Assembly: GCA_013824245.1 (NCBI GenBank)
Contig: PNNN01000011.1
Location: 43,396 to 107,395 of the forward strand
DNA from: Chlorobiaceae bacterium
Lineage (GTDB): Bacteria; Bacteroidota; Ignavibacteria; UBA10030; SZUA-254
Length of the DNA stretch: 64,000 bases
Direction: 5' to 3'
Part shown: positions 1-64,000 of the stretch, piece after piece
Position numbering within the stretch: the first letter of the stretch is position 1
How the letters are laid out: each line of letters opens with the position of its first letter
Program-made: the position numbers and the translations under genes
The notes under the pieces: model-generated
The model's input: only the letters and a program-made list of their open reading frames with translations
What the model was told of the DNA's origin: nothing
Databases searched by the model: none

Positions 1-54
1 CGCGATCCGCATGAAAAAAGAATACACAGACCACATGAGTCGTCTCCCGCTTGA
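1..54 (+). CDS. 3' end of an upstream gene (partial; probably a cbb3 oxidase component such as ccoNO or ccoQ)
   Basis: Frame 1 is open from the window edge to a TGA at 52-54, directly upstream of ccoP. Identity is inferred from operon context only. Confidence 0.25.
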   Translation, partial: RDPHEKRIHRPHESSPA

Positions 55-84
55 TGAAATTCAGAATTCGGAAAGGATTTAATT

Positions 85-924
85 ATGCAAATAAAATTGC
101 TAAAAATATTTTTGATAATGTTTCTCCTCTCCCTTTTTTACAGTTCTGTTTTACTCGCTCAAACTCCCGATAGCGGTACCGAAACAGCTTTAATTGTTAC
201 CGGCATACTCACCGCATTTTTTGTGATAATTATTTTCTTTGTCATCTTTGTTCTTGAAGGAAACATAGAACCGATTGTAACATTATTCCATGCTGCCTGG
301 GCATATGTTGTACCGCAATCAACTGAAAAGGCAATCCAGATGGATGAAGACTTCGACGGTATAACCGAATTGGATAACAGGATTCCCCCGTGGTTTAATT
401 ATCTTTTTGGCGCGACGATAATCTTCGCGGTTGTTTATATGATCAGTTATCACGTTCTCAAAACAAGTCCATTGCCGCATGACGAATTTTCAGATGAACT
501 TGCCTCGGCTGATTTGATGCGGCGCGTCCGCATGGCATCGGAAGGTGAGATCAATGAAGATAAGTTGGTCGCGCTCAAAGATGATGCTTCGCTGAAGGAA
601 GGGATGGAAAAATTTAAAAAGAACTGCGTCAGTTGTCACGGCAGTGAAGGGGGTGGAATTGTGGGACCCAACCTTGCGGATCAACATTGGATCCACGGCG
701 GCAGTGTAAAAAATATTTTTGCCACGATTAAAAATGGAGTGCCCGAAAAAGGAATGATCAGTTGGAAACTCGTATTCACTCCTAAAGAAATCCAGCAGAT
801 CGCATCGTATATTCTTACATTGCAGGGAACAAACCCGCCGGGCGGAAAACCGCCGGAAGGCAATTTGTGGGTAGAACCGATAATTGAAGAAAGTGATTCT
901 GTAAAAATTGCTGTGAAATCGTGA
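85..924 (+). CDS. ccoP: cbb3-type cytochrome c oxidase subunit III (CcoP/FixP-like, monoheme variant with N-terminal membrane extension)
   Basis: N-terminal TM segments. The CcoP signature DEDFDGITELDNRIPPWFNYLFG is present. There is a single CVSCH haem-binding motif with downstream GPNL...WIHGG...ISW motifs typical of CcoP c-domains. Confidence 0.8.
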   Translation: MQIKLLKIFLIMFLLSLFYSSVLLAQTPDSGTETALIVTGILTAFFVIIIFFVIFVLEGNIEPIVTLFHAAWAYVVPQSTEKAIQMDEDFDGITELDNRIPPWFNYLFGATIIFAVVYMISYHVLKTSPLPHDEFSDELASADLMRRVRMASEGEINEDKLVALKDDASLKEGMEKFKKNCVSCHGSEGGGIVGPNLADQHWIHGGSVKNIFATIKNGVPEKGMISWKLVFTPKEIQQIASYILTLQGTNPPGGKPPEGNLWVEPIIEESDSVKIAVKS

Positions 925-2342
925 CAGAAACTGAAACAACAAATTCTCCGACATCCGAAACTTCTTTCCGCGACCAACTCGGAATAGTTTCAAAAGAAGG
1001 AAAGCGTAAATGGATTTACTCAAAAAAACCAAACGGCAAATTTCATACCGGGCGTATTCTCTTTAGCTGGTTCCTTCTCGCGATTCTTTTTGTTACTCCA
1101 TTTCTGCGTTTCAACGGTCATCCGATTATGCTTTTTGATATAACGGAGCGGAAATTTATTGTATTCGGTTTAATCTTCGGACCGCACGATTATATTCTTT
1201 TCGCGCTCGCAATGATCTCGGCAATCGTTTTCATTTTTTTATTTACCGTAGTGTTCGGTCGCTTATTCTGTGGATGGATATGTCCGCAAACCGTTTTTAT
1301 GGAAATGGTTTTCCGTAAAGTGGATTATTGGATTGAAGGAGGGCCGCCTCAACAAAAGCGGTTGAATGAATCTTCGATGACCATTAAAAAATTTTTCAAA
1401 AAGATTTTCAAGCATGGAATCTATTTTACGTTATCGTTTCTCATTGCCAATATGCTTCTTGCCTGGATTATTGGTTCCGACAAATTATTGAAAATCATTT
1501 CCGCGACTCCATCAGAACATTTAGGCGGATTTATTGCAATCGTTATATTCACCGGAGTTTTTCACTGGATTTTCGGCTGGTTCCGCGAACAAGCGTGCAT
1601 TCTCGTTTGTCCATACGGCAGATTGCAAGGAGTCTTGCTTGATAGAAATTCAATAGTGATAGCATATGATTTTATTCGGGGAGAACCGAGAGGAAAGTTC
1701 AAAAAAGGAGAAGAAAGAACAAACGGTGACTGCATCGATTGTCATCAATGCGTGGATGTTTGCCCGACGGGAATCGACATTCGGAACGGCACACAGCTTG
1801 AGTGTATAAACTGCACGGCTTGCATTGATGCTTGTGATTCGATTATGGATTCGGTTGAAAAACCGCGGGGACTTATCCGGTACGACTCTATCGAAGGGAT
1901 CGAAAAGAAAATCCGCACGCTTCTTACGCCGCGGAGTATCGGGTATTCGATTGTGCTGATAATTCTAATTTCGCTTCTCACATATCTTGTTGCCACCCGC
2001 TCTGATATCGATGTTACAATTCTCCGCACAGCGGGAATGTTTTATCAGGAACAACCGGACGATTATATAAGCAATCTTTATGATGTGAAGGCATTGAATA
2101 AAACTTTTGAATCTGTGCCGTTATCGTTTAAGTTGAAAAATGTTGACGGAATAATTTCCGTACTCGGAGATTCTTTAAATGTAAAAACTCAAGAATCGGT
2201 TTCGGCAAAATTGTTCATTATACTGAAACGCGATCAAATAAAATCGATGAATACACCGCTACAAATTGAAATACTACGAAATGGTGAGACTGCACAAATT
2301 GTTGAAACATCTTTTTTAGGACCGGTTGGGAAAAAGGAATAG
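921..2342 (+). CDS. ccoG: cytochrome c oxidase accessory protein CcoG/FixG (4Fe-4S ferredoxin-type)
   Basis: GTG start overlaps the ccoP stop (coupling). The conserved N-terminus is RKWIYSKKP...FHTGR. Two ferredoxin cysteine clusters (CIDCHQCVDVCP, CINCTACIDAC) and TM helices are present. Confidence 0.9.
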   Translation: MTETETTNSPTSETSFRDQLGIVSKEGKRKWIYSKKPNGKFHTGRILFSWFLLAILFVTPFLRFNGHPIMLFDITERKFIVFGLIFGPHDYILFALAMISAIVFIFLFTVVFGRLFCGWICPQTVFMEMVFRKVDYWIEGGPPQQKRLNESSMTIKKFFKKIFKHGIYFTLSFLIANMLLAWIIGSDKLLKIISATPSEHLGGFIAIVIFTGVFHWIFGWFREQACILVCPYGRLQGVLLDRNSIVIAYDFIRGEPRGKFKKGEERTNGDCIDCHQCVDVCPTGIDIRNGTQLECINCTACIDACDSIMDSVEKPRGLIRYDSIEGIEKKIRTLLTPRSIGYSIVLIILISLLTYLVATRSDIDVTILRTAGMFYQEQPDDYISNLYDVKALNKTFESVPLSFKLKNVDGIISVLGDSLNVKTQESVSAKLFIILKRDQIKSMNTPLQIEILRNGETAQIVETSFLGPVGKKE

Positions 2343-2345
2343 TTG

Positions 2346-2789
2346 ATGAAATTTAATTGGGGTTTCGGAATTGCATTAGTTGTTGTAATATTTGCGATTG
2401 GTATCGGGTTTCTGGTTTATATTGCCGCAAGTCAGAAGGTCGATCTGGTTGCCGACGATTATTACGAACAGGAATTGAAGCATCAGGATCGTATCGATGA
2501 ATCGAGACGGTCGGCTGATCTCAAAGAAAAAATCGTACTACACACCGCAGATTCGGAACTGCAAATTATCTTTCCTGCTTTTTTTGCCAACAAAAAAATT
2601 ACAGGTTCGCTAACTCTCTATCGTCCATCCGATAGAAAGCGGGACATTATGATTCCGTTAGTTCTCGACTCGGCGAATTCTCAAACAATTCTTACCTCGT
2701 CGTTTGATAAAGGTTTGTGGCGACTGAAAACCGCATGGGAGTTTGAGGGAGAAAAATATTATTATGAAGAAGTAGTTGTAATTCAATGA
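2346..2789 (+). CDS. FixH/CcoH-like protein
   Basis: About 148 aa with a single N-terminal TM helix. It lies immediately after ccoG at a tightly packed junction. The call rests on position plus architecture, and sequence similarity is weak. Confidence 0.6.
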   Translation: MKFNWGFGIALVVVIFAIGIGFLVYIAASQKVDLVADDYYEQELKHQDRIDESRRSADLKEKIVLHTADSELQIIFPAFFANKKITGSLTLYRPSDRKRDIMIPLVLDSANSQTILTSSFDKGLWRLKTAWEFEGEKYYYEEVVVIQ

Positions 2790-2799
2790 TGAGATTTCG

Positions 2800-3507
2800 A
2801 TGGAGTTAATCACAGGTTTCATATTCGGGATTTTGGGAAGTTTGCACTGCATAGGCATGTGCGGACCAATTGTTTTGGCGTTGCCTGTAGGTGAGCAATC
2901 GACCTTAAAATTCACATTTGGAAGAACATTGTATCATCTTGGCAGAGTAATAAGTTACGCGCTCATGGGTATTGCTGTAGGATTGGTGGGAGGGAAACTG
3001 CTTCTCCCAATATTTCAACAAAATCTTTCGATAATCGTAGGGGCGCTTCTCGTTCTTACCGTATTGTTTCCGAAAGTGGTTAGATCAACAAAGTATCTTC
3101 AAAAAATATTCGATCCGGTTACTCAAAAACTTACAGTGATGATCGGCAAACTATTGCAAAGTAAAAATATTGCTTCCATGCTCACGCTTGGATTTTTAAA
3201 CGGATTTCTTCCGTGCGGGTTTGTTTATATGGCAATATCAACGGCGGCAGTTACAGGTGGTTTGCTTGCCGGAATGCTGTTCATGATCGGTTTCGGTTTT
3301 GGAACAATTCCATCGATGCTTACTGTATCCTTTTTCCCCAAACTTATTTCCGCAAATTTCAGATTGAAAATTGTAAAATTTCTTCCCGCACTTCAGGTTA
3401 TCATCGGATTATTGTTAATTATTCGGGGACTGAATTTGGGGATACCATATCTAAGCCCAAAACTTGCGAAGATGATTCCCACAGATGGCGGAGGGTGCTG
3501 CCATTAG
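2800..3507 (+). CDS. DsbD_2 / sulfite-exporter TauE-SafE-like polytopic membrane protein with HCxxMCGP and C-terminal GGGCCH metal-binding motifs
   Basis: HCIGMCGP near the N-terminus, LPCG mid-protein and about six TM helices. This family sits downstream of fixH in Bacteroidetes cco clusters. Confidence 0.6.
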   Translation: MELITGFIFGILGSLHCIGMCGPIVLALPVGEQSTLKFTFGRTLYHLGRVISYALMGIAVGLVGGKLLLPIFQQNLSIIVGALLVLTVLFPKVVRSTKYLQKIFDPVTQKLTVMIGKLLQSKNIASMLTLGFLNGFLPCGFVYMAISTAAVTGGLLAGMLFMIGFGFGTIPSMLTVSFFPKLISANFRLKIVKFLPALQVIIGLLLIIRGLNLGIPYLSPKLAKMIPTDGGGCCH

Positions 3508-3797
3508 TTTGAATTGTGATTTATAGGATTATGGATTACCTTGATTATATAATCGTTGTCATCCTTTAATCATGAGAATCATGGTTAGATAAAAAAAGAG
3601 TGCTCGCGGAACTCATTATTCCAAATAATCGTTATTGTTCTTGAATTTGGGTTGCTTACGAGTTATTTTTTTCGTAATATCCTTAATCTAAAATCACCCT
3701 TTTAAGTCCGATAATTGTTTCTTCTGTAACATATGCAGAGGAATATTTTGATAAAGATGTTTCTGTTGATGATAAGTTGAGATAAACTCCGCATGAT

Positions 3798-4367
3798 ATG
3801 AAGAAATCGCTTTTAGATTATACGCTCCGCATTCGGCTTCCAATCGTACTGTTTGTCGCTGTAGCCGTATCGGTGATTACGTACTTTGTTTCGCGAGCCG
3901 AGCGTGATGGTGTTGGTTACGCGCCGGTTCAGCCGATTGCCTTCTCGCATAAACTCCATGCGGGTACGATGCGGATTGATTGTAAATATTGCCATACCGG
4001 AGTAACATCTTCTCCCAACGCTATGGTGCCGCCCGCGAGCACCTGCATGAACTGCCACAGCGTTGCGCGCAAGAACAAACCCGAAATTATAAAGCTTACG
4101 AAATTTTATCAGGACAGCACCGCAATTCCATGGAAACGAGTTCATAAAGTTCCCGATTATGCTTACTTCAACCACAGCGCGCATGTGAATAAGGGAATAG
4201 ATTGCGCTAACTGTCATGGAAAAGTTGAGAACATGGATGTCGTTCAGCAAGTGTCTGAATTTACTATGGCGGCGTGTTTGAATTGCCACCGCAACGCCAC
4301 GACTCAATTAACGAATGTCCTGAATATTAAAAATGGTCCCACAAACTGTTCAGCGTGTCATCGATGA
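3798..4367 (+). CDS. actA: alternative complex III subunit ActA (pentahaem cytochrome c)
   Basis: N-terminal TM anchor plus five CxxCH motifs (CKYCH, CMNCH, CANCH, CLNCH, CSACH). First gene of the actABCDEF-order cluster. Confidence 0.9.
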   Translation: MKKSLLDYTLRIRLPIVLFVAVAVSVITYFVSRAERDGVGYAPVQPIAFSHKLHAGTMRIDCKYCHTGVTSSPNAMVPPASTCMNCHSVARKNKPEIIKLTKFYQDSTAIPWKRVHKVPDYAYFNHSAHVNKGIDCANCHGKVENMDVVQQVSEFTMAACLNCHRNATTQLTNVLNIKNGPTNCSACHR

Positions 4368-4555
4368 TTATGAAGAATGAAATAAAGCGGCGTAAATTTT
4401 TCGGATACATCCTTGGCGGATTAGCCGGCGGGATATTTTCGGCGAATGCAACTTCACTGATCGCTAAAACAAAGAAGATTTTTAAATCGGAAGAGAAAAT
4501 TGTCGTGAAGCAAAATCCTTTAGCGGTTCCGCGAAAGAAAGATGAAGCACGTTAA
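4364..4555 (+). CDS. small ORF encoding a canonical twin-arginine (Tat) signal-like peptide / single-TM micro-protein
   Basis: Its ATG overlaps the actA stop (ATGA), and its 3' end overlaps the actB start by 14 nt. The encoded peptide is MIMKNEIKRRKFFGYILGGLAGGIFSANATSLIAKTKK...: an n-region, an RRKFF motif, a hydrophobic h-region and a charged tail. Confidence 0.35.
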   Translation: MIMKNEIKRRKFFGYILGGLAGGIFSANATSLIAKTKKIFKSEEKIVVKQNPLAVPRKKDEAR

Positions 4556-7500
4556 GATGCCTAACGATAAAAAATACTGGAAGAGTTTAAGCGAATATCA
4601 GGATGAGGGCGCATCACGCCCGATGAAAGAGAATGAATTCATCGATGGTGCTACAGAGGAGTTCGGACTTTCGAATCTTTCGCCGATCTCGCGCAAAAAG
4701 TTTATTGCGCTTCTTTCCGCATCTACCGCTTTTGCCATGGCGGGATGCAGCAATTATAAAGACCGCGGAGAGATAGTTCCTTACAGTAAAAAGCCGGAAA
4801 ATGTTACGCCCGGTGTCGCGAACTACTATGCTTCAACTTGCAATGGATGCAGTCAGTCGTGTGGAATCTTGATCAAAACCCGAGAAGGCAGACCAATCAA
4901 AGTTGATGGAAATCCTGATCATCCTATCAATCGTGGAAAAATTTGCGCAAAAGGACAAGCGGGTATCCTGAATTTATACGACCCGTACAGATTACGCGCA
5001 CCGCAATATGGGACAGCTTCGGGGCGATTGGAAGACCTATCATGGCAAATTGCGGACGCTGAAGTGATTAAGAAATTAGAGGAATCAGTCAAGAGTGGAA
5101 AAGAGATAGCCATCGTTGCTCATTCAATTTACTCACCGACAACAAAAAAAGTTTTAGATGATTTTTCGGCTAAATATCCGACTACAAAAATTTATACTTA
5201 CGATATTTTGAATGACGAAAACCGAAAGCACGCATGGAGTAAAAGTTACGGAACAACTAACTTGCCTGTGATAGAATGGGAGAAAGCAAAAGTTATATTA
5301 GCACTTGAAGCAGACTTCCTCGGAACCGATGGCATGACAGTTGAGCAAACACGAAAGTATGCCGATGGGCGAGACATCATGAAGTCGAAAGAGTTCAATC
5401 GACTTTATTCTGTTGAAGGAACAATGTCGTTAACCGGCGCGAATGCTGACTATCGATTGTGTCTCAGTCCCGATGCTCAACTTGAATTTGTTCTCGTCCT
5501 GATTGATGAAATCTCTAAAAAGATTGGTATCATCAACGCTCTTCCGCTAAGTGGTTCCCTCAAATCGTTCATGAATAAATATTTACTCGATGAAAATATC
5601 ATCAATCATCTCATCGAAGATTTACTGAAAAATCATGGTCAGTCTATCGTCTATGCCGGGAATATTTTATCCGAAGAGATTCACGTTGCGGTCAATTATC
5701 TGAATGAAATTCTCGGTAATGCGAAATTATATCACCCAAACCAAACTTTAACATCTTTAGTAACCTTAACAGAACCAAAGGAGTTTGAGAATCTTGTCGG
5801 TAAGATGAGATCGGGAAATGTCGGTGTTGTGATTCATTTTGATACAAATCCTGTCTATCATTTTCCGATAGATTTCGGTTACGAACAGGCAATGAAATTT
5901 GTTCCGCTGATTGTAAGTTTAGTCGAAACTGATAATGAGACATCGCGTTTATCTAATTTTGTTCTGCCAATCAATCACGCATTCGAATCTTGGGGTGATT
6001 ACCAAATACGAACGGGCATTTATTCGTTTCAACAACCGGTTATTGCTCCTCTATATAATACACGACAGAAGGAATCGATCCTATTAACATGGATTAGCGG
6101 TAAAGATTCTTATAAAGATACAATCTATCATGAATATTTGATGAACAGGTGGCAAAAGGAACTGTTCCCGTCGCTCGACAGAAAAGTAGATTTTAAATCG
6201 TTCTGGTATTCTTCTCTTCACGACGGAGTTGTGGAATATGACCGCGCGGCAAAAAATAATTACAGCTTCAACAAAGGATCGCTTTCTTCGATTGCACTAA
6301 TGCAAAGTACATCGGGGTTCACCGTTGCTTTGACCGAAAGTTATTTCATGGGTGATGGACGATTTACTAATAACGGATGGCTTCAGGAGCTTCCGCATCC
6401 TGTTTCAAAAATCGTCTGGGATAATTATGCGGCAATCTCACCTAAAAGTGCAAAAGATTTGAATATTGAAAACAACGATCTAGTTGAGATAAAAATTTCG
6501 GACAGGAAAGCAATGTTACCCATATTTTTACAACCCGGACAAGCAGATAATTTAATTTCAATCGCACTTGGCTATGGAAGAAGGAACGCCGGACCAATTG
6601 GGACAGATGTTGGTGTGAATGGAAATCTTTTGCTCTCTAAAGAATCCATTGCTGCATCTCGAATTCTCCAAGGCGCTGTAATTCGAAAAGTAGAAGGGAA
6701 GCATGAACTCGTTTCCACGCAGGAACATCATTCGCTTGATGATGAGTTTGTAAAAGATCTCCATCATAAACGGAAAATCATTCAAGAGGGAACGCTTGGA
6801 AAATACGAAAAGAATCCGAACTTCCTTCATGAAGAAAAACATGAATTGTTCAACATTGCCAAGACCGTCGAATATAACGGCGTTAAGTGGGCGATGGCAA
6901 TCGATCTTAACAAATGCACGGGCTGTAATGTTTGCGTTGCAGGATGTAACGTTGAGAACAATATTCCAGTCGTTGGAAAAGAGCAGGTAGGCAAAGGGCG
7001 CGAGATGCAGTGGATTCGCATCGACCGCTATTATTCCGGCACGAATGAAAATCCGTCGCTCAGTCATCAGCCGATGCTTTGCCAGCATTGCGATAATGCG
7101 CCGTGCGAAAATGTTTGCCCGGTTGTTGCCACAAACCACAGCCCCGACGGATTGAATCAAATGGTTTACAACCGTTGTGTCGGTACGAAATATTGTTCGA
7201 ATAACTGTCCGTATAAAGTACGCCGCTTCAACTTCTTTAACTGGCGCGATAATTTAGCAGATGGATATTACGAAGAAGAACCGATCAGCTTATCGCACAA
7301 TCCGGAAGTTACAATTAGGTCACGCGGCGTGATGGAAAAATGTACATTCTGCATTCAACGCATCATGGAGGCGCGTCAACATGCAACTGAACAGGGAAAA
7401 GTTTTAGTTGGAACCGATGTAAAAACTGCCTGCGAAGAAGCATGCCCTGCGTCGGCAATAATTTTTGGAGATATGAACGACCCGGGTTCAGAAATATCAA

Positions 7501-7610
7501 AATACCGGAAGCATGAACTTGGTTACCATGTATTAGAAGAAGTAAATGCCAAACCCAACGTAACATACCTTGCCCGGCTGAGGAATGTTAATGAGGAGAA
7601 AACTGCGTGA
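4542..7610 (+). CDS. actB: alternative complex III subunit ActB (fused B1/B2: molybdopterin-like domain plus 4Fe-4S ferredoxin domain)
   Basis: N-terminus [10 protein letters not shown]... is typical of Bacteroidetes ActB. An internal [20 protein letters not shown] Tat/lipobox-like segment is present. C-terminal FeS cysteine clusters are present ([46 protein letters not shown]). Confidence 0.9.
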
Positions 7611-8974
7611 GCACGACGGTGATTGATTATACGAAAGAACTACCTGTTGTTGAAGGACGACCCACTGCATCGCAGATTGAAGTTGTTGTCACCGCTCCAC
7701 TCGATCAATTCCCGCCGCGTAAATGGTGGTATGCTTTTGCGGTTACACTTTCGATGCTTTCGATTGGCGGATTTTGTATTGGTATGTCTCTTTATAAAGG
7801 ATTGGGACTCTGGGGAGTTAACCAACCTGTTGGCTGGGGATTCGATATAGTGAACTTTGTCTTCTGGGTGGGAATCGGTCATGCTGGAACATTGATATCA
7901 GCAATTTTATTTTTACTCCGACAAAGATGGCGGACAGGCATCGCACGTTTCGCAGAAGCTATGACCATCTTTGCAGTTATGTGCGCCGGATTATTTCCGC
8001 TAATGCACACAGGAAGACAATGGCTTCCGATGTATTTGACTCCATATCCCAACCAACACGGACTGTGGGTGAACTTTACATCGCCATTATTGTGGGATGT
8101 GTTTGCAGTCTCAACTTATTTTACTGTGTCGTTAGTGTTTTGGTATTTGGGATTGATTCCCGACTTGGCAACTTTGCGCGACAGAACAACGAGCAAGATC
8201 AAAAAAACAATCTATTCGATCTTCAGTTTGGGATGGCGCCATTCTAACCGGCATTGGCAGCATTACGAACGCGCATATCTGATACTCGCGGGCTTTGCAA
8301 CTCCGCTGGTTCTCTCAGTTCATACAATAGTGAGTTTCGATTTTGCAGTATCTGTGATACCGGGATGGCATACAACAATTTTTCCGCCATACTTTGTGGC
8401 AGGCGCGGTCTTCTCCGGCTTTGCGATGGTGCAAAATGTTTTAATTTTTGTCAGACAATATTTCAATCTCAAACATATCATCACGTTAGATCATCTTGAA
8501 AAGATGAACAAAGTCATGGTACTCACAGGTAGTATGGTTGGATATGCGTACGCGATGGAATTCTTCATCGCCTGGTACAGTGGAAGCCAATTTGAAACAT
8601 TCGTCTTTTTGAATCGCGCGCTCGGTCCATATTCGTGGGCATACTGGACAATGGTAAGTTGTAACGTAATTTTCCCACAACTTTTCTGGATCAAGAAAAT
8701 CAGGCGTTCTATTCCGGCTATGTTTCTTATCGGGATTACAGTCAATATCGGCATGTGGTTCGAAAGATTTGTCATTGTTGTAACATCGCTTTCAAGAGAT
8801 TTCCTGCCGTCGAGTTGGGGGCATTACACTCCGACGCTTTACGATGCCGGATTATTCCTCGGTAGTTTTGGTTTATTCTTCACACTGATTTTGATTTTTG
8901 TGAGAGTATTACCTGTTGTCTCAATATCGGAAGTAAAGGCGGTTGTCGAGGGAGCGCAGCCGAGTCATCATTAA
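7607..8974 (+). CDS. actC: alternative complex III subunit ActC (NrfD/PsrC-like polytopic quinol-interacting membrane subunit)
   Basis: About 455 aa and roughly 10 TM helices. It overlaps the actB stop and sits at the expected operon position. Confidence 0.85.
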
Positions 8975-8980
8975 AAAAGT

Positions 8981-10120
8981 ATGAGTACAAAACAATTATA
9001 TTCTATAACAGCGCTTTTCGATTCACCGGATGAAATTATCCATGCGGCGTCAGAGACGAGTAAAGCGGGTTACACTAAGTACGATGTGAATACGCCTTAT
9101 CCGGTTCACGGAATGGATGGAGCGATGCAGTTGAAGCCGTCGCGCCTCGGATTTTTTGCAATGGCGTTCGGGTTGCTTGGAGCGGTTTCAGCAATTGGTT
9201 TCATGACTTGGGTAACATTAATCGAGTATCCGCTTGTGATTGGTGGTAAACCGTTCTGGTCATGGCCCGCATTTGTGCCGGTTTCGTTTGAACTAACAGT
9301 ACTTCTTGCCTCGGTTCTGTCTGTTGTTGCGATGATCGTTATCTATTTTAAATTTCCGAACAACGCTCATCCGCTTCACGACACAAAATATATGAAGGCA
9401 GTTTCGTCCGATAAATTCGGCATAAATATTCAGGCAGAAGATCCGAAATTTGATGAGAAAGCTGTTACGGAGTTTTTCAAATCACTCGGCGGTAAAGAAA
9501 TTACCCCAGTTTATTTTGATGAAGATGAATTAAGCCACGGTCAAAAATTATTCGATCCTAAATTTATTGGGATATTGGCTGTAGTAGCTGTGATTGCATC
9601 CGGAACAACGTACTTTATATTCAATCAATTAATGTTCATGCCGCCGTTCAACTGGATGATGACGCAGGAGAAATTGAAGGCACAAAAACCGAGCGAGTTA
9701 TTTTCCGATGGTATCGGAATGCGTAATCCGGTTGATGGAACTGTTGCGCGTGGATTTTTACCGTACCCATTTAAGGGGCAGCTCGATTCTGTCGGAAAAT
9801 ATTTAGTGAATCCGTTGTTACCCACAAAAGAAGTTTTGGAAACCGGAAAACAGAAATATCTCACATTTTGCAGTCCATGCCACGGAAATTTTGCGCAAGG
9901 CGACAGTCGCCTTCGGGGACAATTCCCAAATCCGCCTACGCTTCATTCCGATAAAGTACGAAATTGGCACGACGGAAATATCTATCATGTTATCACAGAG
10001 GGACAGAACGTGATGCCGAGTTACGCGCCACAGATTGCACGCGACGACCGCTGGGCAATTATTCATTATCTCCGGGCATTACAACGCGCACAGAACGCAA
10101 AGGAATCCGATTTCAAGTGA
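8981..10120 (+). CDS. actDE: ActD (DUF3341-like) fused to ActE (monohaem cytochrome c)
   Basis: The N-terminal half is ActD-like with TM helices. The C-terminal half carries CSPCHG...MPSY, a class I c-type cytochrome. Confidence 0.75.
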   Translation: MSTKQLYSITALFDSPDEIIHAASETSKAGYTKYDVNTPYPVHGMDGAMQLKPSRLGFFAMAFGLLGAVSAIGFMTWVTLIEYPLVIGGKPFWSWPAFVPVSFELTVLLASVLSVVAMIVIYFKFPNNAHPLHDTKYMKAVSSDKFGINIQAEDPKFDEKAVTEFFKSLGGKEITPVYFDEDELSHGQKLFDPKFIGILAVVAVIASGTTYFIFNQLMFMPPFNWMMTQEKLKAQKPSELFSDGIGMRNPVDGTVARGFLPYPFKGQLDSVGKYLVNPLLPTKEVLETGKQKYLTFCSPCHGNFAQGDSRLRGQFPNPPTLHSDKVRNWHDGNIYHVITEGQNVMPSYAPQIARDDRWAIIHYLRALQRAQNAKESDFK

Positions 10121-10146
10121 TTGAAACTAATTTCCATATCGAACCA

Positions 10147-11301
10147 ATGAAAAAAGAACTTCCCTCCAAAGTTAAAAACATCGGATGGGCATTATTATTT
10201 GTTGGTATAGTTATTTATGTAATCGGATATACGGTGAATCCAAGGGAAGCGGCTTTCAACAACGTAATTGGATTCTTATTCATCACAAGCATTGCAGTCG
10301 GATCAATATTTTTGATTGCGCTCGAATATATAGCGGGTGCGGTCTGGAGTGTTCCGATGCGGAGAGTGAATGAGTTCCTCGGTGGACTTGTACTGGTTGC
10401 TCCTCTCGTTGCGCTCCCGATGTTTTTCCATTTGCACGATATTTTTCATTGGACAGATTTAGGAGCGGTTGGAACTGATGAACTACTTAAAGGCAAACAA
10501 CCGTACCTCAATTTGAATTTCTTTATCATCCGCTTCGTTGTTGTGTTCGCTCTTTGGAATTTGTTTTACTGGCTGTTCGTGCGCAATTCTCTCAAGCAGG
10601 ATTTATCAAAAGATCAAAAGCTAACAACACAAAACATTCGGTTGGCAGCAGTGTTCCTGCCGGTATTCGCAATAACTCTTACAGTTACAGCCGTGGATTG
10701 GGCGATGAGTTTGGAACCGCACTGGTTCTCAACTATTCTTGGTGTTTACTATTTTTCGGGAACCGTTCTTGCTGCTGTTGCAACTGCAACATATATAATT
10801 GTGAAATTTCATGAGAACGGTTATCTGCAAAATCTGAAGCGCGATCATTTCTATAGTCTCGGCGCACTTCTATTTGCATTCATAAACTTTTGGGCGTATA
10901 TCGCTTTCAGTCAGTTTCTTTTGATTTGGTATGCTAATCTTCCTGAAGAAACAATTTGGTTTATGAAACGCTGGGAAGGCGGAATGCAATTCGTTTCCGT
11001 TCTTCTCATCATCGTTCATTTTGCTGTGCCGTACTTTTTACTTCTTCCGCAGGAAGCGAAAATGAATTTGAAGAGATTGAAGTTCATGTCGATATGGATT
11101 TTATTTGCACACCTTCTCGATTTGTATTGGTTGGTTATGCCGACTTACGCAAACGGTGTAACTATTGGATGGATGGAAATCGGCTTCCCGGTTTTAATAG
11201 TTGGATTAATCATAGTAATGCTTGGATATAAAATGAAGCGACACAATCTGGTTCCGGTTGGAGATCCGAAATTGGAGCGGGGATTAAAATTCAGATTATG
11301 A
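10147..11301 (+). CDS. actF: alternative complex III subunit ActF (ActC-like membrane subunit)
   Basis: Polytopic membrane protein starting MKKELPSKVKNIGWALLFVG. The six-frame ORF starts earlier at 9964 but overlaps actDE, so the ATG at 10147 is preferred. Confidence 0.8.
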   Translation: MKKELPSKVKNIGWALLFVGIVIYVIGYTVNPREAAFNNVIGFLFITSIAVGSIFLIALEYIAGAVWSVPMRRVNEFLGGLVLVAPLVALPMFFHLHDIFHWTDLGAVGTDELLKGKQPYLNLNFFIIRFVVVFALWNLFYWLFVRNSLKQDLSKDQKLTTQNIRLAAVFLPVFAITLTVTAVDWAMSLEPHWFSTILGVYYFSGTVLAAVATATYIIVKFHENGYLQNLKRDHFYSLGALLFAFINFWAYIAFSQFLLIWYANLPEETIWFMKRWEGGMQFVSVLLIIVHFAVPYFLLLPQEAKMNLKRLKFMSIWILFAHLLDLYWLVMPTYANGVTIGWMEIGFPVLIVGLIIVMLGYKMKRHNLVPVGDPKLERGLKFRL

Positions 11302-12248
11302 CAGAGAATAATCCCAAATATAAAGCCGAGATGGATTGGAGCGATCTGCTGAAAAAGCCGGCGATGCTTTTCGGTTATTCTTATTTTTACTTCGTTATTA
11401 TTCTTGGCACGCTAGGTTATCTTTATATTTCGAATCTCACTAACATTGGAAAGAACTCGGTTGCACCTGCTGTGCTTAGCGATTCAACAGCTTTCGTTCA
11501 GGATATTCCGATGCAAAGTGCGAGAGTCATACCGCCAGTTGATGTTATGAAAGTCGGAATTTCATCTCCTGAGCTTGTTACAAAAGGAAAAGATTTATTC
11601 AAAGCGAATTGTGCATCATGTCATGGCGATAACGGGCAAGGTGACGGACAGACAGCGCCAACGTTAAATCCGAAGCCGAGAAATTTTCATACACTCGATG
11701 GATGGAAAAATGGCTCAAAAGTCAATCAAACATATAAAACCCTTCAGGAAGGGATTGCCGGAAGCGGTATGGCATCTTACAATTATCTCTCACCCGAAGA
11801 CCGATTCGGATTGATTCATTATGTGAGATCATTTGCGACAGGGCATCCGATTGATTCGCCGGAAGAGCTTAAACAGCTCGATGTTAATTACCAGCTCTCA
11901 AAGGGGATGAATGTTGCAGGACAGATTCCTGTTAAGAAAGCAATGCAAATCATTGCAGGTGAAACAAAAATAGGTGAAGTGAAAATCTCGGATAAACTAA
12001 AATTGGCGTTGGCTGAAGAAAGTTCTGGCGCAGACATATTCTGGCGGGTTGTGCGGAATGCATCAAAGGTATTTACAGGTTTCAGCAATAGCCGGAATCT
12101 TCCAGTGGCGATCGACCAATTTATTAAAACCGTAACTGCCGATCCGATTCAATTCGGATTCAAGGCGAATGTTGTACAGCTTTCTGCCGCCGAATGGCAG
12201 CAAATGTATAAATATATTGTAACTGTTGTTGAACAGAAGGAAAAATAA
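11298..12248 (+). CDS. membrane-anchored monohaem cytochrome c (probable electron carrier between ACIII and aa3 oxidase)
   Basis: N-terminal TM helix and a CASCHGDNGQG haem motif. The start overlaps the actF stop. Confidence 0.75.
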   Translation: MTENNPKYKAEMDWSDLLKKPAMLFGYSYFYFVIILGTLGYLYISNLTNIGKNSVAPAVLSDSTAFVQDIPMQSARVIPPVDVMKVGISSPELVTKGKDLFKANCASCHGDNGQGDGQTAPTLNPKPRNFHTLDGWKNGSKVNQTYKTLQEGIAGSGMASYNYLSPEDRFGLIHYVRSFATGHPIDSPEELKQLDVNYQLSKGMNVAGQIPVKKAMQIIAGETKIGEVKISDKLKLALAEESSGADIFWRVVRNASKVFTGFSNSRNLPVAIDQFIKTVTADPIQFGFKANVVQLSAAEWQQMYKYIVTVVEQKEK

Positions 12249-13038
12249 TTTGAAAAATCTCATCGTTATATTTTTCTTCCTAACCGTTGCATCGGGGTTA
12301 GGATATTCAAATCAGGAACAACCAAAGCCGCCTGTCGGGATAGTTGAAAAGTTGGGACAAACTATTTCCATGGATGAAGAATTTTATGATGAAAACGGGA
12401 ATCTTGTATCGATAAAATCGATAATCAACAAACCGACTATTGTAACTTTTGTCTATTATAAGTGTGCGGGTATCTGCAATCCGCTTCTCAAAGAAATGAC
12501 TGGTATTGTAAGCAAGATGGATTTAACATTGGGCAAAGATTATCAGATACTTTCATTAAGTTTTGATCATAATGAGAAACCTGAGTTAGGGAAAGAGAAA
12601 AAAGAAAATTACTTAGCCGAAATAAAAAAACCGGTCGATCCCAGCGGATGGAAATTCTTCACCGGCGATAGCGCTAATATTTACCGCTTGACTGATGCTG
12701 CCGGTTTCTACTTTCAACGCAGCGGAAGAGACTGGATTCACGCGGCTTCGTTGATTGTTCTTTCTCCGCAAGGAAAAATTACCCGTTATCTTTACGGTAT
12801 TCAGCATTTGCCGTTCGATGTGAAGATGGCAGTTATCGAAGCGTCTGAAGGAAAAGCAACACCCACGATTGCGAAGGTGTTAAAATTCTGTTATAGTTAC
12901 GATCCGGACGGAAAGAGGTATGCTTTTAACTACACGCGGATAGGATTCGCGGTAACGATTTTATTTGTTCTAATTTTCATCGGCATATTTCTTATTAAAC
13001 CAAAGAAGAAGGATTCCGGAAAGGCATCAAAGATATGA
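12226..13038 (+). CDS. SCO1/SenC family copper chaperone (thioredoxin-like, CxxxC)
   Basis: Signal/TM segment followed by YYKCAGICNPLL (CxxxC) and a downstream His. The start is uncertain: TTG at 12226 or TTG at about 12250. Confidence 0.8.
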   Translation: MLNRRKNNLKNLIVIFFFLTVASGLGYSNQEQPKPPVGIVEKLGQTISMDEEFYDENGNLVSIKSIINKPTIVTFVYYKCAGICNPLLKEMTGIVSKMDLTLGKDYQILSLSFDHNEKPELGKEKKENYLAEIKKPVDPSGWKFFTGDSANIYRLTDAAGFYFQRSGRDWIHAASLIVLSPQGKITRYLYGIQHLPFDVKMAVIEASEGKATPTIAKVLKFCYSYDPDGKRYAFNYTRIGFAVTILFVLIFIGIFLIKPKKKDSGKASKI

Positions 13039-14672
13039 CGACAGTTGTACGAACGTCAGAACCTGATTATTTACACGCACAAACAAACCGCAAAGGAATT
13101 AGCGCATGGATATTCAGTACCGACCATAAGCGAATCGGTATACTCTATATGGTATCGATGCTGGTATTCTTCCTAACAGCAGTTGTTCTCGGTGTACTCA
13201 TGCGTCTGGAAATGTTGACTCCGGGGAAAACGATAATGGAACCCCAAACGTATAATACATTTTTTACACTGCACGGTATAATGATGATTTTCCTTTTCAT
13301 TATACCGGGATTACCTGCCGTGTTCGGTAATTTTTTGCTGCCGCTCATGATTGGAGCGAAGGATGTATTTTTCCCGCGGCTAAATCTTCTTTCATGGTGG
13401 TTGTTCATTATTGGAGGTTTGTTAGCGTTGGTTTCATTATTCTTACCCGGCGGTCCTGCAGATACCGGCTGGACATTTTATGTTCCGTACAGCATACGCA
13501 CAACAACGAATGTTATACCTGCATTATTTGCGGCGTTCATTCTCGGATTCTCATCTATATTAACCGGATTAAATTTCATAACTACAATTCACCGGATGAG
13601 AGCGCCGGGGATGACGTGGTTTAAGATGCCGCTATTCACATGGGCGTTATATTCAACTGCCTGGATACAGGTTCTTGCAACTCCTGTCATCGGAATCACT
13701 TTGCTACTTGTGGTTGTTGAGCGTTTGTTCGGTGTTGGTATTTTCGATCCGAACTTAGGCGGTGACCCTGTTCTCTATCAGCATTTATTCTGGATATATT
13801 CACATCCCGCAGTTTATATCATGATTCTTCCCGGACTTGGTGTTGTTTCTGAAGTTCTACCGGTGTTTGCGCGAAGAACTATTTTCGGATACAAAGTTAT
13901 CGCCTACTCAAGTTTAGCAATAGCTTTTATCGGCTCGCTTGTATGGGCGCACCATATGTTCACTGTAGGTATGAGCAATACAGGGATGTTTATCTTTTCA
14001 TTACTGACGTTCCTTGTTTCAATTCCAAGCGCGATAAAAGTTTTTAACTGGATTGCAACACTGTATAAGGGATCGATTAAAATTGAAGTCCCGCTTCTTT
14101 TTGTTTTATCGTTCATCTTCCAGTTTTCAATCGGCGGATTGACAGGTTTAATGCTTGGAGTCCTTTCAGTGAACATCCACGTGCAAGATACATATTTTGT
14201 AGTCGGACATTTTCATTATGTCATGTTCGGCGGAACCGGATTCGGATTGATGGCAGCAATGCACTTCTGGTTCCCGAAAATGTTTGGGAAAATGTTTAAA
14301 AAAACTCCGGCAATCATCGGTTGGTTACTGATGACAGTTGGTTTTAACGTGCTATATTTCCCGATGTTCTTCCTTGGATATTTAGGCATGCCGCGCAGGT
14401 ATTATGATTTTTTACCTCAGTATCAATCGTATCATATAATTTCTACCGTCGGTTCTTGGATCCTTTTTATAGGAATTTTAATCATCTTCATCAATCTTAT
14501 TATCTCTCTGAAAAAAGGGATGAAAGCGCCTGCAAATCCGTGGGGTGGAAAAACGCTCGAATGGACAATTCCATCGCCGCCGCCTGTCGAGAATTTTCAA
14601 GAAATACCCATTGTGGAAAAAGGTCCCTATGATTATTCCGAGTATGAAATCAAACCGGAGATAGCAAAGTGA
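13035..14672 (+). CDS. ctaD: cytochrome c oxidase subunit I (haem-copper oxidase catalytic subunit)
   Basis: WIFSTDHKRIGILYM, 12 TM helices, conserved His ligands (HHMF, HFHYVM) and GMPRRY. Confidence 0.95.
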   Translation: MTTVVRTSEPDYLHAQTNRKGISAWIFSTDHKRIGILYMVSMLVFFLTAVVLGVLMRLEMLTPGKTIMEPQTYNTFFTLHGIMMIFLFIIPGLPAVFGNFLLPLMIGAKDVFFPRLNLLSWWLFIIGGLLALVSLFLPGGPADTGWTFYVPYSIRTTTNVIPALFAAFILGFSSILTGLNFITTIHRMRAPGMTWFKMPLFTWALYSTAWIQVLATPVIGITLLLVVVERLFGVGIFDPNLGGDPVLYQHLFWIYSHPAVYIMILPGLGVVSEVLPVFARRTIFGYKVIAYSSLAIAFIGSLVWAHHMFTVGMSNTGMFIFSLLTFLVSIPSAIKVFNWIATLYKGSIKIEVPLLFVLSFIFQFSIGGLTGLMLGVLSVNIHVQDTYFVVGHFHYVMFGGTGFGLMAAMHFWFPKMFGKMFKKTPAIIGWLLMTVGFNVLYFPMFFLGYLGMPRRYYDFLPQYQSYHIISTVGSWILFIGILIIFINLIISLKKGMKAPANPWGGKTLEWTIPSPPPVENFQEIPIVEKGPYDYSEYEIKPEIAK

Positions 14673-15283
14673 CCACGGCAGCAGCGACACATACGCACCG
14701 CGACGATGTGGGATCGAGAATGGGAATGTGGCTTTTCCTGTTCACCGAGCTTATTCTTTTCGGTGGGTTGTTCATTGTTTATGCTGTATATCGTTTTAAA
14801 TTCCCGGAACAATTCCAGCTTGCGGCAAGAGAATTAGATACGTTAGTCGGCACGGTGAACACGATTATACTGCTTACGAGCAGTTTAACCGTTGCGATGT
14901 CGATTACTGCGATTCAGCAAGGGAAAAAACATCTGTCGATGATGTTGATCGGGATGACGATAATTTTCGCCTTGGCTTTCTTAGTGAATAAATATTTTGA
15001 GTGGAGTCATAAAATTTCTATCGGCATCTATCCGCAATCACCTGAGCTTCTTAATAAACCTCAGGGCGAGATTCTCTACTTCGGTTTGTATTATGTGATG
15101 ACCGGGCTTCATGCGCTTCATGTTATAATCGGTATGGTAGTGCTTTTGTTCAGTATGGTCTTCATTGCAACCGGGAAAATTAATCAGCAATCGTATGTAA
15201 AGCTTGAAGCCGGCGGACTTTACTGGCACCTTGTCGATATAATCTGGATTTTCTTGTTCCCATTATTTTATTTGATTAGTTAA
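14669..15283 (+). CDS. ctaE: cytochrome c oxidase subunit III
   Basis: About 204 aa and 5 TM helices. It carries WLFLFTELILFGGLF and YWHLVDIIWIFLFP motifs typical of CoxIII. Confidence 0.85.
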   Translation: MTTAAATHTHRDDVGSRMGMWLFLFTELILFGGLFIVYAVYRFKFPEQFQLAARELDTLVGTVNTIILLTSSLTVAMSITAIQQGKKHLSMMLIGMTIIFALAFLVNKYFEWSHKISIGIYPQSPELLNKPQGEILYFGLYYVMTGLHALHVIIGMVVLLFSMVFIATGKINQQSYVKLEAGGLYWHLVDIIWIFLFPLFYLIS

Positions 15284-15286
15284 TTT

Positions 15287-15583
15287 ATGTCGCAACACGA
15301 AGAACAACATACGCAGCATTCAGTCGGTTACGGCAGATATATTTTAATCTGGCTCGGTCTGCTCGCGTTTACCGGCATAACGGTAACGCTCGCCGGTATC
15401 GATTTGGGTAGATGGGTTATTATCACTTCACTTGTTATTGCTTCAATAAAATCTATTTTGGTGCTGAATGTTTTCATGCACTTAAAATTTGAAGACAAAA
15501 TGTTCAAAATATTTGTTCTCGTTGCTGTTGCAACGCTTGTGATATTTATTTCACTGACATTTTTCGACTACGCGTTCTATTAG
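15287..15583 (+). CDS. cytochrome c oxidase subunit IV (prokaryotic CoxD-type small subunit)
   Basis: 98 aa with three TM helices, immediately after subunit III. Confidence 0.6.
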   Translation: MSQHEEQHTQHSVGYGRYILIWLGLLAFTGITVTLAGIDLGRWVIITSLVIASIKSILVLNVFMHLKFEDKMFKIFVLVAVATLVIFISLTFFDYAFY

Positions 15584-15591
15584 GATTTGAT

Positions 15592-16251
15592 ATGTTAAAA
15601 GATGCTTCGCCATTTTCGGAATATGTTGATACAACGTTCCTAATCATTGTTGGAATCTCATCTCTCGTGTTATTGGGATTGATGATTGCGATGGTGTATT
15701 TCATCATTCGTTACAGCCGTAAAAGAAATCCGAATCCAACGAACATCGAAGGAAACGTACCGCTTGAAATTACCTGGACGGTAATTCCATTAGTGCTCTT
15801 TATGGGGATGTTCTATCTTGGCTGGCACGGTTATCTAAAAGAAATCACCATTCCTGAAGGAGCGCACGTAATCAAAGTTACCGCGCGGATGTGGGCATGG
15901 TCGTTCGAGTATCCCAACGGCGTCAAAACCGATACGCTTTATGTCCCGGTCAACACGCCCATCAAGTTATCGCTTCATTCGTTGGATGTAAACCATTCTC
16001 TTTACATCCCTGATTTCCGTATTAAGAAAGATGTAATTCCTAACCGCGAAAACGTCATGTGGTTTCAAACACCAAAAGTGGCATCGTACGATATTGCATG
16101 TGCCGAATACTGCGGGTTGCAGCATTCCTACATGTACACGAAAGTCGTTGCAAAAGATTCATCCGATTTTGAGCAGTGGTATAAAGAAGTTTCACTGAAA
16201 CAATCGAAGCCGTACCTGCCGATGCTGACGGAAGAAAAGGTGAAGGAGTAG
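15592..16251 (+). CDS. ctaC: cytochrome c oxidase subunit II (CuA; no fused cytochrome c domain)
   Basis: Two N-terminal TM helices. The CuA ligand pattern is H(SLYIP)...CAEYCGLQHSYM. Confidence 0.85.
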   Translation: MLKDASPFSEYVDTTFLIIVGISSLVLLGLMIAMVYFIIRYSRKRNPNPTNIEGNVPLEITWTVIPLVLFMGMFYLGWHGYLKEITIPEGAHVIKVTARMWAWSFEYPNGVKTDTLYVPVNTPIKLSLHSLDVNHSLYIPDFRIKKDVIPNRENVMWFQTPKVASYDIACAEYCGLQHSYMYTKVVAKDSSDFEQWYKEVSLKQSKPYLPMLTEEKVKE

Positions 16252-16253
16252 GT

Positions 16254-17600
16254 ATGGATTTCCTAAAGGATGCGGCTCTTCCGCAATCGTTAGAACACTT
16301 TCATCTCATCGTGCTGATCGCGGTCATCAATTCACTTATGTTCGTGCCATTTCTGACCTTCTTGCTTGGCTCATCTGTTCTTTCTAACCTTTTCGATAGG
16401 AAAGGGAGAAGGGAAAACAATCCGTCATACAATAAAATAGCAAAGGAAGTAATTGATGTTGCCTTATACAACAAAAGCGCACTTACGTTTCTTGGAATAA
16501 TTCCCGGCATATCGCTCGTTTTTGTTTACGCGCAAATGCTTCAGTCCACAGACGCTATATCTGTCGGGCTGGCTGGATTCGGTTTTTTATCTCTCGTGAT
16601 CGCTCTCGTTCTTCTGTACACTTATAAATATACATTCAGGGTTCAGGGATTGCTCGATGTCGTAGAAGATAACAAGGCAAACAGCGATGTTAACGATTAC
16701 CGCAGAACAAATACCAGTGTTCATGTGCGTTCGGGGAAGTGGGGATTGTTCTTCCTTTTTGTTGCCGCCTTTCTTTACGCATCGGCGATGAGTGTAACAA
16801 CGAATCCATCAAGCTGGACCGATATCGGTTCGATATTCGATGTTTTGATCTCGGCTGATGTTTGGTTGAAGTTTTTGATTTTCCTCATATTCTCTCTCGG
16901 TATTACCGGAGTTGGTATTTTATATTTCTTCTTCGCATATCAGGGGCATAAGCCGGATACGGATGAACAGTTAAAAGAACTCGTTCATAAAATTACCAGA
17001 CGATTCATAGTCATTTCGATGCTTGTACTGCCAACGCTGGTTCTCCTGAACGTTTTCACGCTTTCTATTGATGTCCTTTCCGGAACGATTTATCTTCTTA
17101 CCGGGTTAACGCTTTTGTTTTTATTTCTTGCAGCACATTTCCTTTACGGTTATTTCAAACAAGGAGAGTTAAAAGCCGTCGGATACGGGTTTTTCTTCTT
17201 CCTTTGTGCGGCAGCATCGCTCATCATCAACGATCATGTGATGATCGGAAATGCAACTAAAGAGCATGCCGCTCTGCTTGGTTTGAAATATGAGAAAACA
17301 ACTGAGGAATTAAAATTGAAATTGGGTGTTGCGATGGTGGTTATGACTGGGGAGGATATTTACAATGCGAAGTGTTCTGCGTGTCATGTGTTCGATCAAA
17401 AAAAAGTTGGTCCGCCTTACAACGAAACAATTCCAAAATATAAAGGAGATAAAGCGAAGATCATCGCCTTTGTTTTGAACCCATCCAAGATAAATCCTGC
17501 TTATCCTCCGATGCCAAATCAGGGATTGAAACCCGCTGAAGCCGATTCGATTGTGAGTTATTTGCTGAGTAAGATTGCAGGTAATACACAGCAGAAATGA
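16254..17600 (+). CDS. polytopic membrane protein with C-terminal monohaem cytochrome c domain
   Basis: About 8 TM helices in the first 330 aa, then CSACHVFDQKKVGPPY...PPMP (class I cytochrome c fold). It is followed by a terminator. Confidence 0.6.
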   Translation: MDFLKDAALPQSLEHFHLIVLIAVINSLMFVPFLTFLLGSSVLSNLFDRKGRRENNPSYNKIAKEVIDVALYNKSALTFLGIIPGISLVFVYAQMLQSTDAISVGLAGFGFLSLVIALVLLYTYKYTFRVQGLLDVVEDNKANSDVNDYRRTNTSVHVRSGKWGLFFLFVAAFLYASAMSVTTNPSSWTDIGSIFDVLISADVWLKFLIFLIFSLGITGVGILYFFFAYQGHKPDTDEQLKELVHKITRRFIVISMLVLPTLVLLNVFTLSIDVLSGTIYLLTGLTLLFLFLAAHFLYGYFKQGELKAVGYGFFFFLCAAASLIINDHVMIGNATKEHAALLGLKYEKTTEELKLKLGVAMVVMTGEDIYNAKCSACHVFDQKKVGPPYNETIPKYKGDKAKIIAFVLNPSKINPAYPPMPNQGLKPAEADSIVSYLLSKIAGNTQQK

Positions 17601-17623
17601 AACAACAAAGTTATCATAAATTG

Positions 17624-17651
17624 CCACGACCTTTAGGCCGTGGTTTAATAT
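17624..17651 (+). terminator. Rho-independent terminator after the oxidase cluster
   Basis: CCACGaCC-TTTA-GGcCGTGG hairpin followed by TTTAATAT. Two further small hairpins follow at 17696-17745. Confidence 0.6.
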
Positions 17652-17764
17652 AAATTGTATATCCGGACTTCAGTCCGATACTTCATTTGTGTTGAAACCC
17701 CTTTAGGTTTTATTTTTGGTTTCCCCGACATGAATGTCGGGACTATAAAGCTGAACAATAAATA

Positions 17765-18628
17765 ATGACAAACAAACTTTCCAATTACATCGCCCTCACC
17801 AAACCGGGGTTAACATTTGTCTCAGTAAGTACCGCAGTTGGTAGTGCATACCTTGCATTGGTTGGAACGGATAATTTGTATTTGCTGTGGCATGTTTTCA
17901 TCGGTGCGTTCATCGCGGGCGGCGGAGCAGGCGCGCTAAATCAGTATCTTGAACGCAACTATGATGCACGGATGACAAGAACAGGCCTGAGACCGCTTCC
18001 GGCAAATAGATTACCTGCCAACAATGTTCTTTTGTTTGGGATTATACTCTCTCTTATTGGTTGCATTTATCTGGCGGTTTTTACAACCATAGTTGCGGCG
18101 GTTCTAACTGCGGCAACGTTAATTATCTATTTACTTTTATACACGCCGATGAAACGCCGCACTCCGTTTGCAACTGTTATCGGCGGCATCGCGGGCGCGC
18201 TTCCGCCGCTTATCGGGTGGACTGCAATGACGGGAAGTATTTCATTAGCCGGGTTATCCCTTTTTTTCATATTGTTTTTCTGGCAAACGCCGCATTTTCT
18301 CGCACTCGCCTGGATTCACCGCGAAGATTATGAACGAGCAGGTTACAAAGTTATCACCGTTGTTGACCCTACCGGAATTTCTGCAACCCGGCAAGTTATA
18401 ATTTATTGCATAGCTCTTGTTCCCGCTTCACTCATGCCTGCGTTAGTTGGACTTGCAGGCACGATCTATTTTATCGGTGCCTTGATCTTTTCTCTAGGAT
18501 ATTTATCGGTTGGATTGATCCTCTTCCGTGATCGCACGAATTCAAAAGCACGATTGCTGTTCACTGCTTCGATAATATATCTTCCGATCTTGTTTATTCT
18601 TATGATTTTGGATAGATTGTTGCATTAA
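17765..18628 (+). CDS. ctaB: protohaem IX farnesyltransferase (haem O synthase)
   Basis: UbiA-family polytopic protein with the conserved NQYLERNYDARMTRTGLRPLP region. Confidence 0.9.
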   Translation: MTNKLSNYIALTKPGLTFVSVSTAVGSAYLALVGTDNLYLLWHVFIGAFIAGGGAGALNQYLERNYDARMTRTGLRPLPANRLPANNVLLFGIILSLIGCIYLAVFTTIVAAVLTAATLIIYLLLYTPMKRRTPFATVIGGIAGALPPLIGWTAMTGSISLAGLSLFFILFFWQTPHFLALAWIHREDYERAGYKVITVVDPTGISATRQVIIYCIALVPASLMPALVGLAGTIYFIGALIFSLGYLSVGLILFRDRTNSKARLLFTASIIYLPILFILMILDRLLH

Positions 18629-18653
18629 ACCGGTTCAAATCTAACGAGGTTTT

Positions 18654-20150
18654 ATGTATAGATACTCAATATCATTTCTGCTGACTTTCTTTGTAATTAC
18701 TAGTGTTTCACTATCCCAGACATCGCCTTCAACAGGGTTAGTGCGAGAATCTCAGGATTCGAATTTCCAGCAATTCATTAACCGTGTGAATGCCGCCGCC
18801 TCGCAGGATCGAAGCGCAATTGTCGATAGCTTCATGCTGGCGGTTCCTGCGTTCCCGTTCATTGAAGATCCGGTAGCGCATTTTATTTATCGCGGAAATG
18901 TAACAAGCGTAAATGTTCCCGGCGATGCTAACGGATGGAGCAGCAGCGGATATCCGATGACAAAACTCTCCACTACAGATTTCTGGTATACTTCTCAGGT
19001 GTTCGAGAGCGATGCACGTCTCGATTATAAATTTATTCTCAACAGTTCATCATGGATTCTCGATCCGCGCAATCCGCATACTGTATCGGGCGGATTCGGT
19101 CCGAACTCCGAGCTTGCCATGCCGCAATATGTTCAGCCGTGGGAGATTCAATACGATTCCACCGTCCCGCACGGTCGCATCGAGTCAAGAACTATTTTCA
19201 GTAATTATCGTTCGGCAACGTACAGTCTGAATGTTTATTTGCCGCCTGATTATCGTAGCGTTGGTCAGCCTTATCCAGTTGTTTATTTTCAGGACGGTTC
19301 GGAATATATCAACTTAGGAAAAACGAAAAACGTTATCGATAACCTCATCGGATATTTTTATATTCAAGATATAATTGCGGTTTTTGTCACACCGCTCAAC
19401 CGCAACGAAGAATATGCCGGTTCATTGCGTGATCAGTATATGCAATTTTTCGTTTATGAACTTGTGCCGTTCATCGACACTCTTTATAACACGAATAAAG
19501 CCCGGCATGCAAGAGCAGTTATAGGAGATTCGTACGGCGGGAATATTTCGGCTCTTATATCTTATAATCATCCCGGTATATTCGGTAATTGCGGATTACA
19601 TTCCGGTGCATTTCAACCTAACAATTACGAAGCATTCAACCTCATTGTAAACGGTGTGAATAAAAAAGATTCGATCAGATATTTTTCTGTCTGGGGAACT
19701 TATGAAAATCCCCTAACTCAAAATATGCGTGCGTTCAAGGATTCTCTTTTAAAAAAAGGATACGTTTTCGGTTGGCAGGAAAGACATGAGGGTCATAGCT
19801 GGGGCCTCTGGCGCGCGACAACCGATTTGATACTGCGACATTTTTTCGGATATCCTTCCGGTGTTTCTGAAATAAATAATCATCCGGTTGAGATTAAGCT
19901 CGATCAGAATTATCCAAATCCGTTTAATCCGTCGACTAATTTCGGATTTCGGATTGTTGATTTCGGATTTGTAACGCTAAAGATATTTGATCTGCTGGGA
20001 CGTGAAGTGGCAACTTTAGTTAACGAAACGAAACAGCCCGGTGAATACAAGGTGAAGTGGAATGCAGAAGGAGTGTCGAGCGGAGTGTATTTGTACCGAC
20101 TGCAGGTGGGAGGTTTCTCGGTGACGAAGAAGTTGTTGATGGTGAGATAA
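18654..20150 (+). CDS. secreted esterase (alpha/beta hydrolase, GDSYGG serine motif) with T9SS C-terminal sorting domain
   Basis: Signal peptide, esterase-like core with GxSxG (IGDSYGGN), and a C-terminal Por/T9SS CTD (NYPNPFNPST...GVYLYRLQVGGFSVTKKLLMVR). Confidence 0.7.
   Translation: MYRYSISFLLTFFVITSVSLSQTSPSTGLVRESQDSNFQQFINRVNAAASQDRSAIVDSFMLAVPAFPFIEDPVAHFIYRGNVTSVNVPGDANGWSSSGYPMTKLSTTDFWYTSQVFESDARLDYKFILNSSSWILDPRNPHTVSGGFGPNSELAMPQYVQPWEIQYDSTVPHGRIESRTIFSNYRSATYSLNVYLPPDYRSVGQPYPVVYFQDGSEYINLGKTKNVIDNLIGYFYIQDIIAVFVTPLNRNEEYAGSLRDQYMQFFVYELVPFIDTLYNTNKARHARAVIGDSYGGNISALISYNHPGIFGNCGLHSGAFQPNNYEAFNLIVNGVNKKDSIRYFSVWGTYENPLTQNMRAFKDSLLKKGYVFGWQERHEGHSWGLWRATTDLILRHFFGYPSGVSEINNHPVEIKLDQNYPNPFNPSTNFGFRIVDFGFVTLKIFDLLGREVATLVNETKQPGEYKVKWNAEGVSSGVYLYRLQVGGFSVTKKLLMVR
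20078..20150 (+). repeat. direct repeat copy 1 (T9SS CTD-coding 3' end)
   Basis: 73 bp, about 94% identical to 20817-20889 (4 mismatches). Confidence 0.85.
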
Positions 20151-20200
20151 TCTCACAGTTGACTTTCTCAGTTAAATGATATTATATTGATAGTAATAAA

Positions 20201-20485
20201 TTGGAGCATCTAATGCCAGTAATAAGACCCATTTCCGATTTGAGGAATAAAGCCAACAAAATCTCTGAGCTTGCCCACAAATCGGGTGAGCCGATTTTCA
20301 TCACGAAAAATGGTGAAGGAGATATGGTCGTAATGTCCATGGCTCAATACAGCAAAATTCAACTCAAGCTTGACCTGTTTAGCAAACTTGCAGTCGCTCA
20401 AGTTCAGCGTGCGAGCGGCGACAAAGGTCGAAGTTTATCAGCCGTTATGAAAGACATCCGCCGGCGGATACATGAGTCGGAATAA
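20201..20485 (+). CDS. Phd/YefM family antitoxin
   Basis: MPVIRPISDLRNKANKISELAHKSGEPIFITKNGEGDMVVMSMAQY is the classical Phd/YefM N-terminal fold sequence. It overlaps the downstream toxin gene. Confidence 0.8.
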   Translation: MEHLMPVIRPISDLRNKANKISELAHKSGEPIFITKNGEGDMVVMSMAQYSKIQLKLDLFSKLAVAQVQRASGDKGRSLSAVMKDIRRRIHESE

Positions 20486-20780
20486 GTATACTGTTCGATT
20501 TCTCCGGATTGCCGAGGACGATTTTGCGGAAATCATAACTTATATCTCAGCCGACCGTCCGTCAGCAGCAGAAGTTCTTGGCACAAAGATTGAAAAAAAT
20601 CTTCAACTCCTTTCCCAAAATCCACATTTAGGTCGGGTACCGAAAGAAGATGAGCTTGCTCAACTCCATTATCGATACCTCGTTGTGGAGAATTATCTCA
20701 TCTTTTATACCGTAGAAGGGCAATCGATTTACATCCATCGAATACTCCACGGTGCACGCGACTATCTAAGTTTATTCTAA
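20472..20780 (+). CDS. parE: ParE/RelE family toxin
   Basis: About 100 aa, overlaps the antitoxin gene. C-terminal IHRILHGARD is characteristic of ParE. Confidence 0.8.
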   Translation: MSRNKYTVRFLRIAEDDFAEIITYISADRPSAAEVLGTKIEKNLQLLSQNPHLGRVPKEDELAQLHYRYLVVENYLIFYTVEGQSIYIHRILHGARDYLSLF

Positions 20781-20781
20781 C

Positions 20782-20889
20782 TACTCCACCGAAGACGAAG
20801 ATGGCTCAAAGTTGACGAGCGGAGTGTATTTGTATCGACTGCAAGTGGGAGGCTTCTCGGTGACGAAGAAATTGTTGATGGTGAGATAA
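20782..20889 (+). pseudogene. orphan 3' fragment of a T9SS CTD-coding gene (contains direct repeat copy 2, 20817-20889)
   Basis: An open frame without a start encodes ...EDEDGSKLTSGVYLYRLQVGGFSVTKKLLMVR*. The last 73 bp are near-identical to the 3' end of the esterase gene 670 bp upstream. Confidence 0.7.
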
Positions 20890-20975
20890 CAGTGCAGGTA
20901 TTGTCAAAGGCGGGGTTATTGAATCACTTATCTGTAAAGTTAATGCTAACGTTAGTTTATCTTTCTACAAACGTT

Positions 20976-22127
20976 TTATTTTTTATGAAGATTTTTTTGT
21001 AGCTCGATTACTATAGAATGACAAATTATAAGTTTATTTATTAGTTCTTCCAATTTGGCTTCAACATTTCTTCTCGCTTGATTTAATTCTTTTGCCATTC
21101 TGGGTAAATTGCTGATTGTATCAAGGAAAGATTTCGTGCCACTCAAACTGCTTTCAATACCTGACATCAATCCTTCAAGAGAGTTAATTGCTCCCCGTAT
21201 GTCTTCTTCGTTAGATATGCTAAAGTCTGAACGGTAGATTGTCACTAAATGAAAGAGTGCATCTGAACCTTTTTCAAAGCTCTTTATGAAGATAGGTATG
21301 TCGGGCTCAATTCTGCTTGCAAAGTTATTCATTATATCAGCAGTCCGCCCAAAAAAATCACGAAGAACTTTCTTACTAATATCTTGTTTGCTTGATGTCA
21401 AAGAATTGAGTTCGGTTGTCTTTTTGTTTATCTCACTCCCTACCCATTTTGTGGCATCAGTTATTCGCAATAAAGCCTGTGTTGAGTCGTTAAATGATTC
21501 TTCTATTATTTCTTGATAATCAATGACGCCAAGCTCTTCTTCTAAGGGCGTCTCAATTGAAGCAATTTTTGATTTAGTATTCGCAGATGGTTCTCCCAAT
21601 TCATCTAATCTTTTAGGGATATGCATTCTAAGAAATTTTTGTAGTTCCTCATTTGTATTATATTCCCAATAGTAAACGCCTTTATCGCCGATTTCATTTT
21701 TAAACTCATTAACCTTTTTAAGTTCATGTGGTTCAATGTCAGAAAGAGACATTGGGGAAGCAGTTTTAAAATAGAACAATATTTGAAGTGATTTCGGATC
21801 TCTTTTAAATCTTGAATAAGCATTTCGAAATTCTTGCTCAGTCCCAGATTCACATTCTTTTGTTGGGGTTCCAAATTTTTTCCATAGAATTCCAATAAAA
21901 AGATCATAATCTGTTCCAAGGTCTTTGTCTATTATATCTTGAGGGCTTGCTTCACTAACTGCAGGTGCCGAATGTGTTTCCCATTTAATGAGTTCAATAA
22001 TTTTATTGGCTTTATTTCCATACGTGATGTTGAGTTCATCAATTACCTCATCCATCGATTCTCTTTCATCTCGTACATCCGATGGAGAAGCAACTAATAT
22101 TCTGTATTTGTTAATAGTTTGAGGCAT
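20976..22127 (-). CDS. DUF4062-like N-terminal domain protein with long alpha-helical C-terminal region (candidate single-gene defence/conflict protein)
   Basis: N-terminus YRILVASPSDVRDERESMDEVIDEL...IKWETHSAP...DYDLFIGILWKKFGTPT...SGTEQEFRNA matches the DUF4062 pattern (FISST..DL..ER / mE / D.f..il..rYG / SiTelEyreA). Residues about 180-383 are predicted helical/coiled-coil with no recognisable enzymatic motif. Confidence 0.55.
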   Translation of the reverse strand: MPQTINKYRILVASPSDVRDERESMDEVIDELNITYGNKANKIIELIKWETHSAPAVSEASPQDIIDKDLGTDYDLFIGILWKKFGTPTKECESGTEQEFRNAYSRFKRDPKSLQILFYFKTASPMSLSDIEPHELKKVNEFKNEIGDKGVYYWEYNTNEELQKFLRMHIPKRLDELGEPSANTKSKIASIETPLEEELGVIDYQEIIEESFNDSTQALLRITDATKWVGSEINKKTTELNSLTSSKQDISKKVLRDFFGRTADIMNNFASRIEPDIPIFIKSFEKGSDALFHLVTIYRSDFSISNEEDIRGAINSLEGLMSGIESSLSGTKSFLDTISNLPRMAKELNQARRNVEAKLEELINKLIICHSIVIELQKNLHKK

Positions 22128-22249
22128 ATCATAAAATGTTTGTTAGCGCTCGTAGTTTAAACAGTTTTATCTTTCATTGTCAAGAATTTACGCAATCTTA
22201 AGTGAAGTGTCAAGTTTTGCCGGGCGGAGAGAACTCAATAATCAATCTA

Positions 22250-22304
22250 AACTTCCCGAAAGTTGCTGTGTTTGTTCCATCTGGAACTTTCGGGAAGTTT
22301 TTCA
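22250..22304 (+). terminator. long perfect inverted repeat (15-bp arms, 20-nt spacer) plus T-tract; terminator-like hairpin or dimeric operator
   Basis: AACTTCCCGAAAGTT-N20-AACTTTCGGGAAGTT followed by TTTTTCAT. Confidence 0.5.
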
Positions 22305-22740
22305 TAGTGATCACTTTTTTGAGTATTGCTGAGTTGTGTTATTTCTCATTCAAAATTCAAACTTACAACTCTACGTTTATTTTTCTTAATATATCAATCT
22401 TGCAATAAATATCAAACAGAAGAATCCTTTCCTTTTATACTTATGGTTTTTTAAAGGCGTTACTAACATATTTGTGAAATGTATAACGAAATTCCCCGAC
22501 GGTGTCCTCGGGATATTTCGTTTTCTGCAAAATATTTAACGAACTGAAGTTCGTTCTACAATGAATTCACCGGCATTAAAATCTCCACCTCGATGAGGGG
22601 GAGATTACAGAGGGGGTTATTTCGGGTTTCCTTTAAATTCAATCAAAACAACAAATAACACGCCCCCAAAATCCATCCTGCCCAACTTCTGTGTCCCTGA
22701 ATCGCAAGAACAAATTGGGCACTTTGAAGAGTTTGATTAT

Positions 22741-23274
22741 ATGTACCAATTTCTGTATTATTGTATAGTGTTGAAAGGTTTGAATATGAAAAGAATATTG
22801 TATCCCGGAATCTTATCGTTGTTAATTGTTGCGTTAAGCTTAGCCCAATTTAAATCTCAGAGTGAGCAGACAAGCGTTGCCAGCTCTCTCGTAAAACCGA
22901 TGTCGGGCGTTGGAAGTTTGTTGGGTTTGATAAATCCCGATAATCTTTTTATGCGACATAGTCTTTCTCTTAATTATATGTCGATGGGGAATATGGGGGT
23001 TTCGGTTGCTTCGTACACAAACAGTTTGTTCTATAAAATATCTGATCCGCTGAATGTGCGTTTCGATGTAACTTTGCAAGGATCGCCGTTCGGACAAACA
23101 CAGTTTCAAAATTCACTTAACGGAGTTTTCCTGAGCCGCGCCGAGTTGAACTATCGTCCATGGGAAAATTTTTTCGTCAAGTTCGAATATAACAGGATGC
23201 CTATGAATTATTACGGAAGATTCAACCCGTGGTACAGTCCGTATTCAAATTCATTTTTTGATGAAGGTGAATAA
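22741..23274 (+). CDS. hypothetical secreted protein (signal peptide; probable true start MKRIL at about 22786)
   Basis: N-terminal signal peptide followed by an Asn/Ser/Tyr-rich sequence (possibly a beta-rich OM-associated fold). No recognised domain. Confidence 0.4.
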   Translation: MYQFLYYCIVLKGLNMKRILYPGILSLLIVALSLAQFKSQSEQTSVASSLVKPMSGVGSLLGLINPDNLFMRHSLSLNYMSMGNMGVSVASYTNSLFYKISDPLNVRFDVTLQGSPFGQTQFQNSLNGVFLSRAELNYRPWENFFVKFEYNRMPMNYYGRFNPWYSPYSNSFFDEGE

Positions 23275-23362
23275 GCGGCGTTGGAAACTTTCTTCACTGC
23301 AGTTCTCATTTTTTTCCCGAGGGGGTATTTCCATTTAAAAAGCTTACCCGGTTTTATGTCAA

Positions 23363-23857
23363 ATGATGAATCTTGAATTTGACGGTATAGAAGAGCGAAC
23401 GGTTAAACCTGCGCCCAAGCTTCCAGTGAAAAGTAAATTACCTAAGTTTATTATTTCTGGATCGATAGGTATTTTGCTTATCGCGGCAATCTATTTTGGT
23501 TACCCATATCTTTCAGGAAATATTGAACAGCCCAAAGAGAAACAGCAATTACAACCGCCACGAATTATTCAACTCGATGTTCTAAACGGCTGCGGGGCGA
23601 AAGGCGTTGGATCTCGCTTCACCGATTTCCTGCGGGCAAATGGTTTTGATGTAGTTGAGATGAAGAACTATAAAAGTTTTCTCGTCAACCAAACGCTTGT
23701 TGTTGACAGGATAGGGGATTTATCTTTAGCCCGGCGTATTGCCGCCGCGTTAGGAGTGAGTGAAAAAAATATTATACAGCAAATAAATCCCGATTACTTC
23801 GTTGACGTTTCGGTAATCATTGGGAAAGATTTTTCAGAATTAAAAGTAACGCACTAA
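23363..23857 (+). CDS. LytR_C (LytR cell-envelope-related attenuator C-terminal) domain protein
   Basis: TM anchor then QLDVLNGCGAKGVGSRFTDFLRANGFDVVEMKNY...VVDRIGDLSLARRIAAALGV, typical of the LytR_C domain. Confidence 0.65.
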   Translation: MMNLEFDGIEERTVKPAPKLPVKSKLPKFIISGSIGILLIAAIYFGYPYLSGNIEQPKEKQQLQPPRIIQLDVLNGCGAKGVGSRFTDFLRANGFDVVEMKNYKSFLVNQTLVVDRIGDLSLARRIAAALGVSEKNIIQQINPDYFVDVSVIIGKDFSELKVTH

Positions 23858-23874
23858 CAATTATTGGAGAAATA

Positions 23875-24273
23875 TTGACACCTAAAACACTTTCTAAAAA
23901 AATCGCAGATCTGGCGCTTTCAAAAAAAGCGAACAATGTATTAATTTTAGATCTACGAAAACTGACCGATATGGCAGACTTTTTTGTTGTTTGTTCCGCC
24001 GATTCCGATGTGCAGGTTAAAGCAATTGCCGATGCTATTGTTGATGGAATGGAAGATGTCGGCTCATCGCCTTGGCATCAGGAAGGTTTAACAAACCGGC
24101 AATGGGTTTTGCTCGATTATGTTGATGTTGTGGTCCATATTTTTCATAAAGAGATGAGAAAATTTTACGGACTTGAAAAACTATGGGGCGATGCAAAAAT
24201 TGAAGAGGTTATCGATAAACCCGCGCCGAAGAAAACCACACGCAAACCACGCACCACAAAAAAGAAAAAGTGA
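23875..24273 (+). CDS. rsfS: ribosomal silencing factor RsfS (Iojap)
   Basis: ADFFVVCSADSDVQVKAIADAI...VLLDYVDVVVHIFHKEMRKFYGLEKLW matches the conserved RsfS core. The start may be TTG. Confidence 0.85.
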   Translation: MTPKTLSKKIADLALSKKANNVLILDLRKLTDMADFFVVCSADSDVQVKAIADAIVDGMEDVGSSPWHQEGLTNRQWVLLDYVDVVVHIFHKEMRKFYGLEKLWGDAKIEEVIDKPAPKKTTRKPRTTKKKK

Positions 24274-25901
24274 AAAAGTACCTCTCATTACAACTCTCAC
24301 CTGTGCTGCAAGCGCTTGGTGTTCCTGAATCTATTGCACCGATATTTGAAAAACCGCGAACCGAATCTCACGGCGATTTGACTACAAATATTGCGATGAT
24401 CGCGGCTAAGCATCTGAAAACAAATCCGCGTCAGCTTGCACAGCAAATTTTGGAAAAACTGAATCTTGATAAAACTCTGGTCGACAAGATAGAAATTGCC
24501 GGTCCCGGTTTTATAAATTTCAGGTTTTCGGATAAATATTATCATGCTCAATTAGCTGATATTCTGGAAAAAGAAAATCAGTTTGGAAGGTCCGGCACAG
24601 GTAACAAATTAAAAACACAAGTCGAGTTTGTCAGCGCAAACCCAACCGGACCTTTAACTGTAGGTCACGGGAGAGGAGCGGTGTACGGAGATACTGTCGC
24701 GCGACTTCTTGAATGGACAGGTTACGATGTAACGCGCGAGTATTATTTCAACAACGCGGGCAGACAAATGCGTGTTTTGGGCGATTCGGTTCGATTGCGC
24801 TATCTTGAACTGTTGGGAGAAAAAATAGATTTTCCCGAAGATTATTATCAGGGCGAGTATATCAAAGAGATTGCGCAGCATCTTATTGATCTTCATGGAA
24901 AGAATTTGAAGGATGAGCCGGCTGAAGGTAAATTCAAACAGCAAGCCGAGACGGAAATATTTGACGACATCAAAAAAACTTTGGCAAGGATTGGAGTGAA
25001 ACATGATGTTTTCTTCAATGAGAACACACTCTACGAAACCGGGCAGGTGAAGGAAGTAATAGAGGAATTACGCAAGAAAGATTTAGCTTACGATCAGGAT
25101 GGAGCGGTATGGTTTAAGGCAACTGCTTTCGGGGGTGAGAAAGATAAAGTGATTGTGAAAGCAACCGGTGAGCCAACATATCGATTGCCCGATATCGCGT
25201 ATCACCGCGATAAACTTCGACGCGGTTATGAGTTGATAATTGACGTGCTTGGTGCCGATCATGTTGCAACATATCCAGATGTACTTGCGGGAATTAAAGC
25301 GCTCGGTTACGATGAATCTAAAATAAAAGTTCCGATTCATCAGTTCGTTACAATCCTGCAGGAGGGCGCGGTTGTGAAGATGTCCACCCGCAAGGCAAAC
25401 TTCATCACGCTCGATGAACTGATAGATGAAGTCGGAGCCGATGTCGTGCGATATTTCTTTTTGATGCGCGGGATTGGAAGTCATTTGAATTTTGATCTCA
25501 AACTTGCGAAGGAACAGTCGGAGGAAAATCCTGTTTACTATTTGCAATATGCTCACGCGCGGATAGCGAGCATCATCCGGCTCGCTGAAAGTAAAGGTGT
25601 AGATGTGAGCAAGTCGTATGATTTATCGCTGTTGAATCAGCCTGAAGAGATTTCTTTGATGAAACTCCTGTCGCAATTCCCGGATATGGTTGAATCATGT
25701 GCCGCAACATATGAGCCGCACCGGCTTGCAGAATATTTACATGATGTCGCGGGAAGTTACCACAAGTTTTACCATGAGCATCGGGTTGTGGGAGATGATT
25801 TAAATATCACCGCTTCACGCATCGCACTTTGTCTTGCAACCAAAACAGTACTTGCCAACGGATTTTCAATTCTCGGCATCCACGCGCCGGAGAAGATGTA
25901 A
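24270..25901 (+). CDS. argS: arginine--tRNA ligase
   Basis: Arg_tRNA_synt_N region (GPGFINF), SANPTGPLTVGHGRGAVYGD (HIGH-type), a class I catalytic core and a DALR anticodon-binding C-terminus. Confidence 0.95.
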   Translation: MKKYLSLQLSPVLQALGVPESIAPIFEKPRTESHGDLTTNIAMIAAKHLKTNPRQLAQQILEKLNLDKTLVDKIEIAGPGFINFRFSDKYYHAQLADILEKENQFGRSGTGNKLKTQVEFVSANPTGPLTVGHGRGAVYGDTVARLLEWTGYDVTREYYFNNAGRQMRVLGDSVRLRYLELLGEKIDFPEDYYQGEYIKEIAQHLIDLHGKNLKDEPAEGKFKQQAETEIFDDIKKTLARIGVKHDVFFNENTLYETGQVKEVIEELRKKDLAYDQDGAVWFKATAFGGEKDKVIVKATGEPTYRLPDIAYHRDKLRRGYELIIDVLGADHVATYPDVLAGIKALGYDESKIKVPIHQFVTILQEGAVVKMSTRKANFITLDELIDEVGADVVRYFFLMRGIGSHLNFDLKLAKEQSEENPVYYLQYAHARIASIIRLAESKGVDVSKSYDLSLLNQPEEISLMKLLSQFPDMVESCAATYEPHRLAEYLHDVAGSYHKFYHEHRVVGDDLNITASRIALCLATKTVLANGFSILGIHAPEKM

Positions 25902-25968
25902 CCTGCTAAACGTCCGACTTCTTTCTGTGTAAAAACAAAGTCAGAAGTCGGACGTTTGTCCAAGATTT

Positions 25969-26862
25969 TTACTTCACAAGCAACATCTTCTTAACCTGCG
26001 TAAAAGTTTTACTTGGATCGCTCACGCTTACCGCCTCTAACTTGTAGAAATATACTCCACTTGCAGCATCATTCGCATTCCAAGTTGCCGACTTGATTCC
26101 TGCTTGTTGAATTTCATCTGTGAGTAAAGCAACTTGCTGGCCAAGCACGGTATAGATTTTTAATTTCACTTGGCTGTTGAACGGTAATTGATATTTAATT
26201 GATGTTGTTGGGTTAAATGGGTTGGGATAGTTTTGGTGAAGAGAGAAATTAGTTGGAGCTGAAGAATATACCGATTCGATATCATCGATGATTTTACAAC
26301 CATATTTATATATATAGAATGCTCCAAAATATGGATGGCTATCAATTGGAATATTTAATTCCAAGCTGTCGGTTTTAAACATATTAATATTTGTCCCTTG
26401 CAAATTGCCTGCCCCAACAAGAAACATGCTGTCACAACGCTCCCTTAAATAACTAGAATCCGGCCACCGAAATACCCATTTTGAATACTCAGGGGTGAAG
26501 GGAGTTTCTCCAAATCCTAAGAAGAATGTATCTTTCTGAGCATTATTGGGCGGTATACTTCGGATATCGTAGTACATTAAACCACCACCAAAACAATTAA
26601 TTCGTCCGGGAATATTTTTCCAGACAAAATCGCATATATCGGGCGGACATTCTCTTTCTATAAATGTCGGATTCAAACTATCAATACAAAAAGTTGCATT
26701 GATATGATTACCGAACACCATCCTGTGTAGTAATGCACTTGTAGCATAGTATCCAGTTCCGGTCAGCCGAATTTCTGATGTTAATTGCGCTCGTGTCATG
26801 AATGTAGTTAACGTAATGGCTGCAAACGCCAACCATAGCCAATGATAAAATCGGATATTCAT
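25969..26862 (-). CDS. secreted T9SS substrate of unknown function (paralog 1)
   Basis: Signal peptide. C-terminal Por CTD: QNYPNPFNPTTSIKYQL...GVYFYKLEAVSVSDPSKTFTQVKKMLLVK. Confidence 0.6.
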   Translation of the reverse strand: MNIRFYHWLWLAFAAITLTTFMTRAQLTSEIRLTGTGYYATSALLHRMVFGNHINATFCIDSLNPTFIERECPPDICDFVWKNIPGRINCFGGGLMYYDIRSIPPNNAQKDTFFLGFGETPFTPEYSKWVFRWPDSSYLRERCDSMFLVGAGNLQGTNINMFKTDSLELNIPIDSHPYFGAFYIYKYGCKIIDDIESVYSSAPTNFSLHQNYPNPFNPTTSIKYQLPFNSQVKLKIYTVLGQQVALLTDEIQQAGIKSATWNANDAASGVYFYKLEAVSVSDPSKTFTQVKKMLLVK

Positions 26863-26876
26863 AATTTATTTCCTCC

Positions 26877-27803
26877 TTATTTTATTAAAATCATCTTACG
26901 TACCTGTGAAAATATCTTGCTCGGATCGCTCACACTCACAGCTTCTAACTTGTAGAAATATACTCCGCTTGCTGCATCGTTCGCATACCATGTTGCCGAC
27001 TTGAATCCGGCTTGTTGAATTTCATCTGTAAGCAAAGCTATTTGCTCGCCAAGCACATTATAGATTTTTAATTTCACTTGGCTATTGAACGGCAATTGAT
27101 ATTTTATTGATGTTGTTGGGTTGAATGGGTTGGGATAGTTTTGATATAAGCCAATTATCAATGGTGTATTCAGAAAGTTTTCTTTTACACCACTTTCACA
27201 ATCTATTATTGAATAAGCTCCTTGTTTAATAATATGGAGTATGCTCATTCCGGAATCTCCTGCAGCATGAACAATAAATTGCTGTTGTTTGAACATATCG
27301 ATTTTGGGAATGTGACCTGAAGTATCGACAAGAAACATGCTATCGCATCGGCATCCTAAATAAACACTATTGGGCCATGAAAAAATCACATCGGCATCAG
27401 GTGCTTGCTGATTCACGAAATTCAATACAAATGTATCGCGTTGCGTGAAATCATTTAATGGTCTGAAGTCATAAGTTAATAATCCGTTGCCCCAGTTTGC
27501 TCCAGTCCATGGGGGTCTCCAAACAACAAATAAATCTGGTGGAGGCGGTGGAGATTCGCGTTCGATTATGGTTGAATTTATGGAATCTAATTGACTTAAA
27601 TTGAAACCGTTTGTGGCGCCAATTGCATTACCGAAGATATTTGTGTAGGGACGGGATCCTTGGTTATCCTCAACTTTTATCCAAAATTCTATCGGTACTT
27701 GAGTAAATGAAGTTTCTATATTCAGAATAGTACAAAATGCTATCCACATCATTAATTTTACAGATAAAACTTTCATACTACCTCCATTTGAAAAAGTTAT
27801 CAA
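26877..27803 (-). CDS. secreted T9SS substrate of unknown function (paralog 2; probable true start MKVLS at about 27776)
   Basis: Same architecture as 25969-26862. The last roughly 85 codons are near-identical at the DNA level, while the N-terminal domains have diverged (shared RCDSMFLV motif). Confidence 0.6.
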   Translation of the reverse strand: MITFSNGGSMKVLSVKLMMWIAFCTILNIETSFTQVPIEFWIKVEDNQGSRPYTNIFGNAIGATNGFNLSQLDSINSTIIERESPPPPPDLFVVWRPPWTGANWGNGLLTYDFRPLNDFTQRDTFVLNFVNQQAPDADVIFSWPNSVYLGCRCDSMFLVDTSGHIPKIDMFKQQQFIVHAAGDSGMSILHIIKQGAYSIIDCESGVKENFLNTPLIIGLYQNYPNPFNPTTSIKYQLPFNSQVKLKIYNVLGEQIALLTDEIQQAGFKSATWYANDAASGVYFYKLEAVSVSDPSKIFSQVRKMILIK

Positions 27804-28077
27804 TGATTACTATGTTACAAGAAGTTACTAAGTGAAAGCATTAAAAACAAATCAATGGAATTGGATTTTTGAGGAAATTTTCATACATTTTAACCACTAA
27901 ATTATGTTCCCCATCGAGGTAAATAACCTGCAAAATTGATACTATTTTAGAAAAAACGCTAAAATAATAATTATCAACGTCAACCGTACAACGGATTTGT
28001 TCATCTAATGAATTTATAACCGCTGTATCATCCAATATTTCAATAAGAAGTTTTTATTCACAATTATCGAGTGAGAA

Positions 28078-29064
<987 letters not shown>

Positions 29065-29104
29065 ATCGTCATTAGTTAATAGTCATTAGTCAATCGTCAT
29101 TTGG
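29065..29104 (+). repeat. heptad tandem array (GTCATTn)x5 = inverted copy of the nAnTGAC heptad family
   Basis: ATCGTCATTAGTTAATAGTCATTAGTCAATCGTCATTTGG forms an imperfect inverted repeat with 29502-29536. Confidence 0.7.
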
Positions 29105-29129
29105 AAAATAATTAAAGGAGGAAAAATTT

Positions 29130-29507
29130 ATGACAGTTGAATTGGAAAAACTTGAAGTGTATCAGCTTGCGGAATCGTTGGCAGATTTGGTGTGGGATAT
29201 TTGTATCGGCTGGGAATGGTTTGCGAAAGATACAATCGGTAAGCAGTTGGTAAAAGCGGCAGATTCTGTAGGTGCAAACATTGCAGAAGGTTATGGGCGT
29301 TATGCCTTTAAAGAGAATATCCATTTTTGCTGCTATGCCCGTGGATCTTTAATGGAAGTAAAACATTTTTTAAGAAGAGCGATGCAAAGAAAATTATTGA
29401 GTACCGAGCAAACAAAAAGTATTAAAAATATTTTACAACCTTTGGCTCCGAAATTGAACGCGTACATCCGTTCTATTAAAGCTGAACTCAGCAAATCCCC
29501 AAAATGA
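29130..29507 (+). CDS. four-helix-bundle protein (23S rRNA intervening-sequence-type protein)
   Basis: MTVELEKLEVYQLAESLADLVWDI...QLVKAADSVGANIAEGYGRY...ARGSLMEVKHFLRRA is the signature of the four-helix-bundle (IVS) family. It has a strong GGAGG RBS. Confidence 0.8.
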   Translation: MTVELEKLEVYQLAESLADLVWDICIGWEWFAKDTIGKQLVKAADSVGANIAEGYGRYAFKENIHFCCYARGSLMEVKHFLRRAMQRKLLSTEQTKSIKNILQPLAPKLNAYIRSIKAELSKSPK

Positions 29508-29536
29508 CAACTGACAATTAACAAATGACATTTTAC
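29502..29536 (+). repeat. heptad tandem array (nAnTGAC)x5
   Basis: AAATGAC AACTGAC AATTAAC AAATGAC ATTTTAC. The first unit contains the stop codon of the four-helix-bundle gene. Confidence 0.7.
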
Positions 29537-29584
29537 TTAAATAACCAAAACTCAAAATTTAACATCTAAGCAGTATTAATCAAC

Positions 29585-30460
29585 TTGGATACCACTGAGC
29601 TAATAAAAAAAGTCCGAAAGATCGAGATCCGAACAAAAGGTTTGGTAAATCAAATCTTTTCAGGTGAATACCATAGCGTGTTCAAAGGAAGAGGTATGTC
29701 TTTCAGCGAAGTGCGAGAATATCAGTTCGGTGATGATATACGCACAATTGACTGGAACGTGTCGGCTCGTTTCAATCATCCATATGTGAAGATATACGAA
29801 GAAGAGCGCGAACTTACCGTCATGCTAGTGGTCGATGTCAGCGGTTCGGGTGAGTTTGGCACTGTCCGTCAGATGAAGAAAGATATTGCCGCTGAGCTTT
29901 GTGCTGTGCTTGCGTTTTCTGCGCTTCAAAACAACGATAAGGTAGGAGTAATTTTCTTCAGCGATATCATTGAAAAATTTATTCCCCCTAAAAAAGGGAG
30001 AACCCATGTGCTTCGAATCGTACGCGAGCTTCTTGATTTTCAACCTTCTAATCGCGGGACCAAAATCTCCGAGGGCTTACGTTATCTCACAAGCGCGATT
30101 AAGAAAAGAAGTATTGCATTCTTAATTTCCGATTTTCTTGACGAAGGATATGATGACGCGCTCAAAATCGCCGCGCGCAAACACGATCTTATCGGTATCA
30201 GACTGTTCGATCCTCGTGAATCAAATATGGCGCGCGTTGGATTGATGAGAGTTGTTGACGCTGAGACTGGCGAGTCGGTTTGGGTAGATACATCTGACCG
30301 CAGGGTTATTCAGAGATATGAAAGATGGTGGAGTGATCGTCAGGTAGAACGCATTAAACTATTTCGCCGCAGCGGAGTGGATGGAATAGATATTCGTATC
30401 GATCAATCTTATATAAATCCATTGATGAATTTCTTCAAAGCGAGGGAGAAGAGATGGTAG
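29585..30460 (+). CDS. DUF58 domain protein (Bat operon)
   Basis: EYHSVFKGRGMSFSEVREYQFGDDIRTIDWNVSAR is the DUF58 signature, followed by a vWA-like fold. Confidence 0.85.
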   Translation: MDTTELIKKVRKIEIRTKGLVNQIFSGEYHSVFKGRGMSFSEVREYQFGDDIRTIDWNVSARFNHPYVKIYEEERELTVMLVVDVSGSGEFGTVRQMKKDIAAELCAVLAFSALQNNDKVGVIFFSDIIEKFIPPKKGRTHVLRIVRELLDFQPSNRGTKISEGLRYLTSAIKKRSIAFLISDFLDEGYDDALKIAARKHDLIGIRLFDPRESNMARVGLMRVVDAETGESVWVDTSDRRVIQRYERWWSDRQVERIKLFRRSGVDGIDIRIDQSYINPLMNFFKAREKRW

Positions 30461-31518
30461 ATAAAATGAAATCCGAAATCCGAAATCCGAAATCCGAAAT
30501 CAAAACTTCGGTTAGAATTTGGAATTATAAAAATTCCGATTTATTTCGGAATTCGATATTCGTATTTAGGGTTTTATTAGTTGTTAGTTTCATAATTCTA
30601 TCAAATCTGTTCTGTTATTCTCAGGATGTAAGAGCTACTGCGAAGGTCGATTCCAACCATATCATGATCGGTGATTGGTTCAAACTTCATATTGAAGTTG
30701 AGCATCCAAGTAATGTTACTCTGTCGATCCCGCCATTGCCCGATTCATTGAACGGTTTTGAAATTGTTAAGCGCGAAGAACCTGTAATAAAACAAATCGA
30801 TCAGCGAACACAAAAGATTCAGGATTTTATCGTTACATCATTTGATTCTGGAATTCATATTATTCCCGCAATCGTTGTTCACTATACACGGGCAGGTGAT
30901 ACTACCAAATATTTGATCGAAACATCACCCATCATTATGAATGTTGGAACCGTTGCCGTCGATACTTCTCAAGATATAAAAGACGTTAAGCCGCCTCTAT
31001 CGGTTCCAATTACGTTTGCCGATATACTTCCATATCTGCTTGTACTCATTGGAGTTGGAGGAGTAATATGGCTTACACGATATGTTATAAGAAAACGTAA
31101 ACGAGGTGAACCATTAATTCCCGAAGCGCCATCACGACCCGCAAACGAGTTAGCTATTGAAGCATTACGCTCTCTCGAATCTGAAAAACTTTGGCAGCGT
31201 GGTAAATTGAAAGACTTTCATTCTCAACTTACAGATATTGTTCGTTTGTACATTGAAAGGCGATTCAAGATACTCGCGATGGAATCGACAACTGATGAAA
31301 TATTGGATGCTTTCGGAAAAGAGACTATTAAGAACAATTCCAAAGATGAATTAAAAGAAATATTGATACGTGCCGATCTTGTCAAGTTCGCAAAGTTTCA
31401 ACCGGTTGCCGAGGAGAACGAGAAAAGTTTAGCGCTGGGATATAAATTTGTTGAAGATACCTGGCAAGAAAAAGTAGAACCTATTCAAATGAAATCAACG
31501 GAAGAGGTAACAGCGTGA
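30454..31518 (+). CDS. hypothetical membrane protein of the Bat operon
   Basis: It sits at the conserved position between the DUF58 gene and batA. It has a signal/TM segment and a second TM helix mid-protein. The 5' end contains the (GAAATCC)n heptad array. Confidence 0.5.
   Translation: MVDKMKSEIRNPKSEIKTSVRIWNYKNSDLFRNSIFVFRVLLVVSFIILSNLFCYSQDVRATAKVDSNHIMIGDWFKLHIEVEHPSNVTLSIPPLPDSLNGFEIVKREEPVIKQIDQRTQKIQDFIVTSFDSGIHIIPAIVVHYTRAGDTTKYLIETSPIIMNVGTVAVDTSQDIKDVKPPLSVPITFADILPYLLVLIGVGGVIWLTRYVIRKRKRGEPLIPEAPSRPANELAIEALRSLESEKLWQRGKLKDFHSQLTDIVRLYIERRFKILAMESTTDEILDAFGKETIKNNSKDELKEILIRADLVKFAKFQPVAEENEKSLALGYKFVEDTWQEKVEPIQMKSTEEVTA
30468..30501 (+). repeat. (GAAATCC) x about 4.9 tandem heptanucleotide repeat
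   Basis: Perfect tandem copies immediately after the DUF58 stop and inside the annotated 5' end of the next ORF. Confidence 0.9.
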
Positions 31519-32498
31519 CTTTTGCCAATCCTGAATATTTCTACTTGCTTCTTTTCTTGCCGCTGATGATATACTGGTATTGGAAGAAACAAGAGCAGCA
31601 AATTGTAGAATTACAGGTATCTACGATAAAAGTATTCCAAACCGTACCAAGGAGCTGGCGCCAGCGTTTTCGCCATCTTTTATTTTTATTCAGAGTTTTG
31701 ACTATTGTCTTTCTAACGGTCGCCCTTGCGAGACCTCAATCGACATCGAAAGGTGAAAATGTTTCGACGGAAGGAATTGATATCGTATTGGTCAACGATA
31801 TATCGGGAAGTATGCTTGCAGAAGATTTTAGACCCAATCGAATTGAAGCGGCAAAGAAAACAGCTATCGATTTTATAGATGGACGCCTTACAGATAGAAT
31901 TGCTCTCGTGGTTTTTTCAGGGGAAAGTTTTACTCAATGCCCGTTAACGCTTGACCATGCAGTTCTTAAAAGTTTACTTTCTGAAATTAAAAGCGGAATG
32001 ATTGAAGATGGCACCGCGATAGGAATGGGATTAGCCACGGCTGTCAGTCGGCTTAAAGACAGCAAAGCAAAAAGCAAAGTGATCGTTCTTCTGACCGACG
32101 GAATAAATAACAAAGGTTTTATTGATCCGATGACCGCTGCGGGAATTGCACAAGAGTTCTGCATCCGCGTTTACACAATCGGTGTTGGGACAATCGGAAT
32201 GGCGCCGTATCCGGTACAAACACCTTTCGGAACACAGTATCAAAACGTTCCGGTCGAAATTGATGAAAAATTACTGCAGCAGATTGCCGATCAGACAGGT
32301 GGAAAATACTATCGCGCAACAGATAATAAAAAATTAAAAGCCATTTACGATGAAATTGATCGGCTTGAAAAAACGAAGATTGAAGTAACTCAATTCCGGC
32401 GGCATAAAGAAGAATATTATACCGCTGCATTTTTTGCAATATTGTTTTTATTTTTAGAATTAATTTTTTCACAAACTATTTTTAGAAAGATACCTTGA
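31515..32498 (+). CDS. batA: BatA (vWA domain membrane protein)
   Basis: N-terminal TM helices. The vWA MIDAS motif is DISGSM...TAIG...LLTDG. Confidence 0.8.
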   Translation: MTFANPEYFYLLLFLPLMIYWYWKKQEQQIVELQVSTIKVFQTVPRSWRQRFRHLLFLFRVLTIVFLTVALARPQSTSKGENVSTEGIDIVLVNDISGSMLAEDFRPNRIEAAKKTAIDFIDGRLTDRIALVVFSGESFTQCPLTLDHAVLKSLLSEIKSGMIEDGTAIGMGLATAVSRLKDSKAKSKVIVLLTDGINNKGFIDPMTAAGIAQEFCIRVYTIGVGTIGMAPYPVQTPFGTQYQNVPVEIDEKLLQQIADQTGGKYYRATDNKKLKAIYDEIDRLEKTKIEVTQFRRHKEEYYTAAFFAILFLFLELIFSQTIFRKIP

Positions 32499-32666
32499 CA
32501 CCATCCCTGGGGCTGACTAAAATGTTCTCTCGATGCACGATTTCTCTGAAATCGTACTTGAGAACCGGCATACGTAGCTGGTTTTCGAGTGTTCTTCGAC
32601 GACAAGTCGAAGAATGTAACGAGAAAACAAACTTATTGGTCAACCCCAGCCGGAGGTGAGGTCATT

Positions 32667-33704
32667 ATGATTCGTTTCGCACATACCGGATACCTGTACG
32701 CGCTCGCACTTTTACCTGTGATTCTTGTTATATTCTACTGGTCGCTGAGAATGCGGAAGAAAAATTTAGAACGATTCGGCAATCTTTCGTTGCTGGATAA
32801 TCTGATGCCGGCAATCAGTAAGTACAAAAAATCGACAAAATTCTTTACAGCTTTTATCGCGTTCGCATTTATTATTTTTGGCATCGCTAATCCTCAAATC
32901 GGAACCAAGATGGAAGAAGTTAAACGCGCGGGTGTGGATATCATGATTGCGTTGGACGTTTCCAACAGCATGAAAGCGGAAGACATCAAACCAAACCGAC
33001 TTGAAAGCGCGAAGCAAGAAATATCGCACATGCTTGATAAATTTCAGAACGATCGTCTCGGATTGATTGTCTTTGCTGGAGACAGTTATCTTCAATTACC
33101 TCTTACTACCGATTACTCAGCCGCACGTCTCATACTTAGCACTATCGATGTGGATGTTGTTCCCATTCCGGGAACAGCCATCGGATCGGCGATTAAGCTT
33201 GCGATGAAATCGTTCGCTTCGGGTGAGAAGAAGCATAAAGTGATTATCATTATTTCCGACGGCGAAAATCATGAAGACGATGCCATAACAGCCGCGAAAG
33301 ATGCGTTGGAGGATGGAGTTGTTGTTCACACTGTCGGCATGGGATCGCCCGATGGAGTGCCGATTCCGGTTTACCAGAACGGAATTCAGGTAGGGTTTAG
33401 AAAAGATCAGGATGGGAATACAGTTGTAACCAAACTTGATGAGCAGGCGTTAAGGCAAATAGCCGAAGCCGGTGGCGGAATGTATATCAGGGCAACAAAT
33501 CAGCAAGATGAGCTTGACACGATTTTCAAAGATATACAAACGATGGAGAAGAAAGAGTTCGGCGCAAAAATTTTTACGGAATATGAAGACAGGTTCCAGT
33601 ATTTTCTTGGAATCGCTCTGCTATTATTGTTAATTGAATATTTTATATCGGAACGCAAAAACCGATGGTTCGCAAAATGGAAATTCTTCAAAGAACGAAA
33701 ATGA
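32667..33704 (+). CDS. batB: BatB (vWA domain membrane protein)
   Basis: MIRFAHTGYLYALALLPV start follows a GGAGGTGAGG RBS. MIDAS motif: DVSNSM...TAIG...IIISDGENH. Confidence 0.8.
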   Translation: MIRFAHTGYLYALALLPVILVIFYWSLRMRKKNLERFGNLSLLDNLMPAISKYKKSTKFFTAFIAFAFIIFGIANPQIGTKMEEVKRAGVDIMIALDVSNSMKAEDIKPNRLESAKQEISHMLDKFQNDRLGLIVFAGDSYLQLPLTTDYSAARLILSTIDVDVVPIPGTAIGSAIKLAMKSFASGEKKHKVIIIISDGENHEDDAITAAKDALEDGVVVHTVGMGSPDGVPIPVYQNGIQVGFRKDQDGNTVVTKLDEQALRQIAEAGGGMYIRATNQQDELDTIFKDIQTMEKKEFGAKIFTEYEDRFQYFLGIALLLLLIEYFISERKNRWFAKWKFFKERK

Positions 33705-34405
33705 AAATATTTATTACATTAATTATATTACTACTATCGATTGGTGGGATGAACGCCCAGTCGGAACGCTCCTTAATCCGCGAAGGGAACCAATTGTATA
33801 AAAAGGATAAATATTCCGATGCTGAGATAAGTTACCGAAAAGCGCTTGAGAAAAATAAAGAATTAAAGCAGGGAGCGTTCAATCTTGGAGACGCGTTATA
33901 CAAACAAGAAAGATATGGTGAAGCCGCGGAACAATACAGGATTGCCGCTCAAAATCATAAAGATGAAGAAACAAAAGCACAAGCGCTCCATAATCTTGGA
34001 AATGCTTTGGTAAAAGAACAAAAATTTCCCGACGGTATTGCGGCATATAAAGAAGCCCTCAAAATGAATCCAAAAGATATAGACACCAAGTACAACCTTG
34101 AGTATGCTAAGCGGATGCTTCAGCAGCAACAACAACAACAAAAACAACAAAAACAGGATCAAAAGAAAGATCAGAAGCAGGACAAAAAAGAGGAGCAGAA
34201 GCAAGATCAGCAAAATCAAGATCAACAACAACAAAAAGATAAACAAGATCAGCAGAAACAACAGCAAGCCCAGCAGAAAAAGCAACAGATATCAAAGCAG
34301 GATGCTGAAAGAATTCTCGAAGCTCTAAAAAACGAAGAAAAAGATGTTCAGAAAAAATTGAAAAAGAAAGCCCCAGCCAAAGTGCGAGTTGAAAAGGATT
34401 GGTAA
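33701..34405 (+). CDS. batC: BatC (TPR protein with Q/K-rich low-complexity tail)
   Basis: ATGA overlap with the batB stop. It has a signal peptide, TPR repeats, then a QQQQQQKQQKQDQKKDQK... region. Confidence 0.7.
   Translation: MKIFITLIILLLSIGGMNAQSERSLIREGNQLYKKDKYSDAEISYRKALEKNKELKQGAFNLGDALYKQERYGEAAEQYRIAAQNHKDEETKAQALHNLGNALVKEQKFPDGIAAYKEALKMNPKDIDTKYNLEYAKRMLQQQQQQQKQQKQDQKKDQKQDKKEEQKQDQQNQDQQQQKDKQDQQKQQQAQQKKQQISKQDAERILEALKNEEKDVQKKLKKKAPAKVRVEKDW
34121..34296 (+). repeat. coding simple-sequence region (CAA/CAG/AAA-rich) encoding a Gln/Lys/Asp-rich tract in BatC
   Basis: About 175 bp of cagcagcaacaacaacaacaaaaacaacaaaaacag... Confidence 0.8.
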
Positions 34406-34407
34406 TT

Positions 34408-34493
34408 TGAGATTTCGGATTTCAGATCGTAGATTTCGGATTATATAACAAGAGCCAAAAACAAATGACTAATAACAATTGACGAATGACATA
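34408..34493 (+). repeat. two adjacent heptad arrays: (GATTTCG-like)x5, then (nAnTGAC)x4 ending in the batD ATG
   Basis: GATTTCGGATTTCAGATCGTAGATTTCGGATT ... AAATGAC TAATAAC AATTGAC GAATGAC AT. Confidence 0.7.
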
Positions 34494-36330
34494 TTCTATT
34501 TACATAAAAAAGACTGTATTGTTTTTTATCATTTTATTCTCGATTGCCAAAGTTGCTATTGCCCAAGATGCTTCATTCAATGCTTCGGTGGATAGAAATA
34601 AAATTGGAATGGGAGAGCAGATTGAAGTGACGTTTACACTTAACGGTTCGAGCGGTGGTAGTAATTTTCGTCCGCCGTCGTTCAACGATTTCCAGACACT
34701 CTCGGGTCCTAATCAATCCACCAATATGCAGTTTATCAATGGTGCAATGTCGGCGTCGGTTTCATACAGTTATATATTGCAACCACGAGCTGAAGGTAAA
34801 TTTGTTATCGGTCCCGCATTTATCAATCACAACGGGAAACAACTTCAAACGCAACCTATCACTATTGAAGTAAGCAAAGGTGCGCCACAGTCCAAAACGC
34901 AATCTCAATCTAAACAATCCCAACAAGATTCTGATATCGGCAAACAGATTGGTGATAATCTGTTTCTCAAAGTATCCATCGATAAATCGCGGGTGTTTCA
35001 GGGAGAGCAGATTACCGCAATTTATAAAATATACACCCGCGTCAATATTGCTAATTATAATCTTTCAAAAGTCCCATCGCTTACCGGATTTTGGAGCGAG
35101 GAACTCGATGTCCCTAAGCAGGTTCAACTTTCTACGGAAGTTGTGAACGGCAAACAATACAGAGTCGGCATTTTAAAAAAGGTTGCTCTCTTTCCGCAAC
35201 GCAGCGGCACGCTTTCAATCGATCCGATGGAGATAGAGTGTGTGGTGCAAGTGCAGGGCAAGCGTCGCTCTAACGATATATTCGATCAGTTTTTCAATGA
35301 TCCTTTCTTCGGCGGTGTTTCTAACGTTAACTATAAGGTGAAAAACCAACCTGTGGCTATTACTGTACTGCCGCTGCCGAATGATAATGTGCCTCCGGGG
35401 TTTTCCGGCGGAGTGGGAAAGTTCACCATGGAAGCATGGCTCGATAAATCTCAAACTAAAACAAATGAACCTGTTACTCTTAAGGTGAAAATATCAGGTA
35501 GAGGAAATCTCAAGCTGCTTGACGCACCGATAATAAATGTATCGACAGATATAGAAAAATATGATCCGAAAAATTCCGACAACATAACCAAGCAAGGCGA
35601 TCAGATCACCGGCAGCCGCACATTTGAGTTTTTATTGATACCGAGACACCCGGGTGAACAAAAAATTCCATCATTCCCGTATACATATTTCGATATAGAA
35701 AAGAAAAATTATGTTACACTGAAAAGCCCTGAATTTACAATCGCGGTAGAAAAAGGGAATGATATTCAATCTGCTTATGCTGCCGGAGTGAGCAAAGAGG
35801 ATGTGAAACTTCTCGGTGAAGATATCAGGTTTATTAAGAGTGGTAATATTTCCATTCATCGAAAAGGAGAGACGTTTACCGGTAGTGTGCTCTTTTTTGT
35901 TCTGTTAGTAAGCCCGATTGTCATATTTACAGGATTTCTTATCTACCTTAAAAGACGCAAGAAAATTTTGGGAAATGTTACACTCGTTAGAAATAGAAAA
36001 GCACAAAAGATTGCACGTAAGCGGCTTGCCGACGCTAAAAAATTTCTTGATGAGAAAAAGAAAGAAGAATTTTATTCCGAAATATCGCGCGCGTTATGGG
36101 GTTATATTGCAGACAAACTCGGGATACCGCCGTCCGATTTGTCTATTGATCTTGTTCGATCATCCCTTGAAAATCATATCATCAACGTAGAAGTGATAAC
36201 GAGATTTGTTAATATAATCGAAATGTGTGAGTTCGCCCGATTTGCCCCTGCAACCGATTCTGTTCAGATGGATCAGGTGTACAAAGAGACCGTTGAATTG
36301 ATCTCAACAATAGAGGAGCAATTGCGATGA
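34486..36330 (+). CDS. batD: BatD (oxygen-tolerance protein)
   Basis: 614 aa with a signal peptide, a large periplasmic domain and a C-terminal TM helix plus cytoplasmic tail. This is the characteristic BatD architecture. Confidence 0.75.
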   Translation: MTYSIYIKKTVLFFIILFSIAKVAIAQDASFNASVDRNKIGMGEQIEVTFTLNGSSGGSNFRPPSFNDFQTLSGPNQSTNMQFINGAMSASVSYSYILQPRAEGKFVIGPAFINHNGKQLQTQPITIEVSKGAPQSKTQSQSKQSQQDSDIGKQIGDNLFLKVSIDKSRVFQGEQITAIYKIYTRVNIANYNLSKVPSLTGFWSEELDVPKQVQLSTEVVNGKQYRVGILKKVALFPQRSGTLSIDPMEIECVVQVQGKRRSNDIFDQFFNDPFFGGVSNVNYKVKNQPVAITVLPLPNDNVPPGFSGGVGKFTMEAWLDKSQTKTNEPVTLKVKISGRGNLKLLDAPIINVSTDIEKYDPKNSDNITKQGDQITGSRTFEFLLIPRHPGEQKIPSFPYTYFDIEKKNYVTLKSPEFTIAVEKGNDIQSAYAAGVSKEDVKLLGEDIRFIKSGNISIHRKGETFTGSVLFFVLLVSPIVIFTGFLIYLKRRKKILGNVTLVRNRKAQKIARKRLADAKKFLDEKKKEEFYSEISRALWGYIADKLGIPPSDLSIDLVRSSLENHIINVEVITRFVNIIEMCEFARFAPATDSVQMDQVYKETVELISTIEEQLR

Positions 36331-37079
36331 AAAAGTATTCAATCGTATTTTTACTTCTATTAAGTTGTGTCGTATTTGCGCAGGAAGCATCACGTCAATT
36401 CGAACAGGCAAATCAACTTTATCGTAACGGTGAATACGAAAAGGCATCACAGTTGTATCAGCAGGTTATTAAGAATGGATTTGAAAGCGCAAAGTTGTAT
36501 TACAATCTGGGCAACGCATATTTTAAGATGGGAGATATTCCCGCTTCCATCCTGAATTATGAACGCGCAAAAAAAATATCACCCAACGACGAAGATATAA
36601 ATTACAACCTGCGTCTTGTGAATCTCCGGGTTGTTGATAAGATTGAACCGATCCCACGATTATTTTTTCTGAATTGGTGGTTATCATTTATCAGTTTATA
36701 TTCTTCAAATGGTTGGTCAACAATCGGAATAATTTTGCTTTGGATATCTGCCGTAACCGGTATCATGATTTTCGTTGTAAAAGTGATCACCTTTCAACGA
36801 TTGCTATTTTTCTTAACTCTCGTCTTGATTGCTTTAACCGTTTCAGCTTTCACCGGGGCATACAAACAAAATGAAATTGAAAACAGCGATGAAATAGCGA
36901 TTGTTTTTACGCAAACTGTTTCAGTAAAAAGCGCACCTGATAATCAAAGCACCGATCTTTTCGTACTGCATGAAGGTGTAAAAGTAGAATTTCTCGATGC
37001 TGTTGGTGATTGGCGCAAAATCCGTCTTGCTGATGGTAAAATCGGCTGGCTGTTGCTGAAAGATGTTCAGATAATCTAA
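36327..37079 (+). CDS. batE: BatE (TPR plus SH3-like C-terminal domain)
   Basis: Signal peptide, TPR repeats, a TM segment and a C-terminal SH3b-like region (GDWRKIRLADGKIGWL). Confidence 0.65.
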   Translation: MKKYSIVFLLLLSCVVFAQEASRQFEQANQLYRNGEYEKASQLYQQVIKNGFESAKLYYNLGNAYFKMGDIPASILNYERAKKISPNDEDINYNLRLVNLRVVDKIEPIPRLFFLNWWLSFISLYSSNGWSTIGIILLWISAVTGIMIFVVKVITFQRLLFFLTLVLIALTVSAFTGAYKQNEIENSDEIAIVFTQTVSVKSAPDNQSTDLFVLHEGVKVEFLDAVGDWRKIRLADGKIGWLLLKDVQII

Positions 37080-37513
37080 TTTTTAGTTTTCTCGACCGAA
37101 TTATAATTGAAGATTCATTTCCGAAAGAATTTATTTACGCTCAGCATATAAAAGCGTATTTAGAGCTTTCTGAAAAATTAGCACAGAGTCACCCTGAACG
37201 TCTCGACTGAGCTTGACGAAGTCTTGTTTCAGGGTCTAAAATTGGATAGATTCCGAAACACCTGCCCGCCGCTTCGCTTTGGCAGGCGGGAGTTTGGAAT
37301 GACTCTAATCTTTTCTAAATATTTCGGATGTTTGATTTAATAAAGATTTTAAGATACTTTAGCCGACAAACTTCATTCTTTTGACTTTAGGGTCTCAATT
37401 TCGTAACTTAAATCCGTAATTCTATTGAAAAACAGTCGAATCGTTGTTGTTAATCCGTCAATTAAGAAAAATGTACCAAGAACAAACAACTAAGAACCAA
37501 TAACCAATAATAA

Positions 37514-38524
37514 ATGACCATATTAGTAACAGGCGGATGCGGATTCATCGGCAGTAATTTTGTTAAGTATATGCTCGAAACTTATCCCGAAGATATAATA
37601 GTGAATTTCGATAAGCTGACATATGCCGGGAATCTTGAGAATTTACAGGATATTGAAAAAAATCCCAAATATCATTTCGTTAAGGGTGATATCTGCAATC
37701 GACTTGAAGTTGAAGATTGTATCAAGAAATTTAATACCGATGTTATCGTCAATTTCGCCGCGGAATCGCATGTTGATCGAAGTATTTTAGGACCTGCGGT
37801 TTTTATTGAAACAAATATTGCCGGAACAGGAATTCTTTTACAGGTTGCCAAAGAAATCGGCATTAAGAAATTCGTGCAGATTTCAACGGATGAAGTTTAC
37901 GGATCACTCGGCAACGATGGAAAATTCACCGAAACAACACCGCTTCATCCTAACAGTCCGTATTCTGCATCCAAAACATCCGCCGATTTGTTGGCGCTTG
38001 CGTACGAACATACATTTGGATTGCCTGTTGTAATTACACGCTGTTCTAATAATTACGGACCTTATCAATTTCCCGAAAAACTTTTACCGTTGATGATTGC
38101 CAACGCTTTCGATAATAAACCATTGCCTGTTTACGGTGACGGGATGAATATACGAGATTGGCTTTATGTAAAAGATCATTGCATCGCGATCGACGTAGCG
38201 CTTCGCGAAGGGAAAGTTGGAGAAGTTTATAATATCGGCGGTAATAACGAGTGGGCGAATATCAATATCATAAAATTATTATTGAAAATTATTAATAAGC
38301 CCGAGTCGCTTATTAAATATGTGAAAGACCGCCCAGGGCACGATCGTCGGTATGCGATTGATGCTTCGAAGATTGAAAAGGAACTCGGTTGGAAGCCGAG
38401 CGTAACTTTTGAAATCGGTTTGGAAAAAACTATAAAGTGGTACCTTGAAAACGAAAACTGGTGGCGACGAATAATCAGCGGAGAATATCAACAATATTAT
38501 CAGAAATTGTATGGGAACAGATAA
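37514..38524 (+). CDS. rfbB: dTDP-glucose 4,6-dehydratase
   Basis: MTILVTGGCGFIGSNF, YSASK, and an extended SDR with the RfbB signature. Confidence 0.95.
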   Translation: MTILVTGGCGFIGSNFVKYMLETYPEDIIVNFDKLTYAGNLENLQDIEKNPKYHFVKGDICNRLEVEDCIKKFNTDVIVNFAAESHVDRSILGPAVFIETNIAGTGILLQVAKEIGIKKFVQISTDEVYGSLGNDGKFTETTPLHPNSPYSASKTSADLLALAYEHTFGLPVVITRCSNNYGPYQFPEKLLPLMIANAFDNKPLPVYGDGMNIRDWLYVKDHCIAIDVALREGKVGEVYNIGGNNEWANINIIKLLLKIINKPESLIKYVKDRPGHDRRYAIDASKIEKELGWKPSVTFEIGLEKTIKWYLENENWWRRIISGEYQQYYQKLYGNR

Positions 38525-40175
38525 AAACGTTATGTATTTCAAATCTATGATTAAGGTCGTTTCACTTTTGTTCTTTATTACATTCATTTCTATTTCACAA
38601 GATAAACAAAAGACAGATGAATTCGGATTACAACTGCAGGATAAAACAGCGCAAGCAATTGTGCAGCCCGCAGGTGTTCCTCTCGAATCCACAGTCGATC
38701 CGGAAAAATATTTTATTGGACCTTCGGATGTTATAGCTGTAAATATCTGGATGAGTCCGCCATTCAATTTCTCTCTGACGGTTACTCCGGAGGGAACACT
38801 AATAATTCCAACTATCGGTGAAGTGATGGTAGCAGACCTCACGCTTGCGAAAGCCAAGGAGTTGATATTTCGAGAGGCACGAAAAAAATATTTATCTGCC
38901 GAGATAACCGCCACATTGATAAAGCCGCGACCGATTATTGTTACCGTAACCGGTAATGTGTTAAATGAAGGACTTTATACGTTGAGTGCAATTGATCGTG
39001 CCACTAAAGCTATTGAAGAAGCGAACAAGCCAACCCGTTTGCAGAAGCAGGATGATCTGAATTATATATTGCAGCAAATGTCAACTCGTAATATTGTTCT
39101 TAAGCATAAAAACGGCGCAGAAGATAAAGTGGATATAACAAAATATTTAGCCACAAAGAAAGATTGTTGGAATCCTTACCTTCGCGAAGGTGATGTAATT
39201 ATTGTGCCGAGGAAAAATCCGCTAAAAAATGTTTTTGGTATTTACGGAGAGGTCAATTCTCCGGGTAGATATGAGTTTGTTGATGGTGATAGTCTTTTAG
39301 ATGCATTCAAGATCGGAATGGGATGTACCCGGCTTGCAATGAAAGACAGCGTTGAGTTTACGCGGCTCTCGCTTGACGGTACGATCCTAACAAGTCATAT
39401 AATCGATATTCAGTCAATAATGAATGGGAATCAACCGAATTTCCCTCTCGAATCTGGCGATAGAATTGTTGTGAAAGCAAAGAAGGAATCTCGCGAAGAT
39501 TACAGGGTGAATATTCAAGGCGAATTAATGTACCCCGGAATGTATCCGATCACAAAAGATAGGACGAAGCTCTCGGAGGTTATTAAACAGGCAGGAGGAT
39601 TTACCGAATTTTCCGCTCTTAAATCTGCGACTTTGAACAGAAGGTCTGTCCAGCCGCGTGAAGTTGAAATCGAACGGCTCCTCAGCGCTCGTGGAGGCGT
39701 CTCTGCCGAAGATAGTTCCGATTATTTTCTTGAGACTGAACTTCGACTTAAGAAAGAAATTGTTAGTATTGATTTCGAAAAATTATTTATCGATGGAGAT
39801 AGTTCACAAGATGTGATTCTTCAAGATGAAGATTACATAATTGTCCCGTCGGTTAAAAAAACTATTTATGTGTTTGGGCAGGCGGTTACACCCGGGCATG
39901 TACCGTTTATAAAAGGAATGAATAGTGAATATTACATCGCCAAAGCCGGCGGGTTCACAGACCGGGCTCGAACGGGCGACGTGCAAATTATTAAAAACAA
40001 AACTAAACAATGGCTCGATCCAGATGAAACAACAATTGAAGAAGGTGATTACATCTGGATACCAAAAGACCCCGATCGTCCGTTCTCATATTATATGACA
40101 ATCGCCAGCCAGGCGGCAAGTGTGCTGAGTGTGGTGGTGGGAATTATGGTTGTGATAGCGCAGGTAACGAAATAA
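38511..40175 (+). CDS. wza: polysaccharide export outer-membrane protein (Wza-like, multiple SLBB domains)
   Basis: Signal peptide, a polysaccharide-export N-terminal motif (PGDVI...), repeated SLBB-like units and a C-terminal TM helix. Confidence 0.75.
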   Translation: MGTDKNVMYFKSMIKVVSLLFFITFISISQDKQKTDEFGLQLQDKTAQAIVQPAGVPLESTVDPEKYFIGPSDVIAVNIWMSPPFNFSLTVTPEGTLIIPTIGEVMVADLTLAKAKELIFREARKKYLSAEITATLIKPRPIIVTVTGNVLNEGLYTLSAIDRATKAIEEANKPTRLQKQDDLNYILQQMSTRNIVLKHKNGAEDKVDITKYLATKKDCWNPYLREGDVIIVPRKNPLKNVFGIYGEVNSPGRYEFVDGDSLLDAFKIGMGCTRLAMKDSVEFTRLSLDGTILTSHIIDIQSIMNGNQPNFPLESGDRIVVKAKKESREDYRVNIQGELMYPGMYPITKDRTKLSEVIKQAGGFTEFSALKSATLNRRSVQPREVEIERLLSARGGVSAEDSSDYFLETELRLKKEIVSIDFEKLFIDGDSSQDVILQDEDYIIVPSVKKTIYVFGQAVTPGHVPFIKGMNSEYYIAKAGGFTDRARTGDVQIIKNKTKQWLDPDETTIEEGDYIWIPKDPDRPFSYYMTIASQAASVLSVVVGIMVVIAQVTK

Positions 40176-40275
40176 AAGTGATAGGATGTCCGATGGATCG
40201 ATTTATTGAAAATTACATAAAAAGATGATTTTATCACGCAATACACATTGAGTTAGTAAATAGAAGGCGGTAACA

Positions 40276-41469
40276 ATGTTTGATAAAGATGGGTTTCATT
40301 TACTAGACTATTTAGATTTTCTTGTTAAGAGGAAACAATTATTTATTATTATTTTTTTCTCTTCTCTTATCCTAAGTTATGTAGCAATCTTTATTCTTGT
40401 AGAAGAACAGTATGAAGCAACCGCTACAATTATCCCTAGCGAGGATGAAACATCCAGTTTAACGGGTGGCCTTTTAGCTAGTATGAAAAAAATGCCATTT
40501 AATTTAGGCACAAAATCTCTCAACTCTGAGGTTGATATTTATAAGACAATAATTTTTAGCAGAACAATGTTGGAAGATGTGATCAAGAGGTTTGGTCTCA
40601 TTCAAATTTACAAATTAGACACAATGGATGCTGCCCACATGGAGAAGGCGGTGAAACGGCTTCAGGGTGAGATTAGGACTAAGGAAACGGAGGAGTCTGC
40701 CTTCATTGTATCTGTGCGGGCTAATATGCGCGAGACGGCAGCCGAGATGACAAATTACATCGTCAGCAGTATGAACGAAAGAATTATACATTTAAAAACC
40801 AGTCGTTCAAGAGACAGCAAAGAATTTTTACAAAAACGGGTTAAAGAAATTACAACTCAATTAAGGAATTCTGAAGATTCACTTCGCGCCTTCCAAGAAC
40901 GATCGGGTCTTTTAGATGTGAAGTCGCAACTACAGGGAATTATTTCTGCCCATACCATACTGGAGACGGAGATTACCGGAAAGCGAGTACAACTTGGCAT
41001 ACTCGAACGTATCTACGATAAAAACTCTTCGCAAGTAAAAGAATTGAATATGCAGATTCAGGAATATGAAAAAAGACTTATGCGTTTAAGGTCACAGGGG
41101 GACCCGGGTAGTCCTTTGCTTGCCCTGAAGAAACTTCCTCGTGCTAGTGTCGATTTCCTTCGATTATATCGTGAAGTTGAACTTAACAATATGCTTCTGG
41201 AGTTTGTTGTCCCGCTTTATGAACAATCAAAAATTGAAGAAAAAAAAGATTACCCAGTATTACAAGTAATAGATTATGCAGTACCACCGGCAAAGAAAAG
41301 CTTTCCACCACGCACTTTGTTTGCACTCATTGGGGCATTATCCATTACTCTGCTTGTCCTTATATCTACCATGATTCGTAAATCTATGATAAATATTACA
41401 GACCCACGATGGCTTTCTATTCTTAAAGATATGAAGCATTGGAGTTGGAATATCCATAAGTTAAAATGA
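40276..41469 (+). CDS. wzz: polysaccharide chain-length determinant (Wzz/PCP family)
   Basis: N-terminal FHLLDYLDFLVKRKQLFIII TM, a central coiled-coil periplasmic region and a C-terminal TM. This is the Wzz topology. Confidence 0.7.
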   Translation: MFDKDGFHLLDYLDFLVKRKQLFIIIFFSSLILSYVAIFILVEEQYEATATIIPSEDETSSLTGGLLASMKKMPFNLGTKSLNSEVDIYKTIIFSRTMLEDVIKRFGLIQIYKLDTMDAAHMEKAVKRLQGEIRTKETEESAFIVSVRANMRETAAEMTNYIVSSMNERIIHLKTSRSRDSKEFLQKRVKEITTQLRNSEDSLRAFQERSGLLDVKSQLQGIISAHTILETEITGKRVQLGILERIYDKNSSQVKELNMQIQEYEKRLMRLRSQGDPGSPLLALKKLPRASVDFLRLYREVELNNMLLEFVVPLYEQSKIEEKKDYPVLQVIDYAVPPAKKSFPPRTLFALIGALSITLLVLISTMIRKSMINITDPRWLSILKDMKHWSWNIHKLK

Positions 41470-42884
41470 TGAATCTACTGGCGATAGGAGAAAAATCGTT
41501 ATTATCAAAAGAATATCGATTTGCCTTACAATTAACAATAGGTCTAACAATCATATTTACGATTGTTGTTTTACTTTCGGCAGGAAATATATCAGCTATC
41601 ATGTTGTTTCCTCTTATCGCTGTTCAGCTGGCCTTAATATTTAATTTCGAGTTATCGTTATTGACAATTGTGGTTTTGTTGTTTGCCAATTTTCCTTTTA
41701 TATATACATCTGCAGTATTGTTTTCCATACCACTGGGAGTATCGTTCATCATTAGGCATAGAGATATTGAATGGAAAGAATTCGCCAATCCAATAACAAT
41801 ACCAATTATTGTATATGGTTTTTGTATTCTCCCTTCATTTTTAAACTCAGTTAAACCCTTGACCAGTTTTCTGATGTTATTTAATGTTGTCGCCTTTCTT
41901 ATAGTAACATATTCAATTATTGCGGGAGTTCGCACCTATAAAGAGATAAATAAAATTGTTGCGGTTTTTCTCGTCATGGTGCTTCTTAATTCTTTGGATG
42001 TTTTTCGACTTTCAGTACAAGGTGCGAATCGACCATTTGGATTTGCTGGAATAATGTTTGTCGATTATTCAGCGTTGGGAATTTGTCTTGCCATCACTAT
42101 CGCACTGATTTCACATGGTTTGAAACGTATCTTTTTTCTTCTTCTATCGTTTATACCAACAGTTGCGTTGATATTAACTCAGACACGAAATACTTGGCTT
42201 TCAGCCGTGATTACCATCGTTGTTCTTATCGGTTATTTAATTATATATCCAAATCTTGCAGGGTTTTCGCGCAAACAATTATTGTTGCTTATTATGATGG
42301 GTTTGCTTGTAATGGTTGGAGTTGTGATGGTTACTCTGACCTATAATCCAAGAATTGAAAAACGTGCGACCGAGTTGACTCTGAATAATGAATATAGTGT
42401 TGATGAAAGTGGCAAAGCAGAAAATTCGATGGTTACACGATTGTTTATATGGGACACAGCCCTAAATGCTTTCCGAGCACATCCAATAGTTGGTATTGGT
42501 GTTTATGGTTTTGGATATTCGTCTCATCAATATTATCAAATTCCCAAAATTCTTTATACTCGTTATGTAGCCAATGCCTCACCTCATCAAACTCATATAG
42601 CCGTTCTCGCTGAGACCGGAATTATTGGTTTTATCGGATTTATCGTTTTTATATTTTCGATACTAAAATATACTTTCAGAACGGTCAGGGAGGCGGTAGA
42701 CAATAGAGGAAAACGCTATGCTTTAGTTGGATTAATTGGTGTTGTATATTGCGTTGTTTCCATGTTATTCACCGATGCTTGGCTTTGGGGGCAAGGAATA
42801 GTTCTACTTGGGTTAGTTGTTGGATTGATGTTGGTAAACAGAAAAATAAGCTGCAAACCGATCCAGAATATTGTAAATGTATGA
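41466..42884 (+). CDS. wzy: O-antigen polymerase/ligase family membrane protein (Wzy-like)
   Basis: About 12 TM helices with a large periplasmic loop. The typical Wzy_C region is present (TQTRNTWLS...). Confidence 0.6.
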   Translation: MMNLLAIGEKSLLSKEYRFALQLTIGLTIIFTIVVLLSAGNISAIMLFPLIAVQLALIFNFELSLLTIVVLLFANFPFIYTSAVLFSIPLGVSFIIRHRDIEWKEFANPITIPIIVYGFCILPSFLNSVKPLTSFLMLFNVVAFLIVTYSIIAGVRTYKEINKIVAVFLVMVLLNSLDVFRLSVQGANRPFGFAGIMFVDYSALGICLAITIALISHGLKRIFFLLLSFIPTVALILTQTRNTWLSAVITIVVLIGYLIIYPNLAGFSRKQLLLLIMMGLLVMVGVVMVTLTYNPRIEKRATELTLNNEYSVDESGKAENSMVTRLFIWDTALNAFRAHPIVGIGVYGFGYSSHQYYQIPKILYTRYVANASPHQTHIAVLAETGIIGFIGFIVFIFSILKYTFRTVREAVDNRGKRYALVGLIGVVYCVVSMLFTDAWLWGQGIVLLGLVVGLMLVNRKISCKPIQNIVNV

Positions 42885-43104
42885 AACAAAAAACAACCAT
42901 ACTTGGGTCTTCTCTCCACATGCTAAATCTAACCGCAAATAAAATACTATCTTTCCGATTCGAGATATTTAGAGATGACCAAGTTTATCTACGTCGGGCA
43001 AATCACAACCAGTGTTATCGTTTTATCGCAACTGATTTTCAGTTTAAGCATTAAGTCACACGTATGTTTAGAACATTTGAAGAATACCAAGAATTTTAAA
43101 ACCA

Positions 43105-44628
43105 ATGAAAGGTTCTCTCGGTAAAAGTTCGTTAACTGGCATCGCTCAATTTATTATTAGTACTCTGTTGGTATTTATTGCAATACCGATTTTCGTAAGA
43201 ATTCTAGGAACAGAAGCGTATGGAATATTTTCTCTCGTAGCTATAGTAGGTAGTGTTAACACGTTTGCAAATTTTGGACTCAATTCTTCTCTTGTTCGTT
43301 TTCTAGCTGAACAAGGGAAAACCAAAGAATCAGATCACGATATTATTATTACATTCATTATCTCAATAGTAATTCTTTGTCCTCTGACACTTGGTGGAAT
43401 TTTATTTCATAATAGCATTCTTGTTCATATTCTGAGTGTACCTATACAATTGCTCGGGGATGCAAGGTGGTTGTTTTTCTCGATGCTAATTGGAAATATT
43501 TTCATTCTTTTAGGGCAGGTATTCACTGCTATCTTGGACTCGCAGCAAAAGGTTTATTTAACGAACTTTTATCAAATGATTTATAATATCATATACTGGA
43601 GTACGATTTTAATAGCAATATCGTTTGGCTATTCGTTAAAGGGTGTTGCAATGGCTATGCTTATAGCTACGATAATATGGTTTAGCATAGTGACTATCAG
43701 CGCACTTCGATCATGGGGAAAGCTTTCGTTCCGGGGTTTAAGAAATGACGCAATGCGAATAATTGGCAAACAATTGTCCTATGGGTTGAAAATCTATACA
43801 GCTGGTATTCTTGGTTTTTTTCATGAACCCATTGCAAAGATACTGGTATCTCATTTCATCGGTGTAACGGAAGTTGGATTTTTTGATATAGGATTGCGAG
43901 TAAAGAATCAAGTTGTCGGTTTGTTTAACAAGCTACTAACCCCCCTATATCCAGCAATATCTAAACTTACACAAACCGATAATTTTAAATTTTTGGTACA
44001 TGATATAGAACAAAAAATTTTTCTTGCGGTGATACCTATAACCGGAATAATAATATTGACGGCAGATCCAATAATCAATCTCATTTTTTATTCACAGGCA
44101 GATATTATCTCTATAACTGTCATTTATATTGTTTCAGCATATTTATTGGGTAGCACAACTGTGATTCCGATGTATTTATTTTTAATGGCTAAGGGACATC
44201 CGTCTAAGATTATAATCGTCCAAGGACTGAACGCAGTCGTCAATGCGATCTTTTTCTTTCTCTTTCTACCTTGGCTTGGATATTATGCTATTGTTGTTTC
44301 AACCGTAGCTTCCATATCTTCATCGTTCGGTTTGCTAATATCTTATCAGAAGCGATATTTGGATAGTCTTATTTTCGACTCTAAGAAGCAACTAGCGGCA
44401 GTCATTGTATCTTTTATTATTGCATTTTCGCTCGGTTACTATACTACCATAATTATCGAATCTATTATGTGGAAGATCATTACTCCATCAATAATTGTTG
44501 TGCTAATGACGATTATTACATATAGATACTTTGCATTACTAAATCACGCTGATATCAATCGATATTTTGGAGAAAATACCGCGCTTTCTAAATTATCTGT
44601 ACGGATTTTGTGTAAATATTATAGATAA
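43105..44628 (+). CDS. wzx: oligosaccharide flippase (Wzx, MOP superfamily)
   Basis: MKGSLGKSSLTGIAQFIISTLL...IPIFVRILGTEAYGIF is the conserved Wzx N-terminus. There are about 12-14 TM helices. Confidence 0.75.
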   Translation: MKGSLGKSSLTGIAQFIISTLLVFIAIPIFVRILGTEAYGIFSLVAIVGSVNTFANFGLNSSLVRFLAEQGKTKESDHDIIITFIISIVILCPLTLGGILFHNSILVHILSVPIQLLGDARWLFFSMLIGNIFILLGQVFTAILDSQQKVYLTNFYQMIYNIIYWSTILIAISFGYSLKGVAMAMLIATIIWFSIVTISALRSWGKLSFRGLRNDAMRIIGKQLSYGLKIYTAGILGFFHEPIAKILVSHFIGVTEVGFFDIGLRVKNQVVGLFNKLLTPLYPAISKLTQTDNFKFLVHDIEQKIFLAVIPITGIIILTADPIINLIFYSQADIISITVIYIVSAYLLGSTTVIPMYLFLMAKGHPSKIIIVQGLNAVVNAIFFFLFLPWLGYYAIVVSTVASISSSFGLLISYQKRYLDSLIFDSKKQLAAVIVSFIIAFSLGYYTTIIIESIMWKIITPSIIVVLMTIITYRYFALLNHADINRYFGENTALSKLSVRILCKYYR

Positions 44629-44707
44629 AATAAATTACATAATACCCTTATTGTCATTCAATTGAAATTCTATCATAATTGTCTACATAAATTAGCAACA
44701 TCATGGA

Positions 44708-44732
44708 GATGACTTAATTGACTATTAACTAC
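44708..44732 (+). repeat. heptad array (TGAC-core) upstream of gene 44778
   Basis: GATGACT TAATTGA CTATTAA CTAC is related to the arrays at 29065, 29502 and 34463. Confidence 0.5.
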
Positions 44733-44777
44733 ATCTTATCATTATCACGATAATCTGAATTTGGAGAAGATTTATTC

Positions 44778-45773
44778 TTGAGATTGATCATAAATAAAAA
44801 TACAGATTATCATGTATCTTTAGATGCCGTTGCCGAATTCGAGAATGCAATATTATCTGATACTCAGATTAGAGCTATTTATATTAAAAATAAAATCATA
44901 TCAAAGATTTGCACATACTGTTGGTTGGGATTAAAAAGTCTCAGCCGTGGTACAAATCATTTTATTAAACCGAAGTTGTTTATAGGCATTAAAAATAAAG
45001 GCGCCCGAGACTATTTCGCAGTCCTCATGGGACTTGATGTCAATAAAGTTTTACCATATTTCCTGTTTTCCGGGAGAAAAAATATATATTTATTTGATGC
45101 CTGGCCCAACACTCACGAAAGACTAAAAGACATAGTTAAATATTGGAATATCAATCACGTGTTTTTGAGTTCTTCTCAGGCGGTAGAACAATTATGTTCG
45201 GCCAGTCATAAGTGTAATTACTCATGGATACCGGAAGGCATAAATCCAGATCTCTACATGTCTTATTCTTACAATGATAAAAATATTGATGTTGTACAAG
45301 TTGGACGAAAGTACGAAACCCATCATCGGCTAATAGTAGAACCTTTAGAAAAAGAGCGGAAAGTTTATTTGTATGAGAAAGTAAAAGGAGAAATTATCTT
45401 CCCGGGCAGGGGAAAATTCATTGAGGGTATAGCGCGGGCAAAAATTTCGATTTGTGTTCCTTCCAGTATAACACATCCCGTGCGAGCAGGTGGTATAGAA
45501 ACAATGACTATTAGATATCTGCAATCGATGGTTTCGAAGTGCCTTTTGTTGGGGCATGCCCCGCAAGAAATGATTCGTCTGTTCGGTTATAATCCTGTTA
45601 TTGAAATTGACAGCCAAGACCCAGTGAAGCAAATATTTTTTCTCCTTGAACATATTAAAGACTATATTCCACTGATAGAAAAAAACTATAAGACAGTAGT
45701 AGAACATCATACATGGCGTCATCGATGGGAAAGCATTTCAAATGTTCTCCGTCAAGATTTAAGAGCTAACTGA
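44778..45773 (+). CDS. hypothetical protein in polysaccharide locus (possible glycosyltransferase-like)
   Basis: Good coding potential and embedded in the locus. No confident motif. Confidence 0.35.
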   Translation: MRLIINKNTDYHVSLDAVAEFENAILSDTQIRAIYIKNKIISKICTYCWLGLKSLSRGTNHFIKPKLFIGIKNKGARDYFAVLMGLDVNKVLPYFLFSGRKNIYLFDAWPNTHERLKDIVKYWNINHVFLSSSQAVEQLCSASHKCNYSWIPEGINPDLYMSYSYNDKNIDVVQVGRKYETHHRLIVEPLEKERKVYLYEKVKGEIIFPGRGKFIEGIARAKISICVPSSITHPVRAGGIETMTIRYLQSMVSKCLLLGHAPQEMIRLFGYNPVIEIDSQDPVKQIFFLLEHIKDYIPLIEKNYKTVVEHHTWRHRWESISNVLRQDLRAN

Positions 45774-45782
45774 GATAAGGTA

Positions 45783-46556
45783 ATGAGAATATCAATAATA
45801 ACACCTTCATATAATCAAGGCGAATTTATTGAGGATACAATCAAATCTGTGATCAACCAAGACCATAAGGATATTGAGCATATCATTATGGATGGAGGAT
45901 CAACAGATCAAACAGTATCGATCTTAAAAAAGTACGATCATTTAAAATGGGTGTCCGAACGAGATTCTGGGCAGAGCAATGCCATAAACATGGGCTTTCG
46001 AAAAGTATCTGGGAATATCATAGCGTGGTTAAATTCTGATGATTATTATGAGGATCACATATTTGGTGATATTGTTAAATATTTTGAGCAAAATCCTGAA
46101 TGTATGCTCCTATATGGTGATATTACGTTTGTTAACAAAGAAGGACATTCTCTCTATAAGGTTTCCGGTGATACAATTGACTACGGCAAGCTCATTGAGT
46201 GTCCTGATATTGTTCGCCAACCGAGTTTTTTCTGGAGGCGAGAAGTGATAGAAATAATTGGCGGCGTGGATGAGGACTTACATCTCGTTATGGATTTTGA
46301 TTTTTTTCTCCGCATTGCACGCAGATATAAGTTCCATTATATTAATAGAAATTTGAGTTACTACCGAACGTATGAAGTAAATAAAACCAGTGCATTGCCC
46401 CGACGACAAGTATATGAAATCTACAAGGTTTTCAGAAAACAACATATTCCGATGACGATTCCTCGTGCGAATTATTTAATTCGGAAGTATTTCAACTCAA
46501 TCGGTGCGGTAAAAGGTTTAGCGGCAATCATTCGACATCTAAGAAAACGTGGTTGA
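45783..46556 (+). CDS. glycosyltransferase family 2
   Basis: ISIITPSYNQGEFIEDTIKSVINQ...IIMDGGSTD...DD, the GT-A fold signature. Confidence 0.8.
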   Translation: MRISIITPSYNQGEFIEDTIKSVINQDHKDIEHIIMDGGSTDQTVSILKKYDHLKWVSERDSGQSNAINMGFRKVSGNIIAWLNSDDYYEDHIFGDIVKYFEQNPECMLLYGDITFVNKEGHSLYKVSGDTIDYGKLIECPDIVRQPSFFWRREVIEIIGGVDEDLHLVMDFDFFLRIARRYKFHYINRNLSYYRTYEVNKTSALPRRQVYEIYKVFRKQHIPMTIPRANYLIRKYFNSIGAVKGLAAIIRHLRKRG

Positions 46557-47778
46557 AAGATTGAAAAATAAACGAATTTTATTTGTCGATCATGATGAAG
46601 GACGATCTGGTTCGACTATCAGTCTTGAATACCTGCTCAGAGCATTTATTGCTAAGAAGTACGATTGTTATGTTCTAACATCAAAGGATGCGATGGAGTC
46701 GCAACCGTTTTTGGAAGCGGGTGCAACACTTATCGATTTACGAAAATGGTATTCGGGTACATTAATGCTGGGTTTTCACTTCACAACGACGAGTTCGTTT
46801 TTCTCGTGGAGAGGTATGCGGATGATGGTGTCTAGTATTATTAGGTTTTTTTTGGGATTTATTATCACACGACAAGTTATAAAAAAGATTAAACCTGACT
46901 TGGTATACGTTAATGAATATATCATGGTACAAGCATCGGTAGCGGCGTACTTCAGTGGGGTGCCATCGGTAATTCATATACGTAGCCCGTTCTTAAAAGG
47001 TGATTTTGGCGTACGCAGACGGATCATTTCACGACTTATTCTGGCTTATAATCGGTTCATCATAGCAATTACTCGAATTGAAGCAGAACAGTTGAATCCG
47101 TATAAAGAAGAACTTGAAAAAATTTTAATTGTCGGTGAATTTTTTTCCCCATGTTATGTAAGTAATGATGAAAAGAGTGTGTATCGCGAATTATTCGGTT
47201 TACCAAAGAATAAAAAGATTATATTGATGTTAGGGGGAATTGAACTTGTAAAAGGCACTATCGACTTTTTACGTGCAGCTCAACTGGTTATTTCAGAGCG
47301 AAACGATGTCATTTTTGTTATTGCAGGGAAAATTAAAAAAGTTGGAAACTCAGAAGATCAAGCATATTTTATGCAATGCATGCAGATAGCAGATTCATTA
47401 AAGGAAAATGAAGGAATCAGGGTTCTGGGTGAAGTTGCGGATTCATTAAAATTAATTGCGGCTTCAGATATTGTAATTTCACCATCAATTCAAACTCATT
47501 TTTCCAGACCAGTTATAGAGGCGTGGGGACTAGGTATACCTGTTATTGCCGCAAAGACAGAACATATGAAAGATCTAATCACACATGGAGTTGACGGTTT
47601 TTTGGTGGATGTTCATGATTACCATTCTCTCTCTCGATACATTCTATTACTACTTGACAATGAAGAATTAAGCAAAAGACTTAGGATCGAAGGAGCAAAG
47701 AAAGCAATTACAAACTTCAATGCAGAAAGAAATACATGTGTGATAATTGATAAATGTAACTCTCTATTTTTATCCTGA
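46549..47778 (+). CDS. glycosyltransferase family 4 (GT1/GT4, GT-B fold)
   Basis: C-terminal E..G.P conserved block (EAWGLGIPVIA) and the typical GT4 nucleotide-binding region. Confidence 0.8.
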   Translation: MVERLKNKRILFVDHDEGRSGSTISLEYLLRAFIAKKYDCYVLTSKDAMESQPFLEAGATLIDLRKWYSGTLMLGFHFTTTSSFFSWRGMRMMVSSIIRFFLGFIITRQVIKKIKPDLVYVNEYIMVQASVAAYFSGVPSVIHIRSPFLKGDFGVRRRIISRLILAYNRFIIAITRIEAEQLNPYKEELEKILIVGEFFSPCYVSNDEKSVYRELFGLPKNKKIILMLGGIELVKGTIDFLRAAQLVISERNDVIFVIAGKIKKVGNSEDQAYFMQCMQIADSLKENEGIRVLGEVADSLKLIAASDIVISPSIQTHFSRPVIEAWGLGIPVIAAKTEHMKDLITHGVDGFLVDVHDYHSLSRYILLLLDNEELSKRLRIEGAKKAITNFNAERNTCVIIDKCNSLFLS

Positions 47779-47919
47779 ACTTTAATTGATAAATTTTTTT
47801 AAATGCCTCCGAATGAGAAAAATACAAGCAATTCAGGTTTTGGTTAATAAGAATCGATCCTGCGATAAATATATAAAATATTCAGTAGTACTAATAAAAC
47901 CAAATTTAGTCGGCTAATT

Positions 47920-48777
47920 ATGATTCGGATAGCGGGTGTTGTAGTTTTGTATAATCCCCCAGAAGACGTCTTACAAAATATAAATTCTTATAGGGGACAA
48001 ATCGAAACTTTATTTATAGTTGATAATTCTGAAAAACAAAATCAAACGTGGATAAATAATATTATCTTGGCGAAAAATGTTATTTATAAATGGAATGGCG
48101 GTAATTTAGGAGTTGCCACAGCTTTGAATATTGGTGCTAAGCTTGCAATAGATCATGATTACGATTTTCTTTTAACGATGGATCAAGATAGCTTCACTTC
48201 GGAAAATTTGTTACGTGAATATTCGCAGTTTATACAAACCTATTCTTCAAACGATATTGGAATTCTTGCGCCATATCATGTATACAAGAATTACGAGAGA
48301 CCTGCTGAGTTAGCAATGGCGAAAGAAATATCAATGACTATTACATCGGGGGCGCTACTAAATCTTGCAGCATATAAACAAGCAGGTCCTTTTATGGACG
48401 ATTTGTTTATTGACTATGTTGACTTTGAATATTGCTTGCGCCTACGTATAAGTGGATTCAAAGTGATTCAACTTAGTCTTGCAACCTTGAATCATCAATT
48501 GGGAGCAATTGAGGCAAGAAGGTTTATTTTTCGGCGGGTCGCTGTATATAATTATCCACCTATCAGAGTGTATTATAAATTCCGAAATAGATTGTTCGTG
48601 GTTAACAAGTTTTTTTTTGCGTACCCTATGTGGGCATTTAGAGAGTTAATTACATCGATGAATGAATTAATTAAAATAATCTGCTTTGAAAAAAATAAAT
48701 ATATCAAATGTAAAATGGCTTTTTTAGGAATGAGAGATTGCGTCATTGGCCGGATGGGGAAATATCGGCATGTGTAA
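47920..48777 (+). CDS. glycosyltransferase family 2 (rhamnosyltransferase-like)
   Basis: MIRIAGVVVLYNP...DNS...DQD motifs of GT2. Confidence 0.75.
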   Translation: MIRIAGVVVLYNPPEDVLQNINSYRGQIETLFIVDNSEKQNQTWINNIILAKNVIYKWNGGNLGVATALNIGAKLAIDHDYDFLLTMDQDSFTSENLLREYSQFIQTYSSNDIGILAPYHVYKNYERPAELAMAKEISMTITSGALLNLAAYKQAGPFMDDLFIDYVDFEYCLRLRISGFKVIQLSLATLNHQLGAIEARRFIFRRVAVYNYPPIRVYYKFRNRLFVVNKFFFAYPMWAFRELITSMNELIKIICFEKNKYIKCKMAFLGMRDCVIGRMGKYRHV

Positions 48778-48909
48778 ACGAGAATTATCGCTGAAAATTA
48801 TTAAATTAAATAAAGTGTTTTTCAACTTGTTAATTTTCATCTAAAAACAACCTATGAATGCTTTTCAGGTTCTTATAAATATTTCAACATCATTGATCAT
48901 TTCATTTAT

Positions 48910-49869
48910 TTGCGGTCTATGATAGATAATCCTATAGTTTCAATCATTGTAGTTAGTTATAATAATCTTGATGTGTTACGTGGTACCCTTGCGAGTTTAT
49001 TACATCATGTTACCGGGGTTTCTTCGGAAATAATTCTTGTTGATAATGCCTCTCATGAACCTATTGTTGAATCGATACAAAAGGAGTTTCCGCAAATACT
49101 AATCGTCGCGAACAAGCATAATTTGGGTTTTGGTGCAGCTAATAATATAGGAGCACGAATTGCCCGAGGTGAATATTTGCTCTTTGTTAATAGTGACGTT
49201 ATTCTCAAGGGTAATCCTGTGCAGGATATGATAAAAATTTTCGTACAAAATCCACACGCAGGTATTGTTGGATGTCAATTATTTAATATGGATGGCACAT
49301 TACAGCCTTCATATTTCAGATTTCCGAGCATAAGAATGAGGTTTATCCAATTAAGCGGATTGAAAACTCTTATTCTAAAAATATATCCAAGATTACGGTT
49401 TAAATACTCAGAAACATTGGAATTGGATTTTGTCTCCGGCGCTTTCTTTATGATAAATAGATTGTTCTTTTACGACATCCACTGTTTTGATGACCGTTAT
49501 TTTATGTATCTTGAAGATGCAGATCTTGGTTATCAGGTTAAACGCAAGGGGAAACGTTCACTCCTTTTTCAGACTAGAGATGTCATCCACATTGGCATGA
49601 ACTACGAAGCAATGAACAACCCTTTTGTGCTTTTTCATATGAACGATGGGTACTTAAAGTTTTTTTCCAAAAATTACGGTGCTTGGAAGTATTTTACAAT
49701 GATCACAATGAGTCTCTTGTTGTTTTCGGTGAAAATGATTTTCACAGTATTACATGAAAATGGCACGCGGGAACGTCAACAAATAAAAAGATTACTCTCG
49801 ATTTATTATCGAGCGCTTTTCAATCGTTCTTATGGCTCTGTTAGTACCTTAAAGAGATCTGCGAATTAG
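48910..49869 (+). CDS. glycosyltransferase family 2
   Basis: IVSIIVVSYNNLDVL...LVDNAS...GFGAANN...NSD, typical GT2. Confidence 0.8.
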   Translation: MRSMIDNPIVSIIVVSYNNLDVLRGTLASLLHHVTGVSSEIILVDNASHEPIVESIQKEFPQILIVANKHNLGFGAANNIGARIARGEYLLFVNSDVILKGNPVQDMIKIFVQNPHAGIVGCQLFNMDGTLQPSYFRFPSIRMRFIQLSGLKTLILKIYPRLRFKYSETLELDFVSGAFFMINRLFFYDIHCFDDRYFMYLEDADLGYQVKRKGKRSLLFQTRDVIHIGMNYEAMNNPFVLFHMNDGYLKFFSKNYGAWKYFTMITMSLLLFSVKMIFTVLHENGTRERQQIKRLLSIYYRALFNRSYGSVSTLKRSAN

Positions 49870-49871
49870 AT

Positions 49872-51101
49872 TTGAAGACAATAATGAAAAAACGACTTTG
49901 GATTATTTCCGAATTTTACTATCCCGATGAAAACGCAACTGGTCATTTAATCACCGAGATGGCTGAAAGGCTATCTATTGATGATGAAGTTCATGTTCTG
50001 TCTGGTCCTCGTATGAATCAATCAGCTAAAATAAAGGAATATTCTTACGTGCGGAATGGCGTAGTTGTTGAACGACTTCGAGCATCCACCTATAATAAAA
50101 ATATTCTTGTGCTTCGATTAATAAATATTATTACGTTGAGCATACAACTATTATTTCGACTTCTTCAAGTATTGTATCAAGGCGATCATATCCTTGTTGT
50201 TACTAATCCACCATCTTTTCCATTTATCGTTGCTATTGTTAGTAGATTGAAAAAAACATTCTATTCGGTGTTGTTGTTTGATGTCTATCCTGACGTACTT
50301 ATTGCCACGGGATTATTGAAAGATAAAAATCCATTGGTGGGTTTGATGAATAAAGCGGCAAGCTTTATTTTAATAGGAGCAGAGCATGTTATTGTATTAG
50401 GACGCGATGTGCGCAAACTTGTAAAGGATAAATATAAAAAAACTGAAAACCTTGAAATAATACCTCTTTGGGGAGATGTTCAACATATTGTGCCGATGGA
50501 TAAAAAATGTAATCCAATTTTAAAAGAGCATTCTTTTGAAAACAACTTCGTTGTTTTGTATGTTGGCAACATCGGTCGAACTCATAATGTTGAACTTCTT
50601 GTTCAATGCGCCCAATTGCTTATAAATAAATCTGATATTTCATTCTTGTTCATTGGCGATGGTGCGAAAAAAAAATGGTTGGATAACCGTATTGCAGAAC
50701 TCGGTCTTTGCAATATCAAAACACACACATTTTATTCTCGAACTAGACAGTCTGATGTTCATTCGGCAGGAGATATAGCCGTCGTATCTTTTATTCCCGG
50801 TATGGCTGGTATATCGGTCCCAAGTAGGATGTATAATATTATGGCGGGGGGGAAGCCGATTCTGGCTATTGCAGATGAGAAATCTGAATTGGCAATGGTA
50901 GTACGCGAAGAAAACATCGGCTGGGTGATATCTTCTTATAATGCTCAAGATGTAGTAGATGTGATTTTAACTGCAAAAAATAAGGAAACGGAGTTGCTTG
51001 AAATGGGTGCTCGAGCAAGAAAGGTAGTTGAAGAAAAATATACTCTCGAAAGAATTATATTGAGGTATAAAAATTTAATCCTATATGATAATAACAGGTA
51101 A
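49872..51101 (+). CDS. glycosyltransferase family 4 (WbuB-like)
   Basis: KKRLWIISEFYYPDENATGH N-terminus typical of WbuB-like GT4. C-terminal GT-B domain. Confidence 0.8.
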   Translation: MKTIMKKRLWIISEFYYPDENATGHLITEMAERLSIDDEVHVLSGPRMNQSAKIKEYSYVRNGVVVERLRASTYNKNILVLRLINIITLSIQLLFRLLQVLYQGDHILVVTNPPSFPFIVAIVSRLKKTFYSVLLFDVYPDVLIATGLLKDKNPLVGLMNKAASFILIGAEHVIVLGRDVRKLVKDKYKKTENLEIIPLWGDVQHIVPMDKKCNPILKEHSFENNFVVLYVGNIGRTHNVELLVQCAQLLINKSDISFLFIGDGAKKKWLDNRIAELGLCNIKTHTFYSRTRQSDVHSAGDIAVVSFIPGMAGISVPSRMYNIMAGGKPILAIADEKSELAMVVREENIGWVISSYNAQDVVDVILTAKNKETELLEMGARARKVVEEKYTLERIILRYKNLILYDNNR

Positions 51102-51236
51102 TATGAAAACCACCCTCGGTTTTGCCAATATGTGGCCGGAGATCATTAAGACCACCGTGGTTATTTTAGATGGATTATTAATGATAAGCCCTTATAATTT
51201 TTTATAAAATATAAAAATAATGAATTTATTTAAGAA

Positions 51237-52637
51237 ATGAAGATAGAACAAAAAGATTCCAAAGTAGTTTTCTTTATTGATCTTTTTATGATCAATGCTG
51301 GGTGGTTGCTCTACTACCTCCTCCGTATCCGTAGCGGTTGGCTGACATATTCTACAGAACCCGATTTTATCATTCCAATGATCGCGGTTGGTATATTTTG
51401 GCTTATCATATTTTTCTTCTTCGGACTTTACCGCCCGTGGTATGCAAAATCTCGTTTCGATGAATTCGCTACCATTTTTAAAGCGACAACCTTTGGCGTG
51501 TTGTTTTTATTTTTCGCAATATTCATAGACGACGGAGGTGTTGGCTCGCCACTCAAATCGCGGTTGCTTATTCTGTTATATTGGGTGTTAATGCTGACTT
51601 TTGTTGGCTCGGGTCGTTTTTTGATGCATACTTTTCAGCGCCGTTTGCTGATGGCTGGCATCGGTTTACGCAACACTCTGATTGTCGGCTGGTCTGATAA
51701 GGCGAGAGAACTTTTTAACTCTGTAAAAAATTCTCCCGCGCTCGGTTATAAGATTATTGGTTTTGTTCCGGTTATCAACGGAGAAAATGATACTGAGTAT
51801 GACGGCATCCCAATAAAAGGTTCTGTTGATGATCTTCCAAAGCTTGTCGATGAAAATAATGTGAGAGAGATCCTTATAGCTCTTGATTCTTCGGAACATG
51901 ATAACCTGCTTCGCATTATTGCCACTTGCAATACAAAGCCGGTTGGACTAAAAATTATTCCTGACCTGTATGATATCATCAGCGGTCAGGCACGGACAAA
52001 CCAAATCTATGGTTTTCCTCTTATTGAGATTATGCCTGAGATAATGCAGCCATGGGAGCGGGCGATCAAGAGAACGATTGATATTATGTTCTCAGCAATA
52101 GTACTTTTGATTGGATTGCCAATTTGGATTATTGTTGCAATTGCAATCAAGCTTGATACAAAAGGTCCGGTGTTTTACACTCAAGATCGTGTAGGAAAAG
52201 ATGAAAAACATTTCCCGATAATAAAATTCCGCACTATGTTTGCGAACGCCGAAAGTGAATCGGGACCTGTGTGGGCAAACAAGCAAGACCCGCGTGTTAC
52301 TCGTGTTGGTAAAATTTTAAGAAAGCTCCGCATCGATGAAATTCCACAGCTTATTAACATTTTAGACGGAAACATGAGTTTGGTAGGTCCTCGTCCCGAG
52401 AGACCATTTTTTGTTGAACAGCTTTCTAAGGAAATTCCGCTTTACAAACGCCGACTTAAAGTGCGCCCCGGAATCACCGGCTGGGCGCAGGTTAAACACA
52501 AATACGATGAAAATATAGAGGATGTAAAAAAGAAAGTTCAATATGATCTCTTTTATATTGAAAATATGTCGCTCAGAATGGATTTTAAAATTCTTCTCAA
52601 CACTATTTCGGTAGTATTATTAGGAAAAGGACACTGA
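51237..52637 (+). CDS. wbaP: undecaprenyl-phosphate sugar phosphotransferase (WbaP/exopolysaccharide polyprenyl glycosylphosphotransferase family)
   Basis: N-terminal TM helices, a central CoA-binding-like domain, and a C-terminal bacterial sugar transferase domain (KRTIDIMFSAIVLLIGLPIWIIVAIAIKLDTKGPVFYTQDRVGKDEKHFPIIKFRTM...PQLINILDGNMSLVGPRPE). Confidence 0.85.
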   Translation: MKIEQKDSKVVFFIDLFMINAGWLLYYLLRIRSGWLTYSTEPDFIIPMIAVGIFWLIIFFFFGLYRPWYAKSRFDEFATIFKATTFGVLFLFFAIFIDDGGVGSPLKSRLLILLYWVLMLTFVGSGRFLMHTFQRRLLMAGIGLRNTLIVGWSDKARELFNSVKNSPALGYKIIGFVPVINGENDTEYDGIPIKGSVDDLPKLVDENNVREILIALDSSEHDNLLRIIATCNTKPVGLKIIPDLYDIISGQARTNQIYGFPLIEIMPEIMQPWERAIKRTIDIMFSAIVLLIGLPIWIIVAIAIKLDTKGPVFYTQDRVGKDEKHFPIIKFRTMFANAESESGPVWANKQDPRVTRVGKILRKLRIDEIPQLINILDGNMSLVGPRPERPFFVEQLSKEIPLYKRRLKVRPGITGWAQVKHKYDENIEDVKKKVQYDLFYIENMSLRMDFKILLNTISVVLLGKGH

Positions 52638-54301
52638 TGAATATTCGATATTCGATATTCGATGTTCGATTTTTGAGCAGGTTAACAGTATGGTTATGGT
52701 TGGTGATTATCTCGATTAGTACCGTTTCGTTATCCCAGATCGAAAACGTTCCTGTGAATAATCAGGTGTATGAATTTCTTGACAGAATGGGAGTGAAGGG
52801 AATTCTCCCACTCTATAGCAACACGATGATTCCGATATCTCGAAAAGAAGTCGCGGAATTATTGATGAGTATCGATCATAAGCGTAATGGACTGAATAAT
52901 ATCGAGATTGAATTTATCGATAAGTTTAAGATCGAATTCATGCACGAGATTGATCCTGCCAAAGAAAATCCGGCTGTTCTTTTTCGCGGAAGTTCTTTCG
53001 GCGATCTTCTTTCCGAGAAAGAAAAATATCTTTACGATTTCAGAGATTCAACAATATCTTTTTATATGGAATTTATTGGTTCGCTGGAACAGCGGCAAAT
53101 TTCGGGTGATAGTTACGGTTCGGCACATTCCACATTCGAGGAACATGGAGGCAGAATTCGCGGAACTATCAAGAATCGGTTAGGATATTATTTGCAAGCG
53201 ACAAATGGAACGATGTATGGCAACAGAGAATTTGCGTTATCGGATCCACGATTGAAAGGGAATGTGAAGCTCAACGATCTTGATTCGCCATATTTCGATT
53301 TTACAGAGGCATATCTTCGTGCCGATCTTGATTGGTTCAATCTCGAGTTCGGTCGAGAGCATAATATGATTGGAACCGGATATTCCGACCGCCTGCTTCT
53401 TTCGGCTAATGCGCCTGTATTCGACTTTTTGAAATTAGATTTCCAGTACAAATCGTTTAGATTTTTGTTCATGCAGGGCTCGCTTGTCGATCCAATGTCG
53501 TCATCGAATAAATATCTCGCACTTCATCGCGCTCAGTTTTCCCTTTTTGATATAATGAATGTCGGAATTTCGGAAATGATAATATACCAGCGTAATTCGG
53601 TTGATTTTGCTTATATGAATCCGATTAATTTCTATAAATCATCGGAACATTCGCTTCGCGACAAGGATAATGCTTTCTTAAATTTCGATCTTGAAATATT
53701 TCCGTTCCCCGGATATAAATGTTACGGTACATGGCTCATCGATGATATGGATTTTAAAAAAATGGGAACCGGTTGGTGGGGAAACGAGTTTGGCTGGCAG
53801 GGCGGTCTTATGGTAGCTGATCTTGCCGGCTTTGAAAATATCGATGGCTATGTTGAGTACACTCGTTTAGAACCGTATGTATACAGTAACCGACTCAATG
53901 GCAATTCTTTTACGAATAACTCCATTGGCTTGGGTCATCATCTGCAACCAAATTCCAATGAACTGGTAGTGCAATTTGCTTACCGCCCGATGAAACAACT
54001 GCGTACCTGGGTTAGTTTTGGAACATCGCGCCACGGAGAAAACAAAGTTATTGATGGAGTGGTTTTAGAAAATTACGGTGGCGATATAGTTCAAGGTCAC
54101 CGTCAGTTTGATTCAGAAACAGCAAAGTTTTTAGACGGCGATTTGGTAACAGCAAATCGTTTACAATTGAAAGCAATTTATGAACCGATAACGAATATTT
54201 TCATTTCAGGTCTGTATGAATTTCAACGGATTAAGAAAGATGTTCTCAGTATTACAGAAAACAATCATTACGGTTCAATAAGATTATCGGTAGAATATTA
54301 A
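52637..54301 (+). CDS. wzi: capsule assembly Wzi-like outer-membrane protein
   Basis: Signal peptide, then the NQVYEFLDRMGVKGIL motif characteristic of the Wzi N-terminus. The body is large, beta-rich and rich in Tyr/Gly/Asn. The ATG overlaps the wbaP stop (ATGA). Confidence 0.55.
   Translation: MNIRYSIFDVRFLSRLTVWLWLVIISISTVSLSQIENVPVNNQVYEFLDRMGVKGILPLYSNTMIPISRKEVAELLMSIDHKRNGLNNIEIEFIDKFKIEFMHEIDPAKENPAVLFRGSSFGDLLSEKEKYLYDFRDSTISFYMEFIGSLEQRQISGDSYGSAHSTFEEHGGRIRGTIKNRLGYYLQATNGTMYGNREFALSDPRLKGNVKLNDLDSPYFDFTEAYLRADLDWFNLEFGREHNMIGTGYSDRLLLSANAPVFDFLKLDFQYKSFRFLFMQGSLVDPMSSSNKYLALHRAQFSLFDIMNVGISEMIIYQRNSVDFAYMNPINFYKSSEHSLRDKDNAFLNFDLEIFPFPGYKCYGTWLIDDMDFKKMGTGWWGNEFGWQGGLMVADLAGFENIDGYVEYTRLEPYVYSNRLNGNSFTNNSIGLGHHLQPNSNELVVQFAYRPMKQLRTWVSFGTSRHGENKVIDGVVLENYGGDIVQGHRQFDSETAKFLDGDLVTANRLQLKAIYEPITNIFISGLYEFQRIKKDVLSITENNHYGSIRLSVEY
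52641..52675 (+). repeat. (ATATTCG)-like x5 heptanucleotide tandem array at the wbaP/wzi junction
   Basis: ATATTCG ATATTCG ATATTCG ATGTTCG ATTTTTG sits inside the first codons of wzi. Confidence 0.8.
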
Positions 54302-54331
54302 TTCAAATAATCATTAAGTGAAATCTTCTTT

Positions 54332-55048
54332 ATGCCAAAAACACTTGTAGTAACTCCAACTTATGATGAAGCGGAAAACATCGAAAAATTTATCGGACAG
54401 GTTCTCGGCGAATCTCCCGATATCGAAATCCTTGTTGTGGATGATAACTCGCCGGATGGAACGGGAAATATCGTCGAGAAAATGCAATCGCAAAATCCGC
54501 GGATCCATTTGATTCGTCGTGCCGGAAAAATGGGGCTTGGAACGGCTTACGTTGCAGGGTTCAAATATGCGATAGAAAATAAATTCGATTTCGTTTGTGA
54601 AATGGACGCCGATTTTTCGCATAGTCCCGACGAGCTTCCAAACTTTATCGAAAAAATTAAGAGCTGTGATCTCGTGATAGGTTCGCGTTACACAAATGGT
54701 GTACGTGTTATCAATTGGCCCATCCGACGTTTAATTCTTAGCTATGGAGCAAATGTTTACACTCGTGTGATTACGGGAATGCCGGTCAAAGATGCAACAG
54801 GCGGTTTTAAATGTTTTCGCAGGCAGGTTTTAGAGGCGATTGATTTAGATAAAATACATTCCAACGGTTATGCTTTTCAGATTGAGATGAATTATAAAGC
54901 ATGGAATAAAGGTTTCAAGTTGTTGGAACATCCGATAATATTCATGGACAGACAATCGGGAGTTTCCAAAATGTCGAAGAAGATAGTTTACGAAGCGGTT
55001 TTTATGGTTTGGAAATTAAAGTTTCAACAAATTTTTGGCAAGCTTTAA
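54332..55048 (+). CDS. polyprenyl-phosphate mannose/glycose synthase (Dpm1-like GT2)
   Basis: TLVVTPTYDEAENI...ILVVDDNSPDGTG...GTAYVAGF is the dolichyl-phosphate mannosyltransferase-like GT2 signature. Confidence 0.8.
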   Translation: MPKTLVVTPTYDEAENIEKFIGQVLGESPDIEILVVDDNSPDGTGNIVEKMQSQNPRIHLIRRAGKMGLGTAYVAGFKYAIENKFDFVCEMDADFSHSPDELPNFIEKIKSCDLVIGSRYTNGVRVINWPIRRLILSYGANVYTRVITGMPVKDATGGFKCFRRQVLEAIDLDKIHSNGYAFQIEMNYKAWNKGFKLLEHPIIFMDRQSGVSKMSKKIVYEAVFMVWKLKFQQIFGKL

Positions 55049-55056
55049 TATCAGCG

Positions 55057-57069
55057 ATGCAAGTTTCTGTAATCATAGTAAATTATAATGTCCGGGCGTT
55101 CTTAGAAAATTCTCTGAACTCCGTTATGAAGGCGCTTGCCGGCATCGATGGCGAAATAATCGTTGTCGATAACGCATCCGACGACGGCAGTATAGAGATG
55201 GTGAGACAAAAATTTCCTCAAGTCAAATTAATTGTAAATGATAATAATGTAGGATTTGCAGCAGCGAATAATGCAGGTATTCGTATAGCCAAAGGAGATT
55301 ATCTTCTATTATTAAATCCTGATACGATTCTTCAAGAGAACACGATTACGATAATGTTGAATTTTCTTGAAAGCAATAAAGATGTTGGATTGGCTGGCTG
55401 CAAGATATTAAATCCTGATGGTACTCTGCAGCTTGCGTGTCGTCGCAGTTTCCCAACGCCATGGGTTGCATTTACAAAAATAATTGGGTTGAGCGCGCTC
55501 TTCCCAAAAATTCCTCTTTTCGGAAAATACAATCTTGAATATCTCGCTCCCGATAAATCTTACGAAGTAGATGCCGTCAGCGGCTCTTTTATGTTTCTCC
55601 AGCGCAAAGTTGCTGAAGAAGTTGGCGGACTTGACGAGCAGTTCTTTATGTACGGTGAAGACCTCGACTGGTGCTACCGTATTAAAAAAGCAGGTTGGAA
55701 AATATTTTATGTTCACAAAACTCAAGTGATCCATTACAAAGGAGAAAGCGTACGCCGCAGTAATATTGATGAGGTGAAATTGTTTTACGAAGCGATGCGG
55801 CTATTTGTGAAAAAGCATTTCTCGAAGGGATTAATCTCGACAGGTTTATTGAGTTTCGGAATTGCCGCCAGAGAATTTGCCGCTTCGATAAGCAAATCGA
55901 TCCGTCAATTGCAAGCTCCGATATTGGATTTTATCTTTGTAAACTTATCTTTATTAATCGGAGAATATCTTTGGTTCGGTGAAATATTGCACTTTCCTTC
56001 TCATGCGTATCCGATTATTTTTATCATTCCCGCTTTTATCATAATTGGATCGATGTATTTTTTCGGTATCTACACAAAGCGGAAATTATCGGCAACACAT
56101 GCGAGCGGCTCGGTGATATTTGGATATATTATTCTTTCAGCGCTGACGTTTTTTTTCAAACAATATGGCTTCAGCAGAATGGTTGTCGTAATATCGGGTG
56201 TTCTTAATTTTTTCTTATTGCCCGGATGGAGATTGATGGCGCGCGCCATTTTGAAATCTCCTGAACATCAAAAAAGAAGTTTATTCGGGCGCAGAACTCT
56301 TATCGTCGGAGTCGATAGAAAAGGAGAGGAACTGTTGCGTAAACTCCGAACCCGAGTCGACGACGGCTACGAAGTATTGGGGTTCATCGATTTGTCTCGA
56401 AAAAATATCGGGGATAAAATAAGCGGAGTTGAAATTCTCGGAAGTATTGATAATATTGGTAAGGTTATTGAAGAAAAAAGAGTTTCAGAAGTGATATTTT
56501 CAACAGATTCACTTCCTTATGCCGATATCCTAACGGTTATTGCGCGAGGCACAAACAGGGCGGTGAACTTCAGAATGGTTCCGAGTAGTCTTGATGTTAT
56601 TATCGGCAAAACGCATATCGATGAACTGGATGATATACCGTTGGTCGATATCGACTATAATATCAATAAAACATCCAGGCGAATTCTGAAAAGAATATTC
56701 GATATGACAATTGCCGGTATTTTATTGTTGTTTGTTTATCCGTTTGTAATAATAAAAAATAAATCGTCGGCCCGGTTAGGAAGATTCGGAAAAAAAATTA
56801 TATTAATTCCAGATGTTATGAAAGGTGTATTGAGTTTGGTTGGACCTCCTAGTTATTTATCCAGATCGGATGATAATAAGGTGCACGAATATTGCGGAAA
56901 ATATGGACTGACCGGACTAGTTCAACTGAATTATCGAAACGATCTTACAAACGAGGAGATTGAAAAATATAATTTGTATTATGCAAAGAATCAATCGTTG
57001 GTTCTCGATTTAGAGATTTTGATAAAGACAATAATTATGATCATGAAGAAGGAAAATATTGATGGCTAA
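55057..57069 (+). CDS. fusion protein: N-terminal GT2 glycosyltransferase + multi-TM region + C-terminal degenerate WbaP-like sugar-transferase domain
   Basis: [12 protein letters not shown]...[10 protein letters not shown]...LLNPD (GT2), then TM helices. A WbaP-like linker follows ([12 protein letters not shown]...EVLGFID...VSEVIFS), then [22 protein letters not shown]...LSLVGPP, which resembles the sugar-transferase domain but lacks the KFRTM and PQL motifs. Confidence 0.7.
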
Positions 57070-58012
57070 AACGGTACTCGAATTTGAAAAGCCGATAATT
57101 GAATTGGAAAAGAAGATAGCGGAAATGAAAAAATATTCCGAGTCGCTTGATCTCGGTGAAGAAATAACTACGTTGGAAGAAAAAGTCAATCAACTCCGGA
57201 AATCAGTTTATGAAGGATTAACTCGCTGGCAAAAAGTACAACTTGCTCGTCATCCTGATAGACCATACACACTCGACTATATAAATATGATGACAACCGA
57301 TTTTATTGAACTTCACGGTGATCGTTCGTTTCGTGATGATAAAGCGGTGGTGGGCGGACTTGCTTTCTTGGATAGTGAACCTGTGATGATAATCGGTCAG
57401 CAGAAAGGGCGAGATACAAAATCGAATGTCTACCGAAATTTTGGGATGATGAATCCGGAAGGTTATCGCAAAGCGCTCAGGTTAATGAAGCTCGCGGCAA
57501 AATTTAAACGACCGGTGATTACGCTTATCGATACACCAGGAGCTTTTCCCGGATTAGAAGCGGAAGAACGTGGACAAGCCGAAGCTATTGCCAGAAATTT
57601 ATTTGAAATGTCGCATCTTCCCACTCCAATTGTTATCGTCATTATTGGTGAAGGAGCGTCAGGCGGCGCGCTCGGTCTTGGTGTTGGCGATCGAGTTTTG
57701 ATGATGGAAAATACATGGTACTCGGTAATTTCTCCTGAGTCGTGCTCTAGCATTCTCTGGAGAAGTTGGAGTTTTAAAGAGCAAGCCGCCGAAGCACTGA
57801 AGTTAACCGCGCCTGATTTACTTGCTCAGGGGATTATTGATCGAATAATACCGGAACCTCTCGGCGGTGCACACCGTAATCCTCCTCAAGCCGCGGAAAT
57901 ATTAAAGGGAATTCTTTTAGAAGAAATATCAAAACTTAAGAAACTTAAAACTGAAAAATTAATTGAGAAACGCATCGATAAATTTTCGAAGATGGGAGAG
58001 TATGAAGAGTAA
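57062..58012 (+). CDS. accA: acetyl-CoA carboxylase carboxyltransferase alpha subunit
   Basis: [14 protein letters not shown]...[12 protein letters not shown]...[10 protein letters not shown] is conserved AccA throughout. Confidence 0.95.
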
Positions 58013-58065
58013 ATGCAAAAGTCAAAATTAAAAATTAAAAAAGATAAACCTATTTACTTACCGAT

Positions 58066-58533
58066 TTGTTCGCATATCGAATATCTCACATCTCATTGCC
58101 AAATATGATTTTCAGCAAGACTAAAATCCGTGTGCGTTATGCAGATACCGATCAGATGAAGATGGTGTATCATTCCAAATATCTTGAGTATTTCGAACAG
58201 GGGCGTTCCGATTTGTTGCGTGAAATCGGGATTCCCTATCCTAAAATTGAAGAAATGGGAATTTATTTACCTGTTATTGAAGCTCATGCAAAATTTATTA
58301 AAGCGGCACGATACGATGATCTTCTTATTGTAACAACCATGCTGACGGAAGAACCGCAAGCGCGTATCACAATCGAATATGCAATACTCAATTCGGAATC
58401 TACTGAATTACTTGTTGCGGGATATACAAAACATGGTTTCGTGAATGCCTCGACCGGAAAGCCGACCCGCGCCCCGAAAATATTTCTCGATATTGTATCT
58501 AAATTATTTACCGATTCACATAAAAAGGAATAA
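58066..58533 (+). CDS. acyl-CoA thioesterase (hotdog fold, YbgC/4HBT-like; probable true start MIFSKTK at about 58105)
   Basis: IRVRYADTDQMKMVYHSKYLEYFEQGRSDLLREIG is the 4HBT thioesterase motif with the catalytic Asp. Confidence 0.75.
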   Translation: MFAYRISHISLPNMIFSKTKIRVRYADTDQMKMVYHSKYLEYFEQGRSDLLREIGIPYPKIEEMGIYLPVIEAHAKFIKAARYDDLLIVTTMLTEEPQARITIEYAILNSESTELLVAGYTKHGFVNASTGKPTRAPKIFLDIVSKLFTDSHKKE

Positions 58534-58545
58534 GGAGACGATTGG

Positions 58546-58734
58546 ATGCTATCGAACGAATTGTTGAAAATAATCTGTTGTCCGAAATGTCTTGGAGAAT
58601 TGGATTATAACCAAAAAGAAAACCAACTAAGATGTATAAAATGCAATATGATTTATAGAATCGAAAATGATATTCCAATATTAATAATTGATGATGATAT
58701 TTCGGAGGGAAATGATGGATCAGTATTACGATAA
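58546..58734 (+). CDS. Trm112 family protein
   Basis: 62 aa, LKIICCPKC...LRCIKCNMIYRIENDIPILIIDD, a zinc-ribbon-like Trm112/YcaR signature. Confidence 0.7.
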   Translation: MLSNELLKIICCPKCLGELDYNQKENQLRCIKCNMIYRIENDIPILIIDDDISEGNDGSVLR

Positions 58735-59587
58735 CGGACATCTTAATCAAATAATTCAAGAAGCCATAGTTGAAGATGTTGGACTTGGAGATATAACCAC
58801 CGAGTCGATTGTATCTCACGATTTATTAGGGCACGGTGAAATGCGCGCTAAGGAACAGGGGATTGTAGCAGGAGTTGCGATCGCTGAAAAAATATTTCAT
58901 TTTATCGATCCGGAATTGCAGTTCAAACGATTCATAACCGATGGATCGGTTGTAGACACTAATACGATTATCAATGCGGTTGATGGTTCATTCGGATCTA
59001 TCTTAAAAGCTGAGCGCACGGTACTAAATATTGTTCAGCGCATGAGCGGCATAGCAACCATGACCGCAAAATTTGTGGATGCGGTTCGTGGAACGCACGC
59101 AAAAATAACCGATACACGTAAAACTGCGCCTGGGTTACGGTATTTAGATAAATTATCTGTAAAATTAGGCGGCGGCACAAACCATAGATTCGGATTAGAC
59201 GATATGGTTCTGATTAAAGACAATCATATTGCAGCCGCGGGCGGAATATCTCAGGCGATTGAACTCTGTCTAAATTACTTGCACACAAAAAAATATAAAA
59301 TAAAAATCGAAGTTGAAACTAAAAATCTTGATGAAGTGAAAGAGGTTTTAAAGTTTGAAGAAATCCGCCGTATCATGCTCGATAACTATTCAATTGATGA
59401 AATGAAAAAAGCGGTTGAATTTATCAGTCAGCGTGTGGAGGTAGAAGCTTCCGGCAATGTAACATTGCAAAATGTTCGAACAGTTGCGGAAACAGGCGTC
59501 GATTTTATTTCTGTCGGAGCTCTGACACATTCTCCAAAAGCGCTCGATATTTCTTTAAAGGTTATTCACTTACCAAAATCTTCCTGA
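58712..59587 (+). CDS. nadC: nicotinate-nucleotide diphosphorylase (quinolinate phosphoribosyltransferase)
   Basis: GDITTESIV...TRKTAPGLR...GGGTNHRFGLDDMVLIKDNH are conserved NadC motifs. GGAGGGA RBS. Confidence 0.9.
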   Translation: MMDQYYDNGHLNQIIQEAIVEDVGLGDITTESIVSHDLLGHGEMRAKEQGIVAGVAIAEKIFHFIDPELQFKRFITDGSVVDTNTIINAVDGSFGSILKAERTVLNIVQRMSGIATMTAKFVDAVRGTHAKITDTRKTAPGLRYLDKLSVKLGGGTNHRFGLDDMVLIKDNHIAAAGGISQAIELCLNYLHTKKYKIKIEVETKNLDEVKEVLKFEEIRRIMLDNYSIDEMKKAVEFISQRVEVEASGNVTLQNVRTVAETGVDFISVGALTHSPKALDISLKVIHLPKSS

Positions 59588-61096
59588 ATGTTTCATCAAA
59601 TTAAGCGGCTCGGAACCGAGACGGCAATTTACGGCATCAGCACGATTCTCGGTCGATTTCTTAATTTTCTCCTCGTTCCATTCTATACGAATGTCCTCGC
59701 TCCCGGCGATTACGGCATCGTGGCATACCTTTACTCACTGATCGCGTTCGTCAATGTCTTTTATTCGTACGGGATGGAATCCGCGTACTTTAAGTACTCA
59801 TCTACGCTGGAGATAGGTACTGCAAAGCAAAATTTCAGCACACCGTTCATATCGTTATTCGGTACATCGGTTATATTTTCAATCATCCTCGTGATTCTTG
59901 CTTCACCGATAGCGAGAATGATAAACGTTCCGATAGATTATGAATCAATTTTACTTTACACTGTCGGTATTTTAGCATTCGATGCGATTGCAATCATTCC
60001 ATTTGCAGCGTTGCGGATGGAGCACAAAGCAAAACTCTTTGCAACAATAAAATTTCTGAACATCGTTGTTAATGTCGGAATGAATCTCATATTGCTCCTT
60101 GTCTTTAAGATGGGTGTGATTGGAGTATTTATCAGCGGACTTGCCGCTTCGGTGCTGACGGTTGTTATGCTGTTGCCGACAATATTCCGCTATCTCACGA
60201 AGGAATTCAATCTGCCGCTCTGGAAAGCGCTGATGAATTTCGGCTTACCTTATATCCCATCGGGACTTGCGGCAATGGCAATTCAGGTGATCGACCGACC
60301 GATACTTCGCGCACTAACGGATGACGCAACAGTTGGCATCTATCAGGCGAATTACCGGCTCGGGATTTTCATGATGTTAATTGTCTCGATGTACGATTAC
60401 GCGTGGCGACCGTTTTATTTTTCTACAGCCAAAGAAACGAATGCAAAAGAAATCTTCGCGCGCGTGTTGACTTACCTTGTCCTATTTATGTCGGCAATCT
60501 TTTTGGTACTGACGTTCTTCATCGGAGATATCGCAAAGATCAGTATTCTCGGCAGGCATGTAATCGGTCCGAGTTACTGGAGCGGATTGAATATTGTTCC
60601 TATAGTTCTCCTCGGATATGTTTTCCTCGGCATTTCCACGAATCTTTCGGCGGGAATATTTATTGAGAAGAAAACCAAATTCTCGCCGCTTGTTACAGGT
60701 GTTGGCGCGGTGGTGAATGTCGTCGCCAATCTCCTCCTGATCCCACCGTTCGGGATGTTAGGTGCGGCGTGGGCGACGTTTATTGCTTATTTCATTATGA
60801 CTGTGACGATGTACATCGTTGTCCAGCGCATTTATCCGGTGAGCTACGAGTTTAGCCGCTTATTCAAAGTTGCCGGCTCAGCAGCGGTAGTAATAATGCT
60901 GTATTATTTCATCCCGGTTGAGGCGTTGTCCGGCTCAGCGACAATTGTTTTTCTTTGGAAGATATTTTTGATTGTACTTTTCTTGATGCTGATGTATGGG
61001 ATGAAGTTTTTTAGAGCAGGAGAGATTTCTGTTATTAAAAGACTTTGGAAGAATAAGGAAGATAAAGGGATTAGTGATATTTCTGAGAGTATATAA
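59588..61096 (+). CDS. polysaccharide biosynthesis protein / oligosaccharide flippase family (MOP superfamily)
   Basis: About 14 TM helices with a Wzx/MurJ-like N-terminal pattern (LGRFLNFLLVPFYTNVLAPGDYG). Confidence 0.7.
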   Translation: MFHQIKRLGTETAIYGISTILGRFLNFLLVPFYTNVLAPGDYGIVAYLYSLIAFVNVFYSYGMESAYFKYSSTLEIGTAKQNFSTPFISLFGTSVIFSIILVILASPIARMINVPIDYESILLYTVGILAFDAIAIIPFAALRMEHKAKLFATIKFLNIVVNVGMNLILLLVFKMGVIGVFISGLAASVLTVVMLLPTIFRYLTKEFNLPLWKALMNFGLPYIPSGLAAMAIQVIDRPILRALTDDATVGIYQANYRLGIFMMLIVSMYDYAWRPFYFSTAKETNAKEIFARVLTYLVLFMSAIFLVLTFFIGDIAKISILGRHVIGPSYWSGLNIVPIVLLGYVFLGISTNLSAGIFIEKKTKFSPLVTGVGAVVNVVANLLLIPPFGMLGAAWATFIAYFIMTVTMYIVVQRIYPVSYEFSRLFKVAGSAAVVIMLYYFIPVEALSGSATIVFLWKIFLIVLFLMLMYGMKFFRAGEISVIKRLWKNKEDKGISDISESI

Positions 61097-61131
61097 GTGA
61101 ATAAGAATTGATTAACGTGCATAATAAAACT

Positions 61132-61728
61132 TCATTGCCTTGCAAATTCAATGAGAGATTGATAATCGTTTTCATCGGCTTTACGCAGAGCTTTCAGATA
61201 CGCCGACCTTGCGGCACCTTGTGCCGTCAAATTGATACTACCCCATGAAAAGGTGGGACGACCAAATCCATGGCTTACGAGAATATCTGCTATGAGGCGG
61301 GAATGTCTTCCGTTCCCGTTTGAGAATGGATGAATCATAACAATCCGGTGGCTGAATCTCACGCCAATCTCGTCCTCATCAAACACTTTGTTGTCGATCC
61401 AGTATCGGCAATCGTCTAAGAGCTTCTTTATTTCGGTACGGATTTGATTTTTATCTACACCAAGATTCTTATTCGAGATTCGGAATTGTCCAGCCCACTT
61501 CCAAATATCCTCAAACATCTTTTTGTGCAGCTCTCTCACAAACTCCTCGGTAAGTATCTGCTGGAAACCAAATTTTCTTTTCCTTGTCCATTCTATGGCT
61601 TTCTCCACTCCAAGCTGTTCAAATTCGTCAAGCTCGCCCCGCGTCGTAATCGTCGGTATGAGTAAGCCATCTTTCTCGTCTTCATCAATTGGAGTTTGAC
61701 CGTTCGTGTAATCGAGATCTAATCCCAT
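61132..61728 (-). CDS. Fic family protein (mobile mystery protein B type)
   Basis: The Fic motif HPFSNGNGRHSR is present. Short Fic with the context typical of mobile mystery protein B. Confidence 0.8.
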   Translation of the reverse strand: MGLDLDYTNGQTPIDEDEKDGLLIPTITTRGELDEFEQLGVEKAIEWTRKRKFGFQQILTEEFVRELHKKMFEDIWKWAGQFRISNKNLGVDKNQIRTEIKKLLDDCRYWIDNKVFDEDEIGVRFSHRIVMIHPFSNGNGRHSRLIADILVSHGFGRPTFSWGSINLTAQGAARSAYLKALRKADENDYQSLIEFARQ

Positions 61729-62183
61729 AGATGTTTCGGCATCTCTTGTTTCAGCATATCTGCCCTGTCTTTGATTGCCCGCCGTAATCTATCTTCTCTG
61801 TTTTCCTGTTCCTCAAGCTTCATAGTATGGGAGGTTCTCATTACAACATCACGAGCAACTTGTTGAGCACGCTTGTCGATCATCTTTTCAATGGAAGATT
61901 CCTTCGGTAAGAATCCGTACACAAACTGAAGATCGAGTGCCTCGCCAACTTCAATCAATTTGTTGAGAGTGATAGTCTTGTTCTGCTCTCGTTCTTCAAT
62001 TTCTTTCACGCTTACCGATGTCTTGTTGAGCCGTTTTGCAAGCTGCACTAACGACATGTTGAGTGTTGTTCTAATAGCGTTTATCCATCCTTTTGAGGGT
62101 ACCTCAACTTCACTTAAAACATGCAGTTTCGCCAACTTCCTGTCAAGTTGTTCTACCATGAGCTTTTTGTTGAGTTTATCCAT
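61719..62183 (-). CDS. HTH-domain partner of Fic (mobile mystery protein A type)
   Basis: XRE-like HTH (SLVQLAKRLNKTSVSVKEIEE) immediately upstream of and overlapping the Fic gene. Confidence 0.7.
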   Translation of the reverse strand: MDKLNKKLMVEQLDRKLAKLHVLSEVEVPSKGWINAIRTTLNMSLVQLAKRLNKTSVSVKEIEEREQNKTITLNKLIEVGEALDLQFVYGFLPKESSIEKMIDKRAQQVARDVVMRTSHTMKLEEQENREDRLRRAIKDRADMLKQEMPKHLWD

Positions 62184-62471
62184 TAGGGTATATCCTTGTT
62201 TGTGATGCCATAATATAAGGTTATACCCTTATTATTGCAAATGGATTATTAGGGAATACCCTTTGTTAGGAGATGATTTTTCTTGGGAACAGCTTGAGCG
62301 AGGATTAGATATAGGATATCTTTTTCTCTATTTGAGCTTGCAAAATCCAGCCGCATCCTGAGCTTTGTCGAAGGATGGAGGGTAACTTTGCTTGTCCCGA
62401 ATTCTTTTTTCGGGGTACATATTATTATAGATCGTGAGCCGATTGCTCTCCACATTGGCAGGAGAGTCGCT

Positions 62472-62496
62472 AACTATAGTATGTAGACTTAAAGTA
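62472..62496 (+). promoter_or_regulatory. putative C-box operator pair upstream of the controller gene
   Basis: AACTATAGTA-TGTA-GACTTAAAGTA is a degenerate form of the GACTnnnAGTC-TGTA-GACTnnnAGTC C-box architecture. It lies about 23 bp upstream of the ATG. Confidence 0.5.
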
Positions 62497-62518
62497 GGCA
62501 GGATTGTATATTAAACAC

Positions 62519-62728
62519 ATGAAAAATTCAATAATTATCAGATTTGGTAAGCGTGTTCGTCAAGAAAGAACAAAAAGGGATCTGTCGCAAGAGCAACTTG
62601 CCGAATTAGCAAATGTGCACAGGACATACGTTGGCATGGTAGAAAGAGGAGAAAAAAACATCACCTTGTTCAATATCGAGAGAATCGCCAAGGCGTTGAA
62701 GATATCGGTCAGTGAGTTGCTCTCCTAG
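62519..62728 (+). CDS. restriction-modification controller (C) protein, XRE-family HTH
   Basis: About 70 aa. LSQEQLAELANVHRTYVGMVERGEKNITLFNIERIAKALKISVSEL matches the C-protein family pattern (L.QE.LA...YIS..ERG..NP.L..L.KIA.AL). Confidence 0.75.
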   Translation: MKNSIIIRFGKRVRQERTKRDLSQEQLAELANVHRTYVGMVERGEKNITLFNIERIAKALKISVSELLS

Positions 62729-62749
62729 CATGAAGGAAATTAAGAGACA

Positions 62750-63778
62750 ATGACACCACACATCTCAGAGCTACTAGCAGGTCGAATTACAGAACTGAAT
62801 TATCCGGATTTGTTGGTGCGATACCCTTGGATAATGCAGAGAAACAAAAAATGCATATTAAGTCCGGATAGTGACGGACTCCTATGTGGATTGTTCATGT
62901 CTATGTATTTCGGATGGAAAGTGGTGGGTTACTATGATGGAAAGGTAATGTTGCTGAAAGAAGGGGTCTCAACGCATGATGATGACTGCGTTTTTTTAGA
63001 CATGGAGATTTACAGATCTCATGTAAAGAGCGTCGGTCATCACATGGTGTTGCTCAACAAAAATAGGATCACCAGTGACTGGACGAACTTCACAAATTGT
63101 CTGCAACCAAACAATCTACGATCTTATGACGGTAAACATGATTTCCGACTAAAATATCCTCTAGCGACAATACATTTTTTAATCGGAATAGTAGGCACAC
63201 AACATCCGATTGATATTCCTGTCAGTGCGATAGCACCTCTCTTTTTTACTGATGGCACGTTCAACGTATTGTATAAATACCCTGAAAATGTCTTGAATTG
63301 GTTAAACTACCTTGGAATTGAAAAAGAGGGTAGCCCATTACGGAAAATTTTTATGCATGATCATTTTACTGTCTACGACCAGATGAAGATAATGGACGAC
63401 TTCTTCCGAAAGCGGGACAAACTCAATGAGCAGGGTGAAAGAGGAGACAAGTTCGGAATCTCTGAATCGGATGGACAATTTAAGAACATCGAAGATCAAT
63501 CGCATAGAAAGGTAAAAGTTTCAGACGCAGAACAATGCAAAGTGAAGGGTTTTATCAAGCTGCTTGCAGAAACGACAGGGTGGCGGTTTGATGAAGATGC
63601 ATGGACGTTTGAGAATCTGAAGTGCTACAAGTTCAGCAAAGGGTCTTTCGAGGGAAGGAAGTGGACTGTATCTGACAGAGATTTTGACAAGTTAATGCGT
63701 TTGAACCCATTGTCGTGGGCAATGACAAGCGGTCAAAATATCGAGTTCACTTTAGAGGAGCCCGATTCTCTTCCTTAA
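62750..63778 (+). CDS. uncharacterised 342-aa protein under C-protein control; putative restriction endonuclease or other effector
   Basis: It lies 22 bp downstream of the C gene on the same strand and converges, with 3' overlap, on a DNA methyltransferase gene. No recognisable family motif. A possible but unconvincing PD-(D/E)xK-like segment is ...[17 protein letters not shown]. Confidence 0.3.
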
Positions 63779-64000
63779 GGGAGATTTGAGTAACCTCCTG
63801 AATAGAGATTTGGTATTCCTCAATAAATGGGAGATTACTGTCCTCTTCAGAGGAGACGATGTTGGTTTTGGAAAAAAGAGGCGACTCATTCTCAGTGTCC
63901 CGCAAACGCCTTTCTGCAATCTCACAGTATTCTTTGCTGATATCAAAACCGATGTAGTGCCTTCCTATTTTCTTTGCGCTCACCGCTGTTGATCCACTCC
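63747..64000 (-). CDS. DNA methyltransferase (N6/N4 MTase family), C-terminal portion; gene continues beyond the window end
   Basis: The C-terminal motifs [33 protein letters not shown] are typical of the N6_N4_Mtase domain end. The ORF is open to the window edge. Confidence 0.7.

What the first reader, a model, noticed from the sequence alone, without database searches (positions are those of the whole stretch)
4355..4560. Tat-signal-only micro-ORF translationally coupled between actA and actB, while ActB itself carries an RK-variant motif
A 61-63 codon ORF starts with its ATG overlapping the actA stop (ATGA), and ends 14 nt inside actB in another frame. It encodes a near-textbook twin-arginine signal peptide (MIMKNEIK-RRKFF-GYILGGLAGGIFSANATSLIA-KTKK). 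The adjacent ActB is an FeS protein expected to use Tat, but it has only a lysine-substituted motif ([20 protein letters not shown]). This could be a real single-TM micro-subunit of ACIII, a relic of signal-peptide duplication, or an assembly error splitting ActB. It is not a simple frameshifted ActB N-terminus, because the conserved ActB N-terminus (KKYWKSL...) starts cleanly at 4542.
Basis: seen in the sequence. Interest (0 to 1): 0.55.

Follow-up and report, generated by a model that had tools for sequence, protein, structure and literature searches.

The report
Conserved small Tat-signal gene in ACIII operons
The 63-codon ORF between actA and actB is a real, undescribed small gene found in almost every Ignavibacteria alternative-complex-III operon sampled, and its export-signal motif is intact wherever the neighbouring ActB subunit's own motif is degenerate.

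Summary
ORF 4364-4555 (+, 63 aa) starts at an ATGA overlap with the actA stop and encodes KRRKFF, a Gly/Ala-rich hydrophobic stretch and a basic tail. One correction: the conserved actB start is ATG 4557, one base after the ORF's stop. ATG 4542 is not conserved.

The ORF is a real gene. dN/dS is 0.07-0.23, similar to actB. It defines a family of about 135-194 protein clusters, all 50-111 aa and all annotated "hypothetical". Every genomic context read places it between actA and actB in Ignavibacteria-type operons. It matches no Pfam or NCBIfam family, and no solved ACIII chain.

The family has a Tat-type N-terminus and a C-terminal motif, K-[IV]-x-[IV]-x-I-[NH]-P-x-A-V-x-R-x-K.

In 162 loci where both motifs could be read:
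- ActB RK with micro-protein RR: 67
- ActB RR with micro-protein RK/RN/RT: 75
- both RR: 20
- neither RR: 0

Few evolutionary events underlie this pattern, so the phylogeny-aware P is only about 0.02-0.18.

Best reading: a lineage-specific ACIII accessory peptide that shares Tat targeting with ActB. Export and physical association with the complex are inferred, not shown. It is not an assembly error, and I found no evidence that it is a duplicated ActB signal.

The parts
3798..4367 (+). actA. Pentahaem cytochrome c subunit of ACIII, 189 aa with an N-terminal hydrophobic helix. Its TGA stop overlaps the micro-ORF's ATG.
   Evidence: Pfam Cytochrome_C7/CIII and NCBIfam QrcA-like hits. Five CXXCH motifs in the translation.
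4364..4555 (+). Micro-ORF CDS, 63 aa plus stop. A small conserved protein that is still unnamed. NCBI lists it as hypothetical protein MBA4311448.1, called from the second ATG.
   Evidence: Translation. dN/dS 0.07-0.23. Family of 135-194 clusters. Same position between actA and actB in every context read.
4385..4402 (+). Twin-arginine motif K8-R9-R10-K11-F12-F13.
   Evidence: R9 is invariant. R10 and F12 are at least 90% conserved. Weak profile matches to Tat signals only: PsbQ transit peptide, the Rieske N-terminus, and Pfam PF10399 below threshold. hhalign to ActB's own Tat signal gives probability 64%.
4397..4465 (+). Gly/Ala-rich uncharged hydrophobic region, F12-A34, followed by the basic stretch KTKK.
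   Evidence: Family statistics. AF2 models residues 9-40 as helix, with mean pLDDT 79 for the whole 63-residue model.
4496..4540 (+). Conserved C-terminal motif K45-IVVKQNPLAVPRK-K59. Family consensus K-[IV]-x-[IV]-x-I-[NH]-P-x-A-V-x-R-x-K. Alternating hydrophobic and polar residues suggest a beta-strand followed by an NP turn.
   Evidence: P52 and R57 invariant, A54 and V55 at least 90% conserved among 58 diverse members. AF2 models it as extended, with block pLDDT 73-85.
4557..7610 (+). actB, using the conserved start ATG 4557, 1017 aa. B1 (molybdopterin-like) and B2 (FeS) domains fused.
   Evidence: The solved ACIII ActB chains are its best PDB matches.
4569..4703 (+). ActB N-terminal extension (KKYWKSL...EF..G) that precedes its Tat-type motif.
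   Evidence: NCBIfam TIGR04519 MoCo_extend_TAT, 26.1 bits against a cutoff of 20.6.
4689..4706 (+). ActB Tat-variant motif S45-R46-K47-K48-F49-I50 (RK instead of RR).
   Evidence: S45, R46 and K47 are invariant in the window's clade. Chloroflexus and R. marinus ActB have RR.
4737..4748 (+). ActB lipobox M-A-G-C64, the predicted lipoprotein cleavage and acylation site.
   Evidence: G63 and C64 invariant. A Cys at this position is present in all ActB N-termini parsed. That ActB of Bacteroidota is lipidated is from my own knowledge of the F. johnsoniae structure; I did not check it here.

Best explanation
The ORF is a genuine small gene. I refer to its product here as the ACIII micro-protein. It is specific to the alternative complex III operons of Ignavibacteria-type bacteria.

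It is translated by coupling. Its start overlaps the actA stop, and its stop abuts or overlaps the actB start.

The product has two parts:
1. A Tat-type signal: basic N-region, R-R-x-F-F, a short and moderately hydrophobic Gly/Ala-rich region, then basic residues.
2. A basic tail of about 25-35 residues with a conserved beta-strand-like motif, [IV]x[IV]xI[NH]PxAVxRxK.

Proposed mechanism (inferred):
- The tail binds ActB, the FeS subunit that is assembled in the cytoplasm and must use Tat.
- The two proteins reach the Tat translocase as one cargo carrying two signal peptides.
- One intact twin-arginine between them is enough, so either partner can drift to RK, RN or RT, but never both.
- In the window's clade the micro-protein carries the RR. 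ActB's own RK signal mainly supplies the lipobox for lipoprotein processing.
- After export the micro-protein probably stays with ACIII as a small accessory peptide. No conserved signal-peptidase site is seen.

Shown: it is a coding gene, it is conserved, its synteny is fixed, the motifs exist, and the RR pattern is reciprocal. Inferred: Tat dependence, binding to ActB, co-export and final location.
For: 1. Purifying selection. dN/dS is 0.07-0.23 for the micro-ORF, against 0.13-0.27 for the ActB N-terminus and 0.08-0.10 for ActB overall.

2. Family size.
- A profile search of 1.84 billion representative proteins found 16 clusters, all 60-96 aa.
- Searches of 5.8 billion proteins found 194 and 135 clusters. 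All those listed are 50-111 aa and 'hypothetical'.

3. Synteny. The order is actA, micro-ORF, actB, actC, actDE in all look-ups down to 27% identity. The micro-ORF is found upstream of actB in 162 of the 164 loci that have upstream DNA.

4. Coupling. The junction is ATGA with actA and TAAnATG with actB in the window's clade. In remoter clades the ORF overlaps actB by 8-11 nt.

5. Tat-like character.
- R9 is invariant; R10 and F12 are at least 90% conserved.
- The only sub-threshold database resemblances are to Tat signals and to ActB's own signal.
- The uncharged run has a median of 15.5 residues.

6. Reciprocity. Of 162 loci: 67 have ActB-RK with micro-RR, 75 have ActB-RR with micro-RK/RN/RT, 20 have RR in both, and 0 have neither.
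- On a tree of 140 non-redundant ActB sequences, the micro-protein's RR is invariant in all 55 tips with ActB-RK.
- At least 8 parsimony changes of the micro-protein's second Arg all fall on the ActB-RR background. That background is 61% of tree length, so 0.61^8 = 0.02.

7. The two loci that lack the micro-ORF, L156 and L170, have ActB with RR. The solved ACIII ActBs, which align with RR, are from lineages where no such gene has been described.
Against: - There is no experimental evidence of translation, export or association with the complex. In M. roseus the ORF is not annotated, so the published proteome could not have detected it.
- The reciprocal pattern rests on few independent events. 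A smaller tree gave 2 ActB changes and 4 micro-protein changes, with permutation P = 0.18. Single R-to-K variants can remain Tat-competent (my own knowledge), so 'degenerate' may overstate the loss.
- ActB keeps its own complete signal and lipobox everywhere, so this is not a classical hitchhiker pair.
- No conserved AxA cleavage site was seen on inspecting the aligned sequences.
- The tail has net charge +6 and the N-flank +4, so charge rules do not fix the topology.
- AF2 on the peptide alone gives only a helix plus an extended tail and says nothing about a partner.
- I could not run a complex prediction.
Confidence: 0.55

Rival explanations
1. It is an ordinary single-pass membrane micro-subunit of ACIII, similar in role to ActG, inserted by Sec/YidC. 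The arginines are just positive flanking charges and have nothing to do with ActB export.
For: - AF2 models one long helix, residues 9-40.
- The window's member has 23 uncharged residues.
- No conserved signal-peptidase site was seen on inspecting the aligned sequences.
- Many lineages manage with RK, RN or RT.
- Small accessory subunits that are not universal, ActG and ActH, are known in ACIII (PMC5928083).
Against: - In most family members the uncharged run is only 12-16 residues, and the best 19-residue hydrophobicity is 1.46. That is short and weak for a transmembrane helix.
- Conservation covers the whole R-R-x-F-F pattern, not only the charge.
- The basic tail (+6) would have to cross the membrane against the positive-inside rule.
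- This model does not predict the reciprocal RR pattern with ActB.
Confidence: 0.25
2. It is a maturation or escort factor rather than a subunit. It binds the ActB precursor or TatBC at the cytoplasmic face during FeS insertion and targeting, and is absent from the finished complex.
For: - Tight translational coupling just upstream of actB.
- The Tat-like motif co-varies with ActB's.
- ActB has a conserved N-terminal extension (TIGR04519) that could be a binding site.
- The basic tail would suit a cytoplasmic location.
Against: - Known Tat proofreading chaperones (TorD, DmsD, NapD; my own knowledge) are soluble folded proteins without RR motifs.
- There is no precedent for a 60-aa escort that itself resembles a signal peptide.
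- The same data fit co-export equally well.
Confidence: 0.15
3. The peptide itself has no function. The ORF persists only as a translational-coupling or leader element, or as a decaying duplicate of the ActB signal peptide.
For: - Start and stop overlaps with actA and actB.
- The last codons (R-K-K-D/E, AAG GAA-type) overlap a purine-rich stretch in front of the actB start, which may add nucleotide-level constraint (sequence).
- hhalign shows similarity to the ActB signal.
Against: - dN/dS is 0.07-0.23 over the whole ORF.
- Specific residues are conserved at 25-40% overall identity, including P52, A54, V55 and R57, which lie well upstream of the actB start.
- Length is conserved at 53-78 aa among the 58 diverse members of A4.
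- Similarity to ActB stops after the hydrophobic region.
Confidence: 0.04
4. It is an assembly or sequencing artefact, such as an indel that splits ActB or ActA.
For: None beyond the a priori possibility in a MAG.
Against: - The same three-gene arrangement, with intact frames, occurs in about 160 loci from independent genome and metagenome assemblies.
- ActB begins with its full conserved N-terminus.
- The frame offset between the micro-ORF and actB varies among clades: +1, -8, -11, +25, +26, +27 nt.
Confidence: 0.01

Closest known systems
Signal-bearing partners in Tat 'hitchhiker' export. Examples: the gamma subunit of Burkholderia FAD-glucose dehydrogenase (PMC6719666), PaoA of E. coli PaoABC (PMC4273604), and the [NiFe]-hydrogenase small subunit.
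   Same: A partner protein with an RR signal is encoded next to a cofactor-containing subunit that must cross the membrane folded. One RR motif per exported complex appears to be enough.
   Different: - Those partners are folded proteins of 150 aa or more, and their passengers have no signal at all.
- Here the partner is little more than a signal peptide with a 25-35-residue tail.
- The passenger, ActB, keeps its own Tat-type signal and lipobox.
- Co-export is inferred, not shown.
Accessory ACIII subunits ActG (one TMH, not in all act clusters) and ActH (Rmar_1979, periplasmic three-helix bundle, restricted to R. marinus). Source: PMC5928083.
   Same: Small, lineage-restricted, cofactor-less proteins associated with ACIII. 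This is precedent that ACIII recruits clade-specific extras.
   Different: - No sequence similarity to any chain of the solved ACIII entries 6F0K, 6BTM, 6LOD or 8K9E.
- It sits between actA and actB, whereas ActG lies at the end of the act cluster (my own knowledge) and ActH (Rmar_1979) carries a locus tag unrelated to the cluster.
- It carries a Tat-type motif.
NCBIfam TIGR02811, 'formate dehydrogenase region TAT target'. These are small RR-signal proteins encoded next to formate dehydrogenase genes. The description is from my own knowledge.
   Same: Proteins of 70 aa or less, made of a twin-arginine signal plus a short conserved C-terminal motif, encoded beside a molybdopterin-family oxidoreductase, with no characterised function.
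   Different: No match in the NCBIfam scan at E <= 1. The C-terminal motif, the host enzyme and the taxon all differ.
Uncleaved Tat signal-anchors of Rieske FeS proteins (Pfam PF10399 UCR_Fe-S_N, PF25471).
   Same: These are the only Pfam and PDB resemblances: an RR motif followed by a Gly/Ala-rich helix that stays attached as a membrane anchor.
   Different: The matches are far below threshold (E 0.009-2.7). There is no Rieske domain, and the hydrophobic stretch is shorter in most members.

Membership tests
Tat (twin-arginine) signal peptide | Consensus motif [ST]-R-R-x-F-L-K at the boundary between the N-region and the hydrophobic region. | tested here: met
   The window has K-R-R-K-F-F-G. 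R9 is invariant; R10 and F12 are at least 90% conserved in the family. In clades where ActB has RR, the second Arg is often K, N or T.
Tat (twin-arginine) signal peptide | A short, only moderately hydrophobic Gly/Ala-rich region, followed by basic 'Sec-avoidance' residues. | tested here: met
   Uncharged run median 15.5 residues (range 8-23). Best 19-residue Kyte-Doolittle mean has a median of 1.46. KTKK follows the hydrophobic region in the window.
Tat (twin-arginine) signal peptide | A-x-A type signal-peptidase I site at the end of the C-region. | tested here: inconclusive
   L-I-A|K is possible in the window's clade. No small-x-small site is conserved across the family; for example, FPMKYFSK in Ignavibacterium-type members. 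The signal may stay uncleaved, as in Rieske proteins.
Tat (twin-arginine) signal peptide | Export depends on TatABC and on the RR pair. | not testable with these tools
   Needs reporter fusions or tat mutants.
Subunit of alternative complex III (Act proteins) | Encoded within the act operon with conserved synteny. | tested here: met
   It lies between actA and actB in every context read, and in 162 of the 164 loci with upstream DNA.
Subunit of alternative complex III (Act proteins) | Homology to a described subunit (ActA-ActH). | tested here: not met
   The family profile, searched against all PDB chains including ACIII entries 6F0K, 6BTM, 6LOD and 8K9E, gave no ACIII hit at E <= 10. No Pfam or NCBIfam family matched.
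Subunit of alternative complex III (Act proteins) | Co-purifies with the complex or is visible in its structure. | not testable with these tools
   No ACIII from Ignavibacteria has been purified. The I. album genome paper lists ACIII genes as IALB_1386, 1388-1391 and skips 1387.
Tat hitchhiker pair | The passenger lacks a signal peptide of its own. | tested here: not met
   ActB always keeps S-R-[RK]-x-F plus a hydrophobic region plus a lipobox Cys.
Tat hitchhiker pair | The partners form a complex in the cytoplasm before export. | not testable with these tools
   There is only indirect support, from the reciprocal RR pattern.
TIGR02811 formate-dehydrogenase-region TAT target | A match to the family model, including its conserved C-terminal motif. 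| tested here: not met
   The NCBIfam scan at E <= 1 lists only two unrelated weak hits.

The most novel reading that the evidence does not exclude
Tat targeting and lipoprotein processing of ActB are divided between two polypeptides.
- The micro-protein is essentially a free-standing Tat signal peptide acting in trans. It docks on folded ActB through its NPxAVxR strand and supplies the twin-arginine that engages TatBC.
- ActB's own RK signal has been relieved of Tat recognition and serves mainly as the Lgt/LspA lipobox substrate.
- This would be a natural case of a detachable Tat signal and of two-signal cargo recognition.
Probability: 0.25. Interest if true: 0.75.

Novelty: new variant of a known kind. 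Interest (0 to 1): 0.58.

Why it matters
ACIII replaces the bc1 complex in many bacteria, and its assembly is poorly understood.

This work identifies a conserved and so far ignored gene inside the operon of a whole bacterial class. It is annotated as hypothetical and was skipped in the I. album description of ACIII. It is a concrete candidate for a new subunit or assembly factor.

The reciprocal loss of the twin-arginine in ActB and in the micro-protein is a natural experiment. It bears on how many intact RR motifs a multi-signal Tat cargo needs, and on how Tat targeting is combined with lipoprotein processing. I. album and M. roseus are cultured, so both questions can be tested.

It also shows that small ORFs in respiratory operons deserve systematic annotation. 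The ORF is absent from the M. roseus annotation, so proteomics could not have detected it.

Tried and rejected
- **Assembly error or frameshift.** Rejected because the arrangement recurs in about 160 independent loci.
- **Programmed frameshift fusing the ORF to ActB.** Rejected because the offset between the ORF's stop and the actB start varies in all three phases among clades: +1, -8, -11, +11, +25, +26, +27.
- **Duplicate of the ActB signal plus its first mature residues.** I noticed AVPRKK in the micro-protein against IVPYSKK in ActB. hhalign aligns only 19 columns, covering the RR motif and hydrophobic region, at probability 64%. The Pro is not conserved in the family.
- **Known families.** Pfam, NCBIfam and PDB sequence searches gave nothing above threshold.
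- **Proteomic evidence.** In the M. roseus supplements, MROS_0045 has no entry, MROS_0044 is ActB and MROS_0046 is polyprenyl synthetase. No locus tag is left for the micro-ORF, so it was not in the search database.
- **Metagenome scan with the micro-protein alignment.** I replaced it with a scan using mature ActB.
- **I. album-type sequence.** An exact look-up found no entry.
- **AF2 of the peptide alone.** It gives a helix at 9-40 and an extended tail, which is not informative about a partner.
- **Complex prediction.** I did not attempt a chimeric micro-protein plus ActB model.
- **First phylogenetic test.** The 81-tip tree gave P = 0.18, which is not significant. The larger sample gave 0.02. 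I report both.
Full report
**1. What is in the sequence**

The window carries an alternative complex III (ACIII) operon.
- actA: 3798-4367, 189 aa, five CXXCH motifs.
- actB: a B1 (molybdopterin-like) and B2 (FeS) fusion.
- actC: 7607-8974, NrfD family.
- an actD-actE fusion: 8981-10120.
- actF, followed by cytochrome c and oxidase genes.
- Upstream lie cbb3-oxidase maturation genes (FixG-like and FixH-like by comparison with L001; a DsbD_2 protein at 2800-3507).

- Its ATG at 4364 overlaps the actA TGA (ATGA). Its TAA stop is at 4553-4555.
- The product is [63 protein letters not shown].
- ActB carries [20 protein letters not shown], an RK variant of the Tat motif followed by a lipobox Cys.

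Two details change.
- The upstream actB ATG at 4542, which produces the "14-nt overlap", is absent in close relatives. The start conserved in the close relatives (L001-L009, L014) is ATG 4557, one base after the ORF's stop (TAAnATG). Gene callers used it in L001-L004, L007 and L009.
- The conserved start of the small ORF is the ATGA one at 4364. The second ATG, which NCBI used for MBA4311448.1, is not conserved.

**2. It is a real gene**

Six close homologues (73-100% identity) exist in public data. All are 61-66 aa and "hypothetical". For all those I looked up, the ORF sits between a 189-aa actA and actB.

Pairwise Nei-Gojobori estimates between the window and four relatives:

| Region | dN/dS |
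|---|---|
| Micro-ORF | 0.07-0.23 |
| First 63 codons of actB | mostly 0.13-0.27 (0.02 for the closest pair, L001-L007) |
| First 400 codons of actB | 0.08-0.10 |

Synonymous sites are close to saturation in the remoter pairs. That is ordinary purifying selection on a protein.

**3. It defines a family**

- A profile of the seven sequences, searched against 1.84 billion representative proteins, found 16 clusters. All are 60-96 aa.
- Iterated searches of the 5.8-billion-protein collection found 194 and 135 clusters. All those listed are 50-111 aa and "hypothetical". Nearly all are from MAGs labelled Bacteroidota, Ignavibacteriales or Melioribacteraceae.
- Four distant members (27-42% identity to the window) again lie between actA and actB, followed by actC and actDE.

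Two scans with ActB gave 160 more loci, 80 from species-representative genomes and 80 from metagenomes.
- The genome records carry Ignavibacteria-type or "Bacteroidota bacterium" names, with a few labels (Chitinophagaceae, Acidobacteriota) that may be misbinned. The metagenome contigs carry no organism names.
- A family HMM, plus inspection of the HMM misses, finds the small ORF upstream of actB in every locus with upstream DNA except L156 and L170. In those two, actA is followed directly by actB.

The family matches no Pfam or NCBIfam model. It matches no PDB chain, including the four solved ACIIIs.

The literature I could search describes only ActG and ActH as extra ACIII subunits (PMC5928083). 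The I. album genome paper lists ACIII genes as IALB_1386, 1388, 1389, 1390 and 1391. It skips 1387, the slot where this gene would sit. In M. roseus, ActB is MROS_0044 and MROS_0046 is polyprenyl synthetase. That leaves one locus tag for actA and none for the small ORF, so the published proteome could not have detected it.

**4. Anatomy of the family** (58 diverse members)

- Length is 53-78 aa.
- The N-flank is basic (median net charge +4).
- The motif is R-[RKNT]-x-F-F. The first Arg is invariant and F12 is at least 90% conserved.
- The uncharged Gly/Ala-rich stretch has a median of 15.5 residues (range 8-23). The best 19-residue Kyte-Doolittle mean has a median of 1.46. This is signal-peptide-like, and short and weak for a transmembrane helix. 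The window's member (23 residues) is the extreme.
- A basic tail follows (median +6, about 35 residues).
- The tail ends in K-[IV]-x-[IV]-x-I-[NH]-P-x-A-V-x-R-x-K. P52 and R57 are invariant; A54 and V55 are at least 90% conserved.
- The alternating pattern suggests an amphipathic beta-strand followed by an NP turn.
- No small-x-small signal-peptidase site is conserved.
- AF2 with a 65-sequence alignment gives a helix at 9-40 and an extended tail, with mean pLDDT 79.

The only database resemblances, all below threshold, are to Tat signals.
- PsbQ transit peptides and Rieske N-termini in the PDB (E 0.1-2.7).
- The Rieske "TAT signal" Pfam family PF10399 (E 0.027).
- ActB's own signal (hhalign, 19 columns, probability 64%).

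The hhalign match stops at the end of the hydrophobic region. There is no sign that the C-terminal motif derives from ActB.

**5. The link with ActB**

The ActB N-terminus matches TIGR04519, "TAT-variant-translocated molybdopterin oxidoreductase", above cutoff. The ActBs of the solved Chloroflexus and R. marinus complexes have RR (ISRRTFL and TSRRQFL).

Across the 162 loci where both motifs could be read:

| ActB motif | Micro-protein motif | Loci |
|---|---|---|
| RK | RR | 67 |
| RR | RK, RN or RT | 75 |
| RR | RR | 20 |
| not RR | not RR | 0 |

The two loci without the micro-ORF have ActB RR.

This pattern is striking, but it is inflated by shared ancestry.
- On an NJ tree of 81 ActB sequences, parsimony needs only 2 ActB changes and 4 micro-protein changes. 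A permutation test gives P = 0.18.
- With 140 non-redundant sequences, the micro-protein's RR is invariant in all 55 tips with ActB-RK, which cover 39% of tree length.
- In that larger tree, at least 8 changes of the micro-protein's second Arg all fall on the ActB-RR background (0.61^8 = 0.02).

I read this as suggestive evidence that the micro-protein's RR is under tighter constraint when ActB's own RR is degenerate. In other words, the two signals serve one export event.

**6. Mechanism**

Shown:
- It is a translationally coupled, conserved small gene.
- It has a Tat-type N-terminus and a conserved C-terminal motif.
- Its RR motif is reciprocal with ActB's.

Inferred:
- The tail binds folded ActB, which carries FeS clusters, in the cytoplasm.
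- The pair is recognised by TatBC through two signal peptides, of which one intact RR is enough.
- ActB is then processed at its lipobox.
- The micro-protein stays with ACIII, probably uncleaved.

Rivals:
- A plain Sec/YidC-inserted single-pass subunit (0.25).
- A cytoplasmic-face escort that is not part of the final complex (0.15).
- A functionless coupling ORF or relic (0.04).
- An artefact (0.01).

The C-terminal R-K-K-D/E codons overlap the purine-rich stretch in front of the actB start. Part of the conservation at the extreme C-terminus could therefore be at nucleotide level. The NPxAVxR core lies further upstream.

**7. Comparison with known systems**

It works most like the signal-bearing partner of a Tat hitchhiker pair, such as the FAD-GDH gamma subunit, PaoA, or the hydrogenase small subunit (PMC6719666, PMC4273604). 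It fails the defining feature of that class, because the passenger ActB keeps its own signal.

It resembles the small TIGR02811 proteins next to formate dehydrogenases in architecture only, and does not match that model.

It is an act-operon gene, but it is not homologous to any described Act subunit.

I classify it as a new variant of a known kind: a small accessory protein of a respiratory complex that carries a Tat signal.

**8. Verdict**

The finding is real and was worth the second look.
- Firm result: an undescribed, class-wide small gene inside the ACIII operon.
- Interesting but unproven result: Tat targeting shared between this gene's product and ActB.

Interest is 0.58.

Noticed in passing
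window 4830-4965 (ActB residues about 92-136): ActB here keeps the complete CxxCxxxC...C motif of the N-terminal [4Fe-4S] domain of Mo/W-bisPGD enzymes ([12 protein letters not shown]...GKICAKG; Pfam Molybdop_Fe4S4, E = 8e-15). These four Cys are invariant in all relatives aligned. The solved ACIII ActB chains lack them (Chloroflexus ASTLTLGGYGTG, R. marinus ATAMPFRGSVRP, F. johnsoniae ATTVFDGFDFAN). Ignavibacteria-type ActB may therefore bind an extra FeS cluster in B1.
   Followed up: partly
window 3798-5800 compared with L001, L005, L007, L008: Similarity is mosaic. The window's actA is 97% identical (aa) to L001 and L007 and 87% to L005 and L008. Its micro-ORF is 85-87% identical to L005 and L008 but only 71-74% to L001 and L007. 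actB again sides with L001 and L007. This suggests a recombination tract around the micro-ORF.
   Followed up: no
L156 (actA ends about 704, actB starts 782) and L170 (about 1012 and 1088): One lineage in the metagenome sample has actA followed directly by actB after a gap of about 75 nt, with no micro-ORF. Its ActB has SRRKFLAISAATTA, with an intact RR.
   Followed up: partly
L021 (ActB motif near nt 200): One ActB has SRIQFLAL, with Ile in place of the second Arg or Lys. This is more degenerate than RK. The contig ends before the micro-ORF, so the partner's state is unknown.
   Followed up: no
window 4542 versus 4557: The longest-ORF start of actB (ATG 4542, MKHVKMPND...) is probably wrong. 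The start conserved in the close relatives (L001-L009, L014) is 4557. Gene callers disagree among relatives, giving 1022 aa or 1017 aa.
   Followed up: yes
window 8981-10120: ActD and the monohaem ActE are fused into one 379-aa protein (Pfam ActD plus Cytochrome_CBB3). The same fusion was reported for I. album IALB_1390 (PMC3362086) and appears in all relatives looked up.
   Followed up: partly
literature: I. album IALB_1387; M. roseus between MROS_0044 and MROS_0045: The I. album genome paper omits IALB_1387 from its list of ACIII genes. The M. roseus annotation has no locus tag for the small ORF, so it was invisible to that study's proteomics.
   Followed up: partly
record name of the window's source (P0001, MBA4311448.1): The source MAG is labelled 'Chlorobiaceae bacterium'. 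Its ACIII operon and all close relatives group with Ignavibacteria or 'Bacteroidota bacterium' MAGs. The label is probably imprecise.
   Followed up: no

Follow-up and report, generated by a model that had tools for sequence, protein, structure and literature searches.

A solitary gene encoded against its neighbours

The window analysed here is a 64,000-nucleotide stretch of contig PNNN01000011.1 from a Chlorobiaceae bacterium. Positions 20976-22127 on the minus strand hold a complete coding sequence (stop codon 20976-20978), defined by its open reading frame and full-length homologs, for a 383-residue protein with an N-terminal DUF4062/NIR domain and a C-terminal helical bundle. The start codon is ATG, and because M1 is invariant in the homolog alignment, the assigned start is right. 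An identical copy (P0001) is found in a "Chlorobiaceae bacterium" MAG, and full-length homologs share 42-69% identity with the protein. A word-index search returned 223 homologs, mostly full-length, which identifies a real gene rather than a chance reading frame, and 13,201 representative clusters matched at E ≤ 1e-3. Every other real gene within 16254-25901 lies on the plus strand. The DUF4062 gene alone is on the minus strand and converges, across a 195-nt spacer, with a ParE toxin gene that ends at 20780. The initial annotation had given this reading frame, its opposite strand and its convergence with a toxin-antitoxin (TA) module, and the coordinates and strands agree exactly.

The convergent neighbour is a type II TA cassette at 20201-20780 on the plus strand, which lies outside the system described here. 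Pfam identified a Phd/YefM antitoxin (20201-20485; PF02604, E = 1.7e-13) and a ParE toxin (20472-20780; PF05016, E = 1.5e-17) that overlap by 14 nt (20472-20485). The cassette is flanked by its own 77-nt direct repeat (20074-20150 and 20813-20889), with the DUF4062 gene outside, and its GC content is 0.438 compared with 0.342 for the DUF4062 gene. None of 80 loci with a member of the DUF4062 family has a homolog of this Phd or this ParE. The cassette represents an insertion of its own, unlinked to this family, and the proposed linkage of gene and cassette is not borne out. The JGI label "RelE" on P0042, P0046 and P0049 was considered as a TA link and rejected as spurious; the P0042 locus contains no TA gene.

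The GC content of the DUF4062 gene falls at the 5th percentile of the window and its GC3 is 0.258 against about 0.43, so the gene is compositionally foreign. A metagenome scan with the flanking esterase yielded no relatives, and we therefore gathered syntenic relatives through ArgRS. The DUF4062 gene is missing from 80 contigs that carry the p177-LytR_C-RsfS-ArgRS block. The earlier picture of a single inserted islet (20151-22740), with T9SS genes on one side and housekeeping genes on the other, survives only in part. The foreign GC3 and the gap in the 80 syntenic contigs agree with it, but synteny generally breaks down left of p177, the contigs compared yielded no empty site, and the TA cassette is bracketed separately.

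A structured intergenic region upstream of the gene

A divergent intergenic region of 613 bp (22128-22740) separates the DUF4062 gene from p177 (22741, plus strand). This region is AT-rich (GC 0.357) and structured: its minimum free energy is -154.2 kcal/mol versus -125.8 ± 6.0 kcal/mol for shuffled sequences (z = -4.75), beating 20 of 20 shuffles. It contains no convincing open reading frame, and the small ones there look spurious. The initial description of a hairpin-rich, non-coding stretch of about 600 bp therefore holds. Terminator-like hairpins lie at 22494-22513 and 22538-22555. On the minus strand, two overlapping sigma-70-like sites (TTGACA-N17-TAAATT and TTGACA-N18-TAAACT; 22154-22213) sit 27-86 nt upstream of the DUF4062 start codon. 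They form a candidate promoter by consensus match only, and promoters of other types may be in use in the host phylum; the region holds 16 sigma-70-like sites where 7.0 ± 2.9 are expected. A repeat search also found a perfect 16-nt inverted repeat, AAACTTCCCGAAAGTT / AACTTTCGGGAAGTTT, with a 20-nt loop (22249-22300). It lies a short way upstream of the promoter-like sites, gives the intergenic fold its strongest stem, and could possibly act as an operator or an insulating hairpin. Rfam gave no match over 19800-23200 (E ≤ 1), and by BLAST the intergenic sequence is neither conserved at homolog loci nor repeated in the window.

An intact DUF4062/NIR domain with a TIR-like fold

The N-terminal part of the protein matches PF13271 over residues 9-103 (21819-22103) and the whole length of the profile (positions 1-82 of 82), with E = 2.4e-6 and a bit score of 28.1 (gathering cutoff 24.7). 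Most homologs also carry a precomputed Pfam DUF4062 match. The AlphaFold model shows a single alpha/beta domain that extends beyond the Pfam model to span residues 6-178 (21594-22112, minus strand), and the Swarozyc authors note that the Pfam model omits about half of the domain (bioRxiv 10.64898/2026.05.01.722283). Thus, the original assignment of the first 110 or so residues to DUF4062 was correct in kind but too short. Structural comparison of the model confirmed the suggested TIR-like fold, more precisely a TIR-like or nucleoside-2-deoxyribosyltransferase-like (NDT-like) alpha/beta fold. Its neighbours are TIR domains, including those of TIR-SAVED and TIR-STING, with MilB CMP hydrolase and nucleoside 2-deoxyribosyltransferase scoring equally. 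In profile-profile comparisons, residues 1-178 matched plasmid-encoded DUF4062 proteins of Calothrix, Chryseobacterium and Enterococcus with probabilities of 99.7%, 99.3% and 98.3%, respectively.

Translation, alignment and conservation point to a predicted active-site motif, S94-G-T-E-Q-E99-F100 (21828-21848, minus strand), in which E99, encoded at 21831-21833, is predicted to be the catalytic glutamate. Its position matches the essential glutamates E97 of KpSwz, E98 of Vulcan and E87 of Eva01, and E99-F100 aligns with Eva01 E87-Y88, a pair that is required for defence (bioRxiv 10.64898/2026.06.25.731849). E99, S94, G95 and Q63 are invariant in all 255 family members aligned (median identity 38%), and W49 and E50 are nearly so (252 and 248 of 255). 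The domain is a DUF4062/NIR domain with its active-site motif intact.

A helical auxiliary domain on a poorly conserved linker

A linker at residues 179-199 (21531-21593, minus strand) follows the N-terminal domain. It has a pLDDT below 50 at residues 181-197, many indels and the lowest conservation of the protein. Residues 200-383 (20979-21530, minus strand) form an all-alpha auxiliary (AUX) domain. Modelled alone, AUX comprises five long helices over residues 201-382 (pLDDT 90.4, pTM 0.83). The C-terminal region had been described as a helical domain of 200 residues lacking a catalytic motif; it is indeed helical and motif-less, but about 180 residues long. No Pfam family and no PDB sequence matched AUX, and a HEAT signal was sought in the C-terminus and not found. 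PDB sequence searches with the whole protein, the family profile and the C-domain profile returned noise only, and no DUF4062 structure was present. Across the family, the structure of AUX is conserved while its sequence varies, as is likewise the case for the AUX regions of Evangelion and Swarozyc (bioRxiv 10.64898/2026.06.25.731849; 10.64898/2026.05.01.722283). One distal-loop motif, L-P342-R-x-x-K-E-x-N349, is nearly invariant. AUX is predicted to be a sensor or oligomerisation module.

Family distribution and genomic contexts

The full-length DUF4062-plus-bundle family is large, patchy and mostly from Bacteroidota. Among the best 150 of the 13,201 representative clusters, about 140 are full-length and almost all measure 373-423 residues; the family is conserved end to end. 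A pattern scan recovered it from 198 of 185,579 species in many phyla. Only one of 158 plasmid matches covered at least 80% of the protein, making the family essentially chromosomal, and no member was found in phage genomes or viral contigs. The absence of phage members and the single plasmid match at this coverage indicate that the usual association with mobile elements is weak.

No neighbouring gene is conserved across the 80 family loci. The protein therefore has a one-gene architecture, a DUF4062 core followed by AUX with no obligatory partner, and the proposal of a stand-alone gene is upheld. Some family loci do adjoin defence genes. At one, the family gene lies directly downstream of DISARM drmA-drmB (L008), and at another it adjoins a TIR-TM/ThsB-like gene (L170). 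Among 141 neighbours of family genes there were strong matches to type I methyltransferase, KwaB, MADS components, PDC-S14 and PDC-S48, and one family member carries a fused PDC-M03B/HIRAN module. Many other loci have no recognisable defence neighbour and instead carry RND efflux, two-component, housekeeping or hypothetical genes; in this window, the TA pair is the only defence-type neighbour. Homologs thus sit beside defence genes at a minority of loci, but not consistently in defence islands as had been anticipated. For NIR proteins as a whole, the NIR paper gives an average of 20% near known defence systems, against 3.9% in its background (bioRxiv 10.64898/2026.09.04.749371).

Relation to known DUF4062 and TIR systems

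DUF4062 was thought to recur in fusions with STAND and other modules, and this proved right: anti-phage systems contain DUF4062 fused to STAND/NLR-like, HEAT and other domains (2026 preprints). DUF4062/NIR is a recently recognised NADase effector common to bacterial immunity and human TEP1, and proteins that join DUF4062 to an auxiliary domain (Swarozyc, Evangelion and NIR/Vulcan/Vesta) are single-gene abortive-infection NADases (2026 preprints). KpSwz, TEP1 and PsAvs2 (WP_273864396.1) hydrolyse NAD+, yielding ADP-ribose together with nicotinamide (2026 preprints). NAD+ depletion, which the initial annotation had put forward as an assay, is precisely the effect that these relatives display. 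The architecture is therefore not undescribed, as the initial annotation had supposed, since such single-gene defence proteins were published in 2026; what sets this lineage apart is its AUX domain, which is neither of the winged-helix type seen in Swarozyc nor of the HEAT type seen in Vulcan and also differs from that of Eva01.

KpSwz, the Swarozyc protein (WP_202404386; bioRxiv 10.64898/2026.05.01.722283), is likewise a single polypeptide of similar size plan with an N-terminal DUF4062 TIR-like NADase. That domain spans residues 1-164, compared with 6-178 here, and the catalytic glutamate lies near position 97-99 in both. In KpSwz, which forms an intertwined dimer, a helical "stalk" leads to an auxiliary domain at the C-terminus that defence requires, and the proposed logic, in which AUX senses and the NADase rearranges, would be common to both proteins. 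The Swarozyc AUX differs in being a helix-turn-helix/winged-helix domain with a hairpin anchor that binds the phage portal, neither of which we encountered; this separation is drawn from the published description. Vulcan (WP_050009967.1; bioRxiv 10.64898/2026.09.04.749371) has a C-terminus of HEAT repeats, for which the present protein gave no signal.

Eva01 (pMW2, WP_000072390.1; bioRxiv 10.64898/2026.06.25.731849) is also a single gene with a DUF4062 core and an unannotated AUX, both of which are needed (bioRxiv 10.64898/2026.06.25.731849). In addition to the E87-Y88 correspondence, Eva01 F11 corresponds to position 11 here, where the family consensus is F. The alignment is weak and limited to the N-domain (hhalign 55%, E = 1.2e-4), and its AUX is unrelated to the one here. 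Whereas this family is essentially chromosomal, Eva01 resides on a plasmid and has links to resistance genes. Given the marginal N-domain alignment, the lack of an AUX alignment and the near-absence of plasmid carriage, we rejected membership in the Eva01 lineage.

The PADLOC model PDC-S60 (PDLC05050) was matched at profile positions 3-226 with E = 8.9e-52, placing the N-terminal DUF4062 in the same subclade. Eva01 does not match PDC-S60, which implies that the two proteins belong to different DUF4062 subclades. Membership in PDC-S60 itself was rejected because only the first quarter of PDLC05050 (906 positions) was matched and PDLC05051 (1027 positions) was not; by comparison, an 874-residue Chryseobacterium plasmid protein matches both models. 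Like the present protein, the long DUF4062 proteins Vulcan and PDC-S60 are single-protein systems whose C-terminal region is helical, and we conjecture that these two are the same; a literature search for "PDC-S60" found no paper.

AbTir, TIR-STING and TIR-SAVED, the last two of which are among the structural matches, exemplify bacterial TIR NADases with coiled-coil partners. Their activity depends on an attached domain that oligomerises or senses, as is proposed for the present protein. These NADases belong to Pfam TIR/TIR_2 rather than DUF4062 and differ in domain order and AUX fold, and the present protein has no cyclic-nucleotide sensor domain. Thoeris-like TIR signalling was also considered and rejected, because no ThsA-like effector gene is conserved beside the family in the 80 loci.

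Proposed function and alternative readings

We consider it probable that the product of this gene is a stand-alone protein of the DUF4062/NIR class, defending against phage through abortive infection. The TIR-like domain, with E99 as its catalytic residue, would be an NAD+ glycohydrolase that is inactive in uninfected cells. The long-helix bundle, held on its flexible linker, would sense an infection cue and/or drive self-association, and trigger binding would then re-pack or oligomerise the NADase domains. We infer NADase activity, abortive infection and a sensor role for AUX because these have been studied in the relatives KpSwz, Eva01, Vulcan and PsAvs2. The domain identity, active site, solitary architecture, defence neighbours at a subset of loci and mobility signature all count in favour of a defence role. 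Counting against it are the many loci without defence neighbours, the lack of phage carriage, the single near-full plasmid match and the marginal similarity to Eva01 (55% probability). Furthermore, human NWD1, NWD2 and NPHP3 showed no NADase activity under the conditions tested, and Eva02 gave no defence (2026 preprints).

An improbable alternative is that the protein is a non-defence nucleotide or nucleoside enzyme of NDT/MilB type, such as an N-glycosidase acting on a nucleotide or modified base, or a regulator of the NAD(P) pool, with the bundle serving only in oligomerisation. MilB and the deoxyribosyltransferase score level with TIR domains as fold neighbours, many loci have housekeeping surroundings, and neither phage nor prophage carriage was seen. 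However, the sequence family is DUF4062 rather than NDT, and an enzyme of this kind fits poorly with the patchy distribution, foreign composition, absence from 80 syntenic relatives, lack of a conserved operon and embedding of some loci in defence systems. Rather less probable still is a signalling or scaffolding role, in which the TIR-like domain either produces a signal from NAD+, in the manner of Thoeris ThsB, or acts only as an interaction module, and the bundle is a coiled-coil adaptor. The nearest neighbours by fold are TIR domains, a signalling or interaction role for some NIR domains is a speculation of the NIR authors (bioRxiv 10.64898/2026.09.04.749371), and the three human DUF4062 proteins lacked NADase activity. 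Yet TIRs that make signals depend on an effector partner, and the 80 loci share no conserved neighbour; the catalytic glutamate and surrounding motif are invariant; and NAD+ was lost with every bacterial DUF4062 protein so far found to defend, the products, where measured, being ADPR and nicotinamide. Finally, a functional three-gene module in which the DUF4062 gene and Phd/ParE were acquired and are regulated jointly is hardly credible and largely refuted by the co-occurrence data: the genes are adjacent in the window, an Enterococcus plasmid DUF4062 gene adjoins a RelE/ParE-HTH pair and TA modules often occur near Eva01 loci (bioRxiv 10.64898/2026.06.25.731849), but the Phd/ParE homologs are absent from all 80 family loci, the repeat bracket leaves out the DUF4062 gene, the genes converge and are not co-transcribed, and the GC contents differ.

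Returning to the abortive-infection NADase, we tentatively suggest that proteins of about 385 residues combining DUF4062 with a four- or five-helix bundle may constitute a distinct, widespread, Bacteroidota-centred NIR defence lineage. Its STAT-coiled-coil-like bundle might be a new sensor or oligomerisation switch with a trigger unlike those of Swarozyc (portal), Avs2 (terminase), Eva01 (recombination intermediates) or Vulcan (lambdap79), and the L-P342-R-x-x-K-E-x-N349 motif would be a candidate recognition or contact site. The bacterial DUF4062 proteins tested so far are enterobacterial, Pseudomonas, staphylococcal and Acinetobacter examples (2026 preprints). This lineage has its centre in Bacteroidota and in Chlorobi-like bacteria, in which few defence systems have been tested. 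If the lineage is inactive or non-defensive, it would set a limit to guilt-by-domain inference across the DUF4062 tree. If it is active, the rule of a constant NADase core with a variable sensor would reach a new sensor fold and environmental phyla, and this small (383-residue), soluble, single-gene protein would provide a model for the gating of a TIR-like enzyme by a helical bundle.

A DUF4062 protein with a conserved predicted active site

The gene at 20976..22127 on the minus strand starts with ATG and encodes 383 amino acids, the same ORF that the initial annotation had called. An identical protein is already recorded from a MAG labelled 'Chlorobiaceae bacterium', and all aligned homologs share M1. 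Pfam matched PF13271 (DUF4062), the family expected at the N-terminus, to residues 9-103 at 28.1 bits, above the gathering score of 24.7. The authors of the Swarozyc preprint report that roughly half of the true domain lies outside this Pfam model; in their protein KpSwz the DUF4062 domain is defined as residues 1-164 (bioRxiv 10.64898/2026.05.01.722283). Those bounds agree with our AlphaFold2 model of the whole protein (mean pLDDT 83.7, drawing on 49 homologs), in which residues 6-178 form a single alpha/beta domain, residues 181-197 a disordered linker and residues 201-382 five long helices.

Using profile-profile alignment, we found that S-Y-T-E-M-E87-Y88 of the Evangelion protein Eva01 (from pMW2, L083:3863-4837) aligns onto S94-G-T-E-Q-E99-F100 of the query, a predicted active-site motif encoded at 21828-21848 on the minus strand. 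The corresponding studies show that E87 of Eva01 (bioRxiv 10.64898/2026.06.25.731849), E97 of KpSwz (bioRxiv 10.64898/2026.05.01.722283) and E98 of Vulcan (bioRxiv 10.64898/2026.09.04.749371) are needed for defence. Among 255 full-length family members, whose median identity to the query is 38%, E99, S94, G95 and Q63 are kept in every protein, and W49, E50, D17, R22 and D75 are kept in more than 95%. Because these residues are invariant or nearly so, the enzyme core looks intact and under strong constraint.

The C-terminal domain is distinct from those of described systems

DUF4062 has been established in three 2026 preprints as a TIR-like NADase effector in anti-phage defence (bioRxiv 10.64898/2026.05.01.722283, 10.64898/2026.06.25.731849, 10.64898/2026.09.04.749371), and the general class of conflict systems that the initial annotation had proposed is therefore real. 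Swarozyc is one protein, in which a helical stalk and a winged-helix auxiliary (AUX) domain follow DUF4062; it is activated by the phage portal, converts NAD+ to ADPR and nicotinamide, and causes abortive infection (bioRxiv 10.64898/2026.05.01.722283). Evangelion is a single-gene DUF4062 plus AUX system carried by resistance plasmids, which needs F11, E87, W162 and the AUX domain, and infection lowers NAD+ (bioRxiv 10.64898/2026.06.25.731849). Under the name NIR, the domain also serves as an Avs2 effector, is joined to HEAT in Vulcan and occurs in Vesta as a small NIR protein with an alkaline phosphatase; ~20% of NIR genes have known defence genes nearby, compared to 3.9% by chance (bioRxiv 10.64898/2026.09.04.749371).

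When residues 196-383 of the query were modelled alone (pLDDT 90.4, pTM 0.83), helices were predicted at fragment positions 6-50, 57-78, 81-107, 112-144 and 151-187, and the modelled fold is a long antiparallel bundle. Judged by the papers' descriptions, this all-alpha domain differs both from the HTH/winged AUX fold in Swarozyc and from the HEAT repeats in Vulcan. The alignment with Eva01 is marginal and confined to the N-domain. Plasmid proteins from Enterococcus (98.3% probability), Calothrix (99.7%) and Chryseobacterium (874 aa; 99.3%) also align over the N-domain only, and in all four proteins the C-terminal region is left unaligned. No Pfam family was common to the 29 C-domains scanned, PDB sequence searches with the C-domain and family profiles gave no match, and the C-domain contains no hydrophobic segment. 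Because the preprints labelled AUX domains by Pfam, they would have left unlabelled any AUX that lacks a Pfam family. The C-domain is much less conserved than the N-domain (mean top-residue frequency of 0.42 versus 0.58 in the 255 members); only G200 and P342 are at least 95% conserved, and N349 is found in 88%.

The PADLOC candidate family PDC-S60 matches residues 6-233 (E 8.9e-52), at profile positions 3-226 of 906 only. The query thus matches only the DUF4062 part of PDLC05050 and is not a PDC-S60 member, in contrast to the Chryseobacterium protein, which matches both models, including the C-terminal PDLC05051. The gene for the latter protein (Chryseobacterium sp. SNU WT5 plasmid, L173:974-10471) is nested in type I R-M genes (hsdM, hsdS ... 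hsdR) and adjoins a CBASS-like pair of nucleotidyltransferase and S-4TM effector, forming a compact plasmid defence island. On 'plasmid 2' of Salmonella Senftenberg NCTC10384 (L172:5974-6546), a 190-aa DUF4062-only ORF directly follows prophage terminase genes, and the next gene is an IS3 transposase. The ORF resembles a DUF4062 defence gene that was carried by the prophage and cut short by the IS element.

A widespread full-length family

The full-length architecture of DUF4062 plus helical bundle is conserved end to end across the family. The matches listed by a word-index search were mostly 376-411-aa proteins, to 42% identity at ~100% coverage. Exhaustive profile searching yielded 13,201 representative clusters at E<=1e-3 (2,076 at E<=1e-30), and nearly all of the best 150 of the 13,201 are 373-423 aa long and matched from position 1 to ~385. 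Pattern scanning with a single genome for each species recovered the family from 198 species, down to 29% identity; most are Bacteroidota, with others in Planctomycetota, Chloroflexota, Nitrospirota, Proteobacteria and further phyla. The family is rare on plasmids, and no member was found in the phage genomes and viral contigs searched. P0228 (734 aa), P0164 (713 aa) and P0252 (547 aa) carry extra modules ahead of DUF4062 and the bundle (PDC-M03B/HIRAN, HATPase_c with DUF4325 (STAS-like), and CopG-type RHH), which may be real fusions or merged metagenome gene calls. Three 389-aa members (P0042, P0046 and P0049) are named 'mRNA-degrading endonuclease RelE of RelBE toxin-antitoxin system' by JGI. 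This name looks like an annotation error, as we found no RelE-like feature in the proteins or at the P0042 locus.

A gene of foreign composition beside a toxin-antitoxin cassette

All other credible genes within 16254-25901 are on the plus strand and encode a cytochrome-c membrane protein, a heme O synthase-like protein, an esterase with a T9SS sorting tail, Phd, ParE, an uncharacterised 177-aa protein (p177), a LytR_C protein, an RsfS-like protein and ArgRS. Pfam confirmed the TA pair (Phd/YefM, 20201-20485, E 1.7e-13; ParE, 20472-20780, E 1.5e-17). The DUF4062 gene runs opposite to these neighbours and faces ParE, convergent with the TA module; what had initially been observed of this arrangement is confirmed in every part. 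A RelE/ParE toxin and HTH pair also immediately precedes a 333-aa DUF4062 gene, flanked by IS1216 and IS30, on Enterococcus faecalis plasmid pJF3A-4253-2 (L081:2227-3999). DUF4062 genes adjoin a ParE-family TA module in two independent cases, this one and that of the window.

Among windows of the same size, the GC content of the DUF4062 gene (0.342) lies in the 5th percentile; its GC3 is 0.258 compared to ~0.43 in neighbours. The p177-LytR_C-RsfS-ArgRS block (22741-25901) keeps its gene order and orientation in virtually all of 80 related metagenome contigs (L089-L168), and synteny ends exactly upstream of p177. None of these 80 contigs, including those reaching ~7.5 kb upstream of p177, has DUF4062, Phd or ParE homologs. 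A different conserved set of four genes, missing from the window, precedes p177 in the closest relatives, and therefore the region left of p177 is a general synteny breakpoint. A 77-nt direct repeat (20074-20150 and 20813-20889, 94% identical) brackets the TA cassette on either side. The first copy consists of the esterase gene's 3' end with its stop codon, and the second lies within a truncated T9SS-tail remnant (20782-20889, '...EDEDGSKLTSGVYLYRLQVGGFSVTKKLLMVR*') that begins right after the ParE stop. The cassette looks to have inserted into, or recombined at, T9SS C-terminal-domain coding sequence, duplicating the 3' end of the gene. The DUF4062 gene is outside this bracket, and the cassette has a GC content of 0.438 versus 0.342 for the gene. 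On the best reading, gene and cassette were acquired separately at a variable site and do not form one functional module. The proposal of a single defence islet at 20151-22740 survives only in part: the foreign composition and the absence from related contigs support it, but the cassette is a repeat-bracketed unit of its own, and no clean empty site left of p177 was found among the related contigs.

The 613-bp divergent intergenic region between the DUF4062 gene and p177 (22128-22740) contains no convincing ORF and folds far more stably than shuffled controls (z = -4.75, with 0/20 shuffles as stable), in keeping with its original description as hairpin-rich and non-coding. Two promoter-like matches with perfect TTGACA are on the minus strand at 22154-22213, 27-86 nt upstream of the start. 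Just beyond, on the upstream side, is a perfect 16-nt inverted repeat with a 20-nt loop (AAACTTCCCGAAAGTT ... AACTTTCGGGAAGTTT, 22249-22300), which has no second copy elsewhere in the window; that this palindrome is an operator or insulator is only a guess. Terminator-like hairpins at 22494-22513 (readable on both strands) and 22538-22555 occupy the middle of the region, where there is no upstream gene for them to terminate. A small RNA, or the remains of a gene since lost, could lie in this segment (22494-22555) or in the unusually structured stretch as a whole. The upstream region had no Rfam match and showed no conservation with homolog loci.

Genomic context and predicted function

We examined 80 family loci (1,286 ORFs) by crude gene calling and all-against-all clustering, and no neighbour was kept beyond a handful. 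As to whether homologs of the same architecture sit in defence islands, a minority of loci have defence neighbours. In a Flavobacteriales MAG (L008:2661-9695), DISARM drmA (E 1.5e-203) and drmB (E 4.8e-66) are immediately upstream of a 51%-identical member on the same strand, and another member (L170) neighbours a TIR-TM/ThsB-like gene. The 141 neighbours at the 22 closest loci include strong matches to type I methyltransferase, KwaB, MADS components, PDC-S14 and PDC-S48. Other loci are ordinary, with RND efflux and two-component genes, and elsewhere CvfB, UbiA and ECH genes or hypothetical proteins. Such surroundings fit a solitary defence gene, without proving one.

On the best-supported reading, which draws on analogy with its relatives, the protein probably acts alone as an NIR/DUF4062 NADase and brings about abortive infection. 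The N-terminal domain would supply the NADase activity, and the helical bundle would be a sensing or oligomerising auxiliary domain through which the enzyme may be activated. The core could instead belong to an NDT-like enzyme without a defence function, which we consider unlikely, and a signalling or scaffolding role for the TIR-like domain is more doubtful still. That the gene forms a functional unit with the adjoining TA pair is scarcely credible, given that Phd and ParE homologs occur at 0/80 family loci and that the gene differs from the cassette in GC content and lies outside its repeats.

The finding is thus real, and the core idea of the initial annotation was right. The term 'undescribed' no longer applies, since proteins of this kind have meanwhile been reported in the 2026 preprints. 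The DUF4062 gene therefore represents a further lineage of a known kind and is a candidate defence gene.

Follow-up and report, generated by a model that had tools for sequence, protein, structure and literature searches.

A four-helix-bundle gene between inverted heptamer arrays in a bacterial Bat operon, and a recurrent gene-array unit in the PF05635 family

The moxR-DUF58 spacer and its four-helix-bundle gene

Within the window, the 64-kb stretch of DNA that was analyzed, a Bat-type operon occupies positions 28078-36330 of the + strand. Its moxR gene (28078-29064) encodes an AAA_3 ATPase (PF07726, E = 3.8e-67), and the next host gene, a DUF58/vWA gene (29585-30460; PF01882, E = 3.9e-79), is followed in the same direction by genes for a hypothetical membrane protein, BatA, BatB, a TPR protein (BatC) and BatD, with Pfam support from AAA_3, DUF58, BatA and VWA (twice), TPR and BatD matches. 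The same order is found in two of the related loci discussed below (L002 and L003). Between moxR and DUF58 lies a spacer of 520 nt that is occupied over its entire length, in sense orientation, by a cassette whose gene for a 125-amino-acid four-helix-bundle (4HB) protein (29130-29507, + strand) is the sole open reading frame there with family support. A promoter and terminator scan found no such sites on the + strand between moxR and DUF58. The original prediction, that a 4HB gene of the rRNA intervening-sequence (IVS) type lies at this position, was confirmed by profile matches above the cut-offs to both PF05635 (87.4 bits; cut-off 33.8) and TIGR02436 (81.8 bits; cut-off 24), the family annotated as S23p, IVS protein or Avd-like.

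The gene is enclosed by two heptamer arrays, also read on the + strand. The 5' arm (29064-29104), which abuts the moxR stop codon TAA (29062-29064), consists of about five G+T-rich heptamers with the consensus GTCATTN (TCGTCAT, TAGTTAA, TAGTCAT, TAGTCAA, TCGTCAT and a final TTGG). The 3' arm (29499-29537), which covers the final three codons and the stop codon of the 4HB gene, consists of A+C-rich heptamers (AAATGAC, AACTGAC, AATTAAC, AAATGAC and ATTTTAC) that are the reverse complement of the 5' arm. Tandem Repeats Finder (TRF) reported both as period-7/14 arrays, at 29064-29101 (GTCATTA, 4.9 copies; strict period-7 call, 29068-29101) and at 29502-29530 (AAATGAC, 4.1 copies), and both were delimited in addition by the inverted repeat and the predicted fold. 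Immediately 3' of the 5' arm, and within the predicted loop, a Shine-Dalgarno-like AAAGGAGG (29114-29121, + strand) stands 8 nt ahead of the 4HB ATG, with purine-rich counterparts in the related loci L001, L003 and L004. Beyond the 3' arm, an A+C-rich leader with weak 7-nt periodicity (29538-29584, + strand; ACCAAAA, CTCAAAA, TTTAACA) reaches up to the TTG start of DUF58; by alignment, its sequence is not conserved in L002 and L003, being replaced by other heptamers (CAAAGTA) or by nothing.

The flanks had been described as imperfect inverted heptad arrays, and they do form an inverted repeat of 31 nt that is 81% complementary; its arms lie 412 nt apart, and both include a non-consensus GTTAAT/ATTAAC unit. 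The sole GTCA cluster of the window falls in these flanks, as does one of its two TGAC clusters, the other lying at 34466. That the arms should pair in silico had been set down beforehand as one of the points on which the description depended, and in both the minimum-energy and the centroid fold of a 511-nt RNA, 29062-29104 pairs with 29499-29535 through 29 Watson-Crick pairs, closing the 4HB reading frame into a predicted loop; a closing stem of 12-34 pairs appears in the predicted folds of L001-L004 as well. The arm-arm duplex has an energy of -23.4 kcal/mol (z = -5.7 relative to shuffling of the 3' arm). However, when the window was scanned by RNAduplex for partners of the 5' arm, several unrelated segments equaled the energy of the true partner, so that duplex energy by itself is neither exceptional nor discriminating, and the whole-region fold does not exceed shuffled sequence in stability (z = -0.13). 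The inverted-flank score of the cassette is 13, and a score this high occurs in 1.6% of 184 control genes from related loci; lag-7 periodicity of at least 0.8 occurs in 3% of random segments.

A further AAATGAC-type array, gene-less, lies upstream of and overlaps the start of batD (34460-34491, + strand; TRF and TGAC cluster), and the same type of array is present at the batD-upstream junction of L002. In RNAduplex it pairs with the 5' arm at -26.9 kcal/mol, versus -23.4 for the arm's own partner, and the 5' arm could possibly pair with it instead, within one operon transcript. Gene-less arrays fall directly on start codons at batD (34486) and also at 37475-37515, and TRF reported several further, unrelated tandem arrays in the window.

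An AlphaFold2 model of the 125-residue protein (pLDDT 90.6) has four helices, at residues 9-26, 30-55, 64-86 and 92-122. The best Foldseek matches were XCC0516 (PDB 2GSC, TM 0.84/0.92), BT_0352 (2RLD, TM about 0.7) and Avd (4DWL, 8UBE; TM 0.72-0.83). The protein is basic (pI 9.15) and probably pentameric; the solved relatives 2GSC, 2RLD and 4DWL contain five chains each. An exact-protein look-up returned no record of the 125-residue sequence, PHROGs gave no match to the protein, and PADLOC gave a single weak DRT-associated match (E = 0.028). No Rfam family, rRNA included, was detected in the window at gathering or E-value thresholds, and no direct repeats of 40 nt or more were found near the gene. 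Membership of the 4HB gene in a diversity-generating retroelement (DGR) was considered and rejected, there being no reverse transcriptase among its neighbors and no TR/VR repeats.

Orthologous cassettes and empty junctions

The genes for the four closest homologues found (L001-L004; protein identity 92, 82, 73 and 59%) all lie between moxR and DUF58, next to MoxR orthologues that are 86-94% identical, and all four carry GTCATTN-type arrays upstream and complementary arrays downstream. Synonymous divergence (dS) between the window and these loci runs from about 0.5 up to saturation, and the arrays are kept in L003 even though dS there exceeds 1.5; with synonymous sites saturated and arrays retained, the arrays have outlasted neutral sequence. 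Against the same orthologues, dN/dS of the 4HB gene is 0.07-0.15, which places the protein under purifying selection. It had been asked whether relatives have moxR directly followed by DUF58. Among equally close ones, L085-L088 do (MoxR 86-90% identical), having no cassette and a spacer of only 11-38 nt, whereas L001-L004 have the orthologous cassette at that site, and in a neighbor-joining tree of MoxR the filled and empty sites are interspersed. Orthologous cassettes together with interspersed filled and empty sites indicate that the cassette is old and vertically carried, with several gains or losses; it is not a recent insertion in the window.

Junctions were compared more widely in 73 related metagenomic moxR/DUF58 loci. 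The statement that canonical Bat operons have nothing at this position describes 25 of these, in which the junction is 45 nt or shorter, but not the 35 with 46-260 nt or the 13 with a small gene. Three of the 13 small genes, in L102/L108 and L112, represent other and distant 4HB lineages and have matched heptamers of their own (GGGGATT in L108); altogether, no fewer than three 4HB lineages occur at the moxR/DUF58 junction. The other ten are an unrelated open reading frame without arrays, which in most cases encodes about 135 amino acids and has a signal-like hydrophobic stretch at the N-terminus. Heptamer arrays are present at 12 of the 73 junctions versus 1 of 164 other spacers of the same loci (Fisher p = 3.6e-6), making this junction a hot spot for heptamer arrays.

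Such a distribution bears on whether the 4HB protein serves the Bat machinery itself, as a partner or regulator of MoxR, DUF58 or BatA-D. The presence of several 4HB lineages at this junction, and the conservation of the cassette in L001-L004, would be expected of an accessory protein. However, equally close relatives have no cassette, only 4 of 83 family loci adjoin MoxR, and family members reside in unrelated operons such as accBC. On distribution alone this role is unlikely, and we give it very little credence; a functional link to MoxR was rejected on the same 4 of 83 count.

The junction data bear equally on mobility. In the original prediction the arrangement was taken for a small mobile or IVS-derived cassette captured in an operon, and what stands of this is that gene and arrays recur as a unit with patchy presence; recent capture does not stand, and the window yielded no recombinase, target-site duplication or second copy. 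The term "IVS-derived" moreover presumes a direction of descent, and it may just as well be the rRNA IVSs that are the special case. Movement at the DNA level would have the arrays as terminal inverted repeats or hairpin ends of an element mobilized by a host enzyme or one acting in trans, with the 4HB protein as DNA-binding accessory and the gene-less arrays as its remnants or targets, as with REP/RAYT or MITE elements. Patchiness within one MoxR clade (L085-L088 empty, the window and L001-L004 filled), the occurrence of three or more 4HB lineages and many gene-less arrays at one junction, and the existence of homologous cassettes inside rRNA genes are all consistent with this. Set against it, there is no transposase, nuclease or recombinase in or adjoining the cassette, and no target-site duplication was seen at the filled/empty boundary, although divergence of the spacers prevents a firm call there. 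Copies that share a genome (L029/L033, L073/L078 and the gene pair of L050) have different ends, the cassettes are stable at orthologous sites over long divergence, and a search of plasmid records gave a single 4HB match, without arrays, and of phage records none. Direct evidence of mobility was not found, and an element of this kind appears doubtful, although further points in its favor come from the arms themselves, as described below.

Convergent heptamer arrays across the family

The association of gene and arrays was examined in 80 further 4HB loci, obtained by a scan of one genome per species and drawn from Cyanobacteria, Bacteroidota, Ignavibacteria, Planctomycetota, Acidobacteriota, Verrucomicrobiota, Desulfobacterota and Chloroflexota. 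Lag 7 is the sole enriched period in the flanks of 86 4HB genes: the best lag-7 fraction averages 0.80 in 5' flanks and 0.78 in 3' flanks versus 0.45 in random segments, and values of at least 0.8 are reached in 56 of 86 5' flanks and 49 of 86 3' flanks, versus 3% of random segments. An inverted-flank score of 13 or more was obtained for 83% of 82 4HB genes versus 1.6% of the 184 control genes, which were drawn from the same loci (p = 6e-36). One or both arrays are missing in 17%-40% of family members. The 5' arm has a median of 32 nt, near five heptamers, with arrays ranging from 3 to more than 15 units, and the 3' arm begins a median of 6.5 nt ahead of the end of the stop codon family-wide. 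In 56 of 63 co-directional contexts the cassette is in sense to its neighbors, from which it is separated by median gaps of 85 and 54 nt.

It might be held that the 4HB gene merely happens to lie between two slippage-prone simple repeats. Heptamer arrays do occur in 26% of the other spacers of 4HB loci, unrelated arrays are present in the window, and polymerase slippage has been invoked for the over-representation of heptamer repeats (PMC4692102). Coincidence is nevertheless strongly disfavored by the frequency of matched inverted flanks given above (83% versus 1.6%), by the conservation of arrays at orthologous loci past synonymous saturation, by the concentration of heptamers at the moxR/DUF58 junction (12/73 versus 1/164), and by the polarity of the arms: all 40 genes with clear two-sided arrays have a G+T-rich 5' arm (mean 0.72) and an A+C-rich 3' arm (mean G+T 0.27). 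We consider it highly improbable.

Each gene's own arms match one another considerably better than they match arms across loci (median 18 versus 8), and the same-genome paralogues named above differ in heptamer, from which it follows that the two arms covary. A simple code relating protein to heptamer was tried and abandoned, the correlation being weak overall (Pearson 0.22) and becoming strong only among orthologues, at identities above 80%. The family heptamer consensus is G-T-y-r-k-T-n, of which GTCATTN in the window is the archetype; GT occurs in 96% of the consensus heptamers versus an expected 74%. Mismatches between arms peak at heptad position 7 (33%, versus 2-7% at the G, T and T positions).

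Arm polarity reads identically on either strand and is therefore a property of the inverted repeat itself; sense and antisense arm duplexes have equal energies; and among arm-arm mismatches, sense-strand G:U (69) and A:C (85) do not differ significantly (p = 0.23). The symmetry of polarity and the lack of an RNA-type wobble bias are the further points in favor of a mobile element, and with no excess of G:U over A:C to support selection for RNA pairing, complementarity may instead be maintained in the DNA itself. Pairing alone does not account for the G-T...T skeleton of the heptamer, and a DNA-level process (template switching at quasi-palindromes) or a factor that reads the sequence may be involved.

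The latter leads to the proposal that the arrays are protein-binding sites rather than a stem, with the 4HB pentamer or another factor reading the G-T...T motif in single-stranded RNA or DNA, the arrays regulating transcription or translation of flanking genes, and arm complementarity arising as a by-product of convergent orientation. The retention of the skeleton across phyla (G-T-y-r-k-T-n, with GT at 96% versus 74%) would be explained, as would the gene-less arrays on start codons (batD at 34486; 37475-37515) and a median 5' arm of 32 nt, or about five heptamers; Avd contacts RNA through all five protomers, and a heptamer-binding protein has been postulated in Nostoc (bioRxiv 10.1101/2022.06.06.494920). 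However, one and the same heptamer can accompany proteins that share only 46% identity, proteins that are 65-70% identical can differ in heptamer, own arms match beyond the common skeleton (as in the GTTAAT/ATTAAC unit of the window), and array length varies from 3 to more than 15 units. Binding sites without a stem seem improbable to us.

A crystallized family member, XCC0516 (PDB 2GSC), shares 23-24% identity with the window protein. In Xanthomonas, Dyella and Lysobacter, its orthologues lie between accB and accC with GGGAATC-type arrays upstream and GATTCCC-type arrays downstream. These flanking arrays are the published GGGAATC repeats, catalogued as convergent repeats of Xanthomonas by Rehm et al. 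without a tie to XCC0516; it was reported there that period-7 intergenic arrays are often convergent pairs, and their over-representation was ascribed to polymerase slippage (PMC4692102). For Xanthomonas, 70-75 convergent pairs are on record. Nor was a link to PF05635 drawn in the papers on heptamers of Beggiatoa, Cyanobacteria and Bacteroidetes (PMC4679880), on the Geobacter heptanucleotide (PMC2700814), or on Nostoc, in which an unidentified heptamer-binding protein is postulated (bioRxiv 10.1101/2022.06.06.494920). Among the openly accessible papers searched, the one on the Coxiella IVS alone connects PF05635 with heptamers, and the family-wide unit of a PF05635 gene and convergent heptamer arrays appears to be undescribed. 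The GTCATTG form of the window heptamer is presumably the STRR2 unit TTGGTCA (Mazel et al. 1990).

A proposed RNA stem and its relation to known systems

In the reading that we favor, and to which we would give about an even chance, the window cassette is the resident copy of a widespread IVS-type cassette whose RNA stem is processed with the operon transcript. The cassette would be transcribed within the Bat operon mRNA and translated from its own ribosome-binding site. The G+U-rich 5' arm and A+C-rich 3' arm would close a stem of about 30-35 bp, in which 6-bp blocks alternate with a seventh position prone to mismatch and whose loop holds the reading frame. By analogy with the homologous cassettes of 23S rRNA, the stem would probably be a substrate of RNase III, whose cleavage would free the 4HB message from the polycistronic transcript. 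The operon may tolerate the cassette because the A+C-rich 3' side still gives DUF58 an unstructured leader. Retention of the cassette at accB/accC across Xanthomonas, Dyella and Lysobacter is in keeping with an RNA stem. More speculatively, the basic, probably pentameric 4HB protein might bind heptamer stems as Avd binds its RNA, and so influence how its own transcript is processed, and possibly also transcripts that carry the operon's other heptamer arrays.

IVSs containing an S23p reading frame occur in helix 25 or 45 of 23S rRNA in Leptospira, Coxiella, Xanthomonas and Brucella. As in these, the PF05635 reading frame of the window lies in sense inside what would be its host transcript and has, on its two sides, inverted flanks that are predicted to pair in a long stem, although the host is a protein-coding operon rather than helix 25 or 45 of 23S rRNA. 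The likeness to the stem that brackets IVS elements, drawn in the original prediction, is apt: in the Coxiella 23S IVS, three to four tandem GACAGAT units precede a homologous S23p reading frame, and RNase III cleaves at the first unit (PMC4990558). The analogy is inexact since GACAGAT is not G+T-rich and stands between Shine-Dalgarno sequence and ATG, differing from the window heptamers in both type and position; the window frame, moreover, is intact, with a strong Shine-Dalgarno sequence and purifying selection, whereas that of Coxiella is in decay and probably not translated.

Avd forms a pentamer and holds an RNA stem-loop, encoded beside its own gene, through flipped-out bases between protomers, with all five protomers engaged (bioRxiv 10.1101/2023.10.23.563531). 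The window protein shares its fold and basic character but is only 9-13% identical, and the window has neither reverse transcriptase nor TR/VR repeats; heptamer arrays, for their part, have not been described in DGRs. With the published heptamer repeats (cyanobacterial STRR, the GGGAATC/GGGGATT repeats of Xanthomonas and Nostoc, the TAACTGA repeats of Beggiatoa and Bacteroidetes, and the heptanucleotide elements of Geobacter) the window arrays have in common a tandem period of 7 in intergenic DNA; unlike them, they are matched arms around a PF05635 gene. REP/RAYT elements (REPtrons) similarly consist of a small gene between inverted short repeats that are also dispersed gene-less in intergenic DNA, but the cassette has no HUH/Y1 nuclease, and where REP is one conserved palindrome, the repeats of the cassette are tandem heptamers that vary by locus.

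A broader and distinctly more tentative reading would make PF05635 pentamers and bacterial heptamer repeats one system, in which the protein reads 7-nt-periodic G-T...T stems or arrays and its gene normally lies inside such a stem within an operon. Dispersed repeats (STRR, GGGAATC, the TAACTGA of Bacteroidota and Beggiatoa, and the gene-less arrays of moxR/DUF58 and batC/batD) would then be targets or relics, and the 23S IVS one special insertion site.

In summary, the interest of these findings rests on the family-wide link between gene and arrays and not on the single locus of the window. To our knowledge no function has been assigned to the reading frame of the 23S IVS since the early 1990s, its distant relative Avd aside, and we know of no mechanism or binding partner for the heptamer repeats of bacteria (STRR, GGGAATC and others). 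A gene with convergent arrays is a conserved unit in at least eight phyla, the crystallized XCC0516 included, and these two old puzzles may share one answer, for which we hypothesize that a pentameric 4HB protein acts with a 7-nt-periodic stem, possibly processed by RNase III. Heptamer arrays are open to confusion with other repeat classes and reach into the N-termini of coding regions, and their cassettes persist stably within essential or conserved operons such as accBC and Bat, which bears on the processing of operon mRNA as well as on annotation.

The moxR/DUF58 junction as a hot spot

The moxR/DUF58 junction is a hot spot: among the related metagenomic loci compared (L084-L163), heptamer arrays were found at 12 of the 73 junctions counted, as against 1 of 164 other spacers in the same loci, and three distinct lineages of the four-helix-bundle family are present there. 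An unrelated small ORF, mostly of ~135 aa and with a hydrophobic, signal-like start, was present at the junction in ten loci (e.g., L110, L119, L121), without arrays. Heptamer hairpins without a gene occupy the site in L092, L147 and L163, and these could be read as simple internal-deletion relics; that origin is ruled out by their polarity, with the A+C-rich arm first, which is the reverse of all 40 gene-bearing cassettes (family genes with clear arrays on both sides).

XCC0516 orthologues and the neighborhood of moxR

Orthologues of the crystallised family member XCC0516 (PDB 2GSC) are located between accB and accC in Xanthomonas, Dyella and Lysobacter (L165, L167, L170, L174, L176), with convergent GGGAATC-type arrays on both sides; these repeats, which form quadruplexes, are those of Rehm et al. 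2015 (PMC4692102).

Figure 1 of the FLSHclust paper lists "23S rRNA IVP" among CRISPR-associated domains (PMC10910872). In L001, the closest relative, Cas4, a Y1 transposase, Cas1 and Cas2 precede moxR (1-3200), and T9SS-type genes stand in their place in the window. Two secreted paralogues in tandem at 25969-27803 (minus strand), both having T9SS C-terminal domains, have in common a 267-nt repeat of 85% identity; another repeat (77 nt, 94%) is at 20074/20813. An (ATTTCGG)x4.6 array inside a CDS (19939-19970) encodes ..NFGFRIVDFGF.., which falls within a T9SS-type C-terminal sorting domain. A+C-rich, ACCAAGA-type heptamers (37475-37515) reach straight into the ATG at 37515 of a gene that begins MTILVTGG, and a separate (ATATTCG)x4.3 array is found at 52641-52670.

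Heptamer arrays in the distal Bat operon

Two arrays fill the spacer between batC (TPR) and batD (34405-34491): first one of the GATTTCG type, then one of the AAATGAC type, whose last heptamer contains the batD ATG. Both array types are also present at the L002 batC/batD junction. The array at 34460 equals the cassette's own 3' arm in complementarity to its 5' arm. The window's only long inverted repeat (46 nt, 74%) pairs 34405-34450 with 30455-30500, 3.9 kb away.

Behind DUF58, ORF 30454-31518 carries a perfect (GAAATCC)x5 array in the stretch that codes for its N-terminus, with a complementary-type array (CGATTTATTTCGGAATTCGATATTCG) ~30 nt downstream (30455-30565). The L002 orthologue, shorter by 25 codons, has an array at the equivalent position in reversed orientation (GGATTTC/GGATTTG). 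Coding N-termini are thus also invaded by heptamer arrays, which flip there.

Follow-up and report, generated by a model that had tools for sequence, protein, structure and literature searches.

Heptanucleotide tandem repeats are known from several bacterial groups, and the cyanobacterial STRR sequences were reportedly described by Mazel in 1990. Heptameric repeats have also been described as GGGAATC units in Xanthomonas and GGGGA(C/T)T units in Nostoc (Rehm 2015, PMC4692102), and as TAACTGA repeats in Beggiatoaceae, cyanobacteria and Bacteroidetes (MacGregor 2015, PMC4679880); both papers cite Mrazek 2007 for a 7-nt unit as a slip length favoured by the replicase. A second related system is the intervening sequence (IVS) of 23S rRNA, which in Coxiella combines an S23p ORF, a 28-bp terminal stem, excision by RNase III and tandem heptamers that vary among strains (PMC4990558). 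The S23p structure from Xanthomonas, 2GSC, is cited as a homopentamer (Lin 2006, via PMC4990558).

The arrays found in the window, the 64,000-nt stretch of DNA analysed here, belong to the known class of heptameric intergenic repeats. They share the strict 7-nt period and the range of a few to about ten units, are overwhelmingly intergenic between co-directional genes, lying near the upstream stop or ending at the next start, and occur as single arrays or inverted pairs whose position is conserved in relatives while length and sequence vary. Unlike published members, they come from a new lineage (an Ignavibacteria-like MAG labelled Chlorobiaceae), represent several unit families within 30 kb, are in some cases translated in frame as signal-peptide n-regions, and are connected to PF05635 genes. 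Some units coincide with known words: AATGACC is obtained by reverse-complementing and rotating TTGGTCA, reportedly the STRR2 unit, and related loci include CAACAGT and CCCAGT-type units. The suggestion that this was a genus-specific junction repeat did not hold, since arrays of like kind, with other unit sequences, lie at orthologous junctions in many Ignavibacteria and Bacteroidota MAGs and are published for cyanobacteria, Xanthomonas and Beggiatoaceae.

Arrays were sought in the window with Tandem Repeats Finder (TRF) and with a separate run detector. The run detector returned 10 period-7 runs, against 0.4 expected from 20 dinucleotide-preserving shuffles, and 0–1 runs for each of the control periods 4, 5, 8, 10, 11 and 13. 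Among non-triplet periods in 80 related loci, period 7 dominated over the rest. The initial annotation had listed eight 7-bp arrays as one family, a grouping that our data support, and seven of them have TRF rows of period 7 or 14, at 29064–29101, 29502–29530, 30468–30501, 34405–34442, 34460–34491, 37475–37507 and 52641–52670. The eighth, at 44708–44732, has no TRF row, and its two TGAC cores lie 9 nt apart with a lag-7 identity of 0.24, which is background. The supposed weak nAnTGAC copy at 37475–37513 is indeed an array, but of ACCAAGA/AACCAAT units. Outside the interval first annotated, three further arrays were found (19939–19970, 58011–58048 and 58070–58095).

Inspection of the junctions bore out the placement of the arrays at stop/start junctions, several with a start or stop codon inside. 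In a census of 108 arrays, 67 lay between co-directional genes and another 14 within the opening 90 nt of an ORF, in sequence that is 89.5% coding. Positions other than such junctions and the loosely constrained first codons of signal peptides are rare. Among 75 junction arrays, 38 started ≤10 nt from a stop codon and 27 ended ≤10 nt from a start codon. A+C content was 0.45–0.47 near the stop versus 0.62–0.63 at the start (p = 2.5e-4): arrays just past a stop codon tend to be G/T-rich, and those running up to a start codon tend to be A/C-rich and poor in G. Fold prediction left the A/C-rich arrays unpaired, and an SD-like motif was present in only 19 of 57 genes. The arrays are not terminators: none of them coincides with a terminator-like site on the + strand.

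The first two arrays delimit a complete insert between a MoxR ATPase gene and DUF58/Bat genes (29065–29536; this and all features below are on the + strand), made up of a G/T-rich array, an S23p gene and a reverse-complementary A/C-rich array. The gene (29130–29507, 125 aa) encodes a four-helix-bundle protein of the PF05635/TIGR02436 family (23S rRNA IVS protein, S23p, Avd-like), with matches to Pfam PF05635 (E = 9e-25), NCBIfam TIGR02436 (E = 4e-23) and, by profile, the five-chain PDB entry 2GSC (E = 4.6e-11); its PF05635 identity had been missed in the initial annotation. The 5′ arm, nnGTCAT ×5 (29065–29104; TRF period 14 at 87% matches, period 7 ×4.9 at 74%; inverted repeat I2/I7), begins 1 nt past the MoxR stop codon, and the first unit of the 3′ arm, nAATGAC ×4–5 (29502–29536; TRF period 7 ×4.1, 77%), holds the S23p stop codon TGA (29505–29507). 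A degenerate 7-periodic A/C-rich spacer (29537–29584) then reaches the TTG at which the DUF58 gene starts, and lag-7 identity over 29508–29584 is 0.51 versus a background of about 0.27. The arms, 28 nt long and 71% complementary, close the MFE structure of a 496-nt transcript segment and carry the variant unit GTTAAT/ATTAAC in identical register. Stability of the whole-cassette fold did not exceed that of shuffles (z = −0.3); the closing stem alone is specific.

In the closest genomes, L001 and L002, ~520 nt (29065–29584) are replaced by a 5-nt spacer, giving TAGtcttcATG. A cassette is found at the corresponding junction in six others (L004, L005, L009, L010, L011 and L014), always with mutually complementary arms although the units differ (GTCATT/AATGAC or GTTCTT/AAGAAC), and its ORF is degenerate in L005 and truncated in L011. 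This patchy distribution may stem from repeated loss or from repeated insertion. Comparison of copy number between strains, an approach put forward with the first description, revealed an indel: L161, about 99% identical to the window, is without exactly 14 nt (29073–29086), corresponding to two 5′-arm units. Inserts come and go as whole units, lengths shift by whole heptamers, and at orthologous sites the unit sequence turns over fast with the position kept; at three Bat-operon junctions arrays recur across distant taxa.

The remaining junction arrays show other arrangements. The (GAAATCC)×4.9 array (30465–30503; TRF 100%) sits in frame immediately behind an ATG overlapping the DUF58 stop, and is the A/C-rich half of an inverted pair that encloses no ORF. 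Its G/T-rich partner of CGnATTT-like units (30540–30578), recognised by complementarity and fold, is translated within the signal-peptide n-region of ORF 30454–31518 and has an orthologous counterpart in L005 and L001. This pair (30465–30578; inverted repeat I1, 39 nt, 77% complementary; fold z = −1.9) is an exception to the polarity, with the A/C arm first. A GATTTCG-type G/T-rich array, reverse-complementary to the GAAATCC family, has its onset at the BatC stop codon (34405–34443; TRF ×5.4, 67%) and is predicted to self-pair weakly. It is not complementary to the following nAATGAC-type A/C-rich array (34460–34493; TRF period 14, 83%), which is predicted unpaired, holds the BatD start ATG (34486) inside its last AATGAC unit, and has orthologous arrays in L001, L002, L004 and L014. 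The weak A/C-rich array of ACCAAGA/AACCAAT units (37475–37516; TRF ×4.7, 76%; run score 18) ends in a unit holding the ATG (37514) of a dTDP-glucose-dehydratase-like gene; it is predicted unpaired, and a short G/T-rich partner lies at 37441–37451 (inverted pair I4). The G/T-rich (ATATTCG)×4.3 array (52637–52676; TRF 95%) starts at an ATG overlapping the upstream TGA and is translated as the n-region of a Wzi-like signal peptide. Its orthologues in L162–L164 have other units, GATnTnn, in frame, and the N-terminal region spans 18 codons in the window versus 23 in L162, both in frame. The GAAATCC and ATATTCG units differ from the window's S23p arms, which counts against a cassette origin of all arrays.

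The association between S23p genes and inverted heptamer arrays extends beyond this locus. Inverted flanks scoring ≥16 surrounded 69% of 70 metagenome PF05635 genes, compared with 2% of 215 control ORFs, and tandem arrays lay on each side of about 60% of PF05635 genes versus 7–9% of controls, with a best period of 7 or 8. Arms paired better within their own cassette than across cassettes (median −47 vs −34 kcal/mol, p about 1e-13), and the gene upstream was co-oriented in 60/65 cases. The mode of arm length was 4–5 units, a mode partly set by the detection threshold. Protein pairs with >70% identity shared the arm unit in 61–75% of cases, against 1–7% for pairs below 50%. In Xanthomonas, the S23p gene separates accB from accC and has a GGGAATC array on one side and the reverse-complementary array on the other. 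This link is new here, and the Xanthomonas locus and most of the 70 metagenome examples show it too; the string 'S23' does not occur in Rehm 2015 (PMC4692102), nor '23S' or 'four helix' in MacGregor 2015 (PMC4679880).

We consider it somewhat probable (about 0.55) that these slippage-prone arrays of the STRR/heptameric-SSR kind are arms of palindromic operon-junction inserts, which persist as passengers and not as a switch. The operon transcript would read through the insert, and the two arms could pair along an extended, interrupted stem, predicted at about 29 bp, looping out the S23p gene. By analogy, we infer that the stem may be excised by RNase III, given the likeness in design to the S23p-bearing IVS of 23S rRNA, and that the unpaired A/C-rich tract may act as an unstructured leader for the downstream cistron, often supplying its ATG; the leader role is suggested by the few Shine-Dalgarno sites used in this genome and by the predicted unpaired state of A/C-rich arrays. 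The other arrays would be ORF-less inverted pairs, weak pairs or single arms drawn from a few shared unit families, and the elements would persist as selfish or near-neutral passengers. Since the BatC/BatD arrays (GATTTCG and AATGAC types) are not complementary, the stem cannot explain every junction.

Like the S23p-bearing IVS of Coxiella and Leptospira (PMC4990558), which is regarded as a selfish element, the cassette has a PF05635 ORF in the loop, terminal inverted repeats that would form a ~28-bp stem, a heptamer number that varies among strains, and an ORF that tends to decay (here in L005 and L011; reductive evolution in Coxiella). Unlike the IVS, it lies at a junction between protein-coding genes of an operon (MoxR/DUF58 here, accB/accC for Xanthomonas) instead of in 23S rRNA helix 25/45, its arms are themselves tandem arrays, its ORF has its own strong AGGAGG Shine-Dalgarno sequence, and RNase III processing is proposed by analogy. 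REP/REPIN elements, too, comprise a gene set between inverted copies of a short repeat whose other copies are scattered through intergenic regions of the genome, singly or as inverted pairs. These elements and their RAYT transposase are reportedly the subject of work by Nunvar in 2010 and by Bertels and Rainey in 2011. The resemblance is one of pattern only, as S23p is a small four-helix bundle with no known catalytic motif and not an HUH transposase, and the units are 7–8 nt tandem repeats, not palindromes of about 25 nt. Avd of diversity-generating retroelements shares the PF05635 superfamily and the pentameric four-helix bundle, and interacts with both nucleic acid and a reverse transcriptase (PMC10053308), but our domain search found no reverse transcriptase domain among the cassette's MoxR ATPase and DUF58/Bat neighbours.

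The arrays at 30468 and 52641 are indeed in frame at the 5′ ends of coding regions, each placed between a coupled ATG and the signal peptide, and with seven not divisible by three, gain or loss of a single unit there would cause a frameshift. In the phase-variation switch that the initial annotation had proposed, slippage by one or two heptamers at these sites would toggle, within a population, what are here identified as a Bat-operon membrane protein and a Wzi-like capsule protein, and the near-perfect repeats (100% and 95%), the envelope or surface functions of both genes and the whole-unit indels between strains of the species are in keeping with this. Contingency loci likewise carry a perfect non-triplet repeat just past the start codon in genes for the envelope or cell surface. 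However, the arrays here have only 4–5 units, no ON/OFF alleles were seen, and the sole indel observed between strains affects a non-coding arm. Orthologues of the in-frame arrays vary in length and in unit, yet the frame is always kept (P0002–P0013 included), and L005 retains four full AAATCCG units, as in the window, despite 88% identity of the adjacent DUF58 protein. In L001 and L002 the frame is closed and an in-frame downstream TTG could serve as start. Because in-frame arrays hold frame across relatives, phase variation is not supported as a general explanation, nor can it explain the family, as most members are non-coding; we regard a switch even at these two genes as very unlikely.

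TRAP binds triplet arrays and offers a model for periodic binding. Each heptamer might similarly be the site for a single subunit of an oligomeric protein that binds single-stranded nucleic acid and regulates junction translation or processing, or mobilises the arrays. The obvious candidate for such an array-binding regulator is the homopentameric S23p, whose gene lies between the arms, with Csp and ribosomal protein S1 as alternatives. The conserved 5-nt core with two fixed variable positions (a 2-nt spacer) per unit, the flanking of about 60–70% of S23p genes by arrays across phyla, and the co-variation of S23p identity with arm unit would fit, as would a modal arm of 4–5 units beside a five-chain nearest structure, and a heptamer-binding factor was postulated by MacGregor 2015 (PMC4679880) and in a Nostoc preprint (10.1101/2022.06.06.494920). 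Nevertheless, the modal length depends partly on the threshold, co-variation is also expected under common descent, the window has at least four unit families and only one S23p gene, and work in Coxiella suggests that S23p is not expressed (PMC4990558). We judge periodic binding unlikely. Somewhat more doubtful still is that the arrays are functionless slippage debris, arising anywhere and surviving under weak selection, with S23p a tolerated junction passenger. Fast unit turnover at orthologous sites, confinement to non-coding DNA or to codons under loose constraint, and the absence of a regulatory effect in Rehm 2015 (PMC4692102) would be expected of debris, but recurrence at the three Bat-operon junctions and the significant polarity of composition with respect to stop and start would not, and random slippage does not predict the specific complementarity of PF05635 flanks.

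Two further sites complete the set in the window. The intergenic spacer at 58013–58095 (lag-7 identity 0.54) consists of two degenerate arrays, one A-rich (58011–58048) and one of the CATATCG/CACATCT type (58070–58095). The ATTTCGG ×4.6 array at 19939–19970, detected by TRF, is in coding sequence, where it encodes NFGFRIVDFGF in a T9SS C-terminal sorting domain (TIGR04183 match, residues 420–495).

Arrays of tandem 7-nt units lie in two plus-strand gene clusters of the window. The first is a Bat/MoxR operon of the aerotolerance type, comprising MoxR (28078-29064), DUF58 (29585-30460), a membrane protein without a name (30454-31518) and BatA-BatE, ending at 37079, and the second is a polysaccharide cluster (37514-54301). 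The window belongs to an uncultured bacterium of the Bacteroidota/Ignavibacteriota group, and the labels on the nearest genome contigs read Ignavibacteriales, Ignavibacteria, Bacteroidota or 'uncultured Chlorobiaceae'. The initial annotation had listed eight heptamer arrays, and Tandem Repeats Finder (TRF) recovered a period of 7 or 14 at seven of these eight sites, with a perfect match for (GAAATCC)x4.9 (30468-30501), 95% for (ATATTCG)x4.3 (52641-52670) and 67-87% at the other five. The site at 44708-44732 had to be dropped, as its TGAC cores lie 9 nt apart and the lag-7 signal is absent in the spacer. Head-to-tail 7-nt units in at least three copies, as in STRR-type repeats, were reported by TRF at the remaining seven sites and at 19939. 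Three arrays lie outside the interval originally considered (19939-19970, 58011-58048 and 58070-58095). A run detector found 10 period-7 runs in the window, the one at 58011-58048 among them, against 0.4 expected from dinucleotide-preserving shuffles, and 0-1 runs for each of the periods 4, 5, 8, 10, 11 and 13; the excess of period 7 over other periods was also present in related loci.

The arrays had been placed at stop/start junctions, with start or stop codons inside some of them. Both statements hold, since the arrays begin 1-8 nt past a stop codon or finish in the next start codon, and several supply the codon itself. In a census of 1.38 Mb (the window plus 80 loci related to it, 89.5% coding), 67 of 108 period-7 arrays lay between co-directional genes, and a further 14 lay inside ORF calls, within the first 90 nt. 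On the sense strand, stop-side arrays were G/T-rich and start-abutting arrays A/C-rich (A+C 0.47 versus 0.62, p=2.5e-4). The A/C-rich arrays are unpaired by fold prediction, and an SD-like motif was seen in only 19 of 57 genes. Array position is kept among relatives, length and sequence vary, and the arrays occur singly or as inverted pairs. The proposal of a genus-specific junction repeat could not be upheld, because the same three Bat-operon junctions bear arrays, with other units, in many distant MAGs as well. The arrays were also considered as promoters or intrinsic terminators and rejected, as consensus matches were at chance level, with none at any array on the plus strand. An Rfam scan at gathering thresholds gave no match to known RNA families, including rRNA, in the whole window.

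The (GAAATCC)x4.9 array and an arm at 30540-30578 form an inverted pair without an ORF (39 nt, 77% complementary, fold z=-1.9). Weak inverted pairs were seen at 37441-37451/37485-37495 and around the BatD start. Those at 52641 and 58013-58095 stand alone. Pairing between the neighbouring BatC and BatD arrays was discarded, given that their GATTTCG and AATGAC units are non-complementary and the A/C array is unpaired in the predicted fold. The GAAATCC array at 30468-30501 and the GGATTTC-type array at 34405-34443 belong to exact reverse-complement families and lie 3.9 kb apart on one presumed transcript; long-range pairing of the two across four genes is conceivable. Among the related loci, a Bacteroidota MAG (L028, 1178-1375) carries a GATTGAC/GATTGAT array of ~28 units that begins right at a stop codon, and growth far past the 4-5 units of the window is therefore possible. 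Two others (L001 and L002) carry, in the array-rich junction after DUF58 (~11010-11050), a GC-rich segment CTCAGCCGAAGGCTGATGCGCCTCTGGCGCAG that is extra relative to the window and holds two small hairpins. A long A-rich array at this junction forms a perfect hairpin, AAATTCTAAAT...ATTTAGAATTT.

The gene between the first two arrays of the window (ORF 29130-29507) encodes a 125-aa four-helix-bundle protein of PF05635/TIGR02436 (Pfam E=9e-25; NCBIfam TIGR02436 E=4e-23), a family also called '23S rRNA intervening sequence protein', S23p or Avd-like. Its product matches PDB 2GSC, a five-chain entry, and the 2GSC protein is a homopentamer according to a passage of PMC4990558. The nnGTCAT array 5' of the S23p gene (29065-29104) is the reverse complement of the nAATGAC array 3' of it (29502-29536), giving two arms of 28 nt that are 71% complementary and 399 nt apart. 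In the predicted minimum free energy fold of a 496-nt segment, both arms together form the closing stem (~29 bp in five helices), and the deviating 5'-arm unit GTTAAT lies opposite ATTAAC in the 3' arm in the same register. The stability of the whole-cassette fold is like that of shuffles (z=-0.3), and the informative part of the modelled fold is the closing stem only.

The distance from the MoxR stop to the DUF58 start is about 520 nt in the window. The same junction consists of TAGtcttcATG only in L001 and L002, whose DUF58 proteins are the most similar to that of the window (96% and 95% identity), and this comparison indicates that the cassette is an indel. A PF05635 gene occurs at the same MoxR/DUF58 junction in six related loci (L004, L005, L009, L010, L011 and L014), the copy in L005 being degenerate and that in L011 truncated. 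Its flanks are mutually complementary in every one of the six, with the unit GTCATT/AATGAC or GTTCTT/AAGAAC. We also compared copy number between strains. The MoxR protein of a contig from SRR29054605 (L161) is identical to that of the window. This contig matches the window at ~99% identity over 680 nt, with 6 substitutions, and its 5' arm lacks exactly 14 nt, a difference of two heptamers. With no repeated stretch in the array longer than ~9 nt, assembly collapse in this contig seems unlikely to us. A search by exact protein match gave this second strain for MoxR only, and none for DUF58, S23p, BatC, the sugar transferase or the dehydratase.

We then scanned metagenome contigs with an alignment of six of the PF05635 proteins, which yielded 80 loci, and used other ORFs of the same loci as controls. 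Usable flanks were available for 70 PF05635 genes and 215 control ORFs. A local score of at least 16 between the upstream flank and the reverse-complemented downstream flank was reached by 69% of PF05635 genes versus 2% of controls. An upstream tandem array was found in 59% versus 7%, and a downstream one in 60% versus 9%, the best period next to PF05635 genes being 7 or 8 about equally often. The median duplex energy was -47 kcal/mol for a gene's own arms, compared with -34 for arms paired across cassettes and -33 for shuffled arms (p about 1e-13). The upstream neighbour was co-oriented in 60 of 65 cases, and in most cases the 3' array begins at the stop codon or overlaps it. Arm unit and PF05635 protein identity co-vary. 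Arm length, which might hint at binding by a pentamer, has its mode at 4-5 units in a distribution truncated by the detection threshold. Some contigs, such as L140 (2501-2878 and 4452-4853) and L103, carry two PF05635 genes. In L140 one gene has arms built from an 8-mer (AACCAATA type) and the other from a 7-mer (CCCAAAC type), as would fit a separate repeat for each paralogue.

The structure match led to a well-studied genus. Most of the sequence of XCC0516 (PDB 2GSC) was rebuilt from the structure-match alignment and used to reach Xanthomonas homologues and their DNA. The GGGAATC heptamer has been catalogued genome-wide in Xanthomonas, where it is 89-93% intergenic and near the upstream ORF, often forms inverted pairs, and is conserved in position and variable in length; its function was not identified and S23p is not mentioned (Rehm et al., PMC4692102). 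In five Xanthomonas loci (L165-L169, positions 1424-1872), a gene of the S23p/XCC0516 family separates accB from accC, all three being encoded on one strand. The accB stop is immediately followed by GGGAATC GGGAGTG GAGAATC GGGAATC and then by the S23p gene, and 3' of the gene, directly before the accC ATG, stands CCCATTC CCCATTC TCGACTC CCTATTC CC. Thus, the acetyl-CoA carboxylase operon of this genus has a cassette in which inverted GGGAATC arrays enclose an S23p gene, and the link between PF05635 and arrays covers a protein with a solved structure from the very genus of the GGGAATC catalogue.

Cyanobacterial heptamer arrays beside start and stop codons (STRR) have been on record since 1990, and similar ones were later described in Xanthomonas and Beggiatoaceae; to our knowledge neither a function nor a partner protein has been agreed on. 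PF05635 proteins are abundant, with a role known to us only in diversity-generating retroelements. Published examples of such repeats include TAACTGA heptamers in Beggiatoaceae, cyanobacteria and five Bacteroidetes (PMC4679880), the Nostoc heptamer GGGGA(C/T)T (PMC4692102), and the long simple sequence repeats (SSRs) of Mrazek, as cited in PMC4679880; a passage of a Nostoc preprint (10.1101/2022.06.06.494920) postulates a binding partner for heptamer repeats. The window arrays are members of this published class of heptameric intergenic repeats, with which they share 7-nt units, a period-7 excess, co-directional junctions and a conserved position with variable length and sequence. S23p-bearing intervening sequences (IVSs) of 23S rRNA, which RNase III excises from the transcript, share every sequence feature of the cassette except location, namely a PF05635 ORF, a ~28-bp terminal stem and a strain-variable number of tandem heptamers, exemplified by GACAGAT x2-3 in the Coxiella IVS (PMC4990558). 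However, these IVSs lie in helix 25 or 45 of 23S rRNA, whereas the window cassette lies between the MoxR and DUF58 genes. Being in an mRNA operon junction, it is outside the rRNA-IVS family in the strict sense, and by analogy it plausibly works in the same way. In REPIN-RAYT systems the repeats flank a gene for an HUH (Y1) transposase, unlike the gene for a four-helix-bundle protein found here, and in diversity-generating retroelements a reverse transcriptase and a template/variable repeat pair accompany Avd, whereas the neighbours here are MoxR, DUF58 and Bat genes with no reverse transcriptase domain. An incomplete literature search found no published link between free-standing PF05635 genes (outside rRNA IVSs) and tandem arrays. 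The kind of array is known, and what is new, as far as we can tell, is the lineage and, above all, the link to the S23p cassette.

The arrays at 30468 and 52641 were singled out in the initial annotation as ones where slippage would shift the reading frame and might act as a phase-variation switch. The first part is borne out, as both are perfect or near-perfect non-triplet SSRs lying in frame within 5' coding ends. They are probably translated, judging from the reading frames, and a change of one 7-nt unit would therefore shift the frame. ORF 30454 is open from an ATG overlapping the DUF58 stop, through both arms, into a signal peptide and on to QDVRATAKVDSN, the conserved beginning of the mature protein. 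Its database homologues have peptides derived from the array, for example MVNFRFGIADLGLRI, at their N-termini. The frame of its counterpart is also open in L003, L004, L005 and L007, the unit in L004 being the reverse complement GGATTTC, and is closed in L001, L002 and L011; translation in L001 and L002 could start at an in-frame TTG further downstream. Three orthologues of the Wzi-like gene have other G/T-rich units (GATTTGG, GATATTC and GATTTGT) right after the coupled ATG, and the N-terminal region, of 18 codons in the window and 23 in the related locus L162, is in frame every time. While in-frame repeats of this kind speak for a switch at 30468 and 52641, evolution has kept the frame, and among the relatives compared, which are more distant than strain level, no OFF allele was seen at either array. 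We regard a phase switch as very improbable. Gene callers turn such arrays into spurious or extended N-termini, for example RFRIADFG and KSEIRNPKSE.

Taken together, the sequence comparisons suggest as the most likely reading (probability about 0.55) that the arrays are IVS-like palindromic junction inserts. These inserts, made of slippage-prone heptamers at operon junctions, would be tolerated and oriented according to their effect on the operon transcript. That the arrays are pure slippage debris seems improbable to us, with units that change quickly at orthologous sites on one side, and a composition that differs between stop and start codons and retained positions on the other. An unlikely alternative, to be set beside the pentameric structure match, is that the arrays are periodic sites bound by S23p or by some other oligomeric protein. 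A related and tentative idea is that S23p/Avd-like pentamers are the partner of bacterial heptamer (and octamer) arrays, with one unit bound per subunit. The gene within inverted arrays would be a 'master copy' and the ORF-less junction arrays its dependants, and binding might drive spread, maintenance or RNA processing. A parallel is the RAYT gene flanked by REPs, which revealed the REPIN system. If true, this partnership would account for the STRR-type repeats of cyanobacteria, Xanthomonas, Beggiatoaceae and the Bacteroidota/Ignavibacteriota group, and would supply a function for PF05635, which is among the largest uncharacterised families of proteins. The link between arrays and PF05635 joins two loose ends in one hypothesis testable in culturable organisms. 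Operon junctions in these phyla hold fast-evolving inserts usable as strain markers.

Further repeats were seen elsewhere in the window. An ATTTCGG x4.6 array (19939-19970) lies inside the coding sequence of ORF 18654-20150, an esterase-like protein, within its T9SS C-terminal sorting domain, where it encodes NFGFRIVDFGF; compared with typical sorting domains, the length of this one seems unaltered. The peptide motif FRI.DFGF is the translation of GGATTTC-type arrays, and Bat and Wzi homologues carry it too at their N-terminal ends. Between ORF 57059-58012 and the ATG at 58106 (58013-58105) are two degenerate heptamer arrays, A-rich and then of CATATCG/CACATCT type, a unit family seen again in L002, L007 and L056. 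These arrays (58011-58048 and 58070-58095) lie within or just past the 58013-58065 spacer of the ORF calls, and we take ATG 58106, rather than the caller's 58066, to be the real start of the next gene. Repeats of period 3-24 found by TRF at 34127-34280 were rejected as kin of the heptamers, as they are the translated, Q/K/D-rich low-complexity C-terminal tail of BatC (QQQQQQQKQQKQDQKKDQ...). A period-9/18 repeat, CGGAATTATCGGTTTTAT x2, at 42617-42652 lies in membrane-protein coding sequence inside the Wzy-like ORF 41466-42884.
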